From: Thermoplasmatales archaeon
Lineage (GTDB): Archaea; Thermoplasmatota; Thermoplasmata; Thermoplasmatales; GCA-001856825
DNA: 64,000 nt
Reading direction: 5' to 3'
Assembly: GCA_026127935.1 (NCBI GenBank)
Contig: JAJSLL010000005.1
Location: 29,809 to 93,808, forward strand
Made by a program: the position numbers and the translations under genes. Of this stretch, positions 1-64,000 are shown piece after piece (the stretch's first letter is position 1; each line of letters starts with the position of its first letter). The notes under the pieces are model-generated. The model was given only the letters and a program-made list of their open reading frames with translations. It did no database searches and was not told where the DNA came from.

Positions 1-192
1 GTCCCATCCCAGTCCACAATAAGGGTGGTCACGCTCGATAAGGGCAAGAGCATAATGCTCACTCTAGACGGACAGGACGGCTTGGAGGTGGGCTTCCACG
101 ATGAGATATCTTTCACAGAGAGCGAACACCCAGCAAGATTCATCAGGTTCAATTCAGACTTTTACAAGAATACCAGGGAGAAAATGGTATGA
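1..192 (+). CDS. C-terminal fragment of a probable NAD kinase (5' end outside window)
   Basis: Frame 1 is open from base 1 to TGA 190-192. It is absent from the ORF track because no start codon lies in the window. The tail ...IMLTLDGQDGLEVGFHDEISFTESEHPARFIRFNSDFYKNTREKMV resembles the DGQ ... F-x2-L-R-x-K-L C-terminus of NAD kinases (recalled consensus, not computed). Its stop overlaps the next start in ATGA. Confidence 0.4.
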   Translation, partial: VPSQSTIRVVTLDKGKSIMLTLDGQDGLEVGFHDEISFTESEHPARFIRFNSDFYKNTREKMV

Positions 193-551
193 AGATAAGG
201 AGGGGGGTCATCGAGCTCGTTATGGAGACCAGCAAGGACTCTCTTCCGAACGAGTTCGCAGCCTTCCTCAAGGCCAAGAAGGAAGTGATATACGAAATAG
301 CGCTCGTTCCCGGTACAATTTCTGGAGAAAGGAGCGCAATAATGCAGTTATGGAACAGACCGATAGATCTGGGGTATGTCGGCACGATTCATTCTCATCC
401 CTCAGGTGTGATTTATCCGAGTGACGACGACAAGAGTTTGTACTCAAAATTCGGGAATATTCATATCATAGTTGGTTATCCGTTCAACCTGTACTCCTGG
501 CGGCCGTTCAACAACGAGGGAATAGAGATAAATCTGGAAATGATACAATGA
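189..551 (+). CDS. Stand-alone JAB1/MPN/Mov34 (JAMM) metalloprotease, 120 aa
   Basis: GTIHSHPSGVIYPSDDD matches the JAMM zinc motif H-x-H-x7-S-x2-D exactly. ATGA start/stop overlaps with both neighbours (189-192 and 548-551). Confidence 0.75.
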   Translation: MKIRRGVIELVMETSKDSLPNEFAAFLKAKKEVIYEIALVPGTISGERSAIMQLWNRPIDLGYVGTIHSHPSGVIYPSDDDKSLYSKFGNIHIIVGYPFNLYSWRPFNNEGIEINLEMIQ

Positions 552-1180
552 TAAGAATCACTGATGGGAGGTACATAAGAAACATATACGGAGTACCGGT
601 CGTAGCAGACATATTCAGGGCAACTTCAAACATCGTTACCATGGTTATGAAAGGAGTAAAGGAGATAATTCCCGTCAACGATGTCAATACAGCACTCTCG
701 TTGAAGAAAGAAGGGTACGTCTTGTTCGGTGAAAACAACCTGAATCCGATAGAGGGATTTCAGTATGGCAACTCGCCGACGCAGACAATGAAGCTAGATC
801 TTGATGGAGTGAAGGCCGTTCTGATGACGACTAATGGGTCGGGGATTATTTTAAAGGCGGGTGAAGGAACACTCGTTGGTTCATTCCTAAATATAGGTGC
901 GCTTTCAAGGTATCTCAGAAACAAAGAAGTTCATATCTTTCCCGCAAATCTGAAAAACGGAGTCTCTACAGAGGACAACGAATTTGCATATGCTCTAACC
1001 AAGAAGGTGATGGAACCAGGTTCCAATATCGATGTCAATATTGCAAGGTCTAGAAACGGAAATGGGGCCACACTCCTCAAGGAACATAAGTTCGAGGAGG
1101 ACCTCGACTTCTGCCTTCAGCAGGATATCACAGATGCGATTCCGATCTTCAAAGGTGGCAAGATAGTCAAGTTGGAGTGA
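548..1180 (+). CDS. 2-phosphosulfolactate phosphatase family protein (ComB-like)
   Basis: 210 aa. VVADIFRATSNIVTMVMKGVKEIIPV and GENNLNPIEGFQYGNSP resemble ComB family blocks (V-x-D-V-L-R-A-T-s-T ... G-x-x-x-G-N-S-P), recalled from memory. Confidence 0.55.
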   Translation: MIRITDGRYIRNIYGVPVVADIFRATSNIVTMVMKGVKEIIPVNDVNTALSLKKEGYVLFGENNLNPIEGFQYGNSPTQTMKLDLDGVKAVLMTTNGSGIILKAGEGTLVGSFLNIGALSRYLRNKEVHIFPANLKNGVSTEDNEFAYALTKKVMEPGSNIDVNIARSRNGNGATLLKEHKFEEDLDFCLQQDITDAIPIFKGGKIVKLE

Positions 1181-2425
1181 TCACTTCGATTTTTCCTTGA
1201 GAAAAATAAACAGTCCTATCCCAACGACTATTGATGCAATGAGGAAGTCTGCGTAATATCCAATACCTGTGACAATAATGCCGGTCAGCGCCGAACCCAG
1301 GACAGCGCCAAAGCTCTGAACCGCATTATAGGTTCCGCTTACCCTTCCCCTCTCCTCAGGTTTTGATAGGTTCGAGACGAGTGTACCTGTCCCCACAGAG
1401 ATAAATGACCACAGGGATCCCAGAACTGAGTAGACCAGAAGCAATCCGACAAATAGAAATGGTCTATGGGTCTGCAACAGTGCCACAAGCGCTATTGTGA
1501 ATGGAAAAATTAATATCCTTGTCATCACGGCGAACGTGGTGACCCTTCTGTTTCCGTATTTCAGGGCAATCTGACCAGAAAATCCGTAAGTTATTGCACC
1601 AAAAATATAGTTTCCAAGGAAAATGATGAAAAATATGGACGCAGAAATAGCCAGCGTCCTTAGCATTATCGGAAATGCAACAAAGAACAACTGGAAGCCC
1701 GTCATCATGATCATGAAGCCGATTATTATGAACTTCAGGTCGCTGTCTAGGTCTTTAAAATGGAAGTTGAAATGAATGATCTGGGATGGAAGGTACCTCA
1801 CTCTCTGAATTACGCTGAAAGTGCGGAGGGGAACCTCATCCCTGTTAATTTTGACCGTGCTCTCCGGTATGTAGCGGTAACCCAGGATTGCCGAGATCGA
1901 ATAGAAAATTACGGCAAAAAGGTATAGATATCTGAGCAACGAAACCTTTGGAAAGAACGCAGTGAACACAGAAGCAAAAACGACTCCAGCTATGTTTCCG
2001 TAACTGTTGTACTGTGAGAACTTGGAGATCTTCATTGCCCAGTCCCTCCGCTCAGTAAGTTCCATTATGAGGATTGACGAGACCGGAGTGGCTGCACTAC
2101 CAAAGAAACCAGACAGGAAGGAGATCGAAATGAAGTACGTAGTGTTGAAAGATACAGCTAAGAGGATGGACGTTACCGCGAGTGAGACAAATCCTATTAT
2201 GACGAACATTCGCCTCTTTCCGAGTCTATCGGAAAGATTTCCCCAAACCATTAGTCCCAGTACTGAGGCGATCGAAGAGACAATAACGTAAATTGAATAA
2301 TCGATGATCCCCCCAGCCAGAAGCTCGGTAATGAAGAGTGGCGCTAATGGGCTCGTAATGCCCGCTGAAGTGTTCATTGGGAAATAAGACAGAAACCATC
2401 TGTCTTTCCCCGATGGGGTACTCAT
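1181..2425 (-). CDS. Major facilitator superfamily transporter
   Basis: 414 aa, hydrophobic throughout (about 12 helices by eye). GNLSDRLGKRR matches the MFS loop 2-3 signature G-x3-D-R-x-G-R-R. Confidence 0.75.
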   Translation of the reverse strand: MSTPSGKDRWFLSYFPMNTSAGITSPLAPLFITELLAGGIIDYSIYVIVSSIASVLGLMVWGNLSDRLGKRRMFVIIGFVSLAVTSILLAVSFNTTYFISISFLSGFFGSAATPVSSILIMELTERRDWAMKISKFSQYNSYGNIAGVVFASVFTAFFPKVSLLRYLYLFAVIFYSISAILGYRYIPESTVKINRDEVPLRTFSVIQRVRYLPSQIIHFNFHFKDLDSDLKFIIIGFMIMMTGFQLFFVAFPIMLRTLAISASIFFIIFLGNYIFGAITYGFSGQIALKYGNRRVTTFAVMTRILIFPFTIALVALLQTHRPFLFVGLLLVYSVLGSLWSFISVGTGTLVSNLSKPEERGRVSGTYNAVQSFGAVLGSALTGIIVTGIGYYADFLIASIVVGIGLFIFLKEKSK

Positions 2426-2456
2426 TCAATAGGTATGCATTGCGATTATTTCTATG

Positions 2457-2620
2457 TGACATCCTCCCCTTGCTAAAGCAAGGGGCTTCCCGTTTCAACG
2501 ACCAGATTTGCTCTTGCGGGTATTGATCCGATCTCCACGGGCGTAATTTCGGGAGTGCCCCTCCCTACATTCATGGGTTCTTCCAGTTTCTCCATGCCTT
2601 TTCTCTTCATGTTTATTGCT
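2457..2620 (-). ncRNA. Predicted TnpB guide RNA (omega/reRNA) scaffold region
   Basis: In characterised TnpB systems the scaffold is encoded on the tnpB strand, across the tnpB 3' end and the RE. Here that region contains the 8-bp hairpin and the conserved ...GTPEITPVE... coding tail. There is no transcript evidence and the extent is a guess. Confidence 0.35.
2466..2485 (-). repeat. Right-end subterminal hairpin of the IS (perfect 8-bp stem, 4-nt loop)
   Basis: Plus strand ccccttgc-taaa-gcaagggg. It spans the tnpB stop codon. Confidence 0.8.
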
Positions 2621-3720
2621 GCATTGAGATCCCTGTCTATAGTGAGACCGCATGCATTGCAGTGGTATATGCGATCTGAAAGTTTCAGATCATGCATGAT
2701 GTTTCCGCATCCTGAGCATTGTTGGGATGTGTATCTGGGGTCAACAAGTACAACAACAACACCGGCACTTTCAGCCTTGTACGTTGTAAACTTGACGATC
2801 CTGTTCCATGATGCATCAGCTATGCTCTTTGCTAGATGGTGATTCTTGACCATTGCCTCTATGTTCAAGTCTTCGAAGACGATGAGATCATGATCTCCTA
2901 ACAGGCTATTGGAGAGCTTGTGCGAGAAATCATCCCTCTGCCTTTCTATCTTCCGGTGAACCTTTGCCACCTTTGTTTTTGCTTTTTCCCTCTTTCCCGA
3001 TCCCTTCTTCTTTGTCGATAGATTCCTCTGTGCCCTCTTCAGTTTCCTCTCCGATTTTATGAGGAAATGAGGAGGCTCTATCTGTGATCCGTCACTGGTG
3101 GTGATGATCGACTTCAGCCCCATATCTATGCCAACAGGTTTGACGGGTTGAAATTGTGAATCCTGCATGGTTTCGGCTTCTTCTGATTTATCCGGTATAC
3201 TATCTGTCTCAACAGTCAATGTAATGAACCAGTCTCCAACCTTATCACGTTTTATTGAGAGCGTTTTGATCTCTCCAATTATGGGTCTGTGCATGAACAT
3301 CCTGATTTCCCCGATCTTTGACAGCCATACATGACCGTTGTCCGTTATTTTGAAACCTGACTGCGTGTAGGTTATCGAATTGTATCTTTCTCTTGATTTG
3401 AATCTTGGGAATCCTGCTTTTGCCCTTTCTCCATTCTTCTTCTCTCCCATTCTTCTGAAGAAGTTGGCATATGCTCTATCCATTCTCCTTGCAATGTCCT
3501 GGAGAACCTGAGAGTGGATGCTGAGGTATTCCGGGAATGCATTCTTTATTTCAGGTATCTCGTCCTGCTGTGAGTTGTAGTTTATCTTCCTTCCCAATTT
3601 ATAAGCATATATCCTCTGCTGGAGCATTGCGTTGTACAGTTCACGGCACAGATTGATGGTGGATTCGAGCATACTGATCTGTCTATTGGAAGGATATATC
3701 CTGAACCTATAGGTCCTCAT
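2473..3720 (-). CDS. tnpB: TnpB (IS605 OrfB family RNA-guided endonuclease)
   Basis: 415 aa. N-terminus MRTYRFRIYPS..., RuvC-I GIDMGLK, RuvC-II VFEDLNI, zinc ribbon CSGCG...HCNACG followed by RuvC-III DRDLNAAINM. Confidence 0.9.
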   Translation of the reverse strand: MRTYRFRIYPSNRQISMLESTINLCRELYNAMLQQRIYAYKLGRKINYNSQQDEIPEIKNAFPEYLSIHSQVLQDIARRMDRAYANFFRRMGEKKNGERAKAGFPRFKSRERYNSITYTQSGFKITDNGHVWLSKIGEIRMFMHRPIIGEIKTLSIKRDKVGDWFITLTVETDSIPDKSEEAETMQDSQFQPVKPVGIDMGLKSIITTSDGSQIEPPHFLIKSERKLKRAQRNLSTKKKGSGKREKAKTKVAKVHRKIERQRDDFSHKLSNSLLGDHDLIVFEDLNIEAMVKNHHLAKSIADASWNRIVKFTTYKAESAGVVVVLVDPRYTSQQCSGCGNIMHDLKLSDRIYHCNACGLTIDRDLNAAINMKRKGMEKLEEPMNVGRGTPEITPVEIGSIPARANLVVETGSPLL

Positions 3721-4129
3721 TGCGTTTTATCTCCTGCGAATCCACATATTTCTTCAAAACATCAAGGGTAACCTGCCCGGAGGTTGCAAGAAAGTATGAG
3801 GGTGACCAGAACTTTCCCTCCCAGAGTTCTTTCTTCACCTTAGGGAAGTTACGCTGTATTTCCCTTGATGTTATCGTCTTGACAGCGTTGATGAACTGCG
3901 GTATGTTGAGACGTGGTGAAGCTTTGAAAAGCATGTGGAAGTGATCCTTGTCGCATTCTATCTCAAGTACATCAACATTGAATGTTTCAGCTATTTCCCT
4001 TGTCTTTGTCTTGAGAAGATCCACAATGGCATCATTGACAAATACCTTCTTCCTGTATTTCACGACCTGGATGAAGTGGTAGTATAATGAATATACAGAG
4101 TGTGCCCCCTTATCCAGGTCATATACCAT
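3707..4129 (-). CDS. tnpA: IS200-type Y1 (HUH) transposase TnpA
   Basis: 140 aa. HUH motif in DKDHFHMLF and the catalytic Tyr region SPSYFLATSG. Confidence 0.9.
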   Translation of the reverse strand: MVYDLDKGAHSVYSLYYHFIQVVKYRKKVFVNDAIVDLLKTKTREIAETFNVDVLEIECDKDHFHMLFKASPRLNIPQFINAVKTITSREIQRNFPKVKKELWEGKFWSPSYFLATSGQVTLDVLKKYVDSQEIKRNEDL

Positions 4130-4176
4130 AGGTTATGTATATAATAATCAACTATAACCCTTTTTGTTCGTTTTCA

Positions 4177-4198
4177 TCCCCTATCTTGCGAAAGGGGA
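4177..4198 (-). repeat. Left-end subterminal hairpin of the IS
   Basis: Plus strand tcccct-atcttgcgaa-agggga (6-bp stem, 10-nt loop), about 50 nt upstream of the tnpA ATG. The loop shares cttgcga with the orphan right end at 10864-10874. Confidence 0.6.
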
Positions 4199-4411
4199 AT
4201 TCCCGCCCACAAATGTTAAAGATAAATTTTAAGACCGCCTACAGATGTTAGGATTATCAGTTCTTGGAGCAAGATATCATGAAAGGAGCTTTCTGAAAAC
4301 CATATTCCCAAACCAAAGTATATTACGCTTGGATCCAATTTTAGGCACAATGTCTCAATATTTACGCCATCCGTTCTTCACGCTCGAAATACAAGCGGAT
4401 CAAAAATTACC

Positions 4412-5224
4412 CTAACATCCCTTTTCCCAATCAAACTTAAGACCTGTATTCATACCATTCTTCATATAAAAACTGGTGATCCTGTTTGCACAAGAAATTG
4501 CCTTCTTCATTTCTTTCCCGCGGTAGAGAGACGAATAGAAAGCGGCCCTGAACATATCGCCAGCACCCAGTGAGGATCCCTTCTTTACGATCTCTGTGGG
4601 AATAAGCTCGTTGCTAAAAATGGCACCCCGTTCCCCGAGGGTCACAATAGTCTTGTTTCCATCAATTCTCGTTAGGGATGAAAGATAGTTGAATTCAGAC
4701 TCATTCAGTATTACTAGATCAGCCATCCTCAATGCTTCGATTAGCTTGTTCTGATTCCATCTATACTTTATCTCTTGGCCAGGGTCGAGAACCTTTATGC
4801 TCCTGGTACTCCGCAAAAGCTTGAGAATCCAGTCAGGATTAGAAGTTGCGAAGTGACAATACTCACTTTCAATCTCGTAATCGTCCCCCGGGTATTTCAT
4901 TGGACCTTGGTACATATAAGCTATCTGTGTGACCTTTGCGTCAGCTATGTAACAGATCGGGCCCTCCTCATTGCTCTTCTCAAGGGTCAACGAGATATTT
5001 TCTCTGTTCAAAAGGTGCAACAATTCTTCTGGAAAATTCTTGGAAATACGTGATATGAGATTGACTGGAGTGCCTAGTTCGGCTGCAAATCTCGCAATGT
5101 TGGCCCCTGTCCCCCCAAGTCTCTTTTCTATTCCCCTGATCTCCTCGCTTCCGAAAGATGGAATTTGCTTGATATCAAGAATTATGTCCACGTTAATGTG
5201 TCCAACAACGGTTAGGAACGACAT
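4412..5224 (-). CDS. PfkB-family carbohydrate/nucleoside kinase
   Basis: 270 aa. N-terminal RLGGTGANIA and C-terminal SSLGAGDMFRAAF (PfkB GAGD anion-hole motif). Confidence 0.7.
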   Translation of the reverse strand: MSFLTVVGHINVDIILDIKQIPSFGSEEIRGIEKRLGGTGANIARFAAELGTPVNLISRISKNFPEELLHLLNRENISLTLEKSNEEGPICYIADAKVTQIAYMYQGPMKYPGDDYEIESEYCHFATSNPDWILKLLRSTRSIKVLDPGQEIKYRWNQNKLIEALRMADLVILNESEFNYLSSLTRIDGNKTIVTLGERGAIFSNELIPTEIVKKGSSLGAGDMFRAAFYSSLYRGKEMKKAISCANRITSFYMKNGMNTGLKFDWEKGC

Positions 5225-5233
5225 TAGTAGGGT

Positions 5234-6241
5234 TTACCACCCGCGGCCCTGAATCTTTTCAGTAGCGTCCATCTTCTCTACGTCCCTTCCCTTCATTCCA
5301 GGAAGACCCTTGCTCACTTCTACCATTACGGAAGGATCGTCCCACGCTGCAGTTGCCTGAACCATTGCTGATGCCATTTTGTCAGGATTTGAACTCTTGA
5401 AAATACCGCTACCTACGAACACTCCATCTACTCCGTGCTCCATCATCAGGACAGCATCTGCGGGGGATGCTACTCCGCCAGCAGCGAAATTGACCACAGG
5501 TAGCCTCTTTGCCTTTTTGACTTCCATAAGTACCTCATGGATTCCGGACTTTATCTCGCCATATGTGTAATTTCCGAAGATTATATCCTTGTCGGATATC
5601 ATTTCCCTTCCGTACAACGTTCCTCTAACTTCTTTGGTGAGTTTCTCATAGCTCTTCGAGACGTTGAGCGCCATTTCCCACAGTTCATTCTCGTCGGCCA
5701 AAACGACCTCTTGGATTCCCTGATTAACCTGCCTAACGTGCCTTACAGCCTCGATTATGTCTCCCGTTCCGGCCTCTCCCTTCGTCCTTATCATTGCCGC
5801 TCCCTCCCAGATTCTCCTCACTGCCTCTCCCAAGTTCCTTGCTCCACAAACGAATGGGATGGAGATTTCTTTCTTGTTTACGTGGAAGAATGGATCAGCT
5901 GGCGTCAGGACTTCCGATTCATCTATCATGTCAATTCCGAGCTCCTCCAGTGCCTTGGCCTCTGCGAGGTGACCTATTCTGACTTTTGCCATGACTGGAA
6001 TTGTCACGGCTTCAACTATCTCTACGATCTTGAGTGGATCTGCCATTCTGGCGACCCCTCCCTCTGCACGTATGTCCGCTGGTACTCTTTCAAGTGCCAT
6101 AACAGAGATGGCGCCCGCACTTTCTGCTATCTTTGCTTGATCTGCATTTGTAACGTCCATGATGACCCCTCCTTTTGTCATTTTGGCAAATCCCTTCTTT
6201 AATAGATCTGTTCCATACTTTACCTTAATATCAGTTGCCAT
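5234..6241 (-). CDS. pdxS: Pyridoxal 5'-phosphate synthase lyase subunit PdxS
   Basis: 335 aa. [46 protein letters not shown] is the highly conserved PdxS/SNZ N-terminal block. Confidence 0.9.
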
Positions 6242-6392
6242 ACAAGATATATCACAATCTTCAAAATATACATTTCCAATTTTATTGACTCCAATTCAAT
6301 AGTCTAAATGACTTGTTTTCTTTAGATCCCATTAAATAACAAACCTTTCAAATTATTGGGAAAAATTTAATTTCCCCCTAACATAATGAATT

Positions 6393-7283
6393 ATGAAATT
6401 GATACGCAAGGGGAAGGTTAAGGAAGTTTATGACATTGGTGAAAATCTTTTGTTCGTTTTCACTGATCAGATATCAGTTTTTGACAAAGTAATTCCTTCA
6501 CTGGTTCCGGACAAAGGAGAATCATTGGCTAGAACTTCGGAATACTGGTTCGATCAGGCAACCAAATTGGGGATATCTAATCATCTTCTCGAATTTAAGA
6601 ACAAGAGAGAGATGATAGTGAAGAAGTTCGAAATAATAGAAGGACGTGCTTCCCTGGACAAAAGAAATTATCTTGTACCCCTAGAATTCATAATGCGCTA
6701 TTATGTTGCGGGGTCACTGCTAGATCGGATCGAAAAGGGAAAGACAAAATTCCAGGATCTAGGGTTCAAGAACCCTCCTAAGCACGGGGACAAGATACCC
6801 GAACCACTCTTTGAAATGACAACCAAATTCGAAAAAACAGACAGGCTTTTGGATTTAGCGGAGGCGAAGCAGATTGGCGGGCTGAGTGATGATGACGTCA
6901 ATAACATCAGAGAAACGATCTCGAAGATGGACAGTAAGATCAACACCGAGGCACATTCGCGCGGACTGATTCACGCAGACGGTAAGAAGGAATTCGCACT
7001 TGACAGTGAAAGAGCCCCTGTGCTAGTTGATACTTTTGGAACTGCCGATGAGGACAGATTCTGGGAAAAAGAAGACTACGAGAGAGATCGCACTCTAGTT
7101 GAGAGAAGCAAGGAATTCGTGAGGCAGTATTACAGGAGAATAGGATATTATCAAAACCTTGTCGACGCGCGAAGCAAGGGTGCAGTGGAGCCAGCCATTC
7201 CGCCCCTCCCTAACGATATTCTGTCCGATACGTCTTCCCTTTATAGGAAACTATACGAGAGAATCACTGGGCAAGTTTGGTGA
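6393..7283 (+). CDS. purC: SAICAR synthetase PurC
   Basis: 296 aa. KGKVKEVY...FVFTDQISVFDKVIP and GLIHADGKKEFAL fit the SAICAR synthase family blocks. Confidence 0.75.
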   Translation: MKLIRKGKVKEVYDIGENLLFVFTDQISVFDKVIPSLVPDKGESLARTSEYWFDQATKLGISNHLLEFKNKREMIVKKFEIIEGRASLDKRNYLVPLEFIMRYYVAGSLLDRIEKGKTKFQDLGFKNPPKHGDKIPEPLFEMTTKFEKTDRLLDLAEAKQIGGLSDDDVNNIRETISKMDSKINTEAHSRGLIHADGKKEFALDSERAPVLVDTFGTADEDRFWEKEDYERDRTLVERSKEFVRQYYRRIGYYQNLVDARSKGAVEPAIPPLPNDILSDTSSLYRKLYERITGQVW

Positions 7284-7507
7284 TTCAAATTGAACAAACA
7301 TTCGCAGCGCGTGTAAATGGTCAAAGTCTTTGGAAGTCGTTAGAAATGAGCCTTTTACCATATTCAATTTTGGACAAATTTTCAGGAACCTCAACATGAC
7401 CGATTTACAATGCTGATTTACGGACCGAGGCTCTCTGGATCAGTGGAGCGAGCCTAAATGGCTTATCTCCATTAAAGATATATTGAAAGAATTTCTTTCC
7501 CCGTAAA

Positions 7508-7592
7508 GCGGAGGTTGCCGAGCTAGGTCAAAGGTGCCAGATTGAGGGTCTGGCTCCGTAGGGATCCGAGGGTTCAAATCCCTCCCTCCGCA
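7508..7592 (+). tRNA. tRNA-Leu (anticodon GAG)
   Basis: GCGGAGGTTGCCGAGCTAGGTCAAAGGTGCCAGATTGAGGGTCTGGCTCCGTAGGGATCCGAGGGTTCAAATCCCTCCCTCCGCA. Acceptor GCGGAGG/CCTCCGC, anticodon stem CCAGA/TCTGG with loop TT-GAG-GG, long variable arm (class II), T-loop TTCAAAT, discriminator A, no encoded CCA. Confidence 0.9.
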
Positions 7593-8199
7593 TCAAGACT
7601 AAGGCCGACATAGCAAGACAGAAAGTCATATTGTATTTGGAAGAACATCACCTTCCCGCCCGCGTCTTGCGGAATAAGCACTCCTGCCGGTTAAAGAGGC
7701 TCGGTCTCAAACATTGCAGACCTAGCTGGAGTACGGTGCAATTCTCGAAGAGGAGTCTCTCCTTCCGACTCTTGTAACTTTGAAAGAACAAGTGTAGTTA
7801 TCTCTCGTTAGACGAAATGCAATCTTCTTGCAAAATGGTAATAATGGTGCTTCTTGCTAGTAGTGGAAATCATATCCAAAAAGACCGAGAAAAGTGAAGT
7901 GATGGGGAAGAAGATTTCCTAAATATATTGGAGTGAAGTGATTCGAAAATCACTAAAAGCTGGAATAGGAGAGGAGGAGGCAAGATTGAGAATGTCAAAT
8001 ATAAACAAGCTCAGGAAGCGAAGGATACGCCAAAAGTGAGAAAAGTTTCCAAATGTTCGGATTCTATGGAGGAAATCCTCTGACCATTATCTATCTTCAT
8101 AAGTTATTGGATTCTTTGTAATGGCGATTCATTTCGCCTATCAATCGTTACATAATTGAGGGTTTAGGAATCTGGAATTGAATAAGCAGCAGACGCTAC

Positions 8200-8442
8200 T
8201 TACTTGTCTTTAGACTTACTATTCGGCTTCCTCTTAAGACTATTCTTAATACCCCTCACCGAAGACCCCACCACAATGAGATCCTTCTTAATTGCTTGCG
8301 TAACACTTCTCTTCTTGGAAGACTGACTCTTCTTCAATTCTTTAGCTAGTGCCTTTTGCAGAGCCTCTTTTCTGACCCTCTTTGCATACTTTATCTCCTT
8401 CCTCTTCTCCTCCTTCTTCAACTCTCTCTTCCAGTCATTCAT
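8200..8442 (-). CDS. Hypothetical very basic Lys-rich small protein (80 aa)
   Basis: ORF only. Low-complexity K/E/R-rich sequence, no recognisable family. Confidence 0.35.
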   Translation of the reverse strand: MNDWKRELKKEEKRKEIKYAKRVRKEALQKALAKELKKSQSSKKRSVTQAIKKDLIVVGSSVRGIKNSLKRKPNSKSKDK

Positions 8443-8865
8443 AGTTGTTTACACTCCTCCACGAATAGAGAACCCTGTTCACAATCTGTACAACTGGCAG
8501 AAGGCGGAATCGTTGAATTCTCTTTTTCATATGTAAAGCACCAACGAAACGACTTCATATAAGTATTGCGAATGATACTGCCTCAGATATCAACTTTAGC
8601 AGGTTTGCCATGGAAATATATGATCTCGATTATCCCTACTGTTAGAACTAGGTTTTTTCCGACTCATAGCTACTGATTTAATAGATACGTTCATCAACCC
8701 GTGTTAGGCTACAGTTCCTGGCATTTTGCGATCTGATGAAACCTATTGAAGGTAAAGTTGCTGTGAAAATTTCCTGACACGATGGATCTGCGTTTATAAT
8801 CCGAACAGTCTAATTCTTCATATCCGAATATTCCACAAAAAATACTTATCAAATATTCAAGTGGC

Positions 8866-9750
8866 GTGACTGTGAAAAATAAAGGATTAGTCAGTCAGAT
8901 TTGGTGGATAGTTCTGACGGGACTTGTGTTAATTGCCCTAGTCTTCTTCTTTACGAAGATCAAATCCATCATACCCATAGGTTACTTACAGTATGACAAC
9001 GTAATCCAGGCTACCCTCTTCGGAATAATTCTGTACATGGTGCTTAGACTGATTCTAAAGGCACTGGAAAGAACTCTAGAAAGAAGAATTCAGAAGAAGT
9101 ACGCAAAACCCCTAATCTTTCTCCTGTCGATTGCTGGTTATTTCATTATATTTTTGGTCATTCTTGACCTGCTTGGTGTGAACCTGAGTTCTATTATACT
9201 AGGCGGCGCATTTGTTGGTGCAATAATAGGGCTTGCCGCACAACAGATTCTCTCGAATTTCTTCAGTGGGATCCTCCTAATATGGTCGAGACCGTTCGTC
9301 CCAGGCGATTATATCGAATTCAATTCGTGGCAATTTTCTTACATGCTGCCATCCTATCCTCCAAAGTACCTGTCAAGGGACGAGTTCAGATGGAAAATAA
9401 AAGGAAGGGTGGAGGACATATCCATGAACTTCACGACGATCGTTGAGGACGATGGAACCGTTTTAAAGATGCCAAATAGCATAGTAATCCAAGGCGCGAC
9501 TGCAGTAAATCCGGTTAGAAACAGAATCCAGATCCGGACGGAAATTCTGAAGAATGTGGACTATGCAAAATTTAAGAGGGATGTGGAATCCATAGTTTCG
9601 ATTTCTAAAGAAATAATAAGTTACCAAAGCTACGTCGAGGAAATCGGCAGGGAGACTTACCTGGTTGTAATAACTCTTACCATAGGGAGTGAAGCCTCTG
9701 AAGGAATTAGGGGAAAATTCTTAGAAAACCTGCTAGCAGCGGGAAAGTGA
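8866..9750 (+). CDS. Small-conductance mechanosensitive channel (MscS family)
   Basis: 294 aa, GTG start, three N-terminal TM helices. The block GGAFVGAIIGLAAQQILSNFFSGILLIWSRPFVPGDYIEF is the MscS pore helix/beta-domain signature. Confidence 0.8.
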   Translation: MTVKNKGLVSQIWWIVLTGLVLIALVFFFTKIKSIIPIGYLQYDNVIQATLFGIILYMVLRLILKALERTLERRIQKKYAKPLIFLLSIAGYFIIFLVILDLLGVNLSSIILGGAFVGAIIGLAAQQILSNFFSGILLIWSRPFVPGDYIEFNSWQFSYMLPSYPPKYLSRDEFRWKIKGRVEDISMNFTTIVEDDGTVLKMPNSIVIQGATAVNPVRNRIQIRTEILKNVDYAKFKRDVESIVSISKEIISYQSYVEEIGRETYLVVITLTIGSEASEGIRGKFLENLLAAGK

Positions 9751-9859
9751 ATTTCCCATTTTGGAGTCACAATTGAAGAAATAAATGACAAGATTACACT
9801 TCCAAGGCCAACTATGGGGTCGTTTCCGTCCTGTAGCATTCTTTTTGTTTGAAGAAACC

Positions 9860-9868
9860 TTTTTTTTT
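9860..9868 (+). terminator. Oligo-T tract (T9) downstream of the MscS gene
   Basis: A run of nine T about 110 nt after the MscS stop, in the gap between convergent genes. Archaeal terminators are typically oligo-T. Confidence 0.35.
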
Positions 9869-9878
9869 CAGAGCCCAT

Positions 9879-10139
9879 TCACCCGGTCTTCTGTTCACTT
9901 TTTGCTTTATCGGACTCAGTTTCCTTTATGGGCATGTCAACTGTTCTACCATCAAGAACGTAGAATTCCATTCTCTCAACCAGACCATCAGAAAATTTTT
10001 CTGGTTCGGTAGCTCTGTACCCAAATAATTTCATCGCAAGTATACGGTTGGTAGTAAAGAGTTCATAATATTTGAACCGAAGGGATGCAACCTGTCTGTT
10101 TAAGGACCACAGCTTCACCATTGTATCGTGCTCGGTCAT
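9879..10139 (-). CDS. Hypothetical protein (86 aa)
   Basis: ORF, with its start overlapping the stop of an upstream 41-codon ORF in ATGA. No family recognised. Confidence 0.45.
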   Translation of the reverse strand: MTEHDTMVKLWSLNRQVASLRFKYYELFTTNRILAMKLFGYRATEPEKFSDGLVERMEFYVLDGRTVDMPIKETESDKAKSEQKTG

Positions 10140-10261
10140 CTTTCTACTTCCTTCAACTTTTCAATAAACAGTTCGTAGTCCTCTCCGGCAACCTTTATTC
10201 TTTCCTTAAGCAAGGCCAATTGTTTTTCGTTCTCCCGCAGCTCTTTCTGAAGGTCATCCAT
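10136..10261 (-). CDS. Hypothetical coiled-coil micro-protein (41 aa), not in ORF track
   Basis: Minus-strand ATG at 10261-10259 gives MDDLQKELRENEKQLALLKERIKVAGEDYELFIEKLKEVER. The stop TGA 10138-10136 overlaps the ATG of the 86-aa ORF. Confidence 0.4.
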   Translation of the reverse strand: MDDLQKELRENEKQLALLKERIKVAGEDYELFIEKLKEVER

Positions 10262-10679
10262 GAAATCCACTCCTTTAGAAGGAATCATCACTCCTGAGAG
10301 GGTTTGGCTTTAGTAGCGCGGGAGGATTCCATTTCCTAAGTCTCAATTCCTATTACCTATTTATTCTCTTCTTCGACCAGGCTCGTTCACAGGTCCCAAT
10401 TATATAAGATTTCAATCTAGTAGAAGCGATCCCTACGTCTACTGGAAGGATTAACAGGGTTATTGCGGACATTTTGTAGCAATTCATAAAACCATTTCTG
10501 AGAACGAAAAATATGAAATGGAAAATAGTATTGCAAGGTAATAACAGAAGTAGTAGAAAGTATGAACAGAGGTATATCCAGACTAACGGTCAAATACCGT
10601 TTCAGAACTCTGGGGTTGTTGATCGTACTGCTTGCTTTTTCAGCATTCTTACAAATATCTAAGCAAGAAAGCCACTGAG

Positions 10680-10888
10680 CTTGCGATGTCGATGAATTAC
10701 GAAATATATATTAAGCGATATGGGGTTGTTAAAGGTAGGGAAGGGCATTCCCGAATTAACGCCTGTAGAAATCGATACCTCCGTAACCGACCTGCCCATA
10801 GTCATGGGGCAACTCATGGGGTGGAATCGGGATCGAGTATGGTCTGTGAAGCAGGAACCTCCAGTCGCTTGCGATGGAGAGGATGCCA
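10680..10888 (+). pseudogene. Orphan tnpB 3' remnant plus IS200/IS605 right end (omega-RNA-type scaffold without a nuclease gene)
   Basis: Frameshifted relics of the TnpB C-terminus: ...MSMNYEIYIKRYG (compare DLNAAINMKRKG), then in another frame VGKGIPELTPVEI (compare VGRGTPEITPVEI). I counted 33/42 nt identical between gtagggaagggcattcccgaattaacgcctgtagaaatcgat and the intact copy. There is a terminal hairpin ctcca-N11-tggag (10859-10879), and the end ggagaggatgcca parallels ggggaggatgtca of the intact RE. Confidence 0.7.
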
Positions 10889-11209
10889 GTTGTAGAATAT
10901 CTTGTGACGGGAGAGAATACGCCCTTTTTCCTCGCACTTTCAATTGTGTTCTTTCTCCTCGCCCTAATATTGTTTGTGGGCTTCAGTCAGACCATTGTGA
11001 CTAGGATAGAGAAGAAGTATTTTCATTCAGAAAATCTCATTGGTCACTCCGGAAAAATCCTGAAGGGAGCGAAGGCTGGTGAAAGGGGAACCGTAAACGT
11101 TCTGAACGAAGATTGGAGCTTTGTATGCGATTCCGATACGAATGTTGATGATACGGTGACAGTTCGAAACATCACGGACGACAAGGTAACTCTTCAGGTT
11201 GAGAGATAG
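10874..11209 (+). CDS. NfeD-family membrane protein (short form, C-terminal OB fold)
   Basis: One TM segment (FFLALSIVFFLLALILFVGF), then LIGHSGKILKGAKAGERGTVNVLNEDWSFVCDSD...VTVRNITDDKVTLQVER, which is typical of the NfeD C-terminal domain. The start is ambiguous (ATG 10874 or 10883); both lie inside the IS right-end remnant. Confidence 0.65.
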   Translation: MERMPVVEYLVTGENTPFFLALSIVFFLLALILFVGFSQTIVTRIEKKYFHSENLIGHSGKILKGAKAGERGTVNVLNEDWSFVCDSDTNVDDTVTVRNITDDKVTLQVER

Positions 11210-11460
11210 TTAGGGCAGAATGTATCCAGTCGCATCCCGCAGGACGGTTTTTTGCGGATATTTCTGAGACCATCCGACCCTCCTTAACCAGCGTATTGGC
11301 ATTTCTCTTCACGACGATGTATGAGAAGATCCAAGATAACAATAAGATTAGCATCTGTCATAGGGGAATCGGGATAGGTAAATTCCTGGAAAGTGAAATT
11401 TGCAAGGAGCAATCCAAAATTTTATATCTAAATTGAAGTAAGACAAAAGAGGTCAAAAGT

Positions 11461-11619
11461 ATGGAAGAAGAGAAAAAGAAAGGCGTGGTCGAAAAGTCAG
11501 GAGAAGAGTTAGGGAAGGTAGCTAACAAAGGCGTAGGCGTAGTGAAGGGGTTCGGCAAAGGTCTAGTAAAAGGATTTAAGAATAAGGACGAGAAATCAGA
11601 AGAAGAGAAAAAAGAATAG
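11461..11619 (+). CDS. Hypothetical K/G/E-rich micro-protein (52 aa), not in ORF track
   Basis: MEEEKKKGVVEKSGEELGKVANKGVGVVKGFGKGLVKGFKNKDEKSEEEKKE. It is preceded by an agaggt SD-like element about 7 nt upstream and an A/T box (aaattttatat) about 40 nt upstream. The tracked antisense ORF 11358-11558 is a low-complexity shadow. Confidence 0.4.
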   Translation: MEEEKKKGVVEKSGEELGKVANKGVGVVKGFGKGLVKGFKNKDEKSEEEKKE

Positions 11620-11868
11620 ATCCCTTATCTGATACTCTCGCTCGAGTATGGAAGGGTAAATTCAACAATCCATCCTCTCAGCATGCCCGTGCAGGCATAG
11701 TTGTACATATAAACGCGGTAAGGAATCTGTTTAGTCCATTCTATTATGGTCATAAAGATGGAAAATAGGAATATCAGTTTTTATCCTAGAAGCCATTAAA
11801 ATTTCCCAAATTTTGTTTGACAAAATGTAATAGATAAAGTTATAACAATATTAACTCTAAAGGATTTG

Positions 11869-13731
11869 ATGAAAAATTCTGTTCTGGAAAATACAGAAGT
11901 ATTCTCCATCTCGGAGTTAAACAAAATCGAACTAATTGAAAACAAAGAACTTCTGGAATTCATCACCCATTACGTAGATCTAATGAAGCCGTCATCGGTG
12001 TACTTTGTAACTGATTCAAAAGAAGACTATGAACTCATAAAAAAGAGGTCACTGGATAATGGAGAGGAGAGACAGTTGAAATCAGCCAACCACACCTATC
12101 ACTTTGACAATTATTATGACCAGGCAAGAGATAAGGAGAATACAAAAGTTCTAACGGTAGGGGGGGAAAAGCTACCTTTCGTAAACACCATGGAGAGAGA
12201 CTCCGGAATCTCCGAAATAGAGAACCTCATGAAAGGTATAATGAAAGGAAGAACAATGCTTGTTGGTTTCTTTTCTTTAGGGCCCAAGGATTCCACTCTA
12301 TCAAGGAAAGCGGTTCAGATTACCGACTCATATTATGTGATGCACAGCGATATGATGCTTTACAGGACGGATTACGAATATTTTGCTAAAAATCCCGGTA
12401 CAGATTTCCTAAAATTTGTGCACAGCCAGGGAGAAGTTGACTCAAGAAAGACTACGAAGAACATCAAGAGCAGAAGGGTCTTTTTCGATCTTGAAGGCGA
12501 AAGGAGTCTTTCGATAAATACTCAGTACGCAGGGAATACGGTTGGACTCAAGAAGCTTGCATTTAGAATAACTATAAGCAAGGCCCTTAGAGAAGGCTGG
12601 TTGGCGGAGCACATGTTCCTAATGGGAGTCAACGGCAAAGAGAGTAGAGTGACTTATTTCACTGGTGCTTTCCCATCGGCTTGTGGCAAAACTTCCACTT
12701 GTATGGTCCCGTCTGAGAGGATAGTGGGAGACGACCTCGTTTTCATAAGGATCAAGGAAGGAATTGCCAGAGGGATAAATGTTGAGAGTGGTGTTTTCGG
12801 AATCATTGATGGAGTGAACAGAGAGGATGATAGAACCATTTGGGAAGTTCTTCACAGTAATGATGAGGTGATATTCTCAAATGTTCTGGTAAATGACGGA
12901 GTACCATATTGGAATGGAATGGGTGTCGCAATACCAGATAATGGAGAAAATCATAGCGGATCGTGGAAAAAGGGGAACAAAGACTCGGAAAGCAAAGAAA
13001 TACCAGCATCGCACAAGAATGCGAGATTTACTGTCAAGCTTAGCTCTTTTAAAGGATTGGACAAGGGAGCCCTTGAAAGCAAAGAAGGTGTGCCTGTTGA
13101 AGGTATGATTTTCGGTGGAAGAGATAGCGATACGTGGCCACCGGTTTGCGAAGCTTTATCGTGGGATCACGGAGTGGTGAACAAGGGAGCCAGCATCGAG
13201 TCAGAATCAACTGCTGCTTCAATCGGGAAGGTTGGTGTCAGAACTTTCAACGCAATGTCAATTATGGAATTTCTATCAGTCGATCTTGGAAAGTACTTGC
13301 AGAATTATATCGAGTTTGGTTCCAAGCTAGTTAAGAAACCATTGATCTTTGCAGTGAATTATTTCCTCAAGGAAAAAGATACTTTTCTCAACGACAAGGT
13401 GGACAAGGCGGTTTGGCTGAAGTGGATGGAGAAGAGGATCCACGGAGAAGTTGAGGCGTTATCTACTCCCATTGGATTCATACCAAAGTACGAAGATTTG
13501 AAACCACTATTCCAAGGTATTTTGAACAAAAATTACAGTAAAGAGCAGTACGAAAATCAGTTCAGAATACGGGTGGCGAAATTGATAGAAAAGGACATGA
13601 GGATCAGGGAGGTCTATTCCGGTATAAAGACCACCCCGCCGCAGGTGTTCAAAGAGCTCGATGATGAAATGACACGTCTGAATAAGGCCAAGCTACAATA
13701 TGGTGAAGAACTATCGCCATTCAAGCTATAA
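11869..13731 (+). CDS. pckG: Phosphoenolpyruvate carboxykinase (GTP)
   Basis: About 620 aa. The kinase-1a motif FPSACGKTS and the overall length fit GTP-dependent PEPCK. The ATG at 11869 follows an in-frame TTG at 11866. Confidence 0.85.
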   Translation: MKNSVLENTEVFSISELNKIELIENKELLEFITHYVDLMKPSSVYFVTDSKEDYELIKKRSLDNGEERQLKSANHTYHFDNYYDQARDKENTKVLTVGGEKLPFVNTMERDSGISEIENLMKGIMKGRTMLVGFFSLGPKDSTLSRKAVQITDSYYVMHSDMMLYRTDYEYFAKNPGTDFLKFVHSQGEVDSRKTTKNIKSRRVFFDLEGERSLSINTQYAGNTVGLKKLAFRITISKALREGWLAEHMFLMGVNGKESRVTYFTGAFPSACGKTSTCMVPSERIVGDDLVFIRIKEGIARGINVESGVFGIIDGVNREDDRTIWEVLHSNDEVIFSNVLVNDGVPYWNGMGVAIPDNGENHSGSWKKGNKDSESKEIPASHKNARFTVKLSSFKGLDKGALESKEGVPVEGMIFGGRDSDTWPPVCEALSWDHGVVNKGASIESESTAASIGKVGVRTFNAMSIMEFLSVDLGKYLQNYIEFGSKLVKKPLIFAVNYFLKEKDTFLNDKVDKAVWLKWMEKRIHGEVEALSTPIGFIPKYEDLKPLFQGILNKNYSKEQYENQFRIRVAKLIEKDMRIREVYSGIKTTPPQVFKELDDEMTRLNKAKLQYGEELSPFKL

Positions 13732-13875
13732 ACAACTGAAAACGAAGACCTCCTCTCAAAGAGATTTGAAGTTATTCTATATTTTATTCAATAGTGAAGA
13801 GAAGACTAACACACTCATTTGCAGCCGAAACTATTTTCAAAATCGAACTACTATGGCAAAAGAGGTGCTAGGTCA

Positions 13876-15144
13876 ATGGAACGAAACAGATTCATTTTCA
13901 AAGAAGTTTCGGGAAACCCTACAGAGATAGGAAAGGAAGTAGGTAAGAATTTCAGCAAGGAAATCAAAAGAACATTGGAAAGCTTTAACTTCATTTTCAC
14001 GCACGATTTTTCAAAGAGCTGGCAATGGCTGAAAGAGTTCTCAAAGGATAACTTCCTCCACGTGATTGATGAGCGAATAAGGCAGGAAATGGAGGGAATT
14101 GTAGATGGATACAACTCAGTGTCGAATACTGAGATAAATTTTGAAGATATATTGGCGTTAAATGTGTCGTTCGACGCAGATAGTTTCTTGGCAATGTATA
14201 ATGCAAGAAACAACGGATCCTGTACTTCGTTTGTGGCCACTGGAGACAATACCGTTAACAGAGACGTCATACTTGCTCACACCACTTGGTGGAGGTATTT
14301 TACCGGTGTCAATTTTAATCTGATGCTGAAAGTTGTCCCAGAGGAGGGATACTCTTTCGTAATGCAGACAGCACCCGGTCTGGTATTTAGTGGAACTGAC
14401 TTCTATTACAACAAGAAGGGGATAATGGCCAGTGAGACGACATTGGACGGCATAAACACTTACAGTCTGAAAGGTACTCCAATCTTCCAAAGATTGAGAT
14501 TGGCTATCCAATATGCAGATTCAATTGATTCTTTTTCGAAACACATTATTGATGGTAACACCGGAGGATACGCCAACGACTATATCCTGGGAGACGGCAA
14601 GAGCAAAGAGATAGGGTTATTGGAAATTGCCACTTTTAATTACGTTCTCATAAAGAAGAATAATGGTTTCATTCCTTCTAGTAACTTTGTGCAATTTCCC
14701 GAGGTCAGGAAGGAATCCAATATAGTATATGATCAAACGATAAACTCAGACAACAGCAGGTTGTACAGACTGAACGATCTCATGAAAGACAAAGGCCTTA
14801 GTGTTGACAGTTACAAGGAAATACTTGCTGACCACTTCGATTACGACTCCAAGAAGAATAGGCCGGGCAAGAACTCAATCTGCGGACATAGGGAGATAGA
14901 GCCCAATCTAGATGTGTTTGATAAGAAAGGTCCTTTTTTTCCGTTTGGAGCAATCGACGGGAAGATAGTCTCCGGAGATGGTGCCTTGAAAGGAGAATCT
15001 TATGTCAAGTGGGGTAAGCCCTGTTCAGATGAATTTGACAGCAATAAATTTCTAGCAAATCATCCCGAGTACATATGGACCAAGGACTTCCTCGAAGATG
15101 TTCAATCAGGAGAATGGCAGTTCCTGGAGCACGGCTGGCAATAA
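13876..15144 (+). CDS. Ntn-hydrolase, phospholipase B-like / peptidase C45 clan
   Basis: Putative autoprocessing nucleophile in NNGS-CTSFVATGDNT. AHTTWWRYF...MQTAPGLVFSGTDFYYNKKGIMASETTL resembles PLB-like family blocks (H-N-T-W ... S-Y-P-G ... D-D-F-Y ... E-T-T). The start is trimmed to ATG 13876 (MERNRFIFKEVSGNPTEIG). Confidence 0.5.
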   Translation: MERNRFIFKEVSGNPTEIGKEVGKNFSKEIKRTLESFNFIFTHDFSKSWQWLKEFSKDNFLHVIDERIRQEMEGIVDGYNSVSNTEINFEDILALNVSFDADSFLAMYNARNNGSCTSFVATGDNTVNRDVILAHTTWWRYFTGVNFNLMLKVVPEEGYSFVMQTAPGLVFSGTDFYYNKKGIMASETTLDGINTYSLKGTPIFQRLRLAIQYADSIDSFSKHIIDGNTGGYANDYILGDGKSKEIGLLEIATFNYVLIKKNNGFIPSSNFVQFPEVRKESNIVYDQTINSDNSRLYRLNDLMKDKGLSVDSYKEILADHFDYDSKKNRPGKNSICGHREIEPNLDVFDKKGPFFPFGAIDGKIVSGDGALKGESYVKWGKPCSDEFDSNKFLANHPEYIWTKDFLEDVQSGEWQFLEHGWQ

Positions 15145-15171
15145 CAGAAGAGAGTTTTAAATATTTCAAGT

Positions 15172-15912
15172 TCAAACTTTTACCACAGTACCTTGGATTC
15201 TTCCTCTTTCGATCTCCTCGATATTTACTCCCTTGGGGAAGAATTTTGACTCCTTTATGCTGCTTGATATGACTCCACTCCAATTGCTTTCACTCAAAAG
15301 AAACAGTTTTTCGTATTCCGTATAGTCCTTTCCTGGAGCTACATCTGAATGGTATATCACGTGCGTGGCATTTGTTTCCCTTTCTGTGGCAACGACATAG
15401 ATGTTGGCCCCTCCTTTTATGTATCCGTTCTCTTTTGATATATCAAGGGCCGCTCTGACCCTATCTTCTATAGATCCATTCTGGGTCATCACTAGCTTCA
15501 AGAATGTTTCAGTATCGTTCATATTCTTAACTGACTCCAGACCCAGAGTCTTGTTCATCCCAAACTTGTCAAACCATCCATTATGGGATATGTAAACATC
15601 GTATCTTTCGTCCTGCAAATGAAATGGATGCGCATTTAATACACCCATCCCTTCGCTTGGAGCAGCCAATCGAACGTGAATGATCGCAACTCCGTTCTCG
15701 ACTTTTGGGGTTGGCACCCGAAGGGTTAAAGGAGTTCCATAACGTTTCAGTTCTAAACCTTCTTTATACAAGTTCAGAAGACCCCATCCATCTCTGTGAG
15801 AAACTGGTTTTTTCTTGGCAAGGGGATCGTCTTCAGCGACATCAGCCAGAGATCTGAAAATAGATTCAAACTCAGGGGTGAATTCTCCCCAAAGTAACAC
15901 CATCCTACACAT
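15172..15912 (-). CDS. Class II glutamine amidotransferase-like Ntn amidohydrolase (YafJ-like)
   Basis: The start is trimmed to the internal ATG at 15912, so the protein begins MCRMVLLWGEF. Cys2 after Met is the class II GATase nucleophile arrangement. HRDGWG and NAHPF blocks are present. Confidence 0.6.
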   Translation of the reverse strand: MCRMVLLWGEFTPEFESIFRSLADVAEDDPLAKKKPVSHRDGWGLLNLYKEGLELKRYGTPLTLRVPTPKVENGVAIIHVRLAAPSEGMGVLNAHPFHLQDERYDVYISHNGWFDKFGMNKTLGLESVKNMNDTETFLKLVMTQNGSIEDRVRAALDISKENGYIKGGANIYVVATERETNATHVIYHSDVAPGKDYTEYEKLFLLSESNWSGVISSSIKESKFFPKGVNIEEIERGRIQGTVVKV

Positions 15913-16020
15913 AGAGTGGCATAGCAAGTTATGTAAATACCTTTCTTGCGTCACGGCTACCCAACTCGACAAAAAAGTCTACAAGGAATACCTAAAATAA
16001 TAATAGTTAATCATTACCTT

Positions 16021-17283
16021 GTGAATTATCTAAATTTTTTCGAAGTAAATAACAATTCCTTGTACTTGGACAATAGGAGTTTGCCCGATCTAGCAAAGAA
16101 ATATGGTACACCTATCATAGTCTATTCAAAAAGGAAAATAGTAGAAAATGTACAAAAGATATTGACTGCGTTTGGAGTCGACATCATTTCGATCCACTTT
16201 TCCGTAAAGTCGAATTACAATCCTGCAATTTTGAGGATTCTCAAGGAATTAGGAGTAGGTATAGATGCAGCTAATCTTAATGAGGTTGAACTTGCCATAA
16301 AGGTTGGCATCTCCCCAGAAAAAATAATAGCAACTCCAAATAATCTTTCTAAGAAAGAACTCGAGGCAATTTCGGAGAAAGGAGTGAAGATAAACTTTGA
16401 TGACATCAATCAAATGAAACTTATCAAAGATCACCTACCAAAAGTCGTATCGTACAGAATAAATCCAGGAATAGGAAAAGGAGAATTTGAAGGAATAGTA
16501 ACGGGGGGGAAAGGAAGCAAATTCGGAATGCCTGCAGATGCAGCCGTCAAAGCCTACAGAGCTGCAAAGGATAATGGATGCAAGGAATTTGGAATTCACA
16601 TGATGACTGGGTCGAATGTTCTTGATCCATCATTTTTCAAGGAGTCTTCAAAGTTGTTCTTTTCAATAGCAGAAAGGATTTCAAAGGATGTAGGAATAGA
16701 ATTTGAATTTCTGGATCTCGGTGGGAGCTTGGGAGTTCCATACCGTCAGAACGAAGAAGAACTCGATATAAAGGCTGTTGCAAAGAATATCCTTACCAAT
16801 TTCAAGGAAAGTCAATCCAGGGGATTCTTTAAACAAAGCAGGCTGATAGTAGAACCAGGTCGTTTCATAATTGCAAATGCAGCTGTTCTCCTTTCAACAG
16901 TAACGAATATCAAAGAATATGACGAGATCATAGTGGGCACCGATGCAAGTATGAACTCCCTCATTCGGATACCTTTGTACGGAGCCGTACATCCGTTAAT
17001 CGTCGCCAACAGGGCTACGGAAGAGTTGGTGATAACGGGAAAAGTAACTGGACAAGTTTGTGAGAATACTGACGTGATGTTCAAGTCAATCCAACTCCCA
17101 AGAGTAAATGTTGGAGACACTATTGCGATTTTGAACGCCGGGGCATATGTGACGTCTATGTCATCAAACTATAATTTGTTGAAACGACCAACTGAATTGT
17201 TGCTTGATGGTCAGAAGGAGGCAATAATAAAGAGAGAAGAAACGTTAGATGATATGCTTGTCACTTTCGTAATTCCACCTTGA
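16021..17283 (+). CDS. lysA: Diaminopimelate decarboxylase-like PLP enzyme (Orn/DAP/Arg decarboxylase family 2)
   Basis: YGTPIIVY, PLP-lysine block HFSVKSNYN, LGGSLGVPY, EPGRFIIANA, CENTD and GAYVTSMSSNYN. The start is set at GTG 16021, about 25 nt downstream of an aaaataataata box. Substrate is not provable from sequence. Confidence 0.6.
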   Translation: MNYLNFFEVNNNSLYLDNRSLPDLAKKYGTPIIVYSKRKIVENVQKILTAFGVDIISIHFSVKSNYNPAILRILKELGVGIDAANLNEVELAIKVGISPEKIIATPNNLSKKELEAISEKGVKINFDDINQMKLIKDHLPKVVSYRINPGIGKGEFEGIVTGGKGSKFGMPADAAVKAYRAAKDNGCKEFGIHMMTGSNVLDPSFFKESSKLFFSIAERISKDVGIEFEFLDLGGSLGVPYRQNEEELDIKAVAKNILTNFKESQSRGFFKQSRLIVEPGRFIIANAAVLLSTVTNIKEYDEIIVGTDASMNSLIRIPLYGAVHPLIVANRATEELVITGKVTGQVCENTDVMFKSIQLPRVNVGDTIAILNAGAYVTSMSSNYNLLKRPTELLLDGQKEAIIKREETLDDMLVTFVIPP

Positions 17284-17308
17284 GCGTCTCATCCATCCAT
17301 TCACATCT

Positions 17309-18415
17309 TTAGTTACCCCGTCCATTTTTTCTATTTTTTTCGATCTTATGAATCATCTCCGTAAGAGTATCATCAAGCACATCGCGTGCATCTTTTCCCT
17401 TTTTCTCAGTGTTGTTCAACATTATGCTGAAAGTCACATTCAGTTTTTTTATGATCCCACTAAGGGTCGCTACACCCGTAAGAGAACCAGTCTTGGCTTT
17501 GATGCCATAATCACTGAACTCATCGAGTCTTTTCTTAAGCGTCCCGTAGCCGGGTGAAGCCATCTGTTCTATGAACTTTCCGTTTTCAATCGAGAGAGCT
17601 TTTCTGAGTAGATCGGAAATGAAGGAAGGAGTCAACTTGTTAAAGGAGGAGAGACCTGACCCATCAACTATCGTCAAATTCGGCTCCAACAGGTTCATCC
17701 TTTCCAATGACTTCCTCGTCACAGATGAACCACCCCTCCAACTTCCAAGTAGACCGACCTTGTAGTGGTGAACGAATTTGAATAAAACGTCCGCAGAAAA
17801 ATTACAACTAATTGGTTCCAAATGTTCCAGTATGTCTCCGACCTTTTCTTTGTGTGTATAGATCAATTTTCCATCATTGGAGTCTGTGAAGTCGAACAGG
17901 GGGAATATGTCCCTTTCACCCTCCGAAACAAGTGTTCTGGAGAGGGTGTCATATGGACGAATGTCTGTTATCTTTCTTCCAGAGTGAGGTTCGACCTCGT
18001 TCTTGTAATTTTCAGTTTCACTTCTCGGTATGCAGTTTTCATTTAATGAGAAAGAGGTAATCCTAGACTGATAGCACTCTCTCTGATCCTCTGAGGGCCA
18101 TCCAGGGGCATAATAGTCCTCGTCAAAACTCCTGTTGAACAGGACACGCTTAATCTTGTAGTCTTTCAGTCTCTCAATTATTCTCTCTATTTCTCCGATC
18201 CTAAGTAAAGGTGTGGGTCCGCCAGTTATTATCAAGTCATTTTCTGAAACTCTAAAATAAGTCTTTATCTCAAAATCGTCGCCAAGGATTACCGAGCTAA
18301 CAAATCCAGTCACTATCTTCATGTTTGAAGCAGGTATCATAGCTCGGTGAGGTGATGCAGAGTACAGGAGGCTCCCTCTCTTGTCCTTGAATACGTACGA
18401 AAGTATTTCACTCAT
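17309..18415 (-). CDS. PBP4-like D-Ala-D-Ala carboxypeptidase/endopeptidase (peptidase S13), no signal peptide
   Basis: 368 aa with all three penicillin-binding motifs: S-x-x-K (PASNMK), DGSGLS...N, and K-T-G (KAKTGSLTG). The N-terminus MSEILSYVFKDKRG is hydrophilic. Confidence 0.7.
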   Translation of the reverse strand: MSEILSYVFKDKRGSLLYSASPHRAMIPASNMKIVTGFVSSVILGDDFEIKTYFRVSENDLIITGGPTPLLRIGEIERIIERLKDYKIKRVLFNRSFDEDYYAPGWPSEDQRECYQSRITSFSLNENCIPRSETENYKNEVEPHSGRKITDIRPYDTLSRTLVSEGERDIFPLFDFTDSNDGKLIYTHKEKVGDILEHLEPISCNFSADVLFKFVHHYKVGLLGSWRGGSSVTRKSLERMNLLEPNLTIVDGSGLSSFNKLTPSFISDLLRKALSIENGKFIEQMASPGYGTLKKRLDEFSDYGIKAKTGSLTGVATLSGIIKKLNVTFSIMLNNTEKKGKDARDVLDDTLTEMIHKIEKNRKNGRGN

Positions 18416-18462
18416 TTTAAAACCGATACGGTGGAGATTAATATCTCTTCTTGAGCAATGGC

Positions 18463-19527
18463 TTAGAATCCTTTTATCAGATTCACTCCGAGACCAGGTC
18501 CATCCTGGAGGTAGTTCTTTCCGTTCTTAAAGACGAGTCCACCGGTGACGATGTCCTCCTTGAGGCTCGAAAATCCATCCAGATCAGTGTACTTGACTGC
18601 AGGGTACGAAAGGCCGATGTGTAATCCAGCGGTGTTGGCAAGTCTAGTCTCTACCATACACCCAATCATAACCGGAATTCTGAAAGACTGACACGTCTTT
18701 ATGATGGCAATTCCGTCAGTTATGCCCCCGGATTTCATGAGCTTCAAATTGATCATGTCAGCTGCTTCGTTCTGTATAACTCTGACTGCATCCTGTGGGG
18801 ATTTGACTGCTTCGTCCGCCATCACGGGTATCGTCGTATGGTCCTTCACGAATCTGAGTGCCTTCACATCATCTGCCGGAACTGGTTGCTCTAGGAATTC
18901 GATATTGAATCTCGATATCTTTTCTGAGAGTGCAATCGCCTTCTTTGCAGTGTAAGATTGATTGAAGTCCACATACAACTGCTTGTCGTCGCCTATTGTC
19001 TTCCTCACTTTTTCCACTCTTGAATAATCTTTCTCGATTCCAGAACCAAGTTTGATCTTGAAAACTGTAACTCCCTCATTCAATAACTCAACTGCCTGTT
19101 TTGCTGCAATTTCAGGCTCCACAAGATCAACGGTGTAGCTTGTCTCAGCATCAGGTCTGTAGTTTCCCAGGATGGAGTGAATCGGTAGATTAGCTTTTTT
19201 ACCAATGATGTCCCAGATAGCCATATCGACTGCAGCCCTGCTTGATTTAGAATCTCTGGCCAGTGAAATCATTTTTTCGTTAATTCTCTCAGGGCTGATG
19301 TCGAGGCCTATTAGTTTCTTTGAGAAAATGTTCAGTTCATTTTCGACTGAACCCATAGAATCACCCATTATGTGCGGAGTTGGTACAGCTTCGCCAATGC
19401 CTTCGTATCCATCCTTTGTCTTGACTCTTACGATATATCCTTCATAAACATCCGTACTTCCAATAGCAATGACGAAGGGTTTTTTCATTGCTATCTCGAT
19501 CTTCTTGTATTCAATTGAGGAGATCAT
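18463..19527 (-). CDS. Dipeptide epimerase (L-Ala-D/L-Glu epimerase-like, enolase superfamily MR/MLE)
   Basis: FKIKLG (K-x-K), DFNQ, EQP and MADE metal/acid-base blocks, about 355 aa. The start is trimmed to ATG 19527 (MISSIEYKKIEIAMKKPF). Confidence 0.65.
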   Translation of the reverse strand: MISSIEYKKIEIAMKKPFVIAIGSTDVYEGYIVRVKTKDGYEGIGEAVPTPHIMGDSMGSVENELNIFSKKLIGLDISPERINEKMISLARDSKSSRAAVDMAIWDIIGKKANLPIHSILGNYRPDAETSYTVDLVEPEIAAKQAVELLNEGVTVFKIKLGSGIEKDYSRVEKVRKTIGDDKQLYVDFNQSYTAKKAIALSEKISRFNIEFLEQPVPADDVKALRFVKDHTTIPVMADEAVKSPQDAVRVIQNEAADMINLKLMKSGGITDGIAIIKTCQSFRIPVMIGCMVETRLANTAGLHIGLSYPAVKYTDLDGFSSLKEDIVTGGLVFKNGKNYLQDGPGLGVNLIKGF

Positions 19528-19614
19528 GCTCAGGAATGCTTTCCGGATAATTAAGTTCAGCATAGAGAATTTGATTTTACTATTAAATTAAATAACAGTA
19601 CCGAATGTTTGATT

Positions 19615-21021
19615 ATGAGGACAGGCTTGTTCTTGCAGACTGGTATATATGGGATGGACAGGGTCCGTTCGAGGAATATTATCAACAAGATCAAACCCGG
19701 CTCGATAATCTTGATGGGAAGAGACTTCACGGGATTAGATTCAATAAGAGAGCTAATCAAATGGATTTTTGAGATATATGACAAAGAATTAAAAATTGCG
19801 AGACCTTTGATCGCAATCGATCAAGAGGGTGGGAATGTTGTCAGAATTCGAGATCTGGATTATTTGCCAAGTAACTACGCTCTCGGAGTTTTGGGCAGTA
19901 AAGCTGTTTCCAGATACTCAGGCATGCTAACCGGTTACCAATTATATTCACTCGGGATTGAATGGAATCTCGCACCTGTTCTAGATACATTTTCTAATCA
20001 CGACAATCCTATAGTGATGGAGAGATCATTCGGATCAGATCCTGATTTAGTTTCCGACTTAGGAGATAGCTACATAGAGGGAATTCAGTCTGCTGGTGTT
20101 TCAGCCACTGCGAAACACTTTCCAGGCCACGGATTTGTAAAAGAAGATTCACACCTTAAGCTGCCAGTAGACTCGAGAGATGAGGAGTCTGTCATGGAAA
20201 GCAGCAAACCATTTTCGAGAGCAATTCGTGCAGGAGTGAAGAGCATTATGGTGTCCCACGTTAAGTTTGATAAACTAGATTCAGATTTTCCTGCCTCACT
20301 TTCTAAAAACATAATCAGCCGTCTTAGAAACGACCTGAATTTTAAAAGTGTCATAATCACAGATTCATTGGATATGAAAGCAATAACGTCCAACTATTCC
20401 GCATCAGAGTTTACAAAACTGGCATATAGTGCAGGGGCAGACGTTCTCGAGTGCGTTGATCCAGAATTGGCCCTAGAAGTGTACGATTCCCTAGAAAGTG
20501 TTGCCAGGGGAGGCGCACAAGATAGGTCCAGAAGAATTGAAAATCTGAGGTCTCATGCTGTTGGAACTTTTAAACCTCCAAGTGAGATTATGAACTGGAT
20601 CTCAGTCCAAGCTGTGAGATGGTTAAGAAAGAAGAATTTGAGGGCAGACAGAAGACTTGCAATAGTTCCACTGAGATCAAGCGGTGACGTTAAAGATTGG
20701 CCCTACAATATGTATAACAACATATGCAGTCACTTGACGAGCTTGGGAATTGAGTGTCACGTCAAGTATATCGATGACGAATGGAATTTTTCGAACGAAG
20801 AAATAATATTCTTTGGAAAGAACCTCCATCTAAATGGTAATTGGAAGAGAATTAACCAATTAGCAAAAAACAACAACTGCTGCTTTGTCTCCGTTGGCAT
20901 TCCTAACGATAGGGAACTAATTGATACACAGGTGGGGTACATTGCCTCATATAGTGAAAAATATGAAAGTATCATTACTGCAGTCTACTCCATACTTGGT
21001 CTGTATGAGCCCCCCATGTGA
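19615..21021 (+). CDS. nagZ: Beta-N-acetylhexosaminidase (GH3, NagZ-like), no signal peptide
   Basis: IAIDQEGGNVVRI and KHFPGHG are GH3 NagZ hallmarks. An extra C-terminal domain of about 130 aa is present. Confidence 0.75.
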   Translation: MRTGLFLQTGIYGMDRVRSRNIINKIKPGSIILMGRDFTGLDSIRELIKWIFEIYDKELKIARPLIAIDQEGGNVVRIRDLDYLPSNYALGVLGSKAVSRYSGMLTGYQLYSLGIEWNLAPVLDTFSNHDNPIVMERSFGSDPDLVSDLGDSYIEGIQSAGVSATAKHFPGHGFVKEDSHLKLPVDSRDEESVMESSKPFSRAIRAGVKSIMVSHVKFDKLDSDFPASLSKNIISRLRNDLNFKSVIITDSLDMKAITSNYSASEFTKLAYSAGADVLECVDPELALEVYDSLESVARGGAQDRSRRIENLRSHAVGTFKPPSEIMNWISVQAVRWLRKKNLRADRRLAIVPLRSSGDVKDWPYNMYNNICSHLTSLGIECHVKYIDDEWNFSNEEIIFFGKNLHLNGNWKRINQLAKNNNCCFVSVGIPNDRELIDTQVGYIASYSEKYESIITAVYSILGLYEPPM

Positions 21022-21053
21022 ATGGAAAGGTAAGAATGGTTAATCGCACATGA

Positions 21054-22070
21054 TCATAACAGAAGATATTCCCTTCTGTCTTCAATGTTCAAATTAACGA
21101 TGAATTTTGTCAGTTGATTCCTAAGGGAATTTATTTCGTCGTCTCCTATTTTGAAACCCAAAGAGATGGATCTCATAACTATGGAACCAATGATCGCTTC
21201 GTAGCCGTACAGTGGGACCTTATACTTCCTCTTGCCTATATTGTCATCTATTCTTTTCTTTATCAGGTTCCAGTACCATTCCCCTGCCCGCAATACACCC
21301 CCATATCCGCTAATCGCAATATCTTCTGGTTTACCCAGTCTTCTATATAGAGATATTGCTGCGTTGGCAGTTTCCGCAGATGCATCGTTCATTATTTCCT
21401 TAGCTACAACATCTCCTTCAGCAGCAAAGCCAGAAACAAACTTAGCGAGGAGGGCTATTCCCCTAATATCGAATTTGGACTTGTGTATTATATTTATTAA
21501 GTCTCTGTCTGCAGAAAGGCCATAATAATTCCTGACAAATTCTTTAAATTTAGGAGATCTCTCGTCCCTCCCGTCCATGGACTTGGTAGTTTCCCTGAGA
21601 GCCTTCATTCCTATGTTGAAAGCACTCCCTTCATCGTCAAGAAACCAACCCCACCCAGAGGACCTCTCCTTTTTGCCATTGTACATTCCGTATGCAACCA
21701 TTCCAGTTCCAGGTGCCACTACGATCCCTTTACCTTCTGGAAATCTTGAATAAAATCCAGCTTCTCCGTCATTGTAATACGATATTTTTGAATTAGGTAT
21801 GATCTTATTCAGAATTGTCATAATTTTGTCCGAGGACTTTTTGGAATCCTTCATCCCCGCCAAAGCAAATGTGTACTCATCTATCCTATTCACATGTGCA
21901 TTCTCTTCTGCTTTTTTAATGGCGGTGAGCATATTGCGTTTGAATGTCGAAATGCCTACGTTCCTGAAATTGGTTGAACCGGATACTCCTACGCCTAGTA
22001 TTGTTCTGTCCTCGTTATAAACTACCGCTATGGTTTTGGTTGCACCACCATCTACGGATAGAATTTCCAC
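21054..22070 (-). CDS. BadF/BadG/BcrA/BcrD-type sugar kinase (GlcNAc / MurNAc kinase, MurK-like)
   Basis: 338 aa. N-terminal SVDGGATKT phosphate-1 motif and a VAPGTGMV block. This is the same family as eukaryotic-type GlcNAc kinase and clostridial MurK. Confidence 0.6.
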   Translation of the reverse strand: MEILSVDGGATKTIAVVYNEDRTILGVGVSGSTNFRNVGISTFKRNMLTAIKKAEENAHVNRIDEYTFALAGMKDSKKSSDKIMTILNKIIPNSKISYYNDGEAGFYSRFPEGKGIVVAPGTGMVAYGMYNGKKERSSGWGWFLDDEGSAFNIGMKALRETTKSMDGRDERSPKFKEFVRNYYGLSADRDLINIIHKSKFDIRGIALLAKFVSGFAAEGDVVAKEIMNDASAETANAAISLYRRLGKPEDIAISGYGGVLRAGEWYWNLIKKRIDDNIGKRKYKVPLYGYEAIIGSIVMRSISLGFKIGDDEINSLRNQLTKFIVNLNIEDRREYLLL

Positions 22071-22105
22071 TTACCCACATAGGATGCTGATTCTAATCCT
22101 TTTAG

Positions 22106-22120
22106 AATGTTTAAAGCATT
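22106..22120. promoter_or_regulatory. Imperfect palindrome AATGTTTAAAGCATT in the divergent kinase/namZ intergenic region
   Basis: Seen by eye. The central TTTAAA could simply be a TATA box. Related half-sites (aatgcttt, aatgttt) occur at 19535-19542 and 19604-19610. Confidence 0.2.
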
Positions 22121-22166
22121 TCCGGTCATCTAATCGTTCTTCGATTCTCCAAAAGACTTTAGTGTC

Positions 22167-23402
22167 TTGAGTTTTTACCAAATAGTGCCAGTAAAGATTG
22201 GATTGGAAAACTTGGGAAGAGAAGTTATTAATGACCTCAAGAAAAAGAGAGTTGGACTTATTACAAATCGCACAGGAATCACTAGAGATTTTGAATACAC
22301 TGCTGACTATTTTAGGAGGGCGCTCGGTATCAAGTTAGCCACTCTTTTCTCGCCAGAGCACGGATTCCACCTAAACGAACAAGCTGGAGAAGCAGTGGAC
22401 TCCTATTACGATAAGAATCTTGGGATAGAGATACGCAGTATCTACAGGAGGGGGAAAGGAAGCTTGAAATACAAATCGCAGGACCTGGATGAGAAAATGA
22501 GGTCTTTTGACATCAAGGATGATGGAAAATTCATACCAGAGGAAATTGCGGATGAGCTGGATACGGTAGTGTTGGATATTCAGGATATCGGGACCAGGGT
22601 TTACACCCACATCTCTTCTATGGCTAATGCAATGTACACCTGCGCCAGAAAGGGGATAGAATTCCTCGTTCTGGATAGGCCAAATCCCATCAACGGTATA
22701 GATTTTGAAGGTCCAGTACTTGATTATCCCAAATACAGGTCATTCATCGGATCATACTCCATAACGATGAGACACGGAATGACGCTCGGAGAACTGGCAA
22801 GAATGTTCAATGAGGAGCTTTTTAGCGGCAACGTGAATTTGAAAGTATCACGACTAAGAGACTGGAGGAGTAGGATGTGGTTTGACCAGACTGGATGGCC
22901 ATGGATATTACCTTCTCCAAATATGCCCTCGTTGGCTACTGCAACAGTTTATCCCGGACAGGTGATGTTTGAAGGAACAAATGTTTCTGAAGGAAGGGGT
23001 ACGACAAGGCCATTTGAAATCATCGGAGCACCTTGGATAGACGGCTACAAATTTGCAAGAGATATCAACGCGCTGAAACTGGAGGGGGTAAAGGTAAACG
23101 AAATAAGATTCACCCCGACGTTCTCAAAGTATAGCACTGAACACTGCTATGGCATCGAAATACACGTGACCGATAGAACAAAGTTTAAGCCCTTCAGGTT
23201 CAGTTTGAAGCTTCTTGATTGGATCATAAGAAACGAAGGTGGAGAATTTGACTTTTATGAAAAATATTTTGACAGAGTAACCGGAAATTCCTACGTCAGG
23301 AGTAAACTGCTTAGTGGTGATCTTGACACCCTATGGGATAGACTTGCGGCCGATGAATCGGAATTCAAGAAAAGACGTGATGAATACTTGCTATACAGAT
23401 AA
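22167..23402 (+). CDS. namZ: DUF1343 family exo-beta-N-acetylmuramidase (NamZ/YbbC-like)
   Basis: 411 aa, TTG start. LFSPEHGF, DIQDIGTRVYTH, LDRPNP, LPSPNMP and FEGTNVSEGRGTTRPFE match the highly conserved DUF1343 blocks. Confidence 0.85.
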   Translation: MSFYQIVPVKIGLENLGREVINDLKKKRVGLITNRTGITRDFEYTADYFRRALGIKLATLFSPEHGFHLNEQAGEAVDSYYDKNLGIEIRSIYRRGKGSLKYKSQDLDEKMRSFDIKDDGKFIPEEIADELDTVVLDIQDIGTRVYTHISSMANAMYTCARKGIEFLVLDRPNPINGIDFEGPVLDYPKYRSFIGSYSITMRHGMTLGELARMFNEELFSGNVNLKVSRLRDWRSRMWFDQTGWPWILPSPNMPSLATATVYPGQVMFEGTNVSEGRGTTRPFEIIGAPWIDGYKFARDINALKLEGVKVNEIRFTPTFSKYSTEHCYGIEIHVTDRTKFKPFRFSLKLLDWIIRNEGGEFDFYEKYFDRVTGNSYVRSKLLSGDLDTLWDRLAADESEFKKRRDEYLLYR

Positions 23403-23453
23403 AATTCTGGCAAAAAGTAATCGGGAAACATTCAAAAAGTAAGAGAGAAAAAT

Positions 23454-23461
23454 AAAAAAAA
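23454..23461 (-). terminator. Oligo-T tract (T8 on minus strand) just after the binding-protein gene
   Basis: A plus-strand A8 run about 17 nt below the stop at 23478. Confidence 0.35.
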
Positions 23462-23477
23462 GTTTAAACGATGACCG

Positions 23478-25322
23478 TCAGGTTTTGTTCTGAGGTTCTT
23501 CGGATGGCGGAGTGGTCTCTGCTTCCTTCTTTGCCTTTCCTCTCTTCGACATCACGAGCGCAACTGGGACAATTATGATGATCAGCACAACTACTGCAAT
23601 CACGGCATATATCCAGGCTGCTATTGGTGTAGAAGTTGGAGTGGTGGTAGTTGTTGAAGGAACGGATATCCTCAACAAGTTGTATTGTCCATCAGGAGGC
23701 TCAGTTGCAACGAATCCGGTGACCTTCTGGCTATTGTAAGCATAGTAGTTTCCAACATCCCCTATCAGCACCATCGGTACCTGGGCGGCTATGATTCTTT
23801 GCGCAGCAAAGAGATTGTTCAACATTTGGGACGAGTTCGACACTTCTGTTGCTGTCTCATTGAGAATTGTGTTTACCGTTGAATTGCTCCAGTGTGAAAT
23901 GTATCCATCCCAGAAGCTGCTGGGGGAGTACAAGTCTTGTAGAACGTACCACGGGTTAGAGTACGATGGTGTTGCGCCAAAGTAGCTCATGAAGCCTGTT
24001 GCCTTGGAGAGGTTGCTTTCGAACATATCAGTTGCCCAACTGCCGAAAGGTACTACAGACTCCGTCACTTCGAAACCTGCAAAACTCAGGTCGTTCGTAA
24101 TAAGAGAAGCTGCGGTGGTCCAGTCAGAAATGGGAGGATCTGCTATGTGCAATTGAACCGTCGTGTTATTGTTCCCATAAGCCCAGAATCCACCTATCTT
24201 CACTAACCCTGCAGCCTCAAATTGTGCAGTTGCGTTTGTCAGGTTATAGTGGTAGTAGGGCAAGTTGGGTGCCCACCAAGACAGGTTGGTCCATGGCTCT
24301 CCTCCGAATGATCCATTTCCAGCTATTCCATCCTCTGCCTTCTGCAAAATTTCTGTCTTATTGATCGCTTCAGCCAATCCTATCCTGAAGTGTGTATTGT
24401 TGAACGGTGCTATCTGAGTGTTGAACCAGAGGTAGTATGACCATGGTTCCTTGTATATCACGTTAACGACATTCGGCGCATTCTTCAGTGCTGCATAGTC
24501 ACTTATTGAAGGATATTCCGCGTAGATAGTTCCACTCTCGAAGGAAAGCGTCATTGCAGAAGTTGATTTGAATGGAGAGACAACCAAGTTCTCGACGTGG
24601 GGTGTTCCTTTCCAAAAGTGAGTGTTTGCAACGAAGTTCATTGCAGACTCGCTTGCAGATTGCAGTATGAAAGGCCCAGCCTGAAGCTGATGGGGGGTAT
24701 TCAAATTGTTATATCCTCCGATTGCCGATAGATTTCCTCCAACAGCTGAGCTCCATGCGGCTGGAATAATGACCTGTGTTCCCAGGAAGGTGAGCATCAT
24801 TACTGAAGAAGAGTTAAGATTGAACACCACTGTATCATTGTTCACTGCAACGACAGACTTTACGTAAGGGTCGACTCCGAATCCATCGAGCGTAGAGTTG
24901 GCTTTCAGAACATCAAAGGTGAATGCAACATCGTTTGCAGTTATAGGGCCCGCAACTGTTGTACCATTTTCCCAGGTTGCGTTTGTAGCCAGGTTAAAGG
25001 TGTACTGCGTTCCATTTGAAGCTATTGAATAGCTGGTAGCCAACCAAGGTAATAGCGTTCCATTTGACAGAGCATAAAGGAGACTTGGATACATAATTGC
25101 CGTTGCTTCTGCACCGAGGTTTTGTGCTGTTAGGGGATTGAGATCCGTTACCGTTGTAGATACTGGAGTCCCCCAGATATACGTTCCCGAAGGTCCTGAA
25201 GAAGCTGCTGCAAAATTGAAGAGTGTTGCAAAAGACATCAACACAACAACAGCGATGATTCCCATCGCCACGAGCTTCTTCGAATTATTAATTTCCTTGT
25301 TCCTAGATTTTTCAGAACTCAT
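23478..25322 (-). CDS. ABC transporter solute-binding protein, family 5 (Opp/Dpp type), surface anchored
   Basis: 614 aa. N-terminal signal/anchor, many N-x-S/T sequons, a C-terminal PSTTTTTPTSTP linker, a TM helix and a KK-rich tail. Size and composition fit peptide/oligosaccharide-binding family 5. Confidence 0.7.
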   Translation of the reverse strand: MSSEKSRNKEINNSKKLVAMGIIAVVVLMSFATLFNFAAASSGPSGTYIWGTPVSTTVTDLNPLTAQNLGAEATAIMYPSLLYALSNGTLLPWLATSYSIASNGTQYTFNLATNATWENGTTVAGPITANDVAFTFDVLKANSTLDGFGVDPYVKSVVAVNNDTVVFNLNSSSVMMLTFLGTQVIIPAAWSSAVGGNLSAIGGYNNLNTPHQLQAGPFILQSASESAMNFVANTHFWKGTPHVENLVVSPFKSTSAMTLSFESGTIYAEYPSISDYAALKNAPNVVNVIYKEPWSYYLWFNTQIAPFNNTHFRIGLAEAINKTEILQKAEDGIAGNGSFGGEPWTNLSWWAPNLPYYHYNLTNATAQFEAAGLVKIGGFWAYGNNNTTVQLHIADPPISDWTTAASLITNDLSFAGFEVTESVVPFGSWATDMFESNLSKATGFMSYFGATPSYSNPWYVLQDLYSPSSFWDGYISHWSNSTVNTILNETATEVSNSSQMLNNLFAAQRIIAAQVPMVLIGDVGNYYAYNSQKVTGFVATEPPDGQYNLLRISVPSTTTTTPTSTPIAAWIYAVIAVVVLIIIIVPVALVMSKRGKAKKEAETTPPSEEPQNKT

Positions 25323-25562
25323 AGAGTTGATAATTTCTCATAGATTTAAACATTTACTCTCAAAATAAGCTCCACCAAAGAAATGTTAAAATAGAAGTTT
25401 AGTTGAGCTATTACCTACTTAACTTCTGGATTGGATTAAAAATATTACCTGGGATTCAGAAAACACCATATTACGAATCCCATTAAGGAACTGAAAGCAA
25501 CACATTCTCTGAAAAATACTACATCTGCAAAGTGTTATATTAGATGAGTAAATTAATGCTGA

Positions 25563-26561
25563 ATGATAACACGGCGCTACGTCATTCGCCGAATAATTTA
25601 CATGGCGATTACTTTTTTTGTGGCTATCACGCTTGTTTTTCTACTTCCCAGATTGGCCCCAGGAAATCCGGTATTGATCATCCTACTGACCAAGTATGGA
25701 GGCATAGTGAAACCTCAACAGCTGAAGATTCTTGAAAGCGAACTGCACATTAGTGGGACCCTTTGGCAGCAATATGTTAGTTTCTGGATTTCCCTTTTGC
25801 ACGGAAACTTTGGTCCATCTTTTTATTACTATCCTCAGAGTGTATCGAGTCTGATTATTACCCATATACCGTGGACATTTTTCCTTCTGGGTACTTCAAC
25901 AATTATATCAATTGTGCTGGGAGTAGCAGTTGGTTCATATTCCGGCTGGAAAAGAGGATACAGTGATTCTTTTCTTCAATCATTCTCAATAGGTCTAACT
26001 GCAGTTCCATACTTTTGGCTTGCTCTCATCTTCCAGTTAGTATTTGCAGTCCTGGTTGTCATAAACGGAACGCACATTCTACCTGTAGCAGGTGCATACG
26101 GGTACTTTGTCACTCCAGGTTTCAACTATCAATTTGTTATTTCTCTGCTCAAACATTCGATACTCCCCCTTGCCACTCTCGTTATAACCTCATTTCCAGG
26201 TTTCGCTCTCTTGATGAGAAATACTGTAGTGACTGTCTTAGATGAGGACTATGTACTTCAAGCGAAAGCTAAGGGGTTGAGTCTTAACACTATCCGGAAG
26301 TCATATGTTAACAAGAATGCTATACTTCCCGTTGCAACCAGCGTGGGGCTAGCATTCGCAGGAATCGTAGGTGGGGCATTCATAGTGGAAGAGGTCTTTT
26401 CATATCCAGGTATTGGTTACCTGCTTTACAATGCAGTCACAGTCTATGATTACCCTCTGGAAGAGGGAATATTCCTGATAATAGTGATAGTGACTATACT
26501 GGCTAATTTTGCAGTCGATTTGCTTTATGCATATCTTGACCCGAGGGTGGTTCTGAAATGA
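25563..26561 (+). CDS. ABC transporter permease (DppB/OppB type)
   Basis: 332 aa. N-terminal RRYVIRRIIYMAITFFVAITLVFLLPRL, typical of OppB/DppB, with six TM segments. Confidence 0.8.
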   Translation: MITRRYVIRRIIYMAITFFVAITLVFLLPRLAPGNPVLIILLTKYGGIVKPQQLKILESELHISGTLWQQYVSFWISLLHGNFGPSFYYYPQSVSSLIITHIPWTFFLLGTSTIISIVLGVAVGSYSGWKRGYSDSFLQSFSIGLTAVPYFWLALIFQLVFAVLVVINGTHILPVAGAYGYFVTPGFNYQFVISLLKHSILPLATLVITSFPGFALLMRNTVVTVLDEDYVLQAKAKGLSLNTIRKSYVNKNAILPVATSVGLAFAGIVGGAFIVEEVFSYPGIGYLLYNAVTVYDYPLEEGIFLIIVIVTILANFAVDLLYAYLDPRVVLK

Positions 26562-27457
26562 CGAACGTGAGAATAGACAAAGAGAGAATGGAAGCTGTGA
26601 CATCTAGCAGGCCGACGACGAGATTTAAAGATTTCATGAGCAAGCTGTGGAAGCATAAGAAGGGCAAAGCTGGTCTGATCATACTCTTCGGTCTCGTGAT
26701 TTTTGCCTTGATCGGACACTTTGCAGCCCCCTATAACCCGTTGGCAAACAATGCACCCGCATTTCAACCCCCAAGCCACGCTCACCTTCTCGGAACTGAT
26801 TACATAGGTCAAGACATCCTTTCTTGGTTCATGGTTGGAACTGGCACATCCCTGGTGGTGGGGTTCACCATCGCGATATTATCTGCCCTCATAGGTGTGA
26901 CTGTGGGTGTGATAGCAGGATACTTCGGAGGAAAGACTGATGACGTTTTGATGAGAGCCGTTGATGTCCTTCTAGTAATCCCGGGTTTTCCTCTCTTGGT
27001 AATCCTCCAGACATTTCTTCCTCCCACTCTTGAAACCACCGTACTTATACTTTCGATACTGGGTTGGCCCTTCTTGGCAAGGGTAATTAGGTCTCAAACC
27101 CTGACGCTAAAAGAGAGGCAGTATGTTCTTGCATCCAAGCTTTCCGGACTGTCAGGAATGCAGATTATATTTCGCGACATAATTCCAATGTTGATTCCAA
27201 TAATCACCATAAATGCAATATTCATAGCAGTTGGCGGAGTTGTTGCACAAGCCGGTCTGGCATTTTTCGGACTTGGGGACCTCAGATCTGTAAACTGGGG
27301 TACTGAACTCTACTATTTCTTCAATCAGGACGGAATAGCTTACAAGGCTTGGTGGTGGCTACTTCCTCCAGGTATCGGCATCATAATTCTCGGACTCGGT
27401 GCGAATTTTCTGTCAAATGGAATCTTTGAGACTACCAAGCCACAGAAGGGGGGATAA
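26558..27457 (+). CDS. ABC transporter permease (DppC/OppC type)
   Basis: 299 aa. Contains HLLGTDYIGQDILS (OppC N-terminal motif). It overlaps the upstream permease by 4 nt. Confidence 0.8.
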   Translation: MTNVRIDKERMEAVTSSRPTTRFKDFMSKLWKHKKGKAGLIILFGLVIFALIGHFAAPYNPLANNAPAFQPPSHAHLLGTDYIGQDILSWFMVGTGTSLVVGFTIAILSALIGVTVGVIAGYFGGKTDDVLMRAVDVLLVIPGFPLLVILQTFLPPTLETTVLILSILGWPFLARVIRSQTLTLKERQYVLASKLSGLSGMQIIFRDIIPMLIPIITINAIFIAVGGVVAQAGLAFFGLGDLRSVNWGTELYYFFNQDGIAYKAWWWLLPPGIGIIILGLGANFLSNGIFETTKPQKGG

Positions 27458-27463
27458 AGTAAA

Positions 27464-28429
27464 ATGATGTCATTTCCCCTCCTAGAAGTTAAGGATATTT
27501 CTGTGGAGTATGGAGTCGATGGAAAAACAATAAAAGCAGTTAGCCACGTGAACCTCGAGATAAACAAAGGAGACATTGTAGCAATAGTAGGCGAGAGCGG
27601 CTCAGGGAAATCCACTCTTGCCATGACATTTCTAAACTTGATCGAAAAACCTGGAAGGATAAGAAACGGGAAGGTCAATTATCGCGGTGCAAAAGGAGTG
27701 GTGGATGTTCTGCGGATGAGGCCGGTAGACCTTATGAGATACAGATGGAAAGAGGTCTCCATGATTTTTCAGAGTGCAATGAATTCTCTCAACCCTGTGA
27801 TGAGGATTGAAGATCAACTAAAAGATGTCATGATTGAGCACGGAACGGTCGAATCAGCAGTGGACGCAAAAATAGATGAGAAATTGAAGCTGGCCGGGCT
27901 GACAACTTCGGTTAAAAAGTCATACCCTCACGAACTCAGTGGAGGCATGAAACAGCGCGTAAACATAGCCCTAGCACTTGCATGTGATCCGAAGCTCCTC
28001 ATTGCAGATGAAGCGACGACGGCCTTAGATGTTGTTGTTCAGAGACAGATTCTAACCAGGTTGTTAAAACTCAAACAGGATCTCTCCCTGTCGCTAGTCT
28101 TTATAACACACGATATTTCCTTGGTCGCAAACATAGCGGAAATAATCAACGTAATGTATGCGGGTAAGATTGTAGAAAGGGCTTCTGCAAAACAATTATT
28201 CGGAAACCCGCTTCACCCATATACAGAGGCCCTTCTGAACTCCATACCAACATTGGAAAAGGGAACTGCAATTAAAGGAATCAAGGGAACTCCTCCAGAT
28301 CTATCAAAAGAGATAAAGGGATGCCCGTTCGCTGACCGCTGCCCCAAGATGTACGACAGATGCCTCGCTGAATCACCAGAGTTGAAAAATGTGGGAGATA
28401 ATCACTATGTATCCTGCCACCTTTACTAG
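27464..28429 (+). CDS. ABC transporter ATPase (DppD/OppD type)
   Basis: Walker A GESGSGKS, signature LSGGMKQR, Walker B LLIADE, and a C-terminal Cys-rich oligopeptide_C extension (CPFADRCP...). Confidence 0.85.
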   Translation: MMSFPLLEVKDISVEYGVDGKTIKAVSHVNLEINKGDIVAIVGESGSGKSTLAMTFLNLIEKPGRIRNGKVNYRGAKGVVDVLRMRPVDLMRYRWKEVSMIFQSAMNSLNPVMRIEDQLKDVMIEHGTVESAVDAKIDEKLKLAGLTTSVKKSYPHELSGGMKQRVNIALALACDPKLLIADEATTALDVVVQRQILTRLLKLKQDLSLSLVFITHDISLVANIAEIINVMYAGKIVERASAKQLFGNPLHPYTEALLNSIPTLEKGTAIKGIKGTPPDLSKEIKGCPFADRCPKMYDRCLAESPELKNVGDNHYVSCHLY

Positions 28430-28438
28430 GGTCTTACA

Positions 28439-29416
28439 ATGAACAGCATTATCGAAACGAATCAAGTCACAAAGGAATTCGTCACTAAGAGAGGGTTCTT
28501 AAAAAGAACCACTAGTACCACAAGAGCTCTTGATCAGGTGAATGTCACAATCAATGAAAACGAGATCTTTGGACTCATCGGAGAGAGCGGAAGTGGGAAG
28601 ACTACACTCGGTTTGGCTATTCTAAGATTAATCGACCTCAACCAAGGTAAGATAAATTTCTTCGGCGAAAACATTTATGATTTGAAGAAGAGGCAACTAT
28701 TCAACTTCAGGGAAAAGACTCAGATGATATTCCAGGATCCCTACAGCTCCCTCAATCCAGTAGTGACGATCTACAAGTCAGTCTCTACCCCCTTGAAAGT
28801 CTTTCACAAGGAGATGAGTGAAGAGCAAGTTGTAGATAAGGTTATCCAGACTTTGGAAACTGTTGGACTTACGCCTGCCGATCAGTTTCTTAACAAGTTT
28901 CCGACTCAAATGAGCGGAGGTCAAAGGCAGAGGGTTGGGATAGCGAGAGCAGTCATCAGTGATCCAGATTTTATAGTTGCAGACGAACCTGTCTCAATGC
29001 TTGACGTCTCCCTTCGGGCCGACATCTTGAACATCTTGGTCAATTTGAAGCTAAAATTAAACAAATCTATGATGTTCATTTCCCACGATATTACGGTTAC
29101 ACAATACGTTTCAGATAGGATTGCAGTTATGCATCTCGGACAAATAGTCGAAATGGGAGAATCCGGGGAGATAATCAAGAACCCCCTCCACCCGTACACA
29201 AAGACACTGATAGACTCCATTCCAGTCCCTGACCCAAACAAAAAATGGAACACGGATGAAATCGGTGGACAGATATCCGAATATACAAACGAGGGGAAAA
29301 ATGAGTGCAGTTACGCAAACAAGTGCCCATTCGTGAAGAATGTCTGCAGAGAGAGAAGACCAGACTTCAAAGAAGTAGAAAAGAATCACTTCGTCGCGTG
29401 TGTACTGTATGATTGA
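28439..29416 (+). CDS. ABC transporter ATPase (DppF/OppF type)
   Basis: Walker A GESGSGKT, signature MSGGQRQR, Walker B FIVADE, and a C-terminal Cys-rich extension. Confidence 0.85.
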   Translation: MNSIIETNQVTKEFVTKRGFLKRTTSTTRALDQVNVTINENEIFGLIGESGSGKTTLGLAILRLIDLNQGKINFFGENIYDLKKRQLFNFREKTQMIFQDPYSSLNPVVTIYKSVSTPLKVFHKEMSEEQVVDKVIQTLETVGLTPADQFLNKFPTQMSGGQRQRVGIARAVISDPDFIVADEPVSMLDVSLRADILNILVNLKLKLNKSMMFISHDITVTQYVSDRIAVMHLGQIVEMGESGEIIKNPLHPYTKTLIDSIPVPDPNKKWNTDEIGGQISEYTNEGKNECSYANKCPFVKNVCRERRPDFKEVEKNHFVACVLYD

Positions 29417-30296
29417 GGACGTACAGAAAGTCACAAGGATGTGGAACGAATTCTTTAGCGAAGACAAGGTAACTGTGGACGATCTTAAATCAAGATTCTA
29501 CGACAACGAATTCGTCAAGCCAATTCAGCCTTCCTATAACGAAACTGCGTTTTCACTGGCTGCGTCGAGAGGGAATCCCTTCTTTTATGAAAGCGATGAA
29601 GAAGGTAAGGGATGGATATTGGGTGCGGGATTCAACGATCAAAGAGAAGATCTGCTGAATCTAATGCGTAAACAGTTAGAAGAATTTGCCAGAATGAAGA
29701 TTGGAAGAGTGTACTACTCGAACATGGTTCCAACTTATTTCTTACCAGGGGTGGATGATGTCAGATATCCACAGCTCAAGTTGGCCTTACTGGAGCTCGG
29801 CTTCAAGCAGGTTCAAAGAGTAATTTCGATGGAGTCTGGCTTAGAAAGTGCGATTCCAGAGACGAGACCAATCAACGGTATGGATGTTTCCGCAGTTAGG
29901 GACATCGAGAAGAGTAATCTCTTGACGTTCATAGGAAATAACTTTCCCGCCGATTGGTATTATCGGGCAAAAGAGGTGCTTGAGCACGGAATAAGTGAGC
30001 AAGTTGTTGTCGCAAGGAAATTGAACAAAATTGTTGGTTATGGAATGTTTTCTGCAGGATCGGGCAAAGAATGGTATGCTTCTGGAGAGAGGTTTGGACC
30101 ATTTGGAGTTCTAGAATCAGAAAGATCAAACGGGATCGGCTCAATGATCCTGATTAATTTGATTAGGAATATGAAGAAACTAAAACTCAAAAAGGCGTAC
30201 TTCCTCTGGACAGATGAAAGGGCGACTCACATCTACAAGAGATTTGGTTTCAATATTTCCAGAACATTTGTCATAATGGAAAAAGTCTTATTCTGA
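29400..30296 (+). CDS. GNAT-family N-acetyltransferase domain protein
   Basis: 298 aa. The C-terminal part VVVARKLNKIVGYGMF...RSNGIGSMILINLI...THIYKRFGF fits GNAT motifs A/B. It overlaps the upstream ATPase gene by 17 nt. Confidence 0.55.
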   Translation: MYCMIEDVQKVTRMWNEFFSEDKVTVDDLKSRFYDNEFVKPIQPSYNETAFSLAASRGNPFFYESDEEGKGWILGAGFNDQREDLLNLMRKQLEEFARMKIGRVYYSNMVPTYFLPGVDDVRYPQLKLALLELGFKQVQRVISMESGLESAIPETRPINGMDVSAVRDIEKSNLLTFIGNNFPADWYYRAKEVLEHGISEQVVVARKLNKIVGYGMFSAGSGKEWYASGERFGPFGVLESERSNGIGSMILINLIRNMKKLKLKKAYFLWTDERATHIYKRFGFNISRTFVIMEKVLF

Positions 30297-30463
30297 CACA
30301 TCCAAAAATGGAAACGTTCATCCTGATAAGAAACGCCCTATTCCGGATTATTTGTTTTGCTAGGTAGATGCTATCGACCGGAGTGCTGACTTTGCACTGA
30401 TTATTCATCGGATAGTATCTGAACTGGAAAATTGTAAATAACAATCCTTATTATGATTCTCAA

Positions 30464-31540
30464 GTGGCAACCTTAGACCTGGAAAAAATGACCGAACAGT
30501 TGAACTTGACTTTTGATAAGTCAGTCCCCTCTGCTACCATGGGCCTTTCTGCATTAGTTTCAATTAACGGAAAAGTCCTATACAACAGGGCTCTTGGAGC
30601 GATAAAGAAACTAAATTTCAAGTACGAACAGGACACAATCTATGACTTGGCATCGTTAACCAAGCCCTTAGCAACTTCTCTGCTGCTCTGCAAGCTCTTA
30701 TCAAAAGGTAAGATAGCTCTGAGAGACACTGTAGGCGATCTTGGACTGTTTACAAAGTACCATAATCTGAAGAACCTTTCGATTGAAACACTTATGACGC
30801 ACACATCCGGACTGATACCTGACAAACCGCTTTATTTGGAAGGGAAGAACAAGGCAAGCTATCTTTCCGGTATAAACAAGGAAGCTGAAAAAGCAGTACC
30901 ATTTAGCAGGGAGATTTACAGTGATCTCAACTACATACTTCTCGGTTTCATGCTCGAAGAGTTTTACGGAAAACCACTTGGAGAAATCTGGAAAGAAGAG
31001 ATCGGCGATAAACTCGGATTGAAATCATCTGGATTCAACCCTTCTGTAGAAAAGGAAAGAGTTGCCCCTACAGAAGTCACAGAGGACAGGGGCTTAGTGT
31101 GGGGAAAAGTGCACGATGAGAAATCTTACTATATCAGTGGAGAGGCAGGTCATGCCGGACTGTTTTCAAACTCACAAGATGTTTGGAAATTGCTTCAATC
31201 TTTCTTGAATGGAAAGGTCGTTTCTGAAAAGGTCACAAATCTAGCCATCTCCAACAGGAACGCCCAATTTGGGGGAATGTTTGGACTTGGATGGATGACA
31301 AAGGTTCCAGCGCCCGTGAACAGGAGCGAATCCTTTTACCTGAATGCATTCATGGGCGACTTTGCGCCTTATGGAACGTTTGGACATACGGGGTTTACCG
31401 GCACATCTGTCTGCATCAATGCGGATCTGAACCTTATATGTGTACTTCTGACAAATAGAGTATATCCCACAAGGGAGTCCGATGGGATACTTAGCCTGCG
31501 AAGACATTTCCACAATGCTGTTTTCTTCAACGTTTCCTGA
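30464..31540 (+). CDS. Beta-lactamase-fold serine hydrolase (AmiE/YbbE-like candidate MurNAc-L-Ala amidase), no signal peptide
   Basis: 358 aa, GTG start. S-x-x-K in ASLTKPL, Y-S-D/N block YSDLNYILLG, and GHTGFTGTS. The family assignment is solid; the amidase specificity is inferred from context only. Confidence 0.6.
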   Translation: MATLDLEKMTEQLNLTFDKSVPSATMGLSALVSINGKVLYNRALGAIKKLNFKYEQDTIYDLASLTKPLATSLLLCKLLSKGKIALRDTVGDLGLFTKYHNLKNLSIETLMTHTSGLIPDKPLYLEGKNKASYLSGINKEAEKAVPFSREIYSDLNYILLGFMLEEFYGKPLGEIWKEEIGDKLGLKSSGFNPSVEKERVAPTEVTEDRGLVWGKVHDEKSYYISGEAGHAGLFSNSQDVWKLLQSFLNGKVVSEKVTNLAISNRNAQFGGMFGLGWMTKVPAPVNRSESFYLNAFMGDFAPYGTFGHTGFTGTSVCINADLNLICVLLTNRVYPTRESDGILSLRRHFHNAVFFNVS

Positions 31541-32369
31541 TTCTCTCTAGTTGTCTCACCGTTTTTTCTAGATTGTACGCGTTTTCTTCTAGCATTCCCT
31601 TAGCCGCTGCCTCAGAGAGTCCGAATCTTTCACTTATCATGCGGGCGGCCCTCAGTTTAAGTTTCTTGTTGAAGGATGCCTTCATGTGAAACATCCGGTT
31701 CCCATAGGTCCTACCAAGTTTGATAGCTATTGTAGTGCTTATTATATTCAGGACCATTTTCTGAGATGTTGCTGCCTTCATCCTGGTAGATCCTTGGATC
31801 ACCTCTGGACCTGAATTGAGGAAAATGACAATCTCGGCCACTTTTTTAAGGGGTGATTCACTGGAATTCACTATTGCGGCAGTAAAACAGCCTCTTGCTT
31901 TGGCTTCTCTCAGCGCGGCTACCACGAATGGAGTGCGTCCGGAGGCGGTTATTCCGATGACACAATCTCTATCAGTCAACTTTTTTTTATTTAATTCTCT
32001 GACTGCGGATTCTCCGGAGTCCTCCGCACCTTCAATAGATTTAGTCAACGCTATTTTCCCACCAGCTATGAGATAGTCGAACGTCTCCCTACCCAGTCCA
32101 TAGGTTGGCCACATCTCAATCGCGTCTTGTGCTCCTATTCTACCGCTAGTTCCAGAACCAACGTATATGACTCTTCCTCCGGACTTAACACAATCAAGTG
32201 CACGTTGTATTACCTTGGACACTTTTGTGACTGACTTCCCGACACTACTGTAGGCTCTGAAATCTTCAGAATGTATTTTCTCAACTATGGCCCCAATACT
32301 CATGGCCGAAATGAGCTTGGTGTTGGAGTTGACTTTCTCTGTATCCGGGATGCTTTTATTTACTCGCAT
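31527..32369 (-). CDS. murQ: N-acetylmuramic acid 6-phosphate etherase MurQ
   Basis: 280 aa SIS protein. GRVIYVGSGTSGRIGAQDA, IEGAEDS, ASGRTPF and GSTRMKAATSQKMVLN parallel E. coli MurQ blocks (GRLIYLGAGTSGRLGVLDA, VEGAEDS, ASGRTPY, GSTRLKSGTAQKMVLN). Confidence 0.85.
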   Translation of the reverse strand: MRVNKSIPDTEKVNSNTKLISAMSIGAIVEKIHSEDFRAYSSVGKSVTKVSKVIQRALDCVKSGGRVIYVGSGTSGRIGAQDAIEMWPTYGLGRETFDYLIAGGKIALTKSIEGAEDSGESAVRELNKKKLTDRDCVIGITASGRTPFVVAALREAKARGCFTAAIVNSSESPLKKVAEIVIFLNSGPEVIQGSTRMKAATSQKMVLNIISTTIAIKLGRTYGNRMFHMKASFNKKLKLRAARMISERFGLSEAAAKGMLEENAYNLEKTVRQLERIRKR

Positions 32370-32402
32370 CTTGCTATAAATGCGTATAGAATATTATAAC
32401 TT

Positions 32403-33539
32403 TCAGAACTCGACGAGCTTTCCACGTTTGATTACTCCCTTGACTTTCAGCGTCTTGTCCAAAATAGTTATGTCTGCTTTGTTGCCTTTTCTTATCAATC
32501 CCAAATCTCTTCTTTTCAAAACTTTGGATGGGTTGGTTGAAGCCATCTTCGAAATCGCTTTAAGTCCAATACCTATGGAATTTAGATTTCGTACCGCTTT
32601 ATCCAGGGTCAAAACGCTTCCAGCAAGAGTATCAGTATCAACAAGGGTACATCTTTCTCCCTGCTTCTTGACACTCAGAGTACCAAGTTTGTAAATTCCA
32701 TCCGGTTTTCCAGTTGCGTGAATTGAATCAGAGACTAAAATCAACTTCTCAGATCCTTTATTTACTATTGCCATCCTAATAGCCTCTGGAGAAACGTGCA
32801 CAAAATCACAAATAATTTCTGCATAGATCCTGTTTTCTAGAAATGCAAAATCAATCAAGCCCGGTACTCTATGATTGAATGCCCTCATAGCGTTATACAT
32901 ATGAGTTATCAATCTTGCGCCATTATTAAACCCCATTTGAGCTGTCTCATAATCGCAGTTAGTGTGTCCGATAGAAGGCATTATTCCTGCCTCATATAAG
33001 TCTCTGATCATCACTTGAGCACCTTTCAACTCAGGAGCGATATCTAGAATTCTCAGTACATTACCGCGATGCAGTAGTTCAAGTTTGTAATCGCCATCGG
33101 AAGGTCTTTTCAAAAGAGTCGCATCATGAGCCCCCTTTTTTTCGGGACTGATGTACGGTCCTTCCAATCTTGCACCAAGTATTTCGGCCCCTGACTCCTC
33201 TCCCATAGTTCTGGAAACTGTATTCAGAAATCTCCTTGTCCTGCCTTCAGGGGCGGAAACAAGCGTTGGAACGAATCCTGTGGTTCCCCTCTCTAACAAA
33301 TTTGCACTCCACTCTTTCAAGCTTTGCTTGTTCAGTTCATACGAATCTATCCCGTCTATCCCGTGTGTGTGGATGTCTATGAACCCAGGAACCGCTATTC
33401 TATCTCTAAAGTCAAAATAATTAGAATGTCTGCCTCCTATCCGCTGGATTGTGTCACCACTTATCTCCAGTGACTTTTCTGCTAGGGTCTTTTCATGGGT
33501 ATAAATGAGGGAGAATCTGTAAGAGTCAGTCAGTTCCAA
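32403..33539 (-). CDS. nagA: N-acetylglucosamine-6-phosphate deacetylase NagA
   Basis: 378 aa amidohydrolase. Contains PGFIDIHTHG, GHTNC and THMYNAM blocks. Confidence 0.75.
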   Translation of the reverse strand: MELTDSYRFSLIYTHEKTLAEKSLEISGDTIQRIGGRHSNYFDFRDRIAVPGFIDIHTHGIDGIDSYELNKQSLKEWSANLLERGTTGFVPTLVSAPEGRTRRFLNTVSRTMGEESGAEILGARLEGPYISPEKKGAHDATLLKRPSDGDYKLELLHRGNVLRILDIAPELKGAQVMIRDLYEAGIMPSIGHTNCDYETAQMGFNNGARLITHMYNAMRAFNHRVPGLIDFAFLENRIYAEIICDFVHVSPEAIRMAIVNKGSEKLILVSDSIHATGKPDGIYKLGTLSVKKQGERCTLVDTDTLAGSVLTLDKAVRNLNSIGIGLKAISKMASTNPSKVLKRRDLGLIRKGNKADITILDKTLKVKGVIKRGKLVEF

Positions 33540-33600
33540 TTCTAATCCACCACGAACTTCCCATTTCTGCTAAGTTGTTAGATTGCACACCTATCCACAC

Positions 33601-34752
33601 TCACTTTTTCCTCCTAACGTACAAAGTTGCGGCAGCCGCAACCACGAGTGTACTTCCGATGGCTATGTATAAAATCGTCGACCCTATCGATTCTAATGTA
33701 CTTCCAGCTGAAAACGTCACAGTCTCCTCTACGGAACCAATTGAACCTGTCGCTACAACCTCGATCCTATAGTTCCCCGTGTCTGGGGTATAATTGAAGA
33801 ATTGACCGGTAGACATCTGCTTTCCGTTGACGAGCCATTTGTAAGAGTAGTTTCCCTGTCCTACTCCATTAGGAAATGATCCTATGAATGTCAACTTCTC
33901 TCCGCTTTTCACTTTCGTTAAGTTATTTGTAATGTTCTGATAATTGTTCAGTACGGAGATTCTGATGCTTGGGTCTACGAATGTTGGAATGTGAATATAC
34001 AAAGAAGTGACATTTTTTCCAAGGTAGGTTAACATTCCATAGAAAGAAATATTTGAGTCCACAGCGGGGCTGTAGTTCCACATCCCGTGCGGATCTGTCT
34101 GCACAACTTCTCCATTTCCTATGTAGAGCATAGCGTGACCATTGCCAGCACCTCCATCTACTATCACGTCTCCAGGAGAAAGGAAATACGAAGGGAACAT
34201 AGAATAGTTGAACACGTAAAAGACAGAAGCGTGTGGTGTGCCGGTATAAGAGGCAGGTATTGGCTGATAACCGATAGTTTGTTCATCTGTAGAGTTTACC
34301 GGGAATACTGGAAGATCGTAACCAGCAAGCCAATCTGCAAGCCTGTATACCCCTACTATGCCGTAGCTGCCAGGGAATCCACTGAAGTACGTGGTGAGAT
34401 TATCACCAGGAGGATTGTTCGCCAAGATGGTGAGGCCACCCGCAATAAGTGACTCTGAAACAAAGTGGGCACAATCTTCGGATCCAAATTGATCTAGATT
34501 CTTTTGCATTACAGACTCGTTTATCCCAGATGGATAGTATTTCGTGTGCGCATAATCCTTGAATATCAGCATGCCATAATCAACTGCCGCAGTCTGGTTG
34601 TAATAACCTGAAGATGTCGCTGAAAGAGGATTTTCAGAGAATCCGCTGCTGGTTGTGTGAAATCCCGACCCAATATGTGTGCCACCAATAGAAACTGTGA
34701 CCACAAAGAGAAAGGTGATCATGACAATAAGCCAGACTCTTCTCATACGCAA
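33601..34752 (-). CDS. Surface-anchored papain-fold amidase/peptidase (Amidase_6 / NlpC-P60-like) with PKD-like domain
   Basis: 383 aa. N-terminal signal/anchor, Cys block GSEDCAHFVSESLIAGG, His block GNGHAMLYIGNG, an Ig/PKD-like repeat (GEKLTFIGSF...YSYKWLVNGK...YTPDTGNYRIEV), and a C-terminal TM helix plus RRKK. Confidence 0.5.
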   Translation of the reverse strand: MRMRRVWLIVMITFLFVVTVSIGGTHIGSGFHTTSSGFSENPLSATSSGYYNQTAAVDYGMLIFKDYAHTKYYPSGINESVMQKNLDQFGSEDCAHFVSESLIAGGLTILANNPPGDNLTTYFSGFPGSYGIVGVYRLADWLAGYDLPVFPVNSTDEQTIGYQPIPASYTGTPHASVFYVFNYSMFPSYFLSPGDVIVDGGAGNGHAMLYIGNGEVVQTDPHGMWNYSPAVDSNISFYGMLTYLGKNVTSLYIHIPTFVDPSIRISVLNNYQNITNNLTKVKSGEKLTFIGSFPNGVGQGNYSYKWLVNGKQMSTGQFFNYTPDTGNYRIEVVATGSIGSVEETVTFSAGSTLESIGSTILYIAIGSTLVVAAAATLYVRRKK

Positions 34753-34895
34753 ATTATAGGTTTCTGAGTTAAATAATTAATCACTCCCACCAACAGGTCT
34801 AACGTTGCTTTGGAGTCCACTATTTATAAGGTGGTTAATCCACTCTTAGGAATGACATCAAAAGATTATTGAATCGTCCCTGATTTAAGTTTCCG

Positions 34896-36287
34896 ATGGA
34901 CATTAAGTCTGATCTCAAGAAAATTTCAGGAGAAAATATCCTCACCTCACAAGAAGAATTGATTCCTTATGTGAGGGACGCGTCCCCTTTTCACGGAGAA
35001 CCACCACTTGCAGTGGCAATTCCTGAAAACGTAACGGAATTATCTCGTATTGTAAAATACTGTTATGAACACGACATTTTGATGGTTTCTAGGGGAGGCG
35101 GGTCGTCACTTACAGGTTCTTCGGTTCCGTTAGGTGAAGGGATCGTCATCAGTCTCGCAAAGTTTGATAAGATATTGGAAACAAAAATTGAAGACAGATA
35201 TGTAGTGGCAGAATCAGGAGTGAGGTTGGACGCACTGAATGAACATCTTTCCAATTTTGATCACTTCTATCCCCCAGATCCTGCGAGTTCAAGGATATGC
35301 ACAGTTGGAGGGACTATTTCAACAAACGCCGGTGGGCTCAGAGGAGCTATGTATGGTGTAACCAAGGACTGGGTCCTAGGAATGGAGGTGGTTCTTCCTA
35401 ACGGAGAGATAGTTCAGTTTGGCAGCAAGACCCTGAAGAGGAGTGCAGGATATGATTTCACCTCCCTTATGATAGGCAGCGAAGGTACCATTGGAATAAT
35501 CACAAAAGCAATCTTGAAGATTTGGCCGAAACCTGAGAAGACGGGAAGGATCCTCTCTTACTATGAGAAAATTGAAAGTGGAGGAAAAGCGCTTGCTGGA
35601 CTGAAGGCCAAGGGTATCAACCCGTTGATTGCAGAATTTATGGACAGGATTTCGTTAGAGTCCATGAGAGTAGCTAAGGGAATAGGGTACCCAGAAAGAA
35701 CAAACTACATGCTTATGATTGACATAGCCTCTACCGCAGAATCCCTAGAAAGACAAATGAATGATGCTGCGGAAATTCTAAAGGAGTTCAATCCGATTTC
35801 TCTCAAGCTCACGACCGATAAGAGGGAAATGAGTGAAATGTACGAGGCCAGAAAGGGACTGTACTCTACCCTGCTCTCTCAAAGAAAATCTGCTTCTGAG
35901 TACCTGATTCTCGGAGATGTTGTAGTACCTGCTTCCGAGCTTCCTGCCGCCCTGAATGAAATCGAACGAGCCATCAAGAAGCACGGGATATTCGTTTCAA
36001 TCTTCGGGCATATTGGGGATGGCAATATTCACGCCAACATTTTCTCAGATCCAGATGACGTGGAAAATATGAGAAGAGTAGACAACTTTCAAATGGAGTT
36101 AGGGAGGATCGCGCTTAGTCACGGTGGAAGCGTATCTGCGGAACACGGGGTTGGAATCGAAAAAAAGGAATTGTTGAAGGAAGAGTTCACGATGAGAAAC
36201 TCACCCGGAACTTTGAGCTTGATGAAGGCGGTAAAACTGGCTATTGACCCAAAGAATCTTATGAACAGGGGAAAGATATTTGACTGA
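34896..36287 (+). CDS. FAD-linked oxidase (GlcD / D-lactate dehydrogenase family)
   Basis: 463 aa. FAD_binding_4 blocks (VSRGGGSSLTGSSVP) and C-terminal GGSVSAEHGVGIEK. Confidence 0.75.
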   Translation: MDIKSDLKKISGENILTSQEELIPYVRDASPFHGEPPLAVAIPENVTELSRIVKYCYEHDILMVSRGGGSSLTGSSVPLGEGIVISLAKFDKILETKIEDRYVVAESGVRLDALNEHLSNFDHFYPPDPASSRICTVGGTISTNAGGLRGAMYGVTKDWVLGMEVVLPNGEIVQFGSKTLKRSAGYDFTSLMIGSEGTIGIITKAILKIWPKPEKTGRILSYYEKIESGGKALAGLKAKGINPLIAEFMDRISLESMRVAKGIGYPERTNYMLMIDIASTAESLERQMNDAAEILKEFNPISLKLTTDKREMSEMYEARKGLYSTLLSQRKSASEYLILGDVVVPASELPAALNEIERAIKKHGIFVSIFGHIGDGNIHANIFSDPDDVENMRRVDNFQMELGRIALSHGGSVSAEHGVGIEKKELLKEEFTMRNSPGTLSLMKAVKLAIDPKNLMNRGKIFD

Positions 36288-37530
36288 CGAAATCCAAACT
36301 CTTGAAGAACTTTCAAAGGAGGCAGGGAAATGCACAAACTGTGGATTCTGTGAATCCGTCTGTCCAACACTTCCTGCCATGGGATATAATTTAATTTACG
36401 GTGCAAGGGGGAGGGTCGACCTTGGAAACTATATCTTGAAAGAATTACTGAAGAATGGTAAGTTGAGCCTTAGATTCAAGGACTCGTTTTACAGTTGCCT
36501 TAGCTGTAACGCATGTCTTCAAGTATGTCCTGCTGGAGTCAATGCAGGGAAGGTAAGTGAACTGTCAAGAAGACTTATAGCAGATTACGATTCTTTCACC
36601 ACAGAAAACGAACAGAAAACTGCGAAGATGATAGTTAATGTCACGATGAAATACATGAACCCACTCGGGGTAAGGGAGAAGTGTGCGAACTGGTCAAGAG
36701 ACATCGCATTCGATAGCAAATCAAAGTCCCTCTTCTACACTGGAAACATGTTTCAACTGATGCCTTATAGCATTTCGCTAGGAAAAATGAAGAAGAAAAT
36801 AGGGAAGAAAATTTCTGATAGAATCTCAGAATTCATTTCAAATCATCCTTCATTCATCAAGATTGTTGGTATGTCAGCTGACAGAGACTTAAGTGACCGT
36901 ATGCGTGAGGAACTCCGAAACATCGTGAGACTCTTAAAAGATTCCGGTATCTCTTTTTCCTATTTGGGCGAGGACGAACCATACCCCGGTACGTTTCTAT
37001 ATGACTTGGGATATGAGAAGGAATTTTCAGAATATGCAAACAGGGTCTATTCTCTATTCAAATCTAAAGGAATTGAGGAACTAATTGTATTGGACCCTCA
37101 CACTTATGATATTCTGAGTTCAAAATATCCAAAATATGTTAAGAACTTCGACCTGCAGGTCGTGTATTATCTGGACTTACTCGACATTTCAAAATTCAAC
37201 AGGACTAACGTCAAAACAACTATCCACGAACCGTGTCTTCTGGTGAGAGGAAGCAAGGAAAACAATTCTCCAGTTGAAATCCTGTCAAAACTGTCTGATC
37301 TAGAACTACCAAATAGAAACGGGAAAAATACGAATTGTTGCGGCGGTCCTGACGAATTATTGTATGGGGAAATAGCAGAAAGGGTGGCCGAAGAACGGTT
37401 TACTCAGCTAGAAAGAGTAAAAGCTCAGAAGATTGTCACCGCTTGCCCGGTGTGTTTCGCCAATCTCAACAAGAAGAGTAATGTGGTCGAATTGCCAGAC
37501 TTTCTCACCACAATCTCAGGAGAAAAGTAA
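36280..37530 (+). CDS. Fe-S oxidoreductase (GlcF-like, 2x[4Fe-4S] + CCG domains)
   Basis: CTNCGFCESVCP and CLSCNACLQVCP ferredoxin motifs, a C-terminal CCGGP motif and ACPVCF. It overlaps the upstream oxidase gene by 8 nt. Confidence 0.7.
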   Translation: MTDEIQTLEELSKEAGKCTNCGFCESVCPTLPAMGYNLIYGARGRVDLGNYILKELLKNGKLSLRFKDSFYSCLSCNACLQVCPAGVNAGKVSELSRRLIADYDSFTTENEQKTAKMIVNVTMKYMNPLGVREKCANWSRDIAFDSKSKSLFYTGNMFQLMPYSISLGKMKKKIGKKISDRISEFISNHPSFIKIVGMSADRDLSDRMREELRNIVRLLKDSGISFSYLGEDEPYPGTFLYDLGYEKEFSEYANRVYSLFKSKGIEELIVLDPHTYDILSSKYPKYVKNFDLQVVYYLDLLDISKFNRTNVKTTIHEPCLLVRGSKENNSPVEILSKLSDLELPNRNGKNTNCCGGPDELLYGEIAERVAEERFTQLERVKAQKIVTACPVCFANLNKKSNVVELPDFLTTISGEK

Positions 37531-37587
37531 AACATCTCGTGTCAAAACGAGCGCAATATTTTTTAGAAACCTCTCGATTGAACTGCA

Positions 37588-38277
37588 ATGCTGATGATCA
37601 TAACAAGCGTAGCAGATATCTGGACAAAACCGTCTACCGACTCAGAAAGAGATTCTCAAGTGATCTATGGAGAGAAGGTTGAAGCCTTGGAAAACTTGGG
37701 ACAGTTCTCTAAAGTCAAGAGTGTGGATGGGGTTGTAGGTTACGTTAAGAGCGCCATATTGGACGACTGGACCAAAAGGCATTTCAAGTTGTCCCATCAG
37801 GTCAGAAACGATAGGATGTCTTTTCCATTCGGTTCCTATGTAAGCAATAAAGACGTAGAAAAATACAACATTCCAAAGAGATATCTACATTCTATCGAAG
37901 AGAGATTCGTTCCTATTAGACTTACAAGAAAATTTGCAGGCATTCCATATCTCTGGGGCGGTACATCTGATTTTGGATTTGACTGCTCCGGTTTCACCCA
38001 GAGGCTTTTCCGTTTCTCAGGAACGGAGATTCCAAGAAATTCTGATCAGCAGAAAGATGCTTCAGAGACAGTCAAGAATTTCGACTTTGCTCTTCCCGGA
38101 GATTTGGTATTTTTCAAGGGCCATGTCGCATTCTATCTCGGACACGGTAGGATTATCCATGCAAATGGAAAGCATTCTAGAATTACTGAAACGGATCTTT
38201 TTGATAAGTCTCCATATTCGCAAGAACTGTTAAGAATTATGGAGAAAATTGGAAGATTCAAGATTGAATCCAACTGA
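37588..38277 (+). CDS. Cytoplasmic SH3b + NlpC/P60 cysteine peptidase (YkfC-like gamma-D-Glu-diamino acid endopeptidase candidate)
   Basis: 229 aa, no signal peptide. N-terminal SH3-like segment, catalytic block IPYLWGGTSDFGFDCSGFTQ, and His block GHVAFYLGHGRIIHA. Confidence 0.7.
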   Translation: MLMIITSVADIWTKPSTDSERDSQVIYGEKVEALENLGQFSKVKSVDGVVGYVKSAILDDWTKRHFKLSHQVRNDRMSFPFGSYVSNKDVEKYNIPKRYLHSIEERFVPIRLTRKFAGIPYLWGGTSDFGFDCSGFTQRLFRFSGTEIPRNSDQQKDASETVKNFDFALPGDLVFFKGHVAFYLGHGRIIHANGKHSRITETDLFDKSPYSQELLRIMEKIGRFKIESN

Positions 38278-38295
38278 ACGTCTATCAAAAGGTTT

Positions 38296-39249
38296 TTAAT
38301 TCTTCTTAGATCTCTTTGCGAAGTAATAAATGAGAACTAGCACAACTGCGAAAATCAAGAGTAATGCCAGCACGTAGTTATAAATCATTTTTCCAGTATT
38401 TTCTCCATGTAAGAATTGTGAAAGATCTGTCCACCAGTAACCGTTTAACGGCATGTCCCAAATTCCCACGTTGGTTGCATTATAATATTCAAGATACTTG
38501 AACCTAGATCCAACCGAAGAACTGTTCAAAACTGAGTTGTTGTTCACATTCACTGTAATCAATCCAATTCCAATTTTGCTAAGGGATATTTGGGAGATTC
38601 CGTTCTGAAAAGCAATTCCATAGTTTATTGCGGGTGAATCATAGGTATCCATATCATAGAGAATATTGACAGTGGTGTTGTTGAGATATTGAAAATTCCA
38701 GAAAGTATTCCACGAAGCAATGTCAACAGTGAGTTCGAAACCACTCGAGTGGAGGGCTTTCGCGAAAGATGTCAGAAACTGAGAATATTCAAGAGCTATC
38801 GTATCGTTAGCACTCTGGGTTGGTTCGAAATCAATATTGTAGCCAGTGTAATCAAATTCTTCTGCTTGTTGTATAGCTTCTGTGATGAATCTTGAAGGAT
38901 GGTTAAGAAGAAAGATTATGTCATTTAGGTTGTCACTAATTATCATCGGGAAAGTGTTGAGGCCGAAAGATTGGATTTTCCCCGTAACATTTGTTATAGG
39001 AAATAGTGCAATCATGTCCCCAGTAGAGTCTACCATATAGTGCTCGTACGAAACTCCTGTCAAGTCTGATCGATGAATACTGAGACTCGACAAATCCACG
39101 GTTATGTTTTCATTGGTCAGCTCAAGTCCCATCCAAACTATTGCAGACTTCTTTCCAGTCTCTTGCCCGTTCGTACCGTTTACTACATATAACGCAGCGG
39201 AAAGGAGAAGAAGGATGACAAAAATCGACACGACTATCCTTATCTGCAT
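38296..39249 (-). CDS. Surface-anchored TIM-barrel glycoside-hydrolase-like protein (GH18-like)
   Basis: 317 aa. N-terminal signal/anchor, many N-glycosylation sequons, and a C-terminal TM helix plus KRSKKN. FDYTGYNIDFEP resembles the GH18 catalytic strand (D-G-x-D-x-D-x-E) with only the last D-x-E retained. This is a weak call. Confidence 0.35.
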   Translation of the reverse strand: MQIRIVVSIFVILLLLSAALYVVNGTNGQETGKKSAIVWMGLELTNENITVDLSSLSIHRSDLTGVSYEHYMVDSTGDMIALFPITNVTGKIQSFGLNTFPMIISDNLNDIIFLLNHPSRFITEAIQQAEEFDYTGYNIDFEPTQSANDTIALEYSQFLTSFAKALHSSGFELTVDIASWNTFWNFQYLNNTTVNILYDMDTYDSPAINYGIAFQNGISQISLSKIGIGLITVNVNNNSVLNSSSVGSRFKYLEYYNATNVGIWDMPLNGYWWTDLSQFLHGENTGKMIYNYVLALLLIFAVVLVLIYYFAKRSKKN

Positions 39250-39621
39250 ATTAAGGTTAGATAAGCTTACCGATAATAATCTTGTCTCGACGAATATGGA
39301 AGGAAAAGAGAATCGGAAATATTCCTAAATGAATTGTTATCCTTACCATTGGTATGCGGATCTATGGTCTTTTGTATCACAGACTTGCCTTGATTTGTTC
39401 ATAGTACTTTGAGACAAAACGCGATACAATCAAGGTGTGGGTTGACTCCATGTTGGGGACGTGAAAGACAAAGATTCCTATCAGAAGAATAGATGCTGGA
39501 TGATTCCACCAAGGTCTTCATTGGCAATAGGCTAAACCCTTTCAAGTCAGTGACTAAGAAAGGAGGGCCCTAAAGTACAGGCAAGAAACTGAGTCCAATC
39601 GAAGGAAAATTTCTAGAGGAG

Positions 39622-40029
39622 ATGATGGACAAAGAAAAACATTCATCGCTTAAGAAAACAATAGAAAGATCTCTCAAAGATCAGGAATATACCGACAAGC
39701 TGAAAGAAGAAAGGGAACAGTTAGAGAGGGAAAGGAATGAAGACCTACAGCAACTGAAAAATGAACTAACACGTAAATTAGATGCAGTGAGGCAATCGAA
39801 ACATCACAGCATTGCGGACCAGATCAGGGAATTTATCGACCTCAAAAAATCAATCGATGCAGCAAATGTAATGCTAAATCCTGGGCAGACCAACTCAATA
39901 CCTCTGATGATTGATGGCAATAAAATTTTCTTGATACTTGGACAGAACAAGGTTAACCTGGACGTGAATGCGGTCTCGAAGCAAGACGTAGTGATTAGGT
40001 TTGAAAGATTCTTGTTTCACAAGATTTGA
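39622..40029 (+). CDS. Hypothetical protein, N-terminal coiled coil (135 aa)
   Basis: ORF only, no family recognised. Confidence 0.4.
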   Translation: MMDKEKHSSLKKTIERSLKDQEYTDKLKEEREQLERERNEDLQQLKNELTRKLDAVRQSKHHSIADQIREFIDLKKSIDAANVMLNPGQTNSIPLMIDGNKIFLILGQNKVNLDVNAVSKQDVVIRFERFLFHKI

Positions 40030-40681
40030 AAGGTGTAATTAAGTCTGCAAAAGTTTCGTACTGATATTTCAATTGTCGCGAGATCAATCTGAATGCAGAA
40101 CAGGCAAGAAATTTAGATAACAGTATATTCTATACAGCCTTCGGAATGTCAAAAACAATTCAATCTGAATTCGAGATAGAACTCAAACCGTAATCTACAA
40201 TTCCCATCGGGGCGAGCTCTCGGACATAATCAAAAACGATCCCCCCATTCACCGTTTTATTAGTTTTTGAAACCCGATGCATGAAAGTACTCCAGGAAAT
40301 AGAAGTTCCTGTACAGGAGAATTGTGATGAGGATAACGACGGGTACCGATAGCATGGGAATCCCTCTTCTCATTACCCTTGCTCAATCAACTTTATGAAC
40401 CTTCGTGTGTTCAGGAACACCACCGACGGTCGCACTTCCGTCGTAGTCCACAGTCGTGATTTATATTAGCACCCCTTCTGTACTCTTAAATCTTGGTTTT
40501 ACGGAGAAAGCGTAAAACAAGCATACTTAATCTTGGTAGAAATATGCTTATATGCTAGGGGAAGGTGTTTTATTCCCAAATAAAAGGAAGTGCGATATGA
40601 TCGAGAGAGCAAAGAGTATAATCATAATAGATGAGACAAAGGGTGGATACTCTTTCGCGATCGATCATAGGAGTGTTAAGG

Positions 40682-41134
40682 ATGTCGTCTGTTGAAGAAT
40701 CAAATGAAAGGTTGGTGCAAAGCTGGGTGGATGATGTCCTAAAAGGGGGAGGGAAAAGTGCTGAAGAATGGTTGTCGCGAATCCGACAGAGAGCACCAGA
40801 TTACTACGATGAGAACTATGTTGCGCATCACGACTTAACATCCAAGGGGAGGGATGGCCTAGTTAGTAGATTTGCGAGCTTGGCATATGCCTTCTCTGAT
40901 GTGGAAGTGGATTTAGTCCAGCTATTCGCGAAAGGTGACATGGTGGCTGATTGCATACGCGTAACAGGCAACCATACTGGCAATTTCCTGGGTATACCAC
41001 CCACAGGTAGGAGAATCTCCTGGCTTCAGAACGAGATATTTCTATTGAAAGATGGCAGGATAAAAGAAGGATGGGTGACAAGAGACTGGCTAGGACTCCT
41101 GCAACAGCTTGGGGCTTTTGGTAATCCTAAATAA
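40682..41134 (+). CDS. SnoaL-like ester cyclase family protein
   Basis: VTGNHTGNFLGIPPTGRRISW matches the ester-cyclase block (G-T-H-T-G-x-F-x-G-I-P-P-T-G-K). The start is trimmed to ATG 40682. Confidence 0.6.
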   Translation: MSSVEESNERLVQSWVDDVLKGGGKSAEEWLSRIRQRAPDYYDENYVAHHDLTSKGRDGLVSRFASLAYAFSDVEVDLVQLFAKGDMVADCIRVTGNHTGNFLGIPPTGRRISWLQNEIFLLKDGRIKEGWVTRDWLGLLQQLGAFGNPK

Positions 41135-41635
41135 ATAATGGGAATTGACTAACGTTCCGCTGAAGTATTACACTGGGCGATTAAGGAGATTGATTTTTAA
41201 TCACTGGTCAATTTAATTTGAACGCCTGAATAAAATTTAGGTTGTCTCGAGTTTTAATAACTGACGACCTACATAATGGTGTCAGAGGTTATGCGGAGAG
41301 AACCTTTGGTGCGGGAGGAATAAATCTCACGTACGATAAGATTTGCCTTGCTGAACAGAACACAATAAAAGTACGAACGGGCATCAACCAGATTCGAGTA
41401 AAATATAACACCAGTAATTGCAGCGATGGCAGTTGAATGTCGTTAACTGACTGATAGTAATGAGCGCATTATATTCCTTGAAGAACCCTCCCAACAGCCA
41501 ACGTGCTAAAAAAGGGTAAGATGGAAAGTATACATAATTCTGACAGAACTGTGCTTACTGACCACTATGCCTAGCACATTTCGTAATTGAATAACCTAAT
41601 TCCTGATCCTTTTCTTTAATCATTCACAGATTTCA

Positions 41636-42541
41636 TTGAATGAATTTTTATATTCATTTGGTTGTTGTCAAATAGTGGATCACAAAGAGATATTCGTCTG
41701 CCTTTCAAATGGGCAAAAGGCATTCTGGATAAGGTATCTTCTGTCTACAAGAAATGAGGCCACTGCATCGTTTATGATTGCAATGTTCGATAACGATGAT
41801 ACCTCAGGATTCAGAACTCACTACGACACATTTTCAATGAACCCGAATGGGGAGACGAAAATTGGCGGAAACACGATAGATAACGCAAAAAGATATGCTT
41901 CCGATATCGAGAACACCTATTCCATAAGCTGGTCGAATGGCGAAAATGGGATGAGCGCAATTTCAGGCATTACTGGACTTCTTGACCTGAGATCGCAGTA
42001 CTATCTCCTTTCTCCTAATGCCAGGTTCAATGGTCAGATAACATATCTCAATGAGTCCTACGCCATAAAGGACTACAGGGGAATGGTTGGGTACATCTCA
42101 CAGCCGGACTACCTAATGCACTGGACGTGGATGCATATGTCCGGTGCAACAGATAAGGAAGATACGTGGTTGGACCTGTTGATTAGCGATAGGGCCCTTG
42201 GAGGAAAGAAGATCTCTCTATTATCCGGGAGGATCAACGGGAAACTTATTAGACCATTGGGACTCCCTGCAACATTCAGAGGAAACGAAGACATTTCAAT
42301 CATAGAAGGAGAACTGAGCGCCGTAGGGAAGAAATTCATGATCAAATCTCATGCAGATAGAGACAGAACGATCAAGGTGAAGTATGATGCAGTGAGGAAA
42401 CACGACTCATACTGCTATAACTCTGAACTTGCAGTAACATCCATAAATTATAATGGAAGGACTTACGACTCTAACATTTCGTTCATTGAACATGGAATTT
42501 TGGACAACTTGCAGGGTTTCAAGGAGGTCAGCATAAAATAG
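41636..42541 (+). CDS. Hypothetical protein (301 aa, beta-rich)
   Basis: ORF with TTG start, no confident family. Confidence 0.4.
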   Translation: MNEFLYSFGCCQIVDHKEIFVCLSNGQKAFWIRYLLSTRNEATASFMIAMFDNDDTSGFRTHYDTFSMNPNGETKIGGNTIDNAKRYASDIENTYSISWSNGENGMSAISGITGLLDLRSQYYLLSPNARFNGQITYLNESYAIKDYRGMVGYISQPDYLMHWTWMHMSGATDKEDTWLDLLISDRALGGKKISLLSGRINGKLIRPLGLPATFRGNEDISIIEGELSAVGKKFMIKSHADRDRTIKVKYDAVRKHDSYCYNSELAVTSINYNGRTYDSNISFIEHGILDNLQGFKEVSIK

Positions 42542-42591
42542 AATCAAGACGGAGTATATGAAGAAAACAGATATCGCGACGAAGGTCGTCA

Positions 42592-42665
42592 CGGGCCCGA
42601 TGGGATTTGAACCCACGACCTACTGGTTAAGAGCCGGTCGCTCTGCCGGTCTAAGCTACGGGCCC
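42592..42665 (-). tRNA. tRNA-Lys (anticodon CUU)
   Basis: Minus strand GGGCCCGTAGCTTAGACCGGCAGAGCGACCGGCTCTTAACCAGTAGGTCGTGGGTTCAAATCCCATCGGGCCCG. 7-bp acceptor stem, anticodon loop CT-CTT-AA, T-loop TTCAAAT, one C-A mismatch at 29:41, no encoded CCA. Confidence 0.85.
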
Positions 42666-42767
42666 AGCGATGGTTATCACTTCAACGACATAAATATTTC
42701 CGGCTGTGGCTCACAGATTCTAATCACTTCCAAAGCACTGCCTAACTGCCAACTGACGGGCTTGAAA

Positions 42768-43931
42768 TTAATTCCCCTCGTTTAGAACGTCTCCTTTGCT
42801 TAAAATGTCTGCTATCTCCGGTCTCAAAATTTCTTGAGGAATCTGTTGGTTTGTCTTTAGCAGCTCCCTTATTTTCGTCTGGCTAATAATCAACCTTTCT
42901 TCCATTGAGTGGGGGCAAACGGTTTCTGAAGTTATCCCTCTGCACTTCTTGCAGTAAAAGGTGTCTTTGAATCTAATAGGAACCATTCCCACATCCAGCT
43001 CTTCAAAAATTTTCTGGGCTGCGTAAGGTTCGTAGTAATTTCCAACCCCTGCTTGGTCTCTGCCAATAATATAGTGCGTAGCCCCATAATTTCTTCTAAT
43101 GATCGCAAGGAAGACTGATGCCCTAGGTCCTGCATATCTCATCGTGATAGATAACGATCCCATCATGGTTTTGTCGGGCCTGTGATAATTCTTAATGAGT
43201 GAATCGTAAGAATTGAGGATAACATCGGCCCTGTAGTCTCCCTTCTTCAGCCTTCCAACAACTAGGTGAATGAATAATCCGTCTATGCCTGGCAATTCCA
43301 GAGATACCTTTTGCAGGTATTCGTGCGCGACATGGGGTGGGTTTCTAGCCTGATATGCAACCACGTTTTTCCAGCCCTTCTTAGAGAATTCCTCCCTGAT
43401 TTCGGAAGGATGTCTCTCATAGCCACCACCTGGCAATACCTGTTCCTTGAAAATTCGGACCTTTCCAGATATTGCGGTATCTGCATACTTTTCGAATAGG
43501 TCCTGAACATTGGGATGTTTGAGATCGTTTGTGCCATAAACGGTCTCCGCAATGTCTTTCTTATTTAGTTTGAACTTGGACTCTATGGACATCTCTCCGT
43601 ATGGCTGTTGTTCTCTGTTCAAGAGAGCAATCTGATCACCTTCCTTGATTTTCTCGTTCTGAGATTGGTCAATTGCAAAAATGATTGGAATCGTCCAGGG
43701 TAGTCCGTTTGATAAACTTCTTCTCTTCAGAACAGATGCGACTTCATCCTCTCCCATGAATCCTTCCAGTGGGCTATATGAACCGTCAGCTATCTTGAGA
43801 GAGTCGTAATAGAAATCAATGAAAGGTTCGATTTGTACCATTCCCTTCAATCCATCCAAATGCTTTTCCTGATTGTTTAGGTCTAGGGAAATCTTTAGTT
43901 TTCCTCCATACGGGGAATTTACCATGTGCAC
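42768..43931 (-). CDS. sat: Sulfate adenylyltransferase (ATP sulfurylase)
   Basis: 387 aa. Contains QARNPPHVAHEYL (Q-x-R-N-P-x-H) and IIGRDQAGVG. Confidence 0.85.
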   Translation of the reverse strand: MHMVNSPYGGKLKISLDLNNQEKHLDGLKGMVQIEPFIDFYYDSLKIADGSYSPLEGFMGEDEVASVLKRRSLSNGLPWTIPIIFAIDQSQNEKIKEGDQIALLNREQQPYGEMSIESKFKLNKKDIAETVYGTNDLKHPNVQDLFEKYADTAISGKVRIFKEQVLPGGGYERHPSEIREEFSKKGWKNVVAYQARNPPHVAHEYLQKVSLELPGIDGLFIHLVVGRLKKGDYRADVILNSYDSLIKNYHRPDKTMMGSLSITMRYAGPRASVFLAIIRRNYGATHYIIGRDQAGVGNYYEPYAAQKIFEELDVGMVPIRFKDTFYCKKCRGITSETVCPHSMEERLIISQTKIRELLKTNQQIPQEILRPEIADILSKGDVLNEGN

Positions 43932-44020
43932 ACCAGATGAAGTAAATACTTCTATGTTTTCATAATTACCCTTAATTAATTAGTAAATTGTCTGAACATT
44001 GAGTCAAATTTAATTAGAAA

Positions 44021-45148
44021 GTGAAAGAAACTTTATCTGGTTGTCCCTATTTTTCCAAGAAAATGAACCTCTATTGGTGGGGAATCTTTTCACTGAACTT
44101 ACTGCTATCTGCAGGAATAATGTTGACTTACCTGAGTAGAAGAGACAGCAAGAATGATACTTTAAGTCCAAAAGTGTTTGACTCCACAGAAAAGAGGGTT
44201 CTTGTAATAATTCCGGCCAAAGGGGTCGATTACGAGATGGACAAGAATCTTGCTTCTATCCGGGACCAAGATTTCAAAAAGTTCGATATTGTCTCAGTGG
44301 TTGATTCTGAAGAAGACCAGGCTGTATCCTTCCTAAAGAGAGAAGGAATAAAGTTCATCACATCTACAGGAGACTGCGCAAAGTGTAGCGGTAAAGTGAA
44401 GGCGATTTGCTCAGCACTTGTTAAATTTCCCGAATATGACTATTATGTGATCGCCGATTCAGACATCAGAGTTCAACCCAGCTGGCTTTCAGGCCTAATA
44501 GGCCCTCTATCTGATGCGACCATTGGTGTTTCCACCACTTTCCCGATCTTCTTTCCAGATGGAGGTTTCTGGACCAAAGTAAAAATGTTTTGGGGCCTGG
44601 TAGGGCAGTCAATGATGGAATCTAATTTGACCAAGTTCGTTTGGGGGGGTTCAATGGCATTTCGAGGTACCCTCCTGGACAAGGAATCACTCAAGTTCTT
44701 TTCAGAATCGGTTTCTGATGATATTGCAATTCTGAAGATCTCAAAAGAAAAAGGACTAAAGATTTCCTATGTTCCAGAGTCAAGACCTAGGATATATTCG
44801 AACGATGATTTTCCAACTTTTCTTGAATGGTCAAGCCGCCAAACTGCGTTCTCAATTTATTCTACAAACAATACTTTCAGATTTGGAATAATCTACTACA
44901 CGGTGGCTGCTTATCTAGTCATATCATCTTTAGTTTTTGCAGTTTTTGTGAATGGTATTTTCTTGCTATTCCTGTTACCCTACATTGTCAACTCAGTAAA
45001 TAGCCAGATGAAGGTGCCGGTCAAGGTATGGTACTTTCTATCAGTAACTTTCATCCTTCCCTACATCTACATATGGAATCTAATTGTGGGAATGGTTAGA
45101 AAGAAGGTGCACTGGAGAGGGTGCGTCTATTCTCTCTCCAAGGATTGA
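44021..45148 (+). CDS. Membrane glycosyltransferase family 2 (HpnI / ceramide-glucosyltransferase-like)
   Basis: 375 aa, GTG start. VIIPAKG, ADSDIRV and WGGSMAFR blocks, with N- and C-terminal TM helices. Confidence 0.55.
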   Translation: MKETLSGCPYFSKKMNLYWWGIFSLNLLLSAGIMLTYLSRRDSKNDTLSPKVFDSTEKRVLVIIPAKGVDYEMDKNLASIRDQDFKKFDIVSVVDSEEDQAVSFLKREGIKFITSTGDCAKCSGKVKAICSALVKFPEYDYYVIADSDIRVQPSWLSGLIGPLSDATIGVSTTFPIFFPDGGFWTKVKMFWGLVGQSMMESNLTKFVWGGSMAFRGTLLDKESLKFFSESVSDDIAILKISKEKGLKISYVPESRPRIYSNDDFPTFLEWSSRQTAFSIYSTNNTFRFGIIYYTVAAYLVISSLVFAVFVNGIFLLFLLPYIVNSVNSQMKVPVKVWYFLSVTFILPYIYIWNLIVGMVRKKVHWRGCVYSLSKD

Positions 45149-45172
45149 TTTATCCAAATAAGTCTCCGCTGA

Positions 45173-46855
45173 TTATGCATGTGCCAGGGAACTTAGAGTA
45201 GAAAATTCCTTCCTCTGTTCAAGACCGTATCTCTTCACTTTTGCGAGATCCACGCCTCTCTTTCTCGCTACATCTTCTACCACTTTCATCATCATGTAAC
45301 CGCCGACAGAAATTATGGCACCAGTTCCAGCTCTCACGATTAAGTTTCCTTCTCCCTCAGACTTTCTTCTCGCTGCCATTTTGGCGAGGTGTCTATAGGA
45401 AGCATAGTAAACGGCGAGCTCCGCTTCATTCAGGAGGCCACTGTCGTACTTCTTGGATGTGATTCTCCCCATCGGAACATTCTGGAGGGGAGTTACGGTA
45501 AACTCAAATGGTCTGCCATCGTCTATGACCGAATTACTCAGTCTGTTTATCATAGCCACTGTGTCCCACAAGTCCTGCTCTGTTTCTCCCGGCTGACCAA
45601 CTTGAAGGGTGAACGCAGATCTCCAGTAGTATTTCGTTTCGTTGTATACCCCCTGCCAGACTATCTCTTCCCAGCTGCCATCCACGCCTATTTTTAACGG
45701 CATAGTCTTGTTTGGCATGTGTTTTTTTGCGAGGGACTCGCTTCCAGTTTCCAGTCCGGTCTGAATACCGATCCAGTTTTTAGGACCGGCTTTGACAACA
45801 TTTGACAATTTTTCAATCAACTCAGGGAATCCTGAAGGGATAGATATTCTGCCATGAGTAGGGTTCATTCCCTTTACTCCGGGAGTATCCATCACGTGCT
45901 TGAACATACCAAATAGTTCGTCTTCATTGGGCCTGAAGAAGTTATCGTGTTTGTATCCCCAAATGTCATCAGAATGCAGCCAAACGTGGGAATTTCCCCC
46001 CAATTTCAGATTTACTTCTATCTCGGCTCGGATCATTTCCGGGGTATAATATCTAAGAGGACGGAGAGTAACCTCACAGAAGTCACAGCCAACACCGCAG
46101 CCCCTCATGACTTCAATCATTCCCTTGATCGCTGGGTTGACTATTGTTGGAATCTCTTCCAGTTTTGGGTACAGCTTACCGGTTAGGGTCCTGGATAGCA
46201 ACTTTTCATCTTGTTTGTACTTCCGGTTGAATTTGTCGTCGTATTCTGTATAGCCTTTGTAGAATAACTTTGGATCTAGAGAGTCGTTTGAAACTTGCTC
46301 GAACAGTTCGGGGAATAGGTCGTCTGCCTCTCCGGAGAACGCGTAGTCGATTCCTTCCTTATCGAGTTCCTCTCTCATCTGGTAAAATTCTAGTACTCCG
46401 GGGCCTCCGATCAGGAGTTTTGCCTTCTTTCCCTTCCTTGCGACGTTGATCTTCGCAATAAGAGTTTCCCATTCTCTCCTCACCCACGCATATGGATCTC
46501 CGCCGAACAGAACGTAATAGGACATCGTAGTGGGTCCAAGTCCTAACGGATCCATGGTACTCACACCGATAACTTCGGTGTCATCCTTGATTGCACTTTC
46601 TATGCTCTCGTTCTGAGCAACATATATGTCTTCCCTTCTGTTCTTCCTGAGCAGGGAGGCTTCCATCTTCCTCACTGCGTATGTGGTATGGACCGGCTGC
46701 CCATCTGGCAGCATCGGATATGGTGGACCCTTTAAGAACTGGAAAATAGGTCCTGGGACTTTTGAGACTGGCGCGCATGGCAGGAAATCCAGCAGTGGAA
46801 AATCCCTATACCCATACATCAGTGTGTTATCAGATATCAGCACGTACTTAGCCAA
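45173..46855 (-). CDS. Radical SAM protein with N-terminal B12-binding-like domain
   Basis: 560 aa. MRGCGVGCDFCEV contains the C-x3-C-x2-C cluster motif. The N-terminal part of about 230 aa has a Rossmann-like pattern (VIGVST...LLIGGPG). Confidence 0.7.
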   Translation of the reverse strand: MAKYVLISDNTLMYGYRDFPLLDFLPCAPVSKVPGPIFQFLKGPPYPMLPDGQPVHTTYAVRKMEASLLRKNRREDIYVAQNESIESAIKDDTEVIGVSTMDPLGLGPTTMSYYVLFGGDPYAWVRREWETLIAKINVARKGKKAKLLIGGPGVLEFYQMREELDKEGIDYAFSGEADDLFPELFEQVSNDSLDPKLFYKGYTEYDDKFNRKYKQDEKLLSRTLTGKLYPKLEEIPTIVNPAIKGMIEVMRGCGVGCDFCEVTLRPLRYYTPEMIRAEIEVNLKLGGNSHVWLHSDDIWGYKHDNFFRPNEDELFGMFKHVMDTPGVKGMNPTHGRISIPSGFPELIEKLSNVVKAGPKNWIGIQTGLETGSESLAKKHMPNKTMPLKIGVDGSWEEIVWQGVYNETKYYWRSAFTLQVGQPGETEQDLWDTVAMINRLSNSVIDDGRPFEFTVTPLQNVPMGRITSKKYDSGLLNEAELAVYYASYRHLAKMAARRKSEGEGNLIVRAGTGAIISVGGYMMMKVVEDVARKRGVDLAKVKRYGLEQRKEFSTLSSLAHA

Positions 46856-46943
46856 TCAATTTACCCCTTATTGTGCACGGAATTCTGAAACTATTTATTA
46901 ATTTTTTCTTACTGGTATATATAATAAGGGCAGTTAAAGACAA

Positions 46944-47957
46944 TTATCTGTTTCTTGGCTCCATCACGATTACCGAGTTCCAGACGTTGACCGATTCATT
47001 CGATGGTCTTATTTTAATGTCATTTTCAGTTCTGAATCCAAGGACGACTCTTCCTTCCAGATCAGTCTCCTTGTAGATGTCGATACAGGGCTTTCCTCTG
47101 AATCTTGAGTCCAAGGAATACTCCATTATCCGATAACCGTCCCCGCCCCTCAGCAATTCATAAAAGAGCTTGCTTACTCCTGGAGAAGTTACTGCAGTTG
47201 CGACCAGCAAGGTAGACATTGCACCTCTCACAACAACTTCATTGACACCAGCCTGTTTAGCATGCTCTCTATTTTCTTCCTTGAATATTTCTGCAATTAT
47301 GTATGCGTCGCTCTTGTTTTTCCTGATAATCATTGAGGTAAGTATGGTCTTGGCATCGGCTGATGATGCATCATGGTCTCCTCTCTCAGGTAAGACGATG
47401 ATCTTGGACGCATTCTTTATACCCGCGTTATCCAGGTCACTTTCAGTCGAACAACTGCCTTTGACAAACGTGTAAATGTTCTTTGACTGTTTTGGGTCCT
47501 CCCTATCTACTAGCACCACTTCCTTCCCATTTTCATTCAGTTCGCCTACAATTTCAGAAAATCCCTCATCATGGTTACAAACTATAATATGATCTTTCAT
47601 TCTTATTCTCCTTTCTCCAATTTTTGCTGCGACGTTCATTTCGACCAAATTTGCAGCTATGGACGCAGTAAAAACCCCTAGGCTACCTATCCCGAAGACC
47701 ATGATCACCATGGCATTAATTCTACCCCAGAAGCTAACGATAGGAGTGTCCCCGTAGCCTACCGTTGTTATTGTCTGAAACACCCACCAAAGACTCCTGA
47801 ATAGGGAATGAATACCTGATGCTGCATACGGATTCTCGAGGTAATACTCCGAAAAAGTGCCATAGGTGATGACAATTACGGTCGACAAGATGGCTCCGTA
47901 GAAGGCTTCTGTCAACTTTCTACCGAATCTCCTCCAGAAAATGATGAACGGAACCAT
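46944..47957 (-). CDS. Potassium channel with RCK/TrkA-N domain (MthK-like)
   Basis: Selectivity filter TTVGYGD between two TM helices, followed by HIIVCNHDEGFSEIVGEL (RCK Rossmann start). Confidence 0.85.
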   Translation of the reverse strand: MVPFIIFWRRFGRKLTEAFYGAILSTVIVITYGTFSEYYLENPYAASGIHSLFRSLWWVFQTITTVGYGDTPIVSFWGRINAMVIMVFGIGSLGVFTASIAANLVEMNVAAKIGERRIRMKDHIIVCNHDEGFSEIVGELNENGKEVVLVDREDPKQSKNIYTFVKGSCSTESDLDNAGIKNASKIIVLPERGDHDASSADAKTILTSMIIRKNKSDAYIIAEIFKEENREHAKQAGVNEVVVRGAMSTLLVATAVTSPGVSKLFYELLRGGDGYRIMEYSLDSRFRGKPCIDIYKETDLEGRVVLGFRTENDIKIRPSNESVNVWNSVIVMEPRNR

Positions 47958-48080
47958 ACCTATTGGAACCCAAATTTCAGAGAGATAATTATATTTTGGT
48001 TAATTTCGCTGGAGATCCGTTTGGTCGAACAATAGATTATCATCAGTTAATTCAAATATCTAATTGACTATCAACTCAAG

Positions 48081-48788
48081 ATGAGAGTCCTAGTTTTCAG
48101 CGATATACACGCAAACAAGTATGCACTTAATGTGGTACTCAAGAGCGAAAAATTCGACGAAGCAGTTTTCCTTGGGGACATCGTAGACTACGGAAGTGCT
48201 CCAGCAGAAACCATAGACGGTGTAAAGGAGACTGCCAAGTATATTGTTTCTGGGAATCACGATTATGCCGCAGCCTTCAACAAGGACTGTCTCTGTTCCC
48301 AAGAGAACCACGAACTTTCTGTTTATACTCGTGAGAACATCACTATGAAAAACATCGAAAGGAAGGATATTGAGTTCCTGAAGTCGCTACCTACTTCTCT
48401 TGAAGTCGAACTGGATGGAACCCGATTTCACCTCGTACACGGGGCACCTGCCGACTCTCTCTACGGGTACTTATATCCTTGGAAAATATCGAATGAACTT
48501 CTAAGGGAACCTATGAGCTTCAGTCAAGAGCCTGGCAACTACTTGGTGGGTCACACACATTATCAATTCTTGGTCAACTACGGAGGAAACCTCATCGTTA
48601 ACCCGGGTTCATCGGGACAACCTAGAGATGGTAATCCAAAGCCAGCCTATGCAGTATTTGACACACAGACGAATACATTTGAATTGAAGAGATTCGACTA
48701 TGATAAATCTCCACTGAAGGCAGATCTAAAAGGAATGGTGAAGGACCAGAAGTATCTCGAAAAACTCTACAAATTGTTTGCCCTATAA
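48081..48788 (+). CDS. Metallophosphoesterase (YfcE/MJ0936-like)
   Basis: Contains the SDIHAN, GDIVDYG, GNHD and GHTH motifs. Confidence 0.75.
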   Translation: MRVLVFSDIHANKYALNVVLKSEKFDEAVFLGDIVDYGSAPAETIDGVKETAKYIVSGNHDYAAAFNKDCLCSQENHELSVYTRENITMKNIERKDIEFLKSLPTSLEVELDGTRFHLVHGAPADSLYGYLYPWKISNELLREPMSFSQEPGNYLVGHTHYQFLVNYGGNLIVNPGSSGQPRDGNPKPAYAVFDTQTNTFELKRFDYDKSPLKADLKGMVKDQKYLEKLYKLFAL

Positions 48789-48794
48789 TTTATT

Positions 48795-50255
48795 CTAGTT
48801 GTGATCAAAGTAAGACACGTCATTTACCCCAATCCCTTTCTTCTCAAATACAAGATCGAGATTTGAGATCTGAGACACCCCTCTGCCAACAACGATTCCG
48901 TTATTGACCAGGACAACTTCCATCCCTGGTTTCACGTCCTCAGTGATTCCCTTGATTCCTGGGATGAATAGATTATCTCCCTTGAATATTCCCGCAGTCT
49001 CTACAACCCTCTTCCCTTGAGATTGCATTATATCTCCAAGCCCCTTCATTATACGTATTCCCGATATTGTTCTGACCAATATTGGAACTCCCGCAAGGGA
49101 GATAATCCTCCTGTTGCCTTCGCTCTTAATGCTGATTTCATTGCTAGGAAAGTCTAGATCAAAAAGGAATTTCAGCAAGTTTGAGTATTCAGCAGATTCC
49201 TTCGACCTCTTGTTTCCCTGGATCTTGTGGGCACTTATGATTTTCGCCAGTTTTTCGGAATTTTCGAAATTGATGCTCCCAGTCACGCCTTCTGAACTAT
49301 CGAATAGGTCCAGCAGTTCTCCCTCCTGCTTCGGGAGAATGAAAAACACGTTTGAATACTTCTTGTTACTGAAGTACTCTTTCGCCAACTCATAAAGCAC
49401 TTTCTTCTCTTCTTCGAACCAGTACCCTGTCACCGGAATGTCGTAATACATCGCAGGGAAGAAAGATTCCAGTTCTCGAGGAACCAATCCGAGTGGACTC
49501 GTAATTATGACCTCCTGAATCCCCCCTAGGTGTGGGTGTATGAAAGAATGCAGGATCCTGTGGGTTTTTGATCTCGAATACGGTTTTATTGCAGAGCAGG
49601 GGATGAGCAAAAGGTTATCTGCGGTCTGTTTGAGTTTTTGCACTCTCTCTCTGAAGTCAACTATCTCCGGTCTGTATATTCCCTCTATATTGCTGGCGAT
49701 TATACTCTTGGGTCTATAGTCCATGAATTTGTTTGTGTAGGAATTGAATTCCATATCCATTACTCTAAGAGCTTCCTTTGAAAAATTAGAGAAACTGTGT
49801 GACTCTACCACTTCCCTAAACTTGTCTTTCGCAAGGGAAAGTCGTATTAAGTCAATAGATCTCTTCTTCTCCTCTTCATTCTTTATCCGGCAATCGCTTC
49901 CATCGTAAATGCCGAATTCGCTCGTACATCGTTCATTACCAAGGAGCTTAATCGGAGAATCATCTAGGAGATCGATCCCGATGTAGAAAAGGACCGGGTA
50001 ATCGTTAGGCAGTCCAAATGCTGGAAGATAGATGATTTTATCAGGGTATCTCGTTCTCGCATCTGTTATTGCCTTGACCAACTCTCTTGCGTTCAATTTG
50101 TTGACCCTGTTCAGTACCAAAACGTTTCCGTCAATAAATGTCCGGTCCTTCCTAGTTTCCAAATTTTGTCGCTTGAAGGGCAGATGATCATAACTGAGAA
50201 CATCAGGGATCTTGAACCCATAGTAGTCTCCGTATCTCCTCGTAAGAAACCTCAT
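48795..50255 (-). CDS. Archaeosine synthase ArcS-like protein (DUF5591 + C-terminal PUA)
   Basis: 486 aa. YLPAFGLPNDYPVLFYIGIDLLDDS (TGT-like), LLIPCSAIKPYSRSKTH (DUF5591 block), and a C-terminal PUA-like VKPGMEVVLVNNGIVVGRG. Confidence 0.55.
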   Translation of the reverse strand: MRFLTRRYGDYYGFKIPDVLSYDHLPFKRQNLETRKDRTFIDGNVLVLNRVNKLNARELVKAITDARTRYPDKIIYLPAFGLPNDYPVLFYIGIDLLDDSPIKLLGNERCTSEFGIYDGSDCRIKNEEEKKRSIDLIRLSLAKDKFREVVESHSFSNFSKEALRVMDMEFNSYTNKFMDYRPKSIIASNIEGIYRPEIVDFRERVQKLKQTADNLLLIPCSAIKPYSRSKTHRILHSFIHPHLGGIQEVIITSPLGLVPRELESFFPAMYYDIPVTGYWFEEEKKVLYELAKEYFSNKKYSNVFFILPKQEGELLDLFDSSEGVTGSINFENSEKLAKIISAHKIQGNKRSKESAEYSNLLKFLFDLDFPSNEISIKSEGNRRIISLAGVPILVRTISGIRIMKGLGDIMQSQGKRVVETAGIFKGDNLFIPGIKGITEDVKPGMEVVLVNNGIVVGRGVSQISNLDLVFEKKGIGVNDVSYFDHN

Positions 50256-50329
50256 TTGGAACCTTCCTCCGAAAAATAGTCTGCCCTAATTAAACTCTCT
50301 GTGTACTCATATTTTCTTTTAGCATACCT

Positions 50330-51199
50330 TCAAAACGTTCCAAAGTTCAGGATTATGAGACCAAAATCTCCCTGTGTATGAATGAAACCCTGCCTGAAGT
50401 CTACGGTTCCCAACCTGTTCTTAACTTTTTTCACAAACGCTATAACGTCGTTCGAATCCACTTCACTTCCAATTTCGAGCACCATGTACATTCTCTTTAT
50501 CTTATCTCTTGGAAGCTTGTTGACCTCTTCGAATAGATCCCTTTCGGCAATGCTAAAATTCACAAACGGATAAGTGAAATTAGTGATCCGAACCGGACCA
50601 TAGAGGTTTGTCAACATTTTGATGTCATGGAGTGAGATGCCAAGAGCTGTAGAGTTGTCCACAACCCGTGCAATGCTGACAACTTTCTGCCATATGTACT
50701 TGTAATACTGATTATTAATGTCGAGTATCCTCTGGTTCTTTGAATCCGACAGAACGAATTCCGAATCGACAAATTCTAACACGTCAAGATCAGACTTGAT
50801 CTTCTGGATTCTTTCCATTTCCCTTTTTCTGTCAGCACCGATAGGGATGATTGGGAAAAATCCGATCAATGCACCTGAAGATCGCAGTATTTTGACCAAT
50901 GGAGGTATTATAGCTTCTTGGAACCTTCCTTCGATTTGTGCGACCAGAAATATGACGTTGGCAGAATAATTGTCGAGGATTGTACTCCTCTCGTTCCTTA
51001 GAACTTCTTCCAGCTTGGGGCTGTAACTTCCATCAAACTCTTTCAGTTGCAGGACGTTGTCGACCTTGCAGTCTCTTATGCTTTCCGGGTCGTAATCAAG
51101 GCCGGAAGTAAGAGTGTCTCCGTTGAAATAAGAAGCTATCGCTACACCCAAGTGTCCGACTCCTAGAACTCTTATATTACCGAGGTTAGCGTCAGCCAT
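50330..51199 (-). CDS. FtsZ/tubulin-fold protein lacking the GTP-binding signature (degenerate FtsZ2-like)
   Basis: 289 aa, collinear by eye with FtsZ. IRVLGVGHLGVAIASYF compares with IKVIGVGGGGxNAVNRM. ANVIFLVAQIEGRFQEAIIPPLVKILRSSGALIGFFPIIPIGADRKRE compares with [22 protein letters not shown]..GALTVGVVTxPFxFEGxxR. The GGGTGTG signature is replaced with QIEGRFQ. Confidence 0.5.
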   Translation of the reverse strand: MADANLGNIRVLGVGHLGVAIASYFNGDTLTSGLDYDPESIRDCKVDNVLQLKEFDGSYSPKLEEVLRNERSTILDNYSANVIFLVAQIEGRFQEAIIPPLVKILRSSGALIGFFPIIPIGADRKREMERIQKIKSDLDVLEFVDSEFVLSDSKNQRILDINNQYYKYIWQKVVSIARVVDNSTALGISLHDIKMLTNLYGPVRITNFTYPFVNFSIAERDLFEEVNKLPRDKIKRMYMVLEIGSEVDSNDVIAFVKKVKNRLGTVDFRQGFIHTQGDFGLIILNFGTF

Positions 51200-51533
51200 T
51201 ATTAGCAGCCTTGCTCAGCTGTTCCTTTTCTAGATCTCTTATTTTGTCTCTAATGTAATCTCTGACTGCCGTCCTGATCAGGTCTTCACCATCTACAGCC
51301 ATTCCCTTATTAACGATTACGTCTATATTTTCCACTTCGTTCCTCGGTAGCCTAAGTGTCATTTTCTTAGATGGACCCGAGCTGGTAAGCTCGTCAAGAT
51401 GCGATTCTATTGCTTCTCTGATGAATTCAGAGATGTTCTTGAACTTACCTTCCTCTATCAGCTCGTTAATCTTGGTAACCGCCCCAAGGGATAGACGTAC
51501 AGTAATTCGAGACTGGTCTGGTAGATCAGACAT
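51192..51533 (-). CDS. Tandem ribbon-helix-helix (CopG/CdrS-like) DNA-binding protein
   Basis: 113 aa with two RHH repeats: RITVRLSLGAVTKINELIEEGKFKNISEFIREAIESHL and KMTLRLPRNEVENIDVIVNKGMAVDGEDLIRTAVRDYI. It overlaps the FtsZ-like gene by 8 nt. Confidence 0.7.
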   Translation of the reverse strand: MSDLPDQSRITVRLSLGAVTKINELIEEGKFKNISEFIREAIESHLDELTSSGPSKKMTLRLPRNEVENIDVIVNKGMAVDGEDLIRTAVRDYIRDKIRDLEKEQLSKAANNG

Positions 51534-51683
51534 TTAACACCTTATCCTGACTATCTGTCAGACATATATCACATTCCTGTTATTTAACACTTTAATTAAT
51601 CGTTCTTTCAATATTTATTTATTCAGATTTTTTATCTTTTCAATTTAGCAAAACTATTATCGCTTTATGTTATTATAATTTCT

Positions 51684-52052
51684 ATGATGAACGGAAGAAT
51701 GAACGAGAGACAAATAAGGCGAATGATGCAGCAGGCAGGCATCAAATCCAGCGATATGGATGGAGTTGTTCAGGTTGACTTCATATTTCCTGAGAAGAAG
51801 GTTTCAGTTAAGAATCCGCAAGTCACAATATTAGATATTCAAGGTACAAGGACTTATCAGGTGGTAGGTGGAGAAGAAGTAACAGGAGCAGCTGGAGAAG
51901 TTCCCAAGACCCAAAATTCTGACATAAACGAAGAAGATCTCAATTTGGTGATGCAAAAGACCGGTGTGGATAGGGAAAAAGCTGCCGAGGCATTAAGGAA
52001 AAATGGGTACAAGCCCGCAGAAGCAATAATCGCTCTGATGACCGGAAAGTGA
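51684..52052 (+). CDS. Nascent polypeptide-associated complex protein (archaeal NAC)
   Basis: 122 aa. A NAC beta-barrel segment plus a C-terminal UBA-like LVMQKTGVDREKAAEALRKNGYKPAEAIIAL. Confidence 0.8.
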   Translation: MMNGRMNERQIRRMMQQAGIKSSDMDGVVQVDFIFPEKKVSVKNPQVTILDIQGTRTYQVVGGEEVTGAAGEVPKTQNSDINEEDLNLVMQKTGVDREKAAEALRKNGYKPAEAIIALMTGK

Positions 52053-53362
52053 AGAACGAATTGAAAATCGATAAGAGAAAGGTACTGGAGAGCATACTGG
52101 AGAAGCCGGCGGTGCGGAAGAAAAGGCTCGAGAAGATTGCAGAAATCGAAAATATTCTCACGGGTCTCAAGAAGAAAGAGAAGCTGAATTTCGATATATT
52201 TCTTGGAGGTTCTTACGCCAAGGGTACGGATATAAAGGGATCGGATGCTGATATATTCTTGCTTTTCCCAGAGGAGTTCAACTCCTTTGAAATTCTAGGA
52301 ATACTCCGGAAAGAGTTTCCTGAAGGAAGGGAAGAGTATTCTGATCACCCATACATTATGCTGCCTCAGAATTCTTTTTCGATCGATATAGTTCCAGGCT
52401 ACAAAGCTTCTTCAGGTAAGGACCTCAAGACTGCGGTAGATAGGACACCATTCCACGTGAAATTTGTGACGGAGAATTTCACAAATGAAATGAAGGACGA
52501 AGTTAGGATCCTTAAACAGTTTCTGAAGGGTATACGGGCATATGGTGCAGAGTCATCGGTTCAGGGGTTTTCTGGCTATGTTGCGGAACTCCTTATCAAT
52601 CGTTACAAGACTTTTGAAAATACTATATTGGAAGCGAAGAATTGGTCGATCCCGTACATTCTCGATAAGGGTGCGAAAGACTTTAACGACGCAAACTTGG
52701 TCATCGTTGATCCAGTCGATTCAGGTCGAAATGCAGCTGCGAACGTCTCATTAGAAAACCTTGCGACATTCATCCTTGCAGCGGGACTATTCTCTTGGGA
52801 GAACTGGAAAGATTTCTTTTTCCCAAAAAGTGGAGAATTTGTGCTACCTAAGGACGCGGTAGTAGTATACATTCCGTGCGCGAAATGCAACGAGGAGGTT
52901 CTAATACCTAACCTGAGAAGGATAAGTTCAGTGCTTCGGGGTGAAATTGAAGACAAGGGTTTTCGAGTGGTCTATTCATCCGTATTCGTTGAGAAGGGTG
53001 GTTACATTGTCATAGTCCCAGATTCTACTCCTATCGGTGAAACGGCGGTGCACGTCGGTCCTCCAGTTACTAGTCCAAACGCGTCCGATTTCTTGCAAAA
53101 ATGGGGTCACGGAACGAGATATGGGATGCCTTTCATGATGGGGGACAGGGTCTGTGTGCTCAGGGAAAGAGAGGAAAGGGACATTGCTGCTGCTATTGCC
53201 AGCGCAATACCCAATATAAAGCTCTCAAGGGATTTCGATAAAAACAAGATACTCGTAATATCTGGTAAGGAACTCAGCTCCGTTCCGCCAAGAATAAGAA
53301 AAGGATTTCTCTTTCCTTCTTTGGGAAAGTGGGCAGTTCCCCAACTAAGGAATGTTGAGTGA
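52049..53362 (+). CDS. cca: CCA-adding tRNA nucleotidyltransferase, archaeal class I
   Basis: 437 aa, GTG start overlapping the NAC stop. Contains LGGSYAKGTDIKGSDADIFLLFP (class I NTase G-S ... D-x-D) and RTPFHVKFV. Confidence 0.85.
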   Translation: MKNELKIDKRKVLESILEKPAVRKKRLEKIAEIENILTGLKKKEKLNFDIFLGGSYAKGTDIKGSDADIFLLFPEEFNSFEILGILRKEFPEGREEYSDHPYIMLPQNSFSIDIVPGYKASSGKDLKTAVDRTPFHVKFVTENFTNEMKDEVRILKQFLKGIRAYGAESSVQGFSGYVAELLINRYKTFENTILEAKNWSIPYILDKGAKDFNDANLVIVDPVDSGRNAAANVSLENLATFILAAGLFSWENWKDFFFPKSGEFVLPKDAVVVYIPCAKCNEEVLIPNLRRISSVLRGEIEDKGFRVVYSSVFVEKGGYIVIVPDSTPIGETAVHVGPPVTSPNASDFLQKWGHGTRYGMPFMMGDRVCVLREREERDIAAAIASAIPNIKLSRDFDKNKILVISGKELSSVPPRIRKGFLFPSLGKWAVPQLRNVE

Positions 53363-53626
53363 TATAATCCAGAAACCAAGGAATGCGAGCATCGTTATAA
53401 AGAACGCTATTGCGTAGTCCGTGCTCTTCTTTGTTTCGTGTTTAGCCCTGGAAACCAGTGTTATTGCTATAATCAGCACCACAAACAGAAGTAGCATCCC
53501 GATAAGGGTTGATGTCTGAAGTCCTACAAGAAATCCAGTGAAGGCAGCCAAGAAGAATGATGCCATCATTACTTTTCCCCTCGTGAAATCTGCAACAACG
53601 AATTTGCCTCGGTCAAATGTCTCCAT
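53345..53626 (-). CDS. Hypothetical membrane protein (93 aa, 3 TM)
   Basis: A hydrophobic ORF starting immediately after the tpiA stop. Its 3' end overlaps the convergent cca gene by 18 nt. Confidence 0.45.
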   Translation of the reverse strand: METFDRGKFVVADFTRGKVMMASFFLAAFTGFLVGLQTSTLIGMLLLFVVLIIAITLVSRAKHETKKSTDYAIAFFITMLAFLGFWIISLNIP

Positions 53627-54271
53627 TTACGATACCTCTTTCATCATTTCAATGATTACCTTGATGGGTTTCGGGGATTTAACAACTCCTGAAGCTACTA
53701 GTATCCCCTCAGCCCCGAGAGTCTTGCTGATGTGAACATCGTTCTTATTTTTAATTCCCGCACCAACGACGAGCTTGGAACTAGTTCCCTTAAGAAGTTT
53801 TACCGCCTTGCCTATTATTTCTGGTTTTGCTGTTGAAACAGATATATCTCCTCCAATCAGCTCTGGGGGTTCATAGGCTATGTAGTCTGGTTTTAACGTT
53901 ATCAATTTCGCTACCTCATTGAGGTCTGCAGCGCAGACAAGTGTAGTGAGCCCAAGTTTTGAAGCAATCTTGACCGATTCTCCAATCTCCTCAAAACCAA
54001 TCCTGTGTTCAGAGTGATTGAGCATTACTCCCGAATAAGAGTATTTTCTTAGAAGGCCGATGGGGACGTGACCCGTGTATGGCCCAGCTTCTTTGGGTTC
54101 TGCGGTCTGGGCGAACTTGACTAGTTTGGTCTCCATCAGGGAATCGAGTGGGTTGAGAACTAGAATGATGGATTTGTTGTTCCCGAACTCCCTTTCAATT
54201 GTTCTTATCAATCTAAGTGCGTCAGATCCTGTGGATTCTTCGTAAGCTTTAAAGTTAATAAAAAAGAGCAA
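53627..54271 (-). CDS. tpiA: Triosephosphate isomerase, short archaeal type
   Basis: 214 aa. Contains INFKAY, LNHSEHR, YEPPELIGG and GAGI blocks. Confidence 0.85.
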   Translation of the reverse strand: MLFFINFKAYEESTGSDALRLIRTIEREFGNNKSIILVLNPLDSLMETKLVKFAQTAEPKEAGPYTGHVPIGLLRKYSYSGVMLNHSEHRIGFEEIGESVKIASKLGLTTLVCAADLNEVAKLITLKPDYIAYEPPELIGGDISVSTAKPEIIGKAVKLLKGTSSKLVVGAGIKNKNDVHISKTLGAEGILVASGVVKSPKPIKVIIEMMKEVS

Positions 54272-54275
54272 GAAT

Positions 54276-54743
54276 TCACCCTAGTTTTGCAACTGCTCCC
54301 TCAACTTCCGAATAGTTTGGTTCCTTCTTAGGATCTTCTGAGACCCACTTGTATGCAACCATTCCATCTTTGTCAACTACAAACACAGCTCTCTTTGAAA
54401 CGTTGAGTCCTTTTACGTTGACGAAACTCTCGTGAACTCCACCGTATTGTCTGCTCACTCTCTCAGTGAAATCGCTTAGCAACTGGAAACTAAGGTTGTT
54501 CTCTTTCTTGAACTGGGCGAGCGAGAAAGGCTGGTCAACGCTTATACCCAGGACCGTAGCATTCAGCTTGTTGAATTTTGCTATCGAGTCCCTGAATGTG
54601 CATAGTTCGTGCGTACACACTGATGTGAATGCTCCAGGGAAGAATACCAGCACTGTGGGATGGCCCACGAAGCTGGATAGTCTTACCTCCTTTAATTCTG
54701 TGTCAATCAATTCGAAGTCCGGTGCTTTTTCTCCAATGTTCAT
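54276..54743 (-). CDS. Peroxiredoxin (AhpC/TSA, Bcp-like)
   Basis: 155 aa. Contains APDFEL and FFPGAFTSVCTHELC (peroxidatic Cys context). Confidence 0.8.
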   Translation of the reverse strand: MNIGEKAPDFELIDTELKEVRLSSFVGHPTVLVFFPGAFTSVCTHELCTFRDSIAKFNKLNATVLGISVDQPFSLAQFKKENNLSFQLLSDFTERVSRQYGGVHESFVNVKGLNVSKRAVFVVDKDGMVAYKWVSEDPKKEPNYSEVEGAVAKLG

Positions 54744-54790
54744 GTTTGCTCATCGTTTACGAATATATAAAAAACAGCTAGTTTACGAGA

Positions 54791-55297
54791 TTATTTGACC
54801 AGCTCTGGCTCTTCCTTTTCCTGTTTTTTCATATGGTGCAAGCGTTTGCTCCTCTCTTGGTACCGCTTCAACCCTGCCTGAAACAACATTTTGTCTTCTT
54901 CCGACTCTACCTTTAGTTGAGGTGCATCCACTGGCTTACCACCATCATCGAGTGCGACCATGGTTACTGTTGCCCTACCAGCAAAATTGATATCTCCTCT
55001 CTCTAGGTTTTCAGCGAACACCTCAACCCCGACCTCCATAGACGACTTTCCAACAAAATTCATTCTGCCCTTCAATTCCAGAAGGTCCCCTATGTGTACC
55101 GGATAGATGAAGTCAATGTGTTCTATGTTGGCGGTGACACAATTTCTGCGGCTGTGTTTTGTTACGACTATTCCAGCTATCTCGTCTATCATCTTCAAAA
55201 TGGTACCCCCAAATACATTTCCTGCAACGTTCGCATCTGGAGGGAGCATTACCCTAGATATTGACGACTCAGTTTCCTTTGGTGTCTTTTCTTCCAT
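54791..55297 (-). CDS. Acyl-CoA thioesterase (hotdog fold, YciA/ACOT-like)
   Basis: 168 aa. ANVAGNVFGGTILKMIDEIAGIVVTKH matches the acyl-CoA hydrolase hotdog block. Confidence 0.7.
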   Translation of the reverse strand: MEEKTPKETESSISRVMLPPDANVAGNVFGGTILKMIDEIAGIVVTKHSRRNCVTANIEHIDFIYPVHIGDLLELKGRMNFVGKSSMEVGVEVFAENLERGDINFAGRATVTMVALDDGGKPVDAPQLKVESEEDKMLFQAGLKRYQERSKRLHHMKKQEKEEPELVK

Positions 55298-55432
55298 TAT
55301 ATTACGCCTCTTCTTTTCTTGGCACTTTCCAACTCATTACCAAAACTTGCTATTAAGTTGTTTCTTGTTGCTTCTAATCAAGAATGTTAAATATCGTACA
55401 AGAATTAAGAAAAATATCACCCGGGTGACTCA

Positions 55433-56614
55433 ATGAAATCTAACGATGAAAAGGTTGCAATTGTGGGGATAGGACATTCAAAATTTGGGAAGAGGCTCGA
55501 TGTAAGCATAAACGAACTCGGTTGGGAGGCGATAAAGCCCGCCCTTCAAGACGCAGGAGTGACGCAGAAAGATGTGGATTTCTACTCCGTTGGGAATTTT
55601 GGTTATTGGAGCGAGGAAATACTTCCGGCAGTAACGATAGGGGAGTATGCGGGTCTTTCCTGCGGAAGCTTGAAGACCGAGGCAGCCTGCGCGTCAGGGA
55701 GCGCGTCTCTCAAGATTGCTGTCGATAGCATATTGTCTGGGAACAGCAAGATTGCGATTGCGATGGGTATTGAAAAGATGTACAACTCCCCGAATGGAAC
55801 GATCATAGAGTTGATAGGCAGGGCAGGGAATTACTTTTGGGAATTCGAGAACTTCGGGATGACCTTTCCAGGGTACTATGCCCTCTACGCTACCAAGTAT
55901 CTCGATGCATACCATTCGAGGGAAGAAGACCTTTGCGAAGCTGCAGTGAAAGCGCACCACTATGGTAGTTTGAACCCATACGCTCAATTTCAAAAGGAAA
56001 CATCTGTCGAAGAATGCATGAAGTCCAAATATGTATCCAGACCACTGAAGTTGATGGATTCCTCTCCTATCACAGATGGTGCGGCCGCAGTTGTTCTCGC
56101 TAGAGGGGATGTAGCCAAGAAACTCTCAGATACCCCCGTGTTCGTAGAAGCCCAAGGGTACGCTTCCGGAACAGCCTACATGGGGAGAAGAGATGACTAC
56201 ACCGGCCTTGAGGCCAGCAGAAGAGCTGCAGAAGCTGCATACAGAAAGGCAGGATTAGATGGAGCGTCCAACAACTTCGACATCTTTGAAGTCCATGATT
56301 GTTTCACAATTGCAGAAGTTATGGCATACGAGGATCTAGGCCTAGTAAAGAAAGGTGAAGGGATTCAGCTGCTCAGAGAGCATCAGACCTACAGGGATGG
56401 AAAATATCCTGCTAATCTAGATGGTGGCCTTAAATCAAAGGGTCACCCAATAGGGGCTACAGGAATCAGTCAGGCAGTTGAGATAACGAAACAGTTGAGG
56501 GGAGAAGCAGAAAAAGGAAGACAAGCTGACATCAGAAAAGGAAGAGGACTTCAACATAACGTTGGTGGGACTGGCCACTATGCATACGTTACTGTTTATT
56601 CCAGAGGTGATTGA
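55433..56614 (+). CDS. Thiolase-domain protein (archaeal/SCP-x type acetyl-CoA C-acyltransferase)
   Basis: 393 aa. Active-site Cys context EAACASGS, C-terminal HDCFT and GHPIGATG. Confidence 0.8.
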   Translation: MKSNDEKVAIVGIGHSKFGKRLDVSINELGWEAIKPALQDAGVTQKDVDFYSVGNFGYWSEEILPAVTIGEYAGLSCGSLKTEAACASGSASLKIAVDSILSGNSKIAIAMGIEKMYNSPNGTIIELIGRAGNYFWEFENFGMTFPGYYALYATKYLDAYHSREEDLCEAAVKAHHYGSLNPYAQFQKETSVEECMKSKYVSRPLKLMDSSPITDGAAAVVLARGDVAKKLSDTPVFVEAQGYASGTAYMGRRDDYTGLEASRRAAEAAYRKAGLDGASNNFDIFEVHDCFTIAEVMAYEDLGLVKKGEGIQLLREHQTYRDGKYPANLDGGLKSKGHPIGATGISQAVEITKQLRGEAEKGRQADIRKGRGLQHNVGGTGHYAYVTVYSRGD

Positions 56615-57046
56615 ATGCCAATTGACACAGTGCTTGAGGACAGAAGAGTGCTTGACCTGAGATACAGAATGCCAATATCCCAGATTATTAAATTCTTTGA
56701 AGGTCTTGAAGAGGGTAAAGTCAGAGGGACCAGATGCAAAGAATGTGGAAGAAAGTATTTCCCGCCTCAGACTGAGTGTCCAACTTGCATGACGAAGAAC
56801 ACGGAGTGGTTTGATTTCGAAGGAGATGCATCCCTTGAAACTTTTACCACAGTTGAGGTAGTTCCTACCTCTTTTGTGAATGAGGGAAGCTACGTTGTTG
56901 CAATCGGTCTCCTGAAGGAAGGGGTTAGGATTCTTTCCTGGCTGAATACACAGGACCGTTCTACCATCAAGATTGGGATGAAAATGAAATTGAAGGCAGT
57001 CAAGAGGGAGGAAGGTTACTACAGCTATGAATTCTTTTCAATCTGA
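56615..57046 (+). CDS. DUF35 OB-fold/zinc-ribbon protein (thiolase partner)
   Basis: 143 aa. Zinc ribbon CKECGRKYFPPQTECPTC plus an OB fold, starting directly after the thiolase stop. Confidence 0.8.
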   Translation: MPIDTVLEDRRVLDLRYRMPISQIIKFFEGLEEGKVRGTRCKECGRKYFPPQTECPTCMTKNTEWFDFEGDASLETFTTVEVVPTSFVNEGSYVVAIGLLKEGVRILSWLNTQDRSTIKIGMKMKLKAVKREEGYYSYEFFSI

Positions 57047-57077
57047 GGTTTTCAGAGCAACGTAGCTGTTAACTGGA

Positions 57078-58349
57078 TCAGTTGAAAACCTTCTCCTCCT
57101 CAAGTTTGAAATCCAGTGCGTCCTTCTCTATTTCACGTTTGGTGCTCCCGTAATTCTTATCTGTAAATTCTTTGATGAATTCGTGTTGTATTATCAGCTT
57201 CATTACTTCGCTGCTTCCAGTCCATATGAGTCCTAGTCTTGAATCCCTCAATAGCCTTTCGACAGGATAGACGGTCGTGTATCCAATACCGCCCAACATC
57301 TGCATAGAATCGTTTACGATTTTCCACATAGCCTCCGTGGACTGAAGCTTCGCAATGGAGACAAGTTTCCTGACGTAAGCGAGATCGGTCTTACCAACCT
57401 CCATCTGATCGGCCGCCTTACTGGCAACGTAGACCATTGATGAAGCATTCTGCAGCAACGCAACGCTTTCTGCAAGTTTGAAACTTATTCCTTCGTGTTC
57501 GATGAGTTTTTTCCCGAACGATTCTCTCTTCAGTGCGTAAGAAGTAGCTACCTCGATCGCAGCTGTGCCTACCCCGATAGACCCCGCTGCAGTGGTCAGC
57601 CTCTCTGGGACCATCATCCTGTTAAATATTTCGTAGCCTCCGTTCAGTTCGCCAATCAGGTTCTCTTCTGGAATCTCAGCATCCTTGAAAACTAACCTTG
57701 CAGTTCCCCCTCCCTTGTTCCCCATCAGGCCATACATAGTTTCGACTTTCAATCCAGGGGTATCCCTGTCAAGAATGAAAGCACTAACTCCCCTCGTCCT
57801 TGACTTTGCGTTCTTGTCAGTAATTGCATATGTGACAAAGAAGTCCGCTCCCTTCCCACCTACGATGAATCTTTTTTGTCCATTCAGAAAATATTTGTTT
57901 CCCCTTTTCTCTGCAGTGGTTTTCATCATACCGAACAAATCTGAACCACCAGAAGGCTCTGTTATCGCTTCAGCGCCGTACTTTTTACCGCTCGTTATTC
58001 CCCTGAGGTACTTATCCTTCTGATCTCTCGTTCCAAATCTGTGGATCGGCTCACCCACGATCGTTCCGAGTGAATACATACAGCTCAGGGTGAAACCAAG
58101 GAATCCCATCTCCTCGACGGCAGAAGCTTCACCAACCCAGGAACTTCCTCTACCTCCATATTCTTCAGGAAATCTCAGTCCTACGGTCCTTTCATTGGTT
58201 GCTAAATCTATAAACTCTCTTGGAAATACAATTTCTTCGCTTTCAATCTTTCTGATCAATTCGTGAGGTACCGCCTTAACTACTCGCCTAACCTCGTATT
58301 TTGTCTTTCTTTCTTCGTCGCTCAGCAGAAAATCTTCCATTTTATTCAT
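57078..58349 (-). CDS. Acyl-CoA dehydrogenase
   Basis: 423 aa. ACAD N/M/C domain blocks (AITEPSGGSDL, R..FGK.L..HEG). Confidence 0.8.
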   Translation of the reverse strand: MNKMEDFLLSDEERKTKYEVRRVVKAVPHELIRKIESEEIVFPREFIDLATNERTVGLRFPEEYGGRGSSWVGEASAVEEMGFLGFTLSCMYSLGTIVGEPIHRFGTRDQKDKYLRGITSGKKYGAEAITEPSGGSDLFGMMKTTAEKRGNKYFLNGQKRFIVGGKGADFFVTYAITDKNAKSRTRGVSAFILDRDTPGLKVETMYGLMGNKGGGTARLVFKDAEIPEENLIGELNGGYEIFNRMMVPERLTTAAGSIGVGTAAIEVATSYALKRESFGKKLIEHEGISFKLAESVALLQNASSMVYVASKAADQMEVGKTDLAYVRKLVSIAKLQSTEAMWKIVNDSMQMLGGIGYTTVYPVERLLRDSRLGLIWTGSSEVMKLIIQHEFIKEFTDKNYGSTKREIEKDALDFKLEEEKVFN

Positions 58350-58521
58350 CCTCTAATCATGGGCTATTGTCCAGCTGCTATAATCTAGTAAAATAAAAAC
58401 AATATGAATTTACCTGACAAGCAATAACTCCTTTCTATGAATTCTGTCCATTTTAATTGCTTTGGCGGAGTTAAAAATATTTAGTTTAAAAACTATAGCA
58501 ATCGATACGTTTATTTATAGG

Positions 58522-60198
58522 ATGCCTCTTATTATTGTGCAACCGACATCAGAAAGTGACCGACCTTGGTTAAAGTTATATGACAAAGGAGTTCCAGCAG
58601 ATATTGAATGCAAAGAAGTGAAACCCTATGATTTCCTAAAACAGAGTGCAGCCAGAATACCGGAACATCTTGCTGTTGCTTTTTTCAACTACAAGTTGAC
58701 CTTTAGGGACTTGAAGGAAAGGACAGACTCTTTTGCATCATTTCTGAAATCGCTGGGTGTTCATGCAGGCGACAGAGTAGCTGTCGATCTCCCTAACTGT
58801 CCCCAGTACATCATTGCGTTTCAGGCCATCAACAAGATTGGTGCAGTTGTAGCTCAAATTTCCCCAACTTATTTTGAGATAGAGATAGATCGGATAATCG
58901 GGGACTCGGAGTCAAAGGTTCTCATCATATTCGATGATCTACTTCCAAGAATAGATGGAGTGACCAAGAAGTACCCAAATCTCGTTGTAGTGGCTACGAG
59001 AATAGAGGATTATCTGCGCTTTCCACTCAATTCTCTCTACACATTACAGAGAAAGAAAAACAAGAAATTTGTCGATATCCCAGAGAAATACAGGAAGTTT
59101 GAAGAACATCGGTCTTTCCAGCCCAGTTCAGAGGAGAACAACGATACAAATTCTCTTGCGGTTTTGCAATACACTGGAGGTACGACCGGAGTACCAAAGG
59201 GAGCTATGCTTTCTAACAGGAACCTGGTGTGTAACACCATCCAGTCGGTAGCATGTCTCCCAGGTCAAGGGTTCGGCAAAGACGTCATGCTCAGTGTTAT
59301 TCCCTTCTTCCACGTTTTTGGAATGACCGTAGCTATGAACTTCCCGATGAAGATCGGTGCATCAATAGTCCTCCAACCAAAGCCGGACATAGATGGCATT
59401 TTCAAACTGATTAAGAAATATCACCCAACCTTCTTCCCCGGTGTGCCGACCCTATATGGGGGTATTCTCCTTCACAAAGAGCTCCAAAATGTCGATATGA
59501 AATCCATCCAGTATTGTATATCTGGCTCTGCGCCGCTGCCCGTGGAGATAATAGAGAAATGGAATAAAGTCACAGGGGGACATCTGGTCGAAGGGTATGG
59601 GCTCACTGAAGCTTCACCAGTCACTCACGTGAATCCTCTGTTTGGGAAGATAAAGTCAGGTTCGATCGGTCTACCAGTTCCATCCACGTACGCGAAGATC
59701 GTTGATCTGGAAAACGGTACTAAAAATATGCCTGTTGGTGCAGAGGGCGAACTGCTGGTAAAGGGTCCACAGGTCATGCAGGGATACTACAAGAATCCTG
59801 GCGAGACAGACGGAGTCTTGAAAGATGGCTGGCTTCACACAGGGGATATTGCGAAAATGGACGAAGAGGGATATTTCTATATCGTAGACAGAAAGAAGGA
59901 TGTAATCATAGTCGGGGGGTTCAATGTCTATCCGAGGGAAGTTGAAGAGATTCTCTATCAGAATCCAAAGGTCAAGGAAGCGGCAGCAATTGGCGTGAAG
60001 GATGCAGCCCACGGTGAGGTTGTCAAAGCCTTCGTAGTCCTGAAGGACGGACAAAGTGCGACAGAACAGGAAATCATTGACTTTTTCCATAACAAGATTG
60101 CGAAGTTCAAAGTTCCTAGGTCGGTAGAATTCAGGAAGGACCTTCCAAAAACATTGGTTGGAAAGATATTGAGAAGGGAGCTAAGAGAGTCAAAATAA
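58522..60198 (+). CDS. Long-chain fatty acid-CoA ligase (AMP-binding family)
   Basis: AMP motif YTGGTTGVPKGAML, GYGLTE, and TGDIAKMDEEGYFYIVDRKKD. The start is trimmed to ATG 58522. Confidence 0.85.
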   Translation: MPLIIVQPTSESDRPWLKLYDKGVPADIECKEVKPYDFLKQSAARIPEHLAVAFFNYKLTFRDLKERTDSFASFLKSLGVHAGDRVAVDLPNCPQYIIAFQAINKIGAVVAQISPTYFEIEIDRIIGDSESKVLIIFDDLLPRIDGVTKKYPNLVVVATRIEDYLRFPLNSLYTLQRKKNKKFVDIPEKYRKFEEHRSFQPSSEENNDTNSLAVLQYTGGTTGVPKGAMLSNRNLVCNTIQSVACLPGQGFGKDVMLSVIPFFHVFGMTVAMNFPMKIGASIVLQPKPDIDGIFKLIKKYHPTFFPGVPTLYGGILLHKELQNVDMKSIQYCISGSAPLPVEIIEKWNKVTGGHLVEGYGLTEASPVTHVNPLFGKIKSGSIGLPVPSTYAKIVDLENGTKNMPVGAEGELLVKGPQVMQGYYKNPGETDGVLKDGWLHTGDIAKMDEEGYFYIVDRKKDVIIVGGFNVYPREVEEILYQNPKVKEAAAIGVKDAAHGEVVKAFVVLKDGQSATEQEIIDFFHNKIAKFKVPRSVEFRKDLPKTLVGKILRRELRESK

Positions 60199-60277
60199 AG
60201 ATAATCCATATTGGATCTAGTCATCCACCACTATTTGAGACGCGTGAAGGAAGAGGATAGAAGTTGAGTTAATATTC

Positions 60278-60784
60278 ATGCACGGTCCACCACCTGTGGG
60301 GAAACTGATGGTAGCAATAGAGCTCTAGAAGTATACATGATTCAAATTGTTCCACAATCATATCTCTATTCAGGAGGTTAGATTTATCTTTGATTTTGGA
60401 ACTCCAATCTTCTGGCAACTATTAGGGAAATTCAGAAACGAAATGATAAAGGCAGCTGTGCAGGAAGACACAAACACCATTTTCACCGTGTTCTACGCCA
60501 AAGGTCCCGGTGACAAATATGTAGAAAACATAAGGAATCTTGTCGAATCAAAAAGGGGTAGAGTATGTTTTGTCCAGTTACAAAGTAATAAAGAAGAGAT
60601 CCGTGGAAAAGTGAAAATCAGATCAAGGAAGGAAAGGGGTAAACTGAATTCAAGAAATGAATTGGAAGATATGTTTAGAAAATACTACCTGTTTGGAAAG
60701 GTGACTGGAGGTATATCCCTGAGCACCGATACTTCTATTCTTACTCCGAGGGAGGCAGCTCTCAAGATACCTTTCCACTATTAG
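60278..60784 (+). pseudogene. P-loop kinase-like (AAA/shikimate-kinase-like) gene with two in-frame stops
   Basis: A single frame reads MHGPPPVGKLMVAIEL-TAG(60326)-KYT-TGA(60338)-FKLFHNHISIQEVRFIFDFGT.... It is collinear with a family recalled as MHGPPAVGKLTVAxELsxxTGfKLFHNHL. There is no good start upstream of the beta-strand preceding the P-loop. Confidence 0.6.
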
Positions 60785-60979
60785 CCACTCAAGAAGAAAT
60801 AATCTACCGGACAGACAATTTCGAAAGGAGTTTCCAATTGAAAACAAAGGTCGAAAACATACATTTGAGAGTAACGTTGTTTAGAGTGTCATATTGTTAA
60901 TCATCGGTAACTCTTACCTATTGCCGTTCAGGAGATATTCCCACAATCAGTCCGCTTAAGAAAGTATTCTTATGTAGTT

Positions 60980-62014
60980 CTAAACAAACCCCGCCTTGGT
61001 CTCAAAAACCAATGTGGACAGAACTTCCATCTCGTGTTCTTCGTTGTGGAAAAGCACAGACAGGGCCATCGAATCCCTGTAGAATTTCTCAATTCCAAAG
61101 TCTTCTAGATACCCATATCCACCGTGTATCTGCAAAGAGGTCTTGCTGATGTCCTTGGCGAGTGCGAGTGCCTTGTGCTTTAGGAACATGGCTTCTTTCC
61201 TGCTTGGAGAGGTAGATATCAGTACTTCGAAATAGCGTTTCAGAATCTCCATCTCTGCTATGAGTGAAGTCAGCTCGAATGCGAGCGGTTGGAAATCCTT
61301 CAAATAGTGTCCAAATGCAGTTCTCACCTTTGCATAATCCAGACCCTTTTGTGAAACTGCCTCACTCATTCCAAGCGAAATTGCCGCCACTGGGATTGAC
61401 AGTTGATAGTACAATTTTTCAAGCTCTTTTCTTCCTTCCTTGCTCAGCACCTCATAATCAGATGAATTCACACTTACTGCAGAAAAGCCTATGCTCCTAA
61501 ACCCTAGTCTCTTGAGTTTCTTCCCTGCTGTGAATCCAGACTTTAGAAGTACAAGCTCTCCCGTATCCAGAAGCGTTACAATAAAGTCAGAATCGCTTCC
61601 AACCACGAACTGTTTCTCACCCTTGATCTTACCGTCACTCAAAAGAAGGCTGCCATTCTGCCCTGGACCGACTAGTAGATCAGAAAAGGTCACTGTCCCA
61701 GATTTGGAACCGTTAGCAACAGCTTCGGTAACCTCGGGATCCTTTACGAGGCTCAAAAAGGAGTTTGCGAGAAGTGTCTTAACGGCGACCGCGGGAACAG
61801 ACTTTGCAAGATTCTCAAGAACTACTGATAGCGTCTTGACATCTGCAACTTCTTCTCCAGACTGTCCCATCATGGAAAAGAATCCCTGATCTGCGAGCAA
61901 CTTAACGAATTCCTTCCCCATGCTCTCATTTTCAAATTTTAGTGAGTTGTTTTCCACATATTTCGCATTAAAATCTTTAACTGTATTTTCAAGAATTTCA
62001 TATTCCTCTTCCAT
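60980..62014 (-). CDS. Acyl-CoA dehydrogenase-like protein, short and apparently non-catalytic
   Basis: 344 aa. The ACAD C-terminal block (VRTAFGHYLKDFQPLAFEL) is present, but the Y/W-E-G-T-x-E catalytic region reads FHNEEHEME. Confidence 0.6.
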   Translation of the reverse strand: MEEEYEILENTVKDFNAKYVENNSLKFENESMGKEFVKLLADQGFFSMMGQSGEEVADVKTLSVVLENLAKSVPAVAVKTLLANSFLSLVKDPEVTEAVANGSKSGTVTFSDLLVGPGQNGSLLLSDGKIKGEKQFVVGSDSDFIVTLLDTGELVLLKSGFTAGKKLKRLGFRSIGFSAVSVNSSDYEVLSKEGRKELEKLYYQLSIPVAAISLGMSEAVSQKGLDYAKVRTAFGHYLKDFQPLAFELTSLIAEMEILKRYFEVLISTSPSRKEAMFLKHKALALAKDISKTSLQIHGGYGYLEDFGIEKFYRDSMALSVLFHNEEHEMEVLSTLVFETKAGFV

Positions 62015-62019
62015 CTAGG

Positions 62020-63147
62020 TCACGCTCCTCCTTCCTTCAGCATCATCCTCGTGATTATAAGCTTCTCTACCTCTGTTGTTCCTTCCCAAATGTCCAGGAT
62101 CTTTGCGTCTCTGAAGAATCTTTCAAGGTCAGAAGTCAGTCCGTGAAGTGACATGAGTTCAATAGCCCTTTTAGTGGCGAATACCGCAGTCTCTGCCGCA
62201 TAGAACTTTGCCATGCTAGTCACAATCGGATTTGGTGTGAATTTGAATAAGTAGGAAGCCGCCTTATAGGTGATGTTCCGAGTTGCTTCAACTCTAGTAG
62301 CAATTTCCGCAATCGCGAGTTGCAAATTCTCATTCAACTCCCCAGTTTCCGAAACTGGAGCATACTTCTTTGAGTATTCTATCAGTCGATCCAGTGCACC
62401 GTGGGCTATTCCCAACCCCTGTGCAGCAACGTATATCCTGCTGATGTTGAAGAAGGTCATGATGTAGTAGAATCCCTTCCCTTCTTCCCCCACCATGTCT
62501 TCCTTGGGTACCCTAACGTTGTCGAATATGAGTTCTGCAGTGTTGGTGGCTCTTACTCCAAGCTTTCCGTGCAACTTATTTATGGCAAATCCTGGACTCT
62601 TTGAATCAACAACGAACACGCTCAAACCCTTGTGCTTCTTTTCAGGGGACGGGGGTGGGGAAGTTCTAGCAAGTACTAGGAAGTGGTCGGCAATCTGTCC
62701 ATTGCTTATGAACATCTTTCCGCCGTTCAGGACATAGGAGTCTCCATCAAGTCTGGCTTCGCACTTAATGCCTGCAACGTCTGACCCTCCTCCTGCCTCA
62801 GTTACCCCAAGACCCAGGGTCCTCTTCCCTGCAAAGACCGGGTTCATGTACTTCTCCTTCTGGGCATCGTTACCAAAGAACATAAAAATCTCTGCTCCAA
62901 ATGCAGAAATGGTAACGGATATACCTAAACCCGGGTCCCTTCTTACGAGTTCTTCGATGGTAACCAGAACTTTCCATGGATTTGAGAAATCCAATACCTT
63001 CTCTTTTTTCGAGATAGCTACTATGTCTGTAGGAAACTCTTCATTGAAATCGGATTTTTCAGCAACTTCTTCCGTGAAATACTTGTTAGCGAATTCCTTT
63101 GCCCTTACAACGGCCTCTTTTATATCGTCACTCAATTCGAAATCCAT
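62020..63147 (-). CDS. Acyl-CoA dehydrogenase
   Basis: The start is trimmed to ATG 63147 (MDFELSDDIKEAV). Contains GVTEAGGGSDVAG and ILDIWEGTTEVEKLII (catalytic Glu context). Confidence 0.85.
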   Translation of the reverse strand: MDFELSDDIKEAVVRAKEFANKYFTEEVAEKSDFNEEFPTDIVAISKKEKVLDFSNPWKVLVTIEELVRRDPGLGISVTISAFGAEIFMFFGNDAQKEKYMNPVFAGKRTLGLGVTEAGGGSDVAGIKCEARLDGDSYVLNGGKMFISNGQIADHFLVLARTSPPPSPEKKHKGLSVFVVDSKSPGFAINKLHGKLGVRATNTAELIFDNVRVPKEDMVGEEGKGFYYIMTFFNISRIYVAAQGLGIAHGALDRLIEYSKKYAPVSETGELNENLQLAIAEIATRVEATRNITYKAASYLFKFTPNPIVTSMAKFYAAETAVFATKRAIELMSLHGLTSDLERFFRDAKILDIWEGTTEVEKLIITRMMLKEGGA

Positions 63148-63149
63148 TA

Positions 63150-64000
63150 TTACACCTTCTCCATTAGTACAGAATATCCTTGTCCTCCACCAACACAAAG
63201 CGAGGCTATACCCCTCTCCTTCCCGCTTGCTTTCAGTTGACGAGATAGAGTTCCCGCGAGTCTCGCACCCGAGGCTCCGAGAGGGTGTCCTATTGCTATC
63301 GCGCCTCCCTTGACATTGACCTTGTTCCTCGGAATGTTGAGCTCACGCATCGCATTAAGGACTACTACGGCGAATGCCTCGTTGATTTCCCATAGATCGA
63401 TGTCTTCAGAAGTCAATTTGGCTTTTGCAAGTAGCTTCTTTGATGCGGGTACGGGTCCCTCACCCATTAATGATGGGTCGACTCCAGCCCACCCAAAAGC
63501 ACTCACCTTTGAGAGAGGTTTCAATCCGTATTCTTTCACTTTTTTTCCAGACGCCAACATGACAAGCGAGGCACCTGCATTTAGTGGAGATGAATTTCCT
63601 GCAGTTATGACTCCTCCTTCTTTAAACGCAGGAGGCAGTTTTTTCATTTGTTCAACTGAGCTATCCTTTCTAATGCTTTGGTCTTTATCGATAATCTTGG
63701 TCTCGCCCTCCGATTCTACTTCAATCGGGAGTATTTCGTCCTTGAAGAAACCGCTGTCCTGCGCTTGAGATGCGTACTTGTGACTCTCATAAGCGAACGT
63801 ATCCATTTCGTCTCTCGGGATACCCTTCAACTTCGCAAGTTTCTCAGCGGTCAGACCCATATAAAAGCCAGTCTTCATGTCATATTTCATGTACTCCGGT
63901 CTGAGCAGTAGCTTAAGGTTGGGGTTGACCATCGGATTGTCACCAAGGGGGACGTGTGTCATGTGCTCCATCCCTCCTGCCAAGACTATTTCCGAATTGC
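63150..64000 (-). CDS. Acetyl-CoA acetyltransferase (bacterial-type thiolase II), 5' end outside window
   Basis: The frame stays open to the window edge (...NSEIVLAGGMEHM...). The C-terminal blocks NEAFA, GGAIAIGHPLGASG and CVGGGQG are present. Confidence 0.85.
   Translation of the reverse strand, partial: NSEIVLAGGMEHMTHVPLGDNPMVNPNLKLLLRPEYMKYDMKTGFYMGLTAEKLAKLKGIPRDEMDTFAYESHKYASQAQDSGFFKDEILPIEVESEGETKIIDKDQSIRKDSSVEQMKKLPPAFKEGGVITAGNSSPLNAGASLVMLASGKKVKEYGLKPLSKVSAFGWAGVDPSLMGEGPVPASKKLLAKAKLTSEDIDLWEINEAFAVVVLNAMRELNIPRNKVNVKGGAIAIGHPLGASGARLAGTLSRQLKASGKERGIASLCVGGGQGYSVLMEKV

Follow-up and report, generated by a model that had tools for sequence, protein, structure and literature searches.

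A gene island that probably equips a Thermoplasmata archaeon to feed on bacterial peptidoglycan

Do archaea feed on bacteria? A gene island in the window (the whole 64,000-nucleotide stretch of DNA analysed here) bears on this question, because positions 15172-39249 hold 21 contiguous genes that, judged from their protein families, are likely to form the catabolic system of a cell-wall-less Thermoplasmata archaeon, with bacterial peptidoglycan as its food. An earlier sequence-only reading had described about 22 consecutive genes; the contiguity stands, and the count is lower. All of the ORFs that it claimed are present at or near where it had placed them, and Pfam and NCBIfam profile searches bore out nearly all of its family names, with the MurQ-, DUF1343-, and beta-lactamase-fold ORFs all falling in the families first claimed. 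The genes are as follows, preceded by one that adjoins the island.

13819..15144, + strand: C45/phospholipase-B-like Ntn hydrolase, cytoplasmic (NF040521 114 bits, cut-off 85; Phospholip_B E 7e-13)
15172..15912, - strand: Ntn/class-II glutamine-amidotransferase-like amidohydrolase, cytoplasmic, 246 aa (GATase_6 27.8 bits, cut-off 27)
16021..17283, + strand: LysA, diaminopimelate decarboxylase, meso-DAP to L-lysine (TIGR01048 337 bits, cut-off 298)
17309..18415, - strand: S13/PBP4-type DD-carboxypeptidase/endopeptidase, leaderless, 368 aa (Peptidase_S13 E 1e-40; TIGR00666 111.2, cut-off 107.8)
18463..19527, - strand: enolase-superfamily dipeptide epimerase, L-Ala-D/L-Glu epimerase-like (PDB 3jva, 1jpm/1tkk)
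19609..21021, + strand: GH3 beta-N-acetylglucosaminidase, NagZ-like, leaderless (Glyco_hydro_3 E 2e-60)
21054..22070, - strand: BadF/BcrAD-type sugar kinase (BcrAD_BadFG E 9e-38)
22167..23402, + strand: NamZ (GH171/DUF1343) exo-beta-N-acetylmuramidase, leaderless (NamZ_N E 6e-67, NamZ_C E 3e-50)
23478..25322, - strand: family-5 (Opp/Dpp-type) solute-binding protein, surface-anchored (SBP_bac_5 E 2e-50; 22 sequons)
25563..29416, + strand: OppB, OppC, OppD, and OppF of the ABC importer, with a pair each of permeases and ATPases (BPD_transp_1, OppC_N, ABC_tran, oligo_HPY)
29400..30296, + strand: GNAT acetyltransferase (Acetyltransf_1 and Acetyltransf_7; N-terminal half without family)
30464..31540, + strand: beta-lactamase-fold serine hydrolase of YfeW/PBP4B/AmiE type, leaderless (Beta-lactamase E 3e-42)
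31527..32369, - strand: MurQ, MurNAc-6-phosphate etherase (NF003915 304 bits, cut-off 168)
32403..33539, - strand: NagA, GlcNAc-6-phosphate deacetylase (TIGR00221 268 bits, cut-off 226)
33601..34752, - strand: orphan surface protein with catalytic-looking Cys/His domain, Ig/PKD-like domain, and C-terminal TM anchor (Cys94 and His206 invariant)
34896..37530, + strand: GlcD-like FAD dehydrogenase and GlcF-like Fe-S/CCG subunit (FAD_binding_4, FAD-oxidase_C, Fer4_8, CCG)
37588..38277, + strand: SH3b-NlpC/P60 endopeptidase, YkfC-like, leaderless (NLPC_P60 E 2e-22; SH3_16)
38296..39249, - strand: GH18-fold glycosidase, surface-anchored (AF2 pLDDT 86 and Foldseek)

The synteny check in related Thermoplasmata that the earlier reading had proposed finds the island again. 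The gene order from LysA to P60 is kept in the FK1.bin53 / GCA_027373985 lineage at about 65% identity (49-81% amino-acid identity), and four or more other Thermoplasmata lineages have the gene set in rearranged form. Because the order is kept at such divergence and the set recurs after rearrangement, the arrangement is not due to chance. The island of CP009479, a complete 2.23-Mb genome, contains AnmK, an SIS deaminase, and an M20 peptidase; L015 has AnmK, P60, and S13-LysA; L016 has the epimerase, an M19 dipeptidase, S13-LysA, and an Ntn hydrolase; L014 has GH18, MurQ, and MupG; and the cluster of Aciduliprofundum sp. L003 has NagZ, the kinase, PIG-L, SIS, MurQ, and the beta-lactamase fold. 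The GH18 and D-lactate dehydrogenase genes are not found in all lineages. The AnmK and MupG of these relatives are even more murein-specific genes.

How would such a system work? The division into surface-anchored and leaderless products made by the sequence-only reading agrees with our analysis of TM segments and sequons. Only the binding protein, the GH18-fold protein, and the orphan Cys/His protein are surface-anchored, each with an N-terminal hydrophobic segment, a C-terminal TM anchor, and 2.8-3.6 N-glycosylation sequons per 100 aa; the remaining island enzymes have neither a TM segment nor a leader. The GH18-like call was upheld by fold, since Foldseek with the AF2 model matched 5jh8 (E 7e-14), SleL (4s3j/4s3k, E 1e-12, TM 0.66), and YdhD (3cz8), which places the protein closest to peptidoglycan-cleaving SleL enzymes and also near YdhD. 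Its N138-x-D140-x-E142 motif is invariant, and we propose from the model that it is an endo-N-acetylglucosaminidase acting on the murein glycan.

The orphan protein had been called a papain-fold amidase with a PKD domain. Its C-terminal Ig/PKD-like domain is clear; the papain fold is weakly supported, by sub-threshold matches to Amidase_6 in 35 of the 45 family members and to NLPC_P60 in 30 of them. With the AF2 model (pLDDT 80), Foldseek matched the Ig-like domain only and gave no match to the catalytic domain, and hhalign against the island's own P60 was not significant (probability 2.5%). The family forms a single full-length cluster at 50% identity in a full HMMER scan and is confined to Thermoplasmata-type contigs, and in each of the six contexts that we looked at the protein is part of a murein island. 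We propose that it is a peptidoglycan amidase or endopeptidase. The two surface enzymes, membrane-anchored and probably N-glycosylated, would cut murein or large fragments of it into small muropeptides.

Import would follow. Profiles detected both SBP_bac_5 and OppBCDF, in line with the earlier description of an Opp/Dpp-type ABC system with an anchored binding protein; the cargo of family-5 binding proteins is either peptides or sugars, and here it would be murein fragments. The GNAT gene overlaps the oppF stop codon and has a counterpart of 49% identity in the FK1.bin53-type island.

Once inside, the glycan would be shortened by the NagZ-like enzyme and NamZ, which are predicted to take GlcNAc and MurNAc off the non-reducing end. 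The former scores just below the NF003740 cut-off (185 versus 207 bits); NamZ matches 4k05 and 4jja in the PDB, and its nearest homologues outside the Thermoplasmata copies are bacterial, at about 50% identity. The beta-lactamase-fold hydrolase would free the stem peptide. Its best curated model is PBP4B (YfeW) at 131 bits versus a cut-off of 385, it has SxxK (SLTK) and HTG motifs, and it has a distant PDB match to Pab87 (2qmi, E 3e-7). Its gene adjoins murQ in the window, L003, and L005, and lies in the same island as murQ, one to three genes apart, in L012 and L016. From the fold and this adjacency to murQ we infer an AmiE-like function and propose a MurNAc-L-Ala amidase or D-peptidase.

The BadF-type kinase is a candidate MurNAc/GlcNAc 6-kinase in place of the PTS transporter MurP and would yield MurNAc-6-P and GlcNAc-6-P. 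Its best structural relative is not MurK but a broad-range archaeal hexokinase (2e2n, S. tokodaii, E 1e-29, versus 8zo3, a MurNAc/GlcNAc kinase, E 4e-24). The earlier assignments of MurQ, NamZ, and NagA hold, with MurQ and NagA above curated cut-offs at equivalog or subfamily level and both domains of NamZ found. MurQ aligns over its full length to the solved MurQs 4s12, 4lzj, and 1nri (E 1e-53 to 4e-51) and keeps the DAxE and EGAED motifs. The products of MurQ are GlcNAc-6-P and D-lactate, so MurNAc-6-P would be converted to these two and the GlcNAc-6-P then deacetylated by NagA. For the D-lactate we propose oxidation by the GlcD/GlcF-like pair, whose genes are syntenic only in the FK1.bin53-type lineage and whose GlcD-like subunit is not a GlcD equivalog (TIGR00387 408 bits versus 568). 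MurQ, NamZ (PMC8054146), AnmK, and MupG (PMC6262408) are not known to have any substrate besides murein-derived sugars.

The stem peptide would be dismantled by the S13 DD-peptidase, the YkfC-like enzyme, and the dipeptide epimerase, and LysA would turn meso-DAP into lysine. Aligned to E. coli PBP4 (2ex2), the short S13 protein, which has no TM or signal segment, keeps SxxK (SNMK), SxN (SCN), and KTG. The best PDB match of P60 is 3h41 ('NLP/P60 family protein', E 3e-16), which we take to be B. cereus YkfC; P60 has a counterpart in L015 and is a putative gamma-D-Glu-diamino-acid endopeptidase. The epimerase, for which the start at 19527 chosen by the sequence-only reading is the most likely, matches E. 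faecalis dipeptide epimerase (3jva, E 6e-65) and B. subtilis YkfB (1jpm/1tkk, E 3e-62) and keeps the KxK motif, second Lys, metal ligands, and DxD motif. The dipeptide epimerase family is sound, but L-Ala-D/L-Glu specificity is doubtful because a Gly aligns with YkfB Arg24, the residue that binds the Glu side chain; NF041118 gives 223 bits versus a cut-off of 500. The LysA ORF opens at 15946, with a probable GTG start at 16021, and is the neighbour of the S13 gene both in the window and in L005, L015, and L016; LysA could alternatively be a plain biosynthetic gene. The product of 15172..15912, the first gene of the island, begins MCRM (Met-Cys) like an Ntn/class-II amidotransferase, and an amide in the stem peptide may be its substrate; it has a homologue of 35% identity in L016 and is absent from the FK1.bin53-type island.

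The route is less complete than the nearly complete one first described. Within the window we found no GlcN-6-P deaminase, AnmK, LD-carboxypeptidase, or dipeptidase and no enzyme that oxidises or racemises D-Ala or D-Glu, and the pathway therefore would depend on genes elsewhere in the genome. A search for a common operator motif as proof of co-regulation found none.

Could a bacterial fragment have been joined to archaeal DNA during assembly or binning? Several contigs with NamZ or MurQ do have doubtful labels, including a 'Heimdallarchaeota' contig with sigma-70 and DnaK/J and short 'Bathyarchaeia' and 'Parvarchaeota' contigs. The contig studied here, however, is archaeal and not chimeric. 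Its closest genomes are Thermoplasmata MAGs; archaeal genes (a class I CCA-adding enzyme, an ArcS-like protein, and a Thermoplasmatales-type nucleoside kinase) flank the island on both sides; GC content is uniform across the window; and the three anchored proteins have archaeal surface-protein architecture. Independent assemblies, with contigs of 169 kb and 498 kb among them, show the same PEPCK-C45-LysA junctions, and an island also occurs in the closed CP009479 genome, so that an artefact has a negligible probability. It is quite improbable, too, that the island serves general scavenging of chitin oligomers, N-glycans, and ordinary peptides, its MurQ-, NamZ-, and S13-like proteins having drifted in substrate because archaea are without murein. 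The MupG paper assumed another function for archaeal MupG-like proteins (PMC6262408), in the Aciduliprofundum cluster MurQ stands beside a PIG-L deacetylase and an SIS deaminase, enzymes that archaeal chitin pathways also use, and the kinase resembles a broad hexokinase. Against such drift, MurQ exceeds the curated cut-off and keeps both catalytic motifs, at least seven murein-specific families co-occur (MurQ, NamZ, S13, YkfC-like, dipeptide epimerase, and LysA, joined in relatives by AnmK and MupG) and remain clustered despite rearrangement, and no chitinase, chitin-binding, or chitobiose-specific genes accompany them.

The surface hydrolases might instead chiefly kill rival bacteria, with the catabolic genes as a secondary clean-up, and archaeal peptidoglycan hydrolases, in which Thermoplasmatota are rich, do kill bacteria, as shown in 2025 for haloarchaeal ones (PMC12352652). 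We hold use as weapons to be improbable, given that both hydrolases are tethered by their C-terminal anchors rather than released and are embedded among at least 18 uptake and catabolic genes, the conserved genes being mostly catabolic. Weapon and food are not mutually exclusive. There is a minor but real chance that the archaeon only takes up soluble muropeptides shed by living, growing bacteria and leaves the polymeric wall alone, in which case the surface proteins could be adhesins or enzymes for its own glycoproteins. The AnmK of relatives points to anhydro-muropeptides, which are turnover products of Gram-negative bacteria; the exo-enzymes are all cytoplasmic, the GH18 gene is absent from the FK1.bin53-type island, and neither Foldseek nor hhalign confirmed the fold of the orphan protein. 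Yet that protein is in such an island in each of the six contexts and is found nowhere else, the GH18 model is closest to enzymes that cleave peptidoglycan, and L014 has a second GH18, a remote homologue of the one in the window. Feeding on the bacterial cell wall, as first suggested, is the reading that the protein families, the archaeal contig, and the murein-specific extra genes of relatives support.

The island shares its enzyme set with the murQ and ykf operons of B. subtilis but has no PTS and no MurR/RpiR regulator, as had been noted, and its logic is Gram-negative in style in that it would import first and dismantle inside. Our literature search turned up no account of an archaeal MurNAc pathway of this kind, which matches the earlier impression that none has been characterised; the closest precedents are the archaeal peptidoglycan hydrolases above and Pyrococcus Pab87, a cytoplasmic beta-lactamase-fold peptidase active on muropeptides, for which muropeptide consumption by archaea was already proposed in 2009 (PMC2651629).

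The C45-like hydrolase gene at 13819..15144 is a possible accessory gene, its membership in the island being unproven. Its product has a GSC|TSF autoprocessing-type motif, and the gene adjoins the island in two lineages, occupying the equal position in L005 at 73% identity.

The island at positions 15172-39249 holds 21 closely packed ORFs that alternate between the two strands. The sequence-only reading had described about 22 genes for the catabolism of bacterial peptidoglycan, and Pfam and NCBIfam scans bear out its families almost gene by gene, with the gene count corrected. The first ORF truly starts at 15912 (MCRM...) and encodes a class-II-amidotransferase/Ntn-like hydrolase. The other genes for which we give positions are as follows:

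16021-17283, LysA
17309-18415, S13 peptidase
22167-23402, NamZ
30464-31540, beta-lactamase-fold hydrolase
31527-32369, MurQ
33601-34752, orphan surface protein
37588-38277, P60 protein
38296-39249, GH18-fold surface protein

Also encoded are a family-5 binding protein with OppBCDF, a GNAT acetyltransferase and NagA (268 bits for TIGR00221 against a cut-off of 226), and two ORFs, 33601-34752 and 38296-39249, have no family in Pfam or NCBIfam. The best-supported reading, and one that we consider likely, is that an archaeon with no peptidoglycan of its own catabolizes bacterial peptidoglycan. The observation is borne out and reaches well past this window.

The lack of a PTS and of a MurR/RpiR-type regulator, also part of the original description, was confirmed in that no PTS or HTH-SIS protein is found among the 21 genes or in the scanned flanks. 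Missing from the window are a GlcN-6-P deaminase, AnmK, MupG, an M19/M20 dipeptidase, an LD-carboxypeptidase and any enzyme acting on free D-Ala, and these must, if they exist, be encoded elsewhere in the genome. A search of the island's divergent promoters for a common operator, by 8-mer enrichment with one mismatch, yielded nothing but AT-rich, TATA-like words. Upstream of three genes there is the palindrome TCCGGA, but it occurs 17 times in the window and mostly within genes, so neither it nor the AT-rich words provides evidence of a regulon motif.

In the glycan branch, the MurQ-like ORF does belong to the MurQ family. It scores 304 bits against a cut-off of 168 for NF003915 and 264 against 255 for NF009222, is below the stricter TIGR00274 model (242 against 302), and aligns over the full length of its SIS fold to three solved etherases (4s12, 4lzj and 1nri). 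The segments DAIEMWPTYG and IEGAED align to DASECPPTFG and VEGAED of the solved enzymes, and so DAxE and EGAED are both kept; we take these motifs to contain the catalytic glutamate pair, Glu83 and Glu114 in E. coli MurQ. With scores above curated cut-offs, the window protein is a predicted MurNAc-6-P etherase. The DUF1343 ORF is indeed NamZ, with both Pfam domains above the gathering score (NamZ_N, 225 bits against 27; NamZ_C, 171 against 25) and matches to two DUF1343 crystal structures, 4k05 and 4jja. It has no hydrophobic N-terminus and its NamZ_N domain begins at residue 8, so that it differs in location from the secreted B. subtilis NamZ while belonging to the same family. The NagZ-like protein matches Glyco_hydro_3 at 206 bits, contains the motif KHFPGHG, and is slightly under the NF003740 cut-off (185 against 207). 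The kinase is a BadF/BcrAD family protein, and its closest structure is the broad-range hexokinase of Sulfolobus tokodaii (2e2n, E 1e-29), followed by a MurNAc/GlcNAc kinase (8zo3, E 4e-24); with the hexokinase ranking higher, the protein is no more than a candidate MurNAc/GlcNAc kinase.

The beta-lactamase-fold hydrolase had been called AmiE-like. Its fold (Beta-lactamase, 145 bits), its serine motifs (SLTK and HTG) and its adjacency to murQ agree with this, but an equivalog-level score is missed, since its best curated model, PBP4B/YfeW (NF002968), gives 131 bits against a cut-off of 385. Being below that cut-off, the protein is graded as one that would work like the AmiE/YfeW group of MurNAc-L-Ala amidases and not as a member. 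Its gene adjoins murQ in the window, in the Aciduliprofundum contig L003 and in L005 of the FK1.bin53 / GCA_027373985 lineage, and it is in the same island, 1-3 genes off, in L012 (CP009479-type) and L016 (a Thermoplasmataceae MAG). The GlcD-like FAD dehydrogenase and GlcF-like Fe-S/CCG pair scores under the GlcD equivalog cut-off, is syntenic in one other lineage only, and is tied to D-lactate by logic alone.

Among the stem-peptide enzymes, the S13 protein scores 111.2 against 107.8 for TIGR00666, and its SxxK, SxN and KTG motifs align to those of E. coli PBP4 (2ex2). It is 368 aa long, aligns in two stretches with a gap between them, and has no signal segment, whereas typical S13/PBP4 proteins are exported, are about 460-480 aa long and have inserted domains II and III. 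Judged by its sequence, it is a cytoplasmic short form of the S13/PBP4 DD-peptidases. The P60 protein had been described as YkfC-like, and this holds: it has the SH3_16 plus NLPC_P60 architecture with invariant C133, H179 and H191, and its closest solved relative is 3h41 (annotated as 'NLP/P60 family protein'), which we take to be B. cereus YkfC.

The proposed L-Ala-D/L-Glu epimerase stood as to its subgroup and catalytic residues and less well as to its substrate. Within the enolase superfamily it falls in the dipeptide-epimerase subgroup, with 3jva and YkfB (1jpm) as best matches, and it keeps the KxK, the second Lys, the three metal ligands and the DxD of both. However, it has Gly in the 20s loop where YkfB has Arg24, a residue that binds the Glu side chain of the substrate, and it reaches only 223 bits for NF041118 against a cut-off of 500. 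Gly is also found here in the E. faecalis dipeptide epimerase, an enzyme that prefers other dipeptides. Action on L-Ala-D/L-Glu is thus likely from context but unproven. LysA scores 337 bits for TIGR01048 against 298, and its gene neighbors the S13 gene in four lineages, which argues that it belongs to the system; only from this conserved adjacency do we infer that its role is catabolic and not biosynthetic.

In a hydropathy scan, exactly three island proteins combine a hydrophobic N-terminus with a TM anchor at the C-terminus: the binding protein, the orphan surface protein and the GH18-fold protein. These three contain 2.8-3.6 N-glycosylation sequons per 100 residues, compared with at most 1.9 in the other island proteins. 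A hydrophobic segment is absent altogether from NagZ, NamZ, the beta-lactamase-fold hydrolase, S13 and P60, in agreement with the earlier view of the first three as leaderless glycan enzymes. Family-5 binding proteins transport peptides or oligosaccharides.

An AF2 model of the 38296-39249 product, built from an alignment of 21 homologues (pLDDT 86), has a (beta/alpha)8 pattern, and its top Foldseek matches in the PDB are GH18 enzymes, namely 5jh8 (E 7e-14) and 4s3j/4s3k (E 1e-12), with TM scores of 0.65-0.66 over this range of E, and 3cz8. Of these, 4s3j/4s3k are SleL, spore-cortex peptidoglycan N-acetylglucosaminidases (TM 0.66), and 3cz8 is YdhD. The protein has TGYNIDFE where the GH18 motif DxxDxDxE is expected, with N138, D140 and E142 invariant, and the same N-x-D-F-E variant is present in 5jh8 and 4q6t. 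There is no Pfam match for the window protein, and one member of its family matches GH18 at 5e-5. On the modeled fold, the GH18-like assignment is confirmed, and the nearest relatives of the protein act on peptidoglycan.

The product of 33601-34752 had been read as a papain-fold amidase with a PKD domain. The Ig/PKD-like C-terminal domain is there, but the papain fold appears only below threshold, as Amidase_6 in 35 of 45 family members (best 1.5e-4) and NLPC_P60 in 30 of 45 (best 2.5e-3). Identity is 46% or higher throughout the family's 87 clusters, their names are almost all of Thermoplasmata type with one probable mis-bin, and Cys94 and His206 are invariant. Foldseek searches of the PDB and BFVD for the fold of the catalytic domain picked up the C-terminal domain alone, with Ig/PKD/FN3-like matches; a profile search of the PDB had a best E of about 0.09 (RipA), and hhalign against the island's P60 gave a probability of 2.5%, which is not significant. 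When the family profile was run with HMMER against all 1.84 billion representatives, no relative of the catalytic domain turned up outside a single 50%-identity cluster, and all matches outside the family were to the Ig-like domain. The protein is probably a thiol-hydrolase, and we refer to it as an orphan.

Synteny in related Thermoplasmata had been suggested as a check. In the FK1.bin53 / GCA_027373985 lineage the gene order is the same as in the window, at 49-81% amino-acid identity, and only the Ntn and GH18 genes are missing. Elsewhere the islands are rearranged, and tracing the orphan surface protein into other lineages led to a rearranged island every time.

Genes of the islands in other lineages
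FK1.bin53 type: PEPCK, C45-like hydrolase, LysA, S13, epimerase, NagZ, kinase, NamZ, SBP, OppBCDF, GNAT, beta-lactamase fold, MurQ, NagA, orphan, GlcD, GlcF, P60
CP009479 (closed 2.23-Mb genome): S13, MurQ, AnmK, SIS, beta-lactamase fold, kinase, NagA, NamZ, NagZ, orphan, DUF218, Opp, M20
L015 (JGI contig): NagA, SIS, P60, AnmK, Opp, DUF218, orphan, S13, LysA, second Opp, GH3
L016 (Thermoplasmataceae MAG): GH3, Ntn, epimerase, MurQ, NagA, SIS, beta-lactamase fold, kinase, M19 dipeptidase, orphan, S13, LysA, DUF218, Opp
L014 (GCA_027331205): GH18, GH3, orphan, Opp, MurQ, MupG
L003 (Aciduliprofundum contig): NagZ, kinase, PIG-L, SIS, MurQ, beta-lactamase-fold gene

The substrate of AnmK is anhydro-MurNAc and that of MupG is MurNAc-6-P-GlcNAc, and these two enzymes in the relatives' islands add a murein specificity that is missing from the window. 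A DUF218 protein of 172-184 aa is linked to the Opp importer in L012, L015 and L016 but has no counterpart in the window. The ends of the P60 and GH18 genes are separated by 19 bp in the window (38277-38296); in the 95%-identical close relative L017, about 760 bp with a 67-aa ORF lie between these genes (6954-7717), a recent indel at the island's edge.

A bacterial or chimeric contig, a possibility raised with the original claim, is rejected. Genes for a class I CCA-adding enzyme, an ArcS-like DUF5591-PUA protein and a Thermoplasmatales-type nucleoside kinase are present in the window; its GC content is even at 0.39-0.47 with no step at the island; and the relatives of MurQ in species-representative genomes are from Thermoplasmata archaeon TL1-5.bin67 (95%), FK1.bin53 (63%, on a 498-kb contig) and Aciduliprofundum sp. 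(57%). The contig is archaeal. A NamZ assigned to 'Candidatus Heimdallarchaeota' (P0052, contigs L009-L011) was considered as a case from a second archaeal phylum and rejected, as these contigs carry sigma-70, DnaK/DnaJ and MerR beside NamZ and are almost certainly bacterial, mis-binned into an archaeal MAG. Two short contigs, L004 (3.3 kb, 'Bathyarchaeia') and P0004 (4 kb, 'Parvarchaeota'), encode 73-90% identical MurQ, NagA, orphan protein or NamZ and are probably mis-binned Thermoplasmata fragments.

After the Thermoplasmata copies of NamZ (96%, 65% and 64%), the closest sequences come from bacteria (Aminicenantes/Acidobacteriota and Clostridiales), with about 50% identity. The CP009479-type island (L012/L013, 7301-8392) has a NamZ that shares only 31% identity with that of the window, so that NamZ copies from separate archaeal islands resemble each other less than each resembles bacterial NamZ (about 50%), and NamZ was thus probably acquired more than once; the comparison suggests independent gain, or replacement, within otherwise related islands. 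Transfer of the whole island from a bacterial donor was also considered, but neither the nearest bacterial NamZ (Saccharicenans) nor another close NamZ, P0015, is in a comparable island. With its closest bacterial NamZ lacking a similar neighborhood, the island looks as though it was put together inside archaea rather than moved whole. We lean slightly toward a broader reading, in which wall-less acidophilic Thermoplasmata would be dedicated consumers of bacterial murein, with the first complete archaeal pathway for catabolism of MurNAc and stem peptides, built piecemeal from bacterial genes within an archaeal lineage and fronted by a surface hydrolase family that is confined to this group and has a catalytic domain without detectable relatives.

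The proposed system is bacterial-type murein recycling or catabolism in another domain, the Archaea, and its layout differs from those known. With the B. subtilis murQ-murR-murP-amiE-nagZ-namZ and dpp/ykfABCD operons it has in common MurQ, a NagZ-like protein, NamZ, an AmiE-type protein, a YkfC-like P60, a YkfB-like epimerase and a Dpp/Opp importer. B. subtilis secretes NagZ, AmiE and NamZ, which jointly degrade murein from the non-reducing end, and takes up MurNAc through the PTS transporter MurP, under the control of MurR (PMC8054146). In the island, by contrast, the three counterparts lack leaders, PTS and MurR are absent, and the phosphate would come from a kinase; there is a single locus, attack at the surface is given to two unrelated anchored proteins, and the host itself lacks murein. 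The logic of importing first and dismantling in the cytoplasm is that of Gram-negative recycling (AmpG, NagZ, AmpD, AnmK, MurQ, LdcA, MpaA and YcjG), and further likenesses are the cytoplasmic MurQ and NagZ-like protein, a YfeW-type gene beside murQ as in E. coli murQP-yfeW, and AnmK in related archaeal islands. Unlike that pathway, the island has an Opp-type ABC importer in place of AmpG and no AmpD, LdcA or Mpl, and its proposed aim is catabolism of a foreign wall, not reuse for synthesis of its own. As proposed for the island, MurNAc scavenging in Tannerella forsythia and the MurK system of Clostridium acetobutylicum take in environmental MurNAc or muropeptides and use a BadF/BcrAD-type kinase followed by MurQ, but these are bacteria that build their own murein, and T. 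forsythia is a MurNAc auxotroph with MurT/AmpG permeases (PMC5790795, PMC10465942).

Among archaea, Pab87, the CubicO protease of Pyrococcus abyssi, is a cytoplasmic beta-lactamase-fold peptidase encoded beside a dipeptide ABC transporter; it strips D-Ala from muropeptides as a DD-carboxypeptidase, and its authors proposed that vent archaea digest the debris of bacterial walls (PMC2651629). That case consists of one enzyme and a few peptide genes, with no glycan branch (no MurQ, NamZ, NagZ or kinase; PMC2651629). Pab87 is a distant relative of the window's beta-lactamase-fold hydrolase (2qmi, E 3e-7). Just past the island, a 135-aa ORF (39622-40029, + strand) has a coiled-coil-like N-terminus and a C-terminus that matches the Pab87 octamerization domain PF13969 at E 2.2e-5, with 25.1 bits below the cut-off of 27, and a 134-aa ORF is at the matching position in L017. 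Peptidoglycan hydrolases of archaea, acquired to act on the walls of bacteria and with Thermoplasmatota prominent among the encoders, were found in 2025 to kill bacteria, in a study that leaves scavenging versus predation undecided (PMC12352652). Those hydrolases are secreted, single and toxin-like with killing shown, whereas the putative hydrolases of the island are tethered and tied to a full uptake and catabolic route. The MupG paper assumed another function for archaeal MupG-like proteins, as archaea have no murein (PMC6262408), and the NamZ family has been given as predominantly bacterial (PMC8054146). In the open-access full-text literature, we found no paper on MurQ, NamZ or MurNAc catabolism in Thermoplasmata or other archaea; a mention in a subscription journal or supplementary table is possible.

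Peptidoglycan is among the largest pools of bacterial necromass, and its sugars and D-amino acids are usually taken to be recycled by bacteria. If MurNAc, D-lactate, meso-DAP and D-amino-acid peptides are indeed used by a conserved archaeal route, wall-less Thermoplasmata would be scavengers of bacteria or predators on them, and the feeding-versus-killing question on archaeal peptidoglycan hydrolases (PMC12352652) would become testable with named genes. If these archaea are dedicated consumers, this would be a genetic answer that such hydrolases serve feeding and not killing alone. The assumption of other functions for archaeal homologues of murein-recycling proteins (PMC6262408) would be overturned, and the island would be a clear case of a multi-gene pathway in one domain built with parts taken from another. 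New enzymes would be gained, a leaderless short S13 peptidase and an orphan surface hydrolase, and these may be acid-stable if the source organisms are acidophilic, as we assume.

Several features outside the island are as follows:

2473-3720, - strand, TnpB-type RNA-guided endonuclease gene
3707-4129, - strand, 140-aa ORF
11866-13731, + strand, GTP-dependent PEPCK
13819-15144, + strand, cytoplasmic C45/phospholipase-B-like Ntn hydrolase
55433-63983, fatty-acid/acyl-CoA catabolism cluster

The TnpB-type gene (NF040570, 338 bits) is about 11 kb from the island with no evident link to it, and the 140-aa ORF, upstream of and overlapping this gene, may be an IS200/IS605 transposase. PEPCK and the C45-like hydrolase (motif GSC|TSF) are directly upstream of the island, and they hold the same position in the FK1.bin53-type lineage, where the hydrolase and PEPCK are 73% and 77% identical. 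The acyl-CoA cluster contains a thiolase, three acyl-CoA dehydrogenase-like genes and an AMP-dependent ligase, and is in keeping with a scavenging heterotroph.
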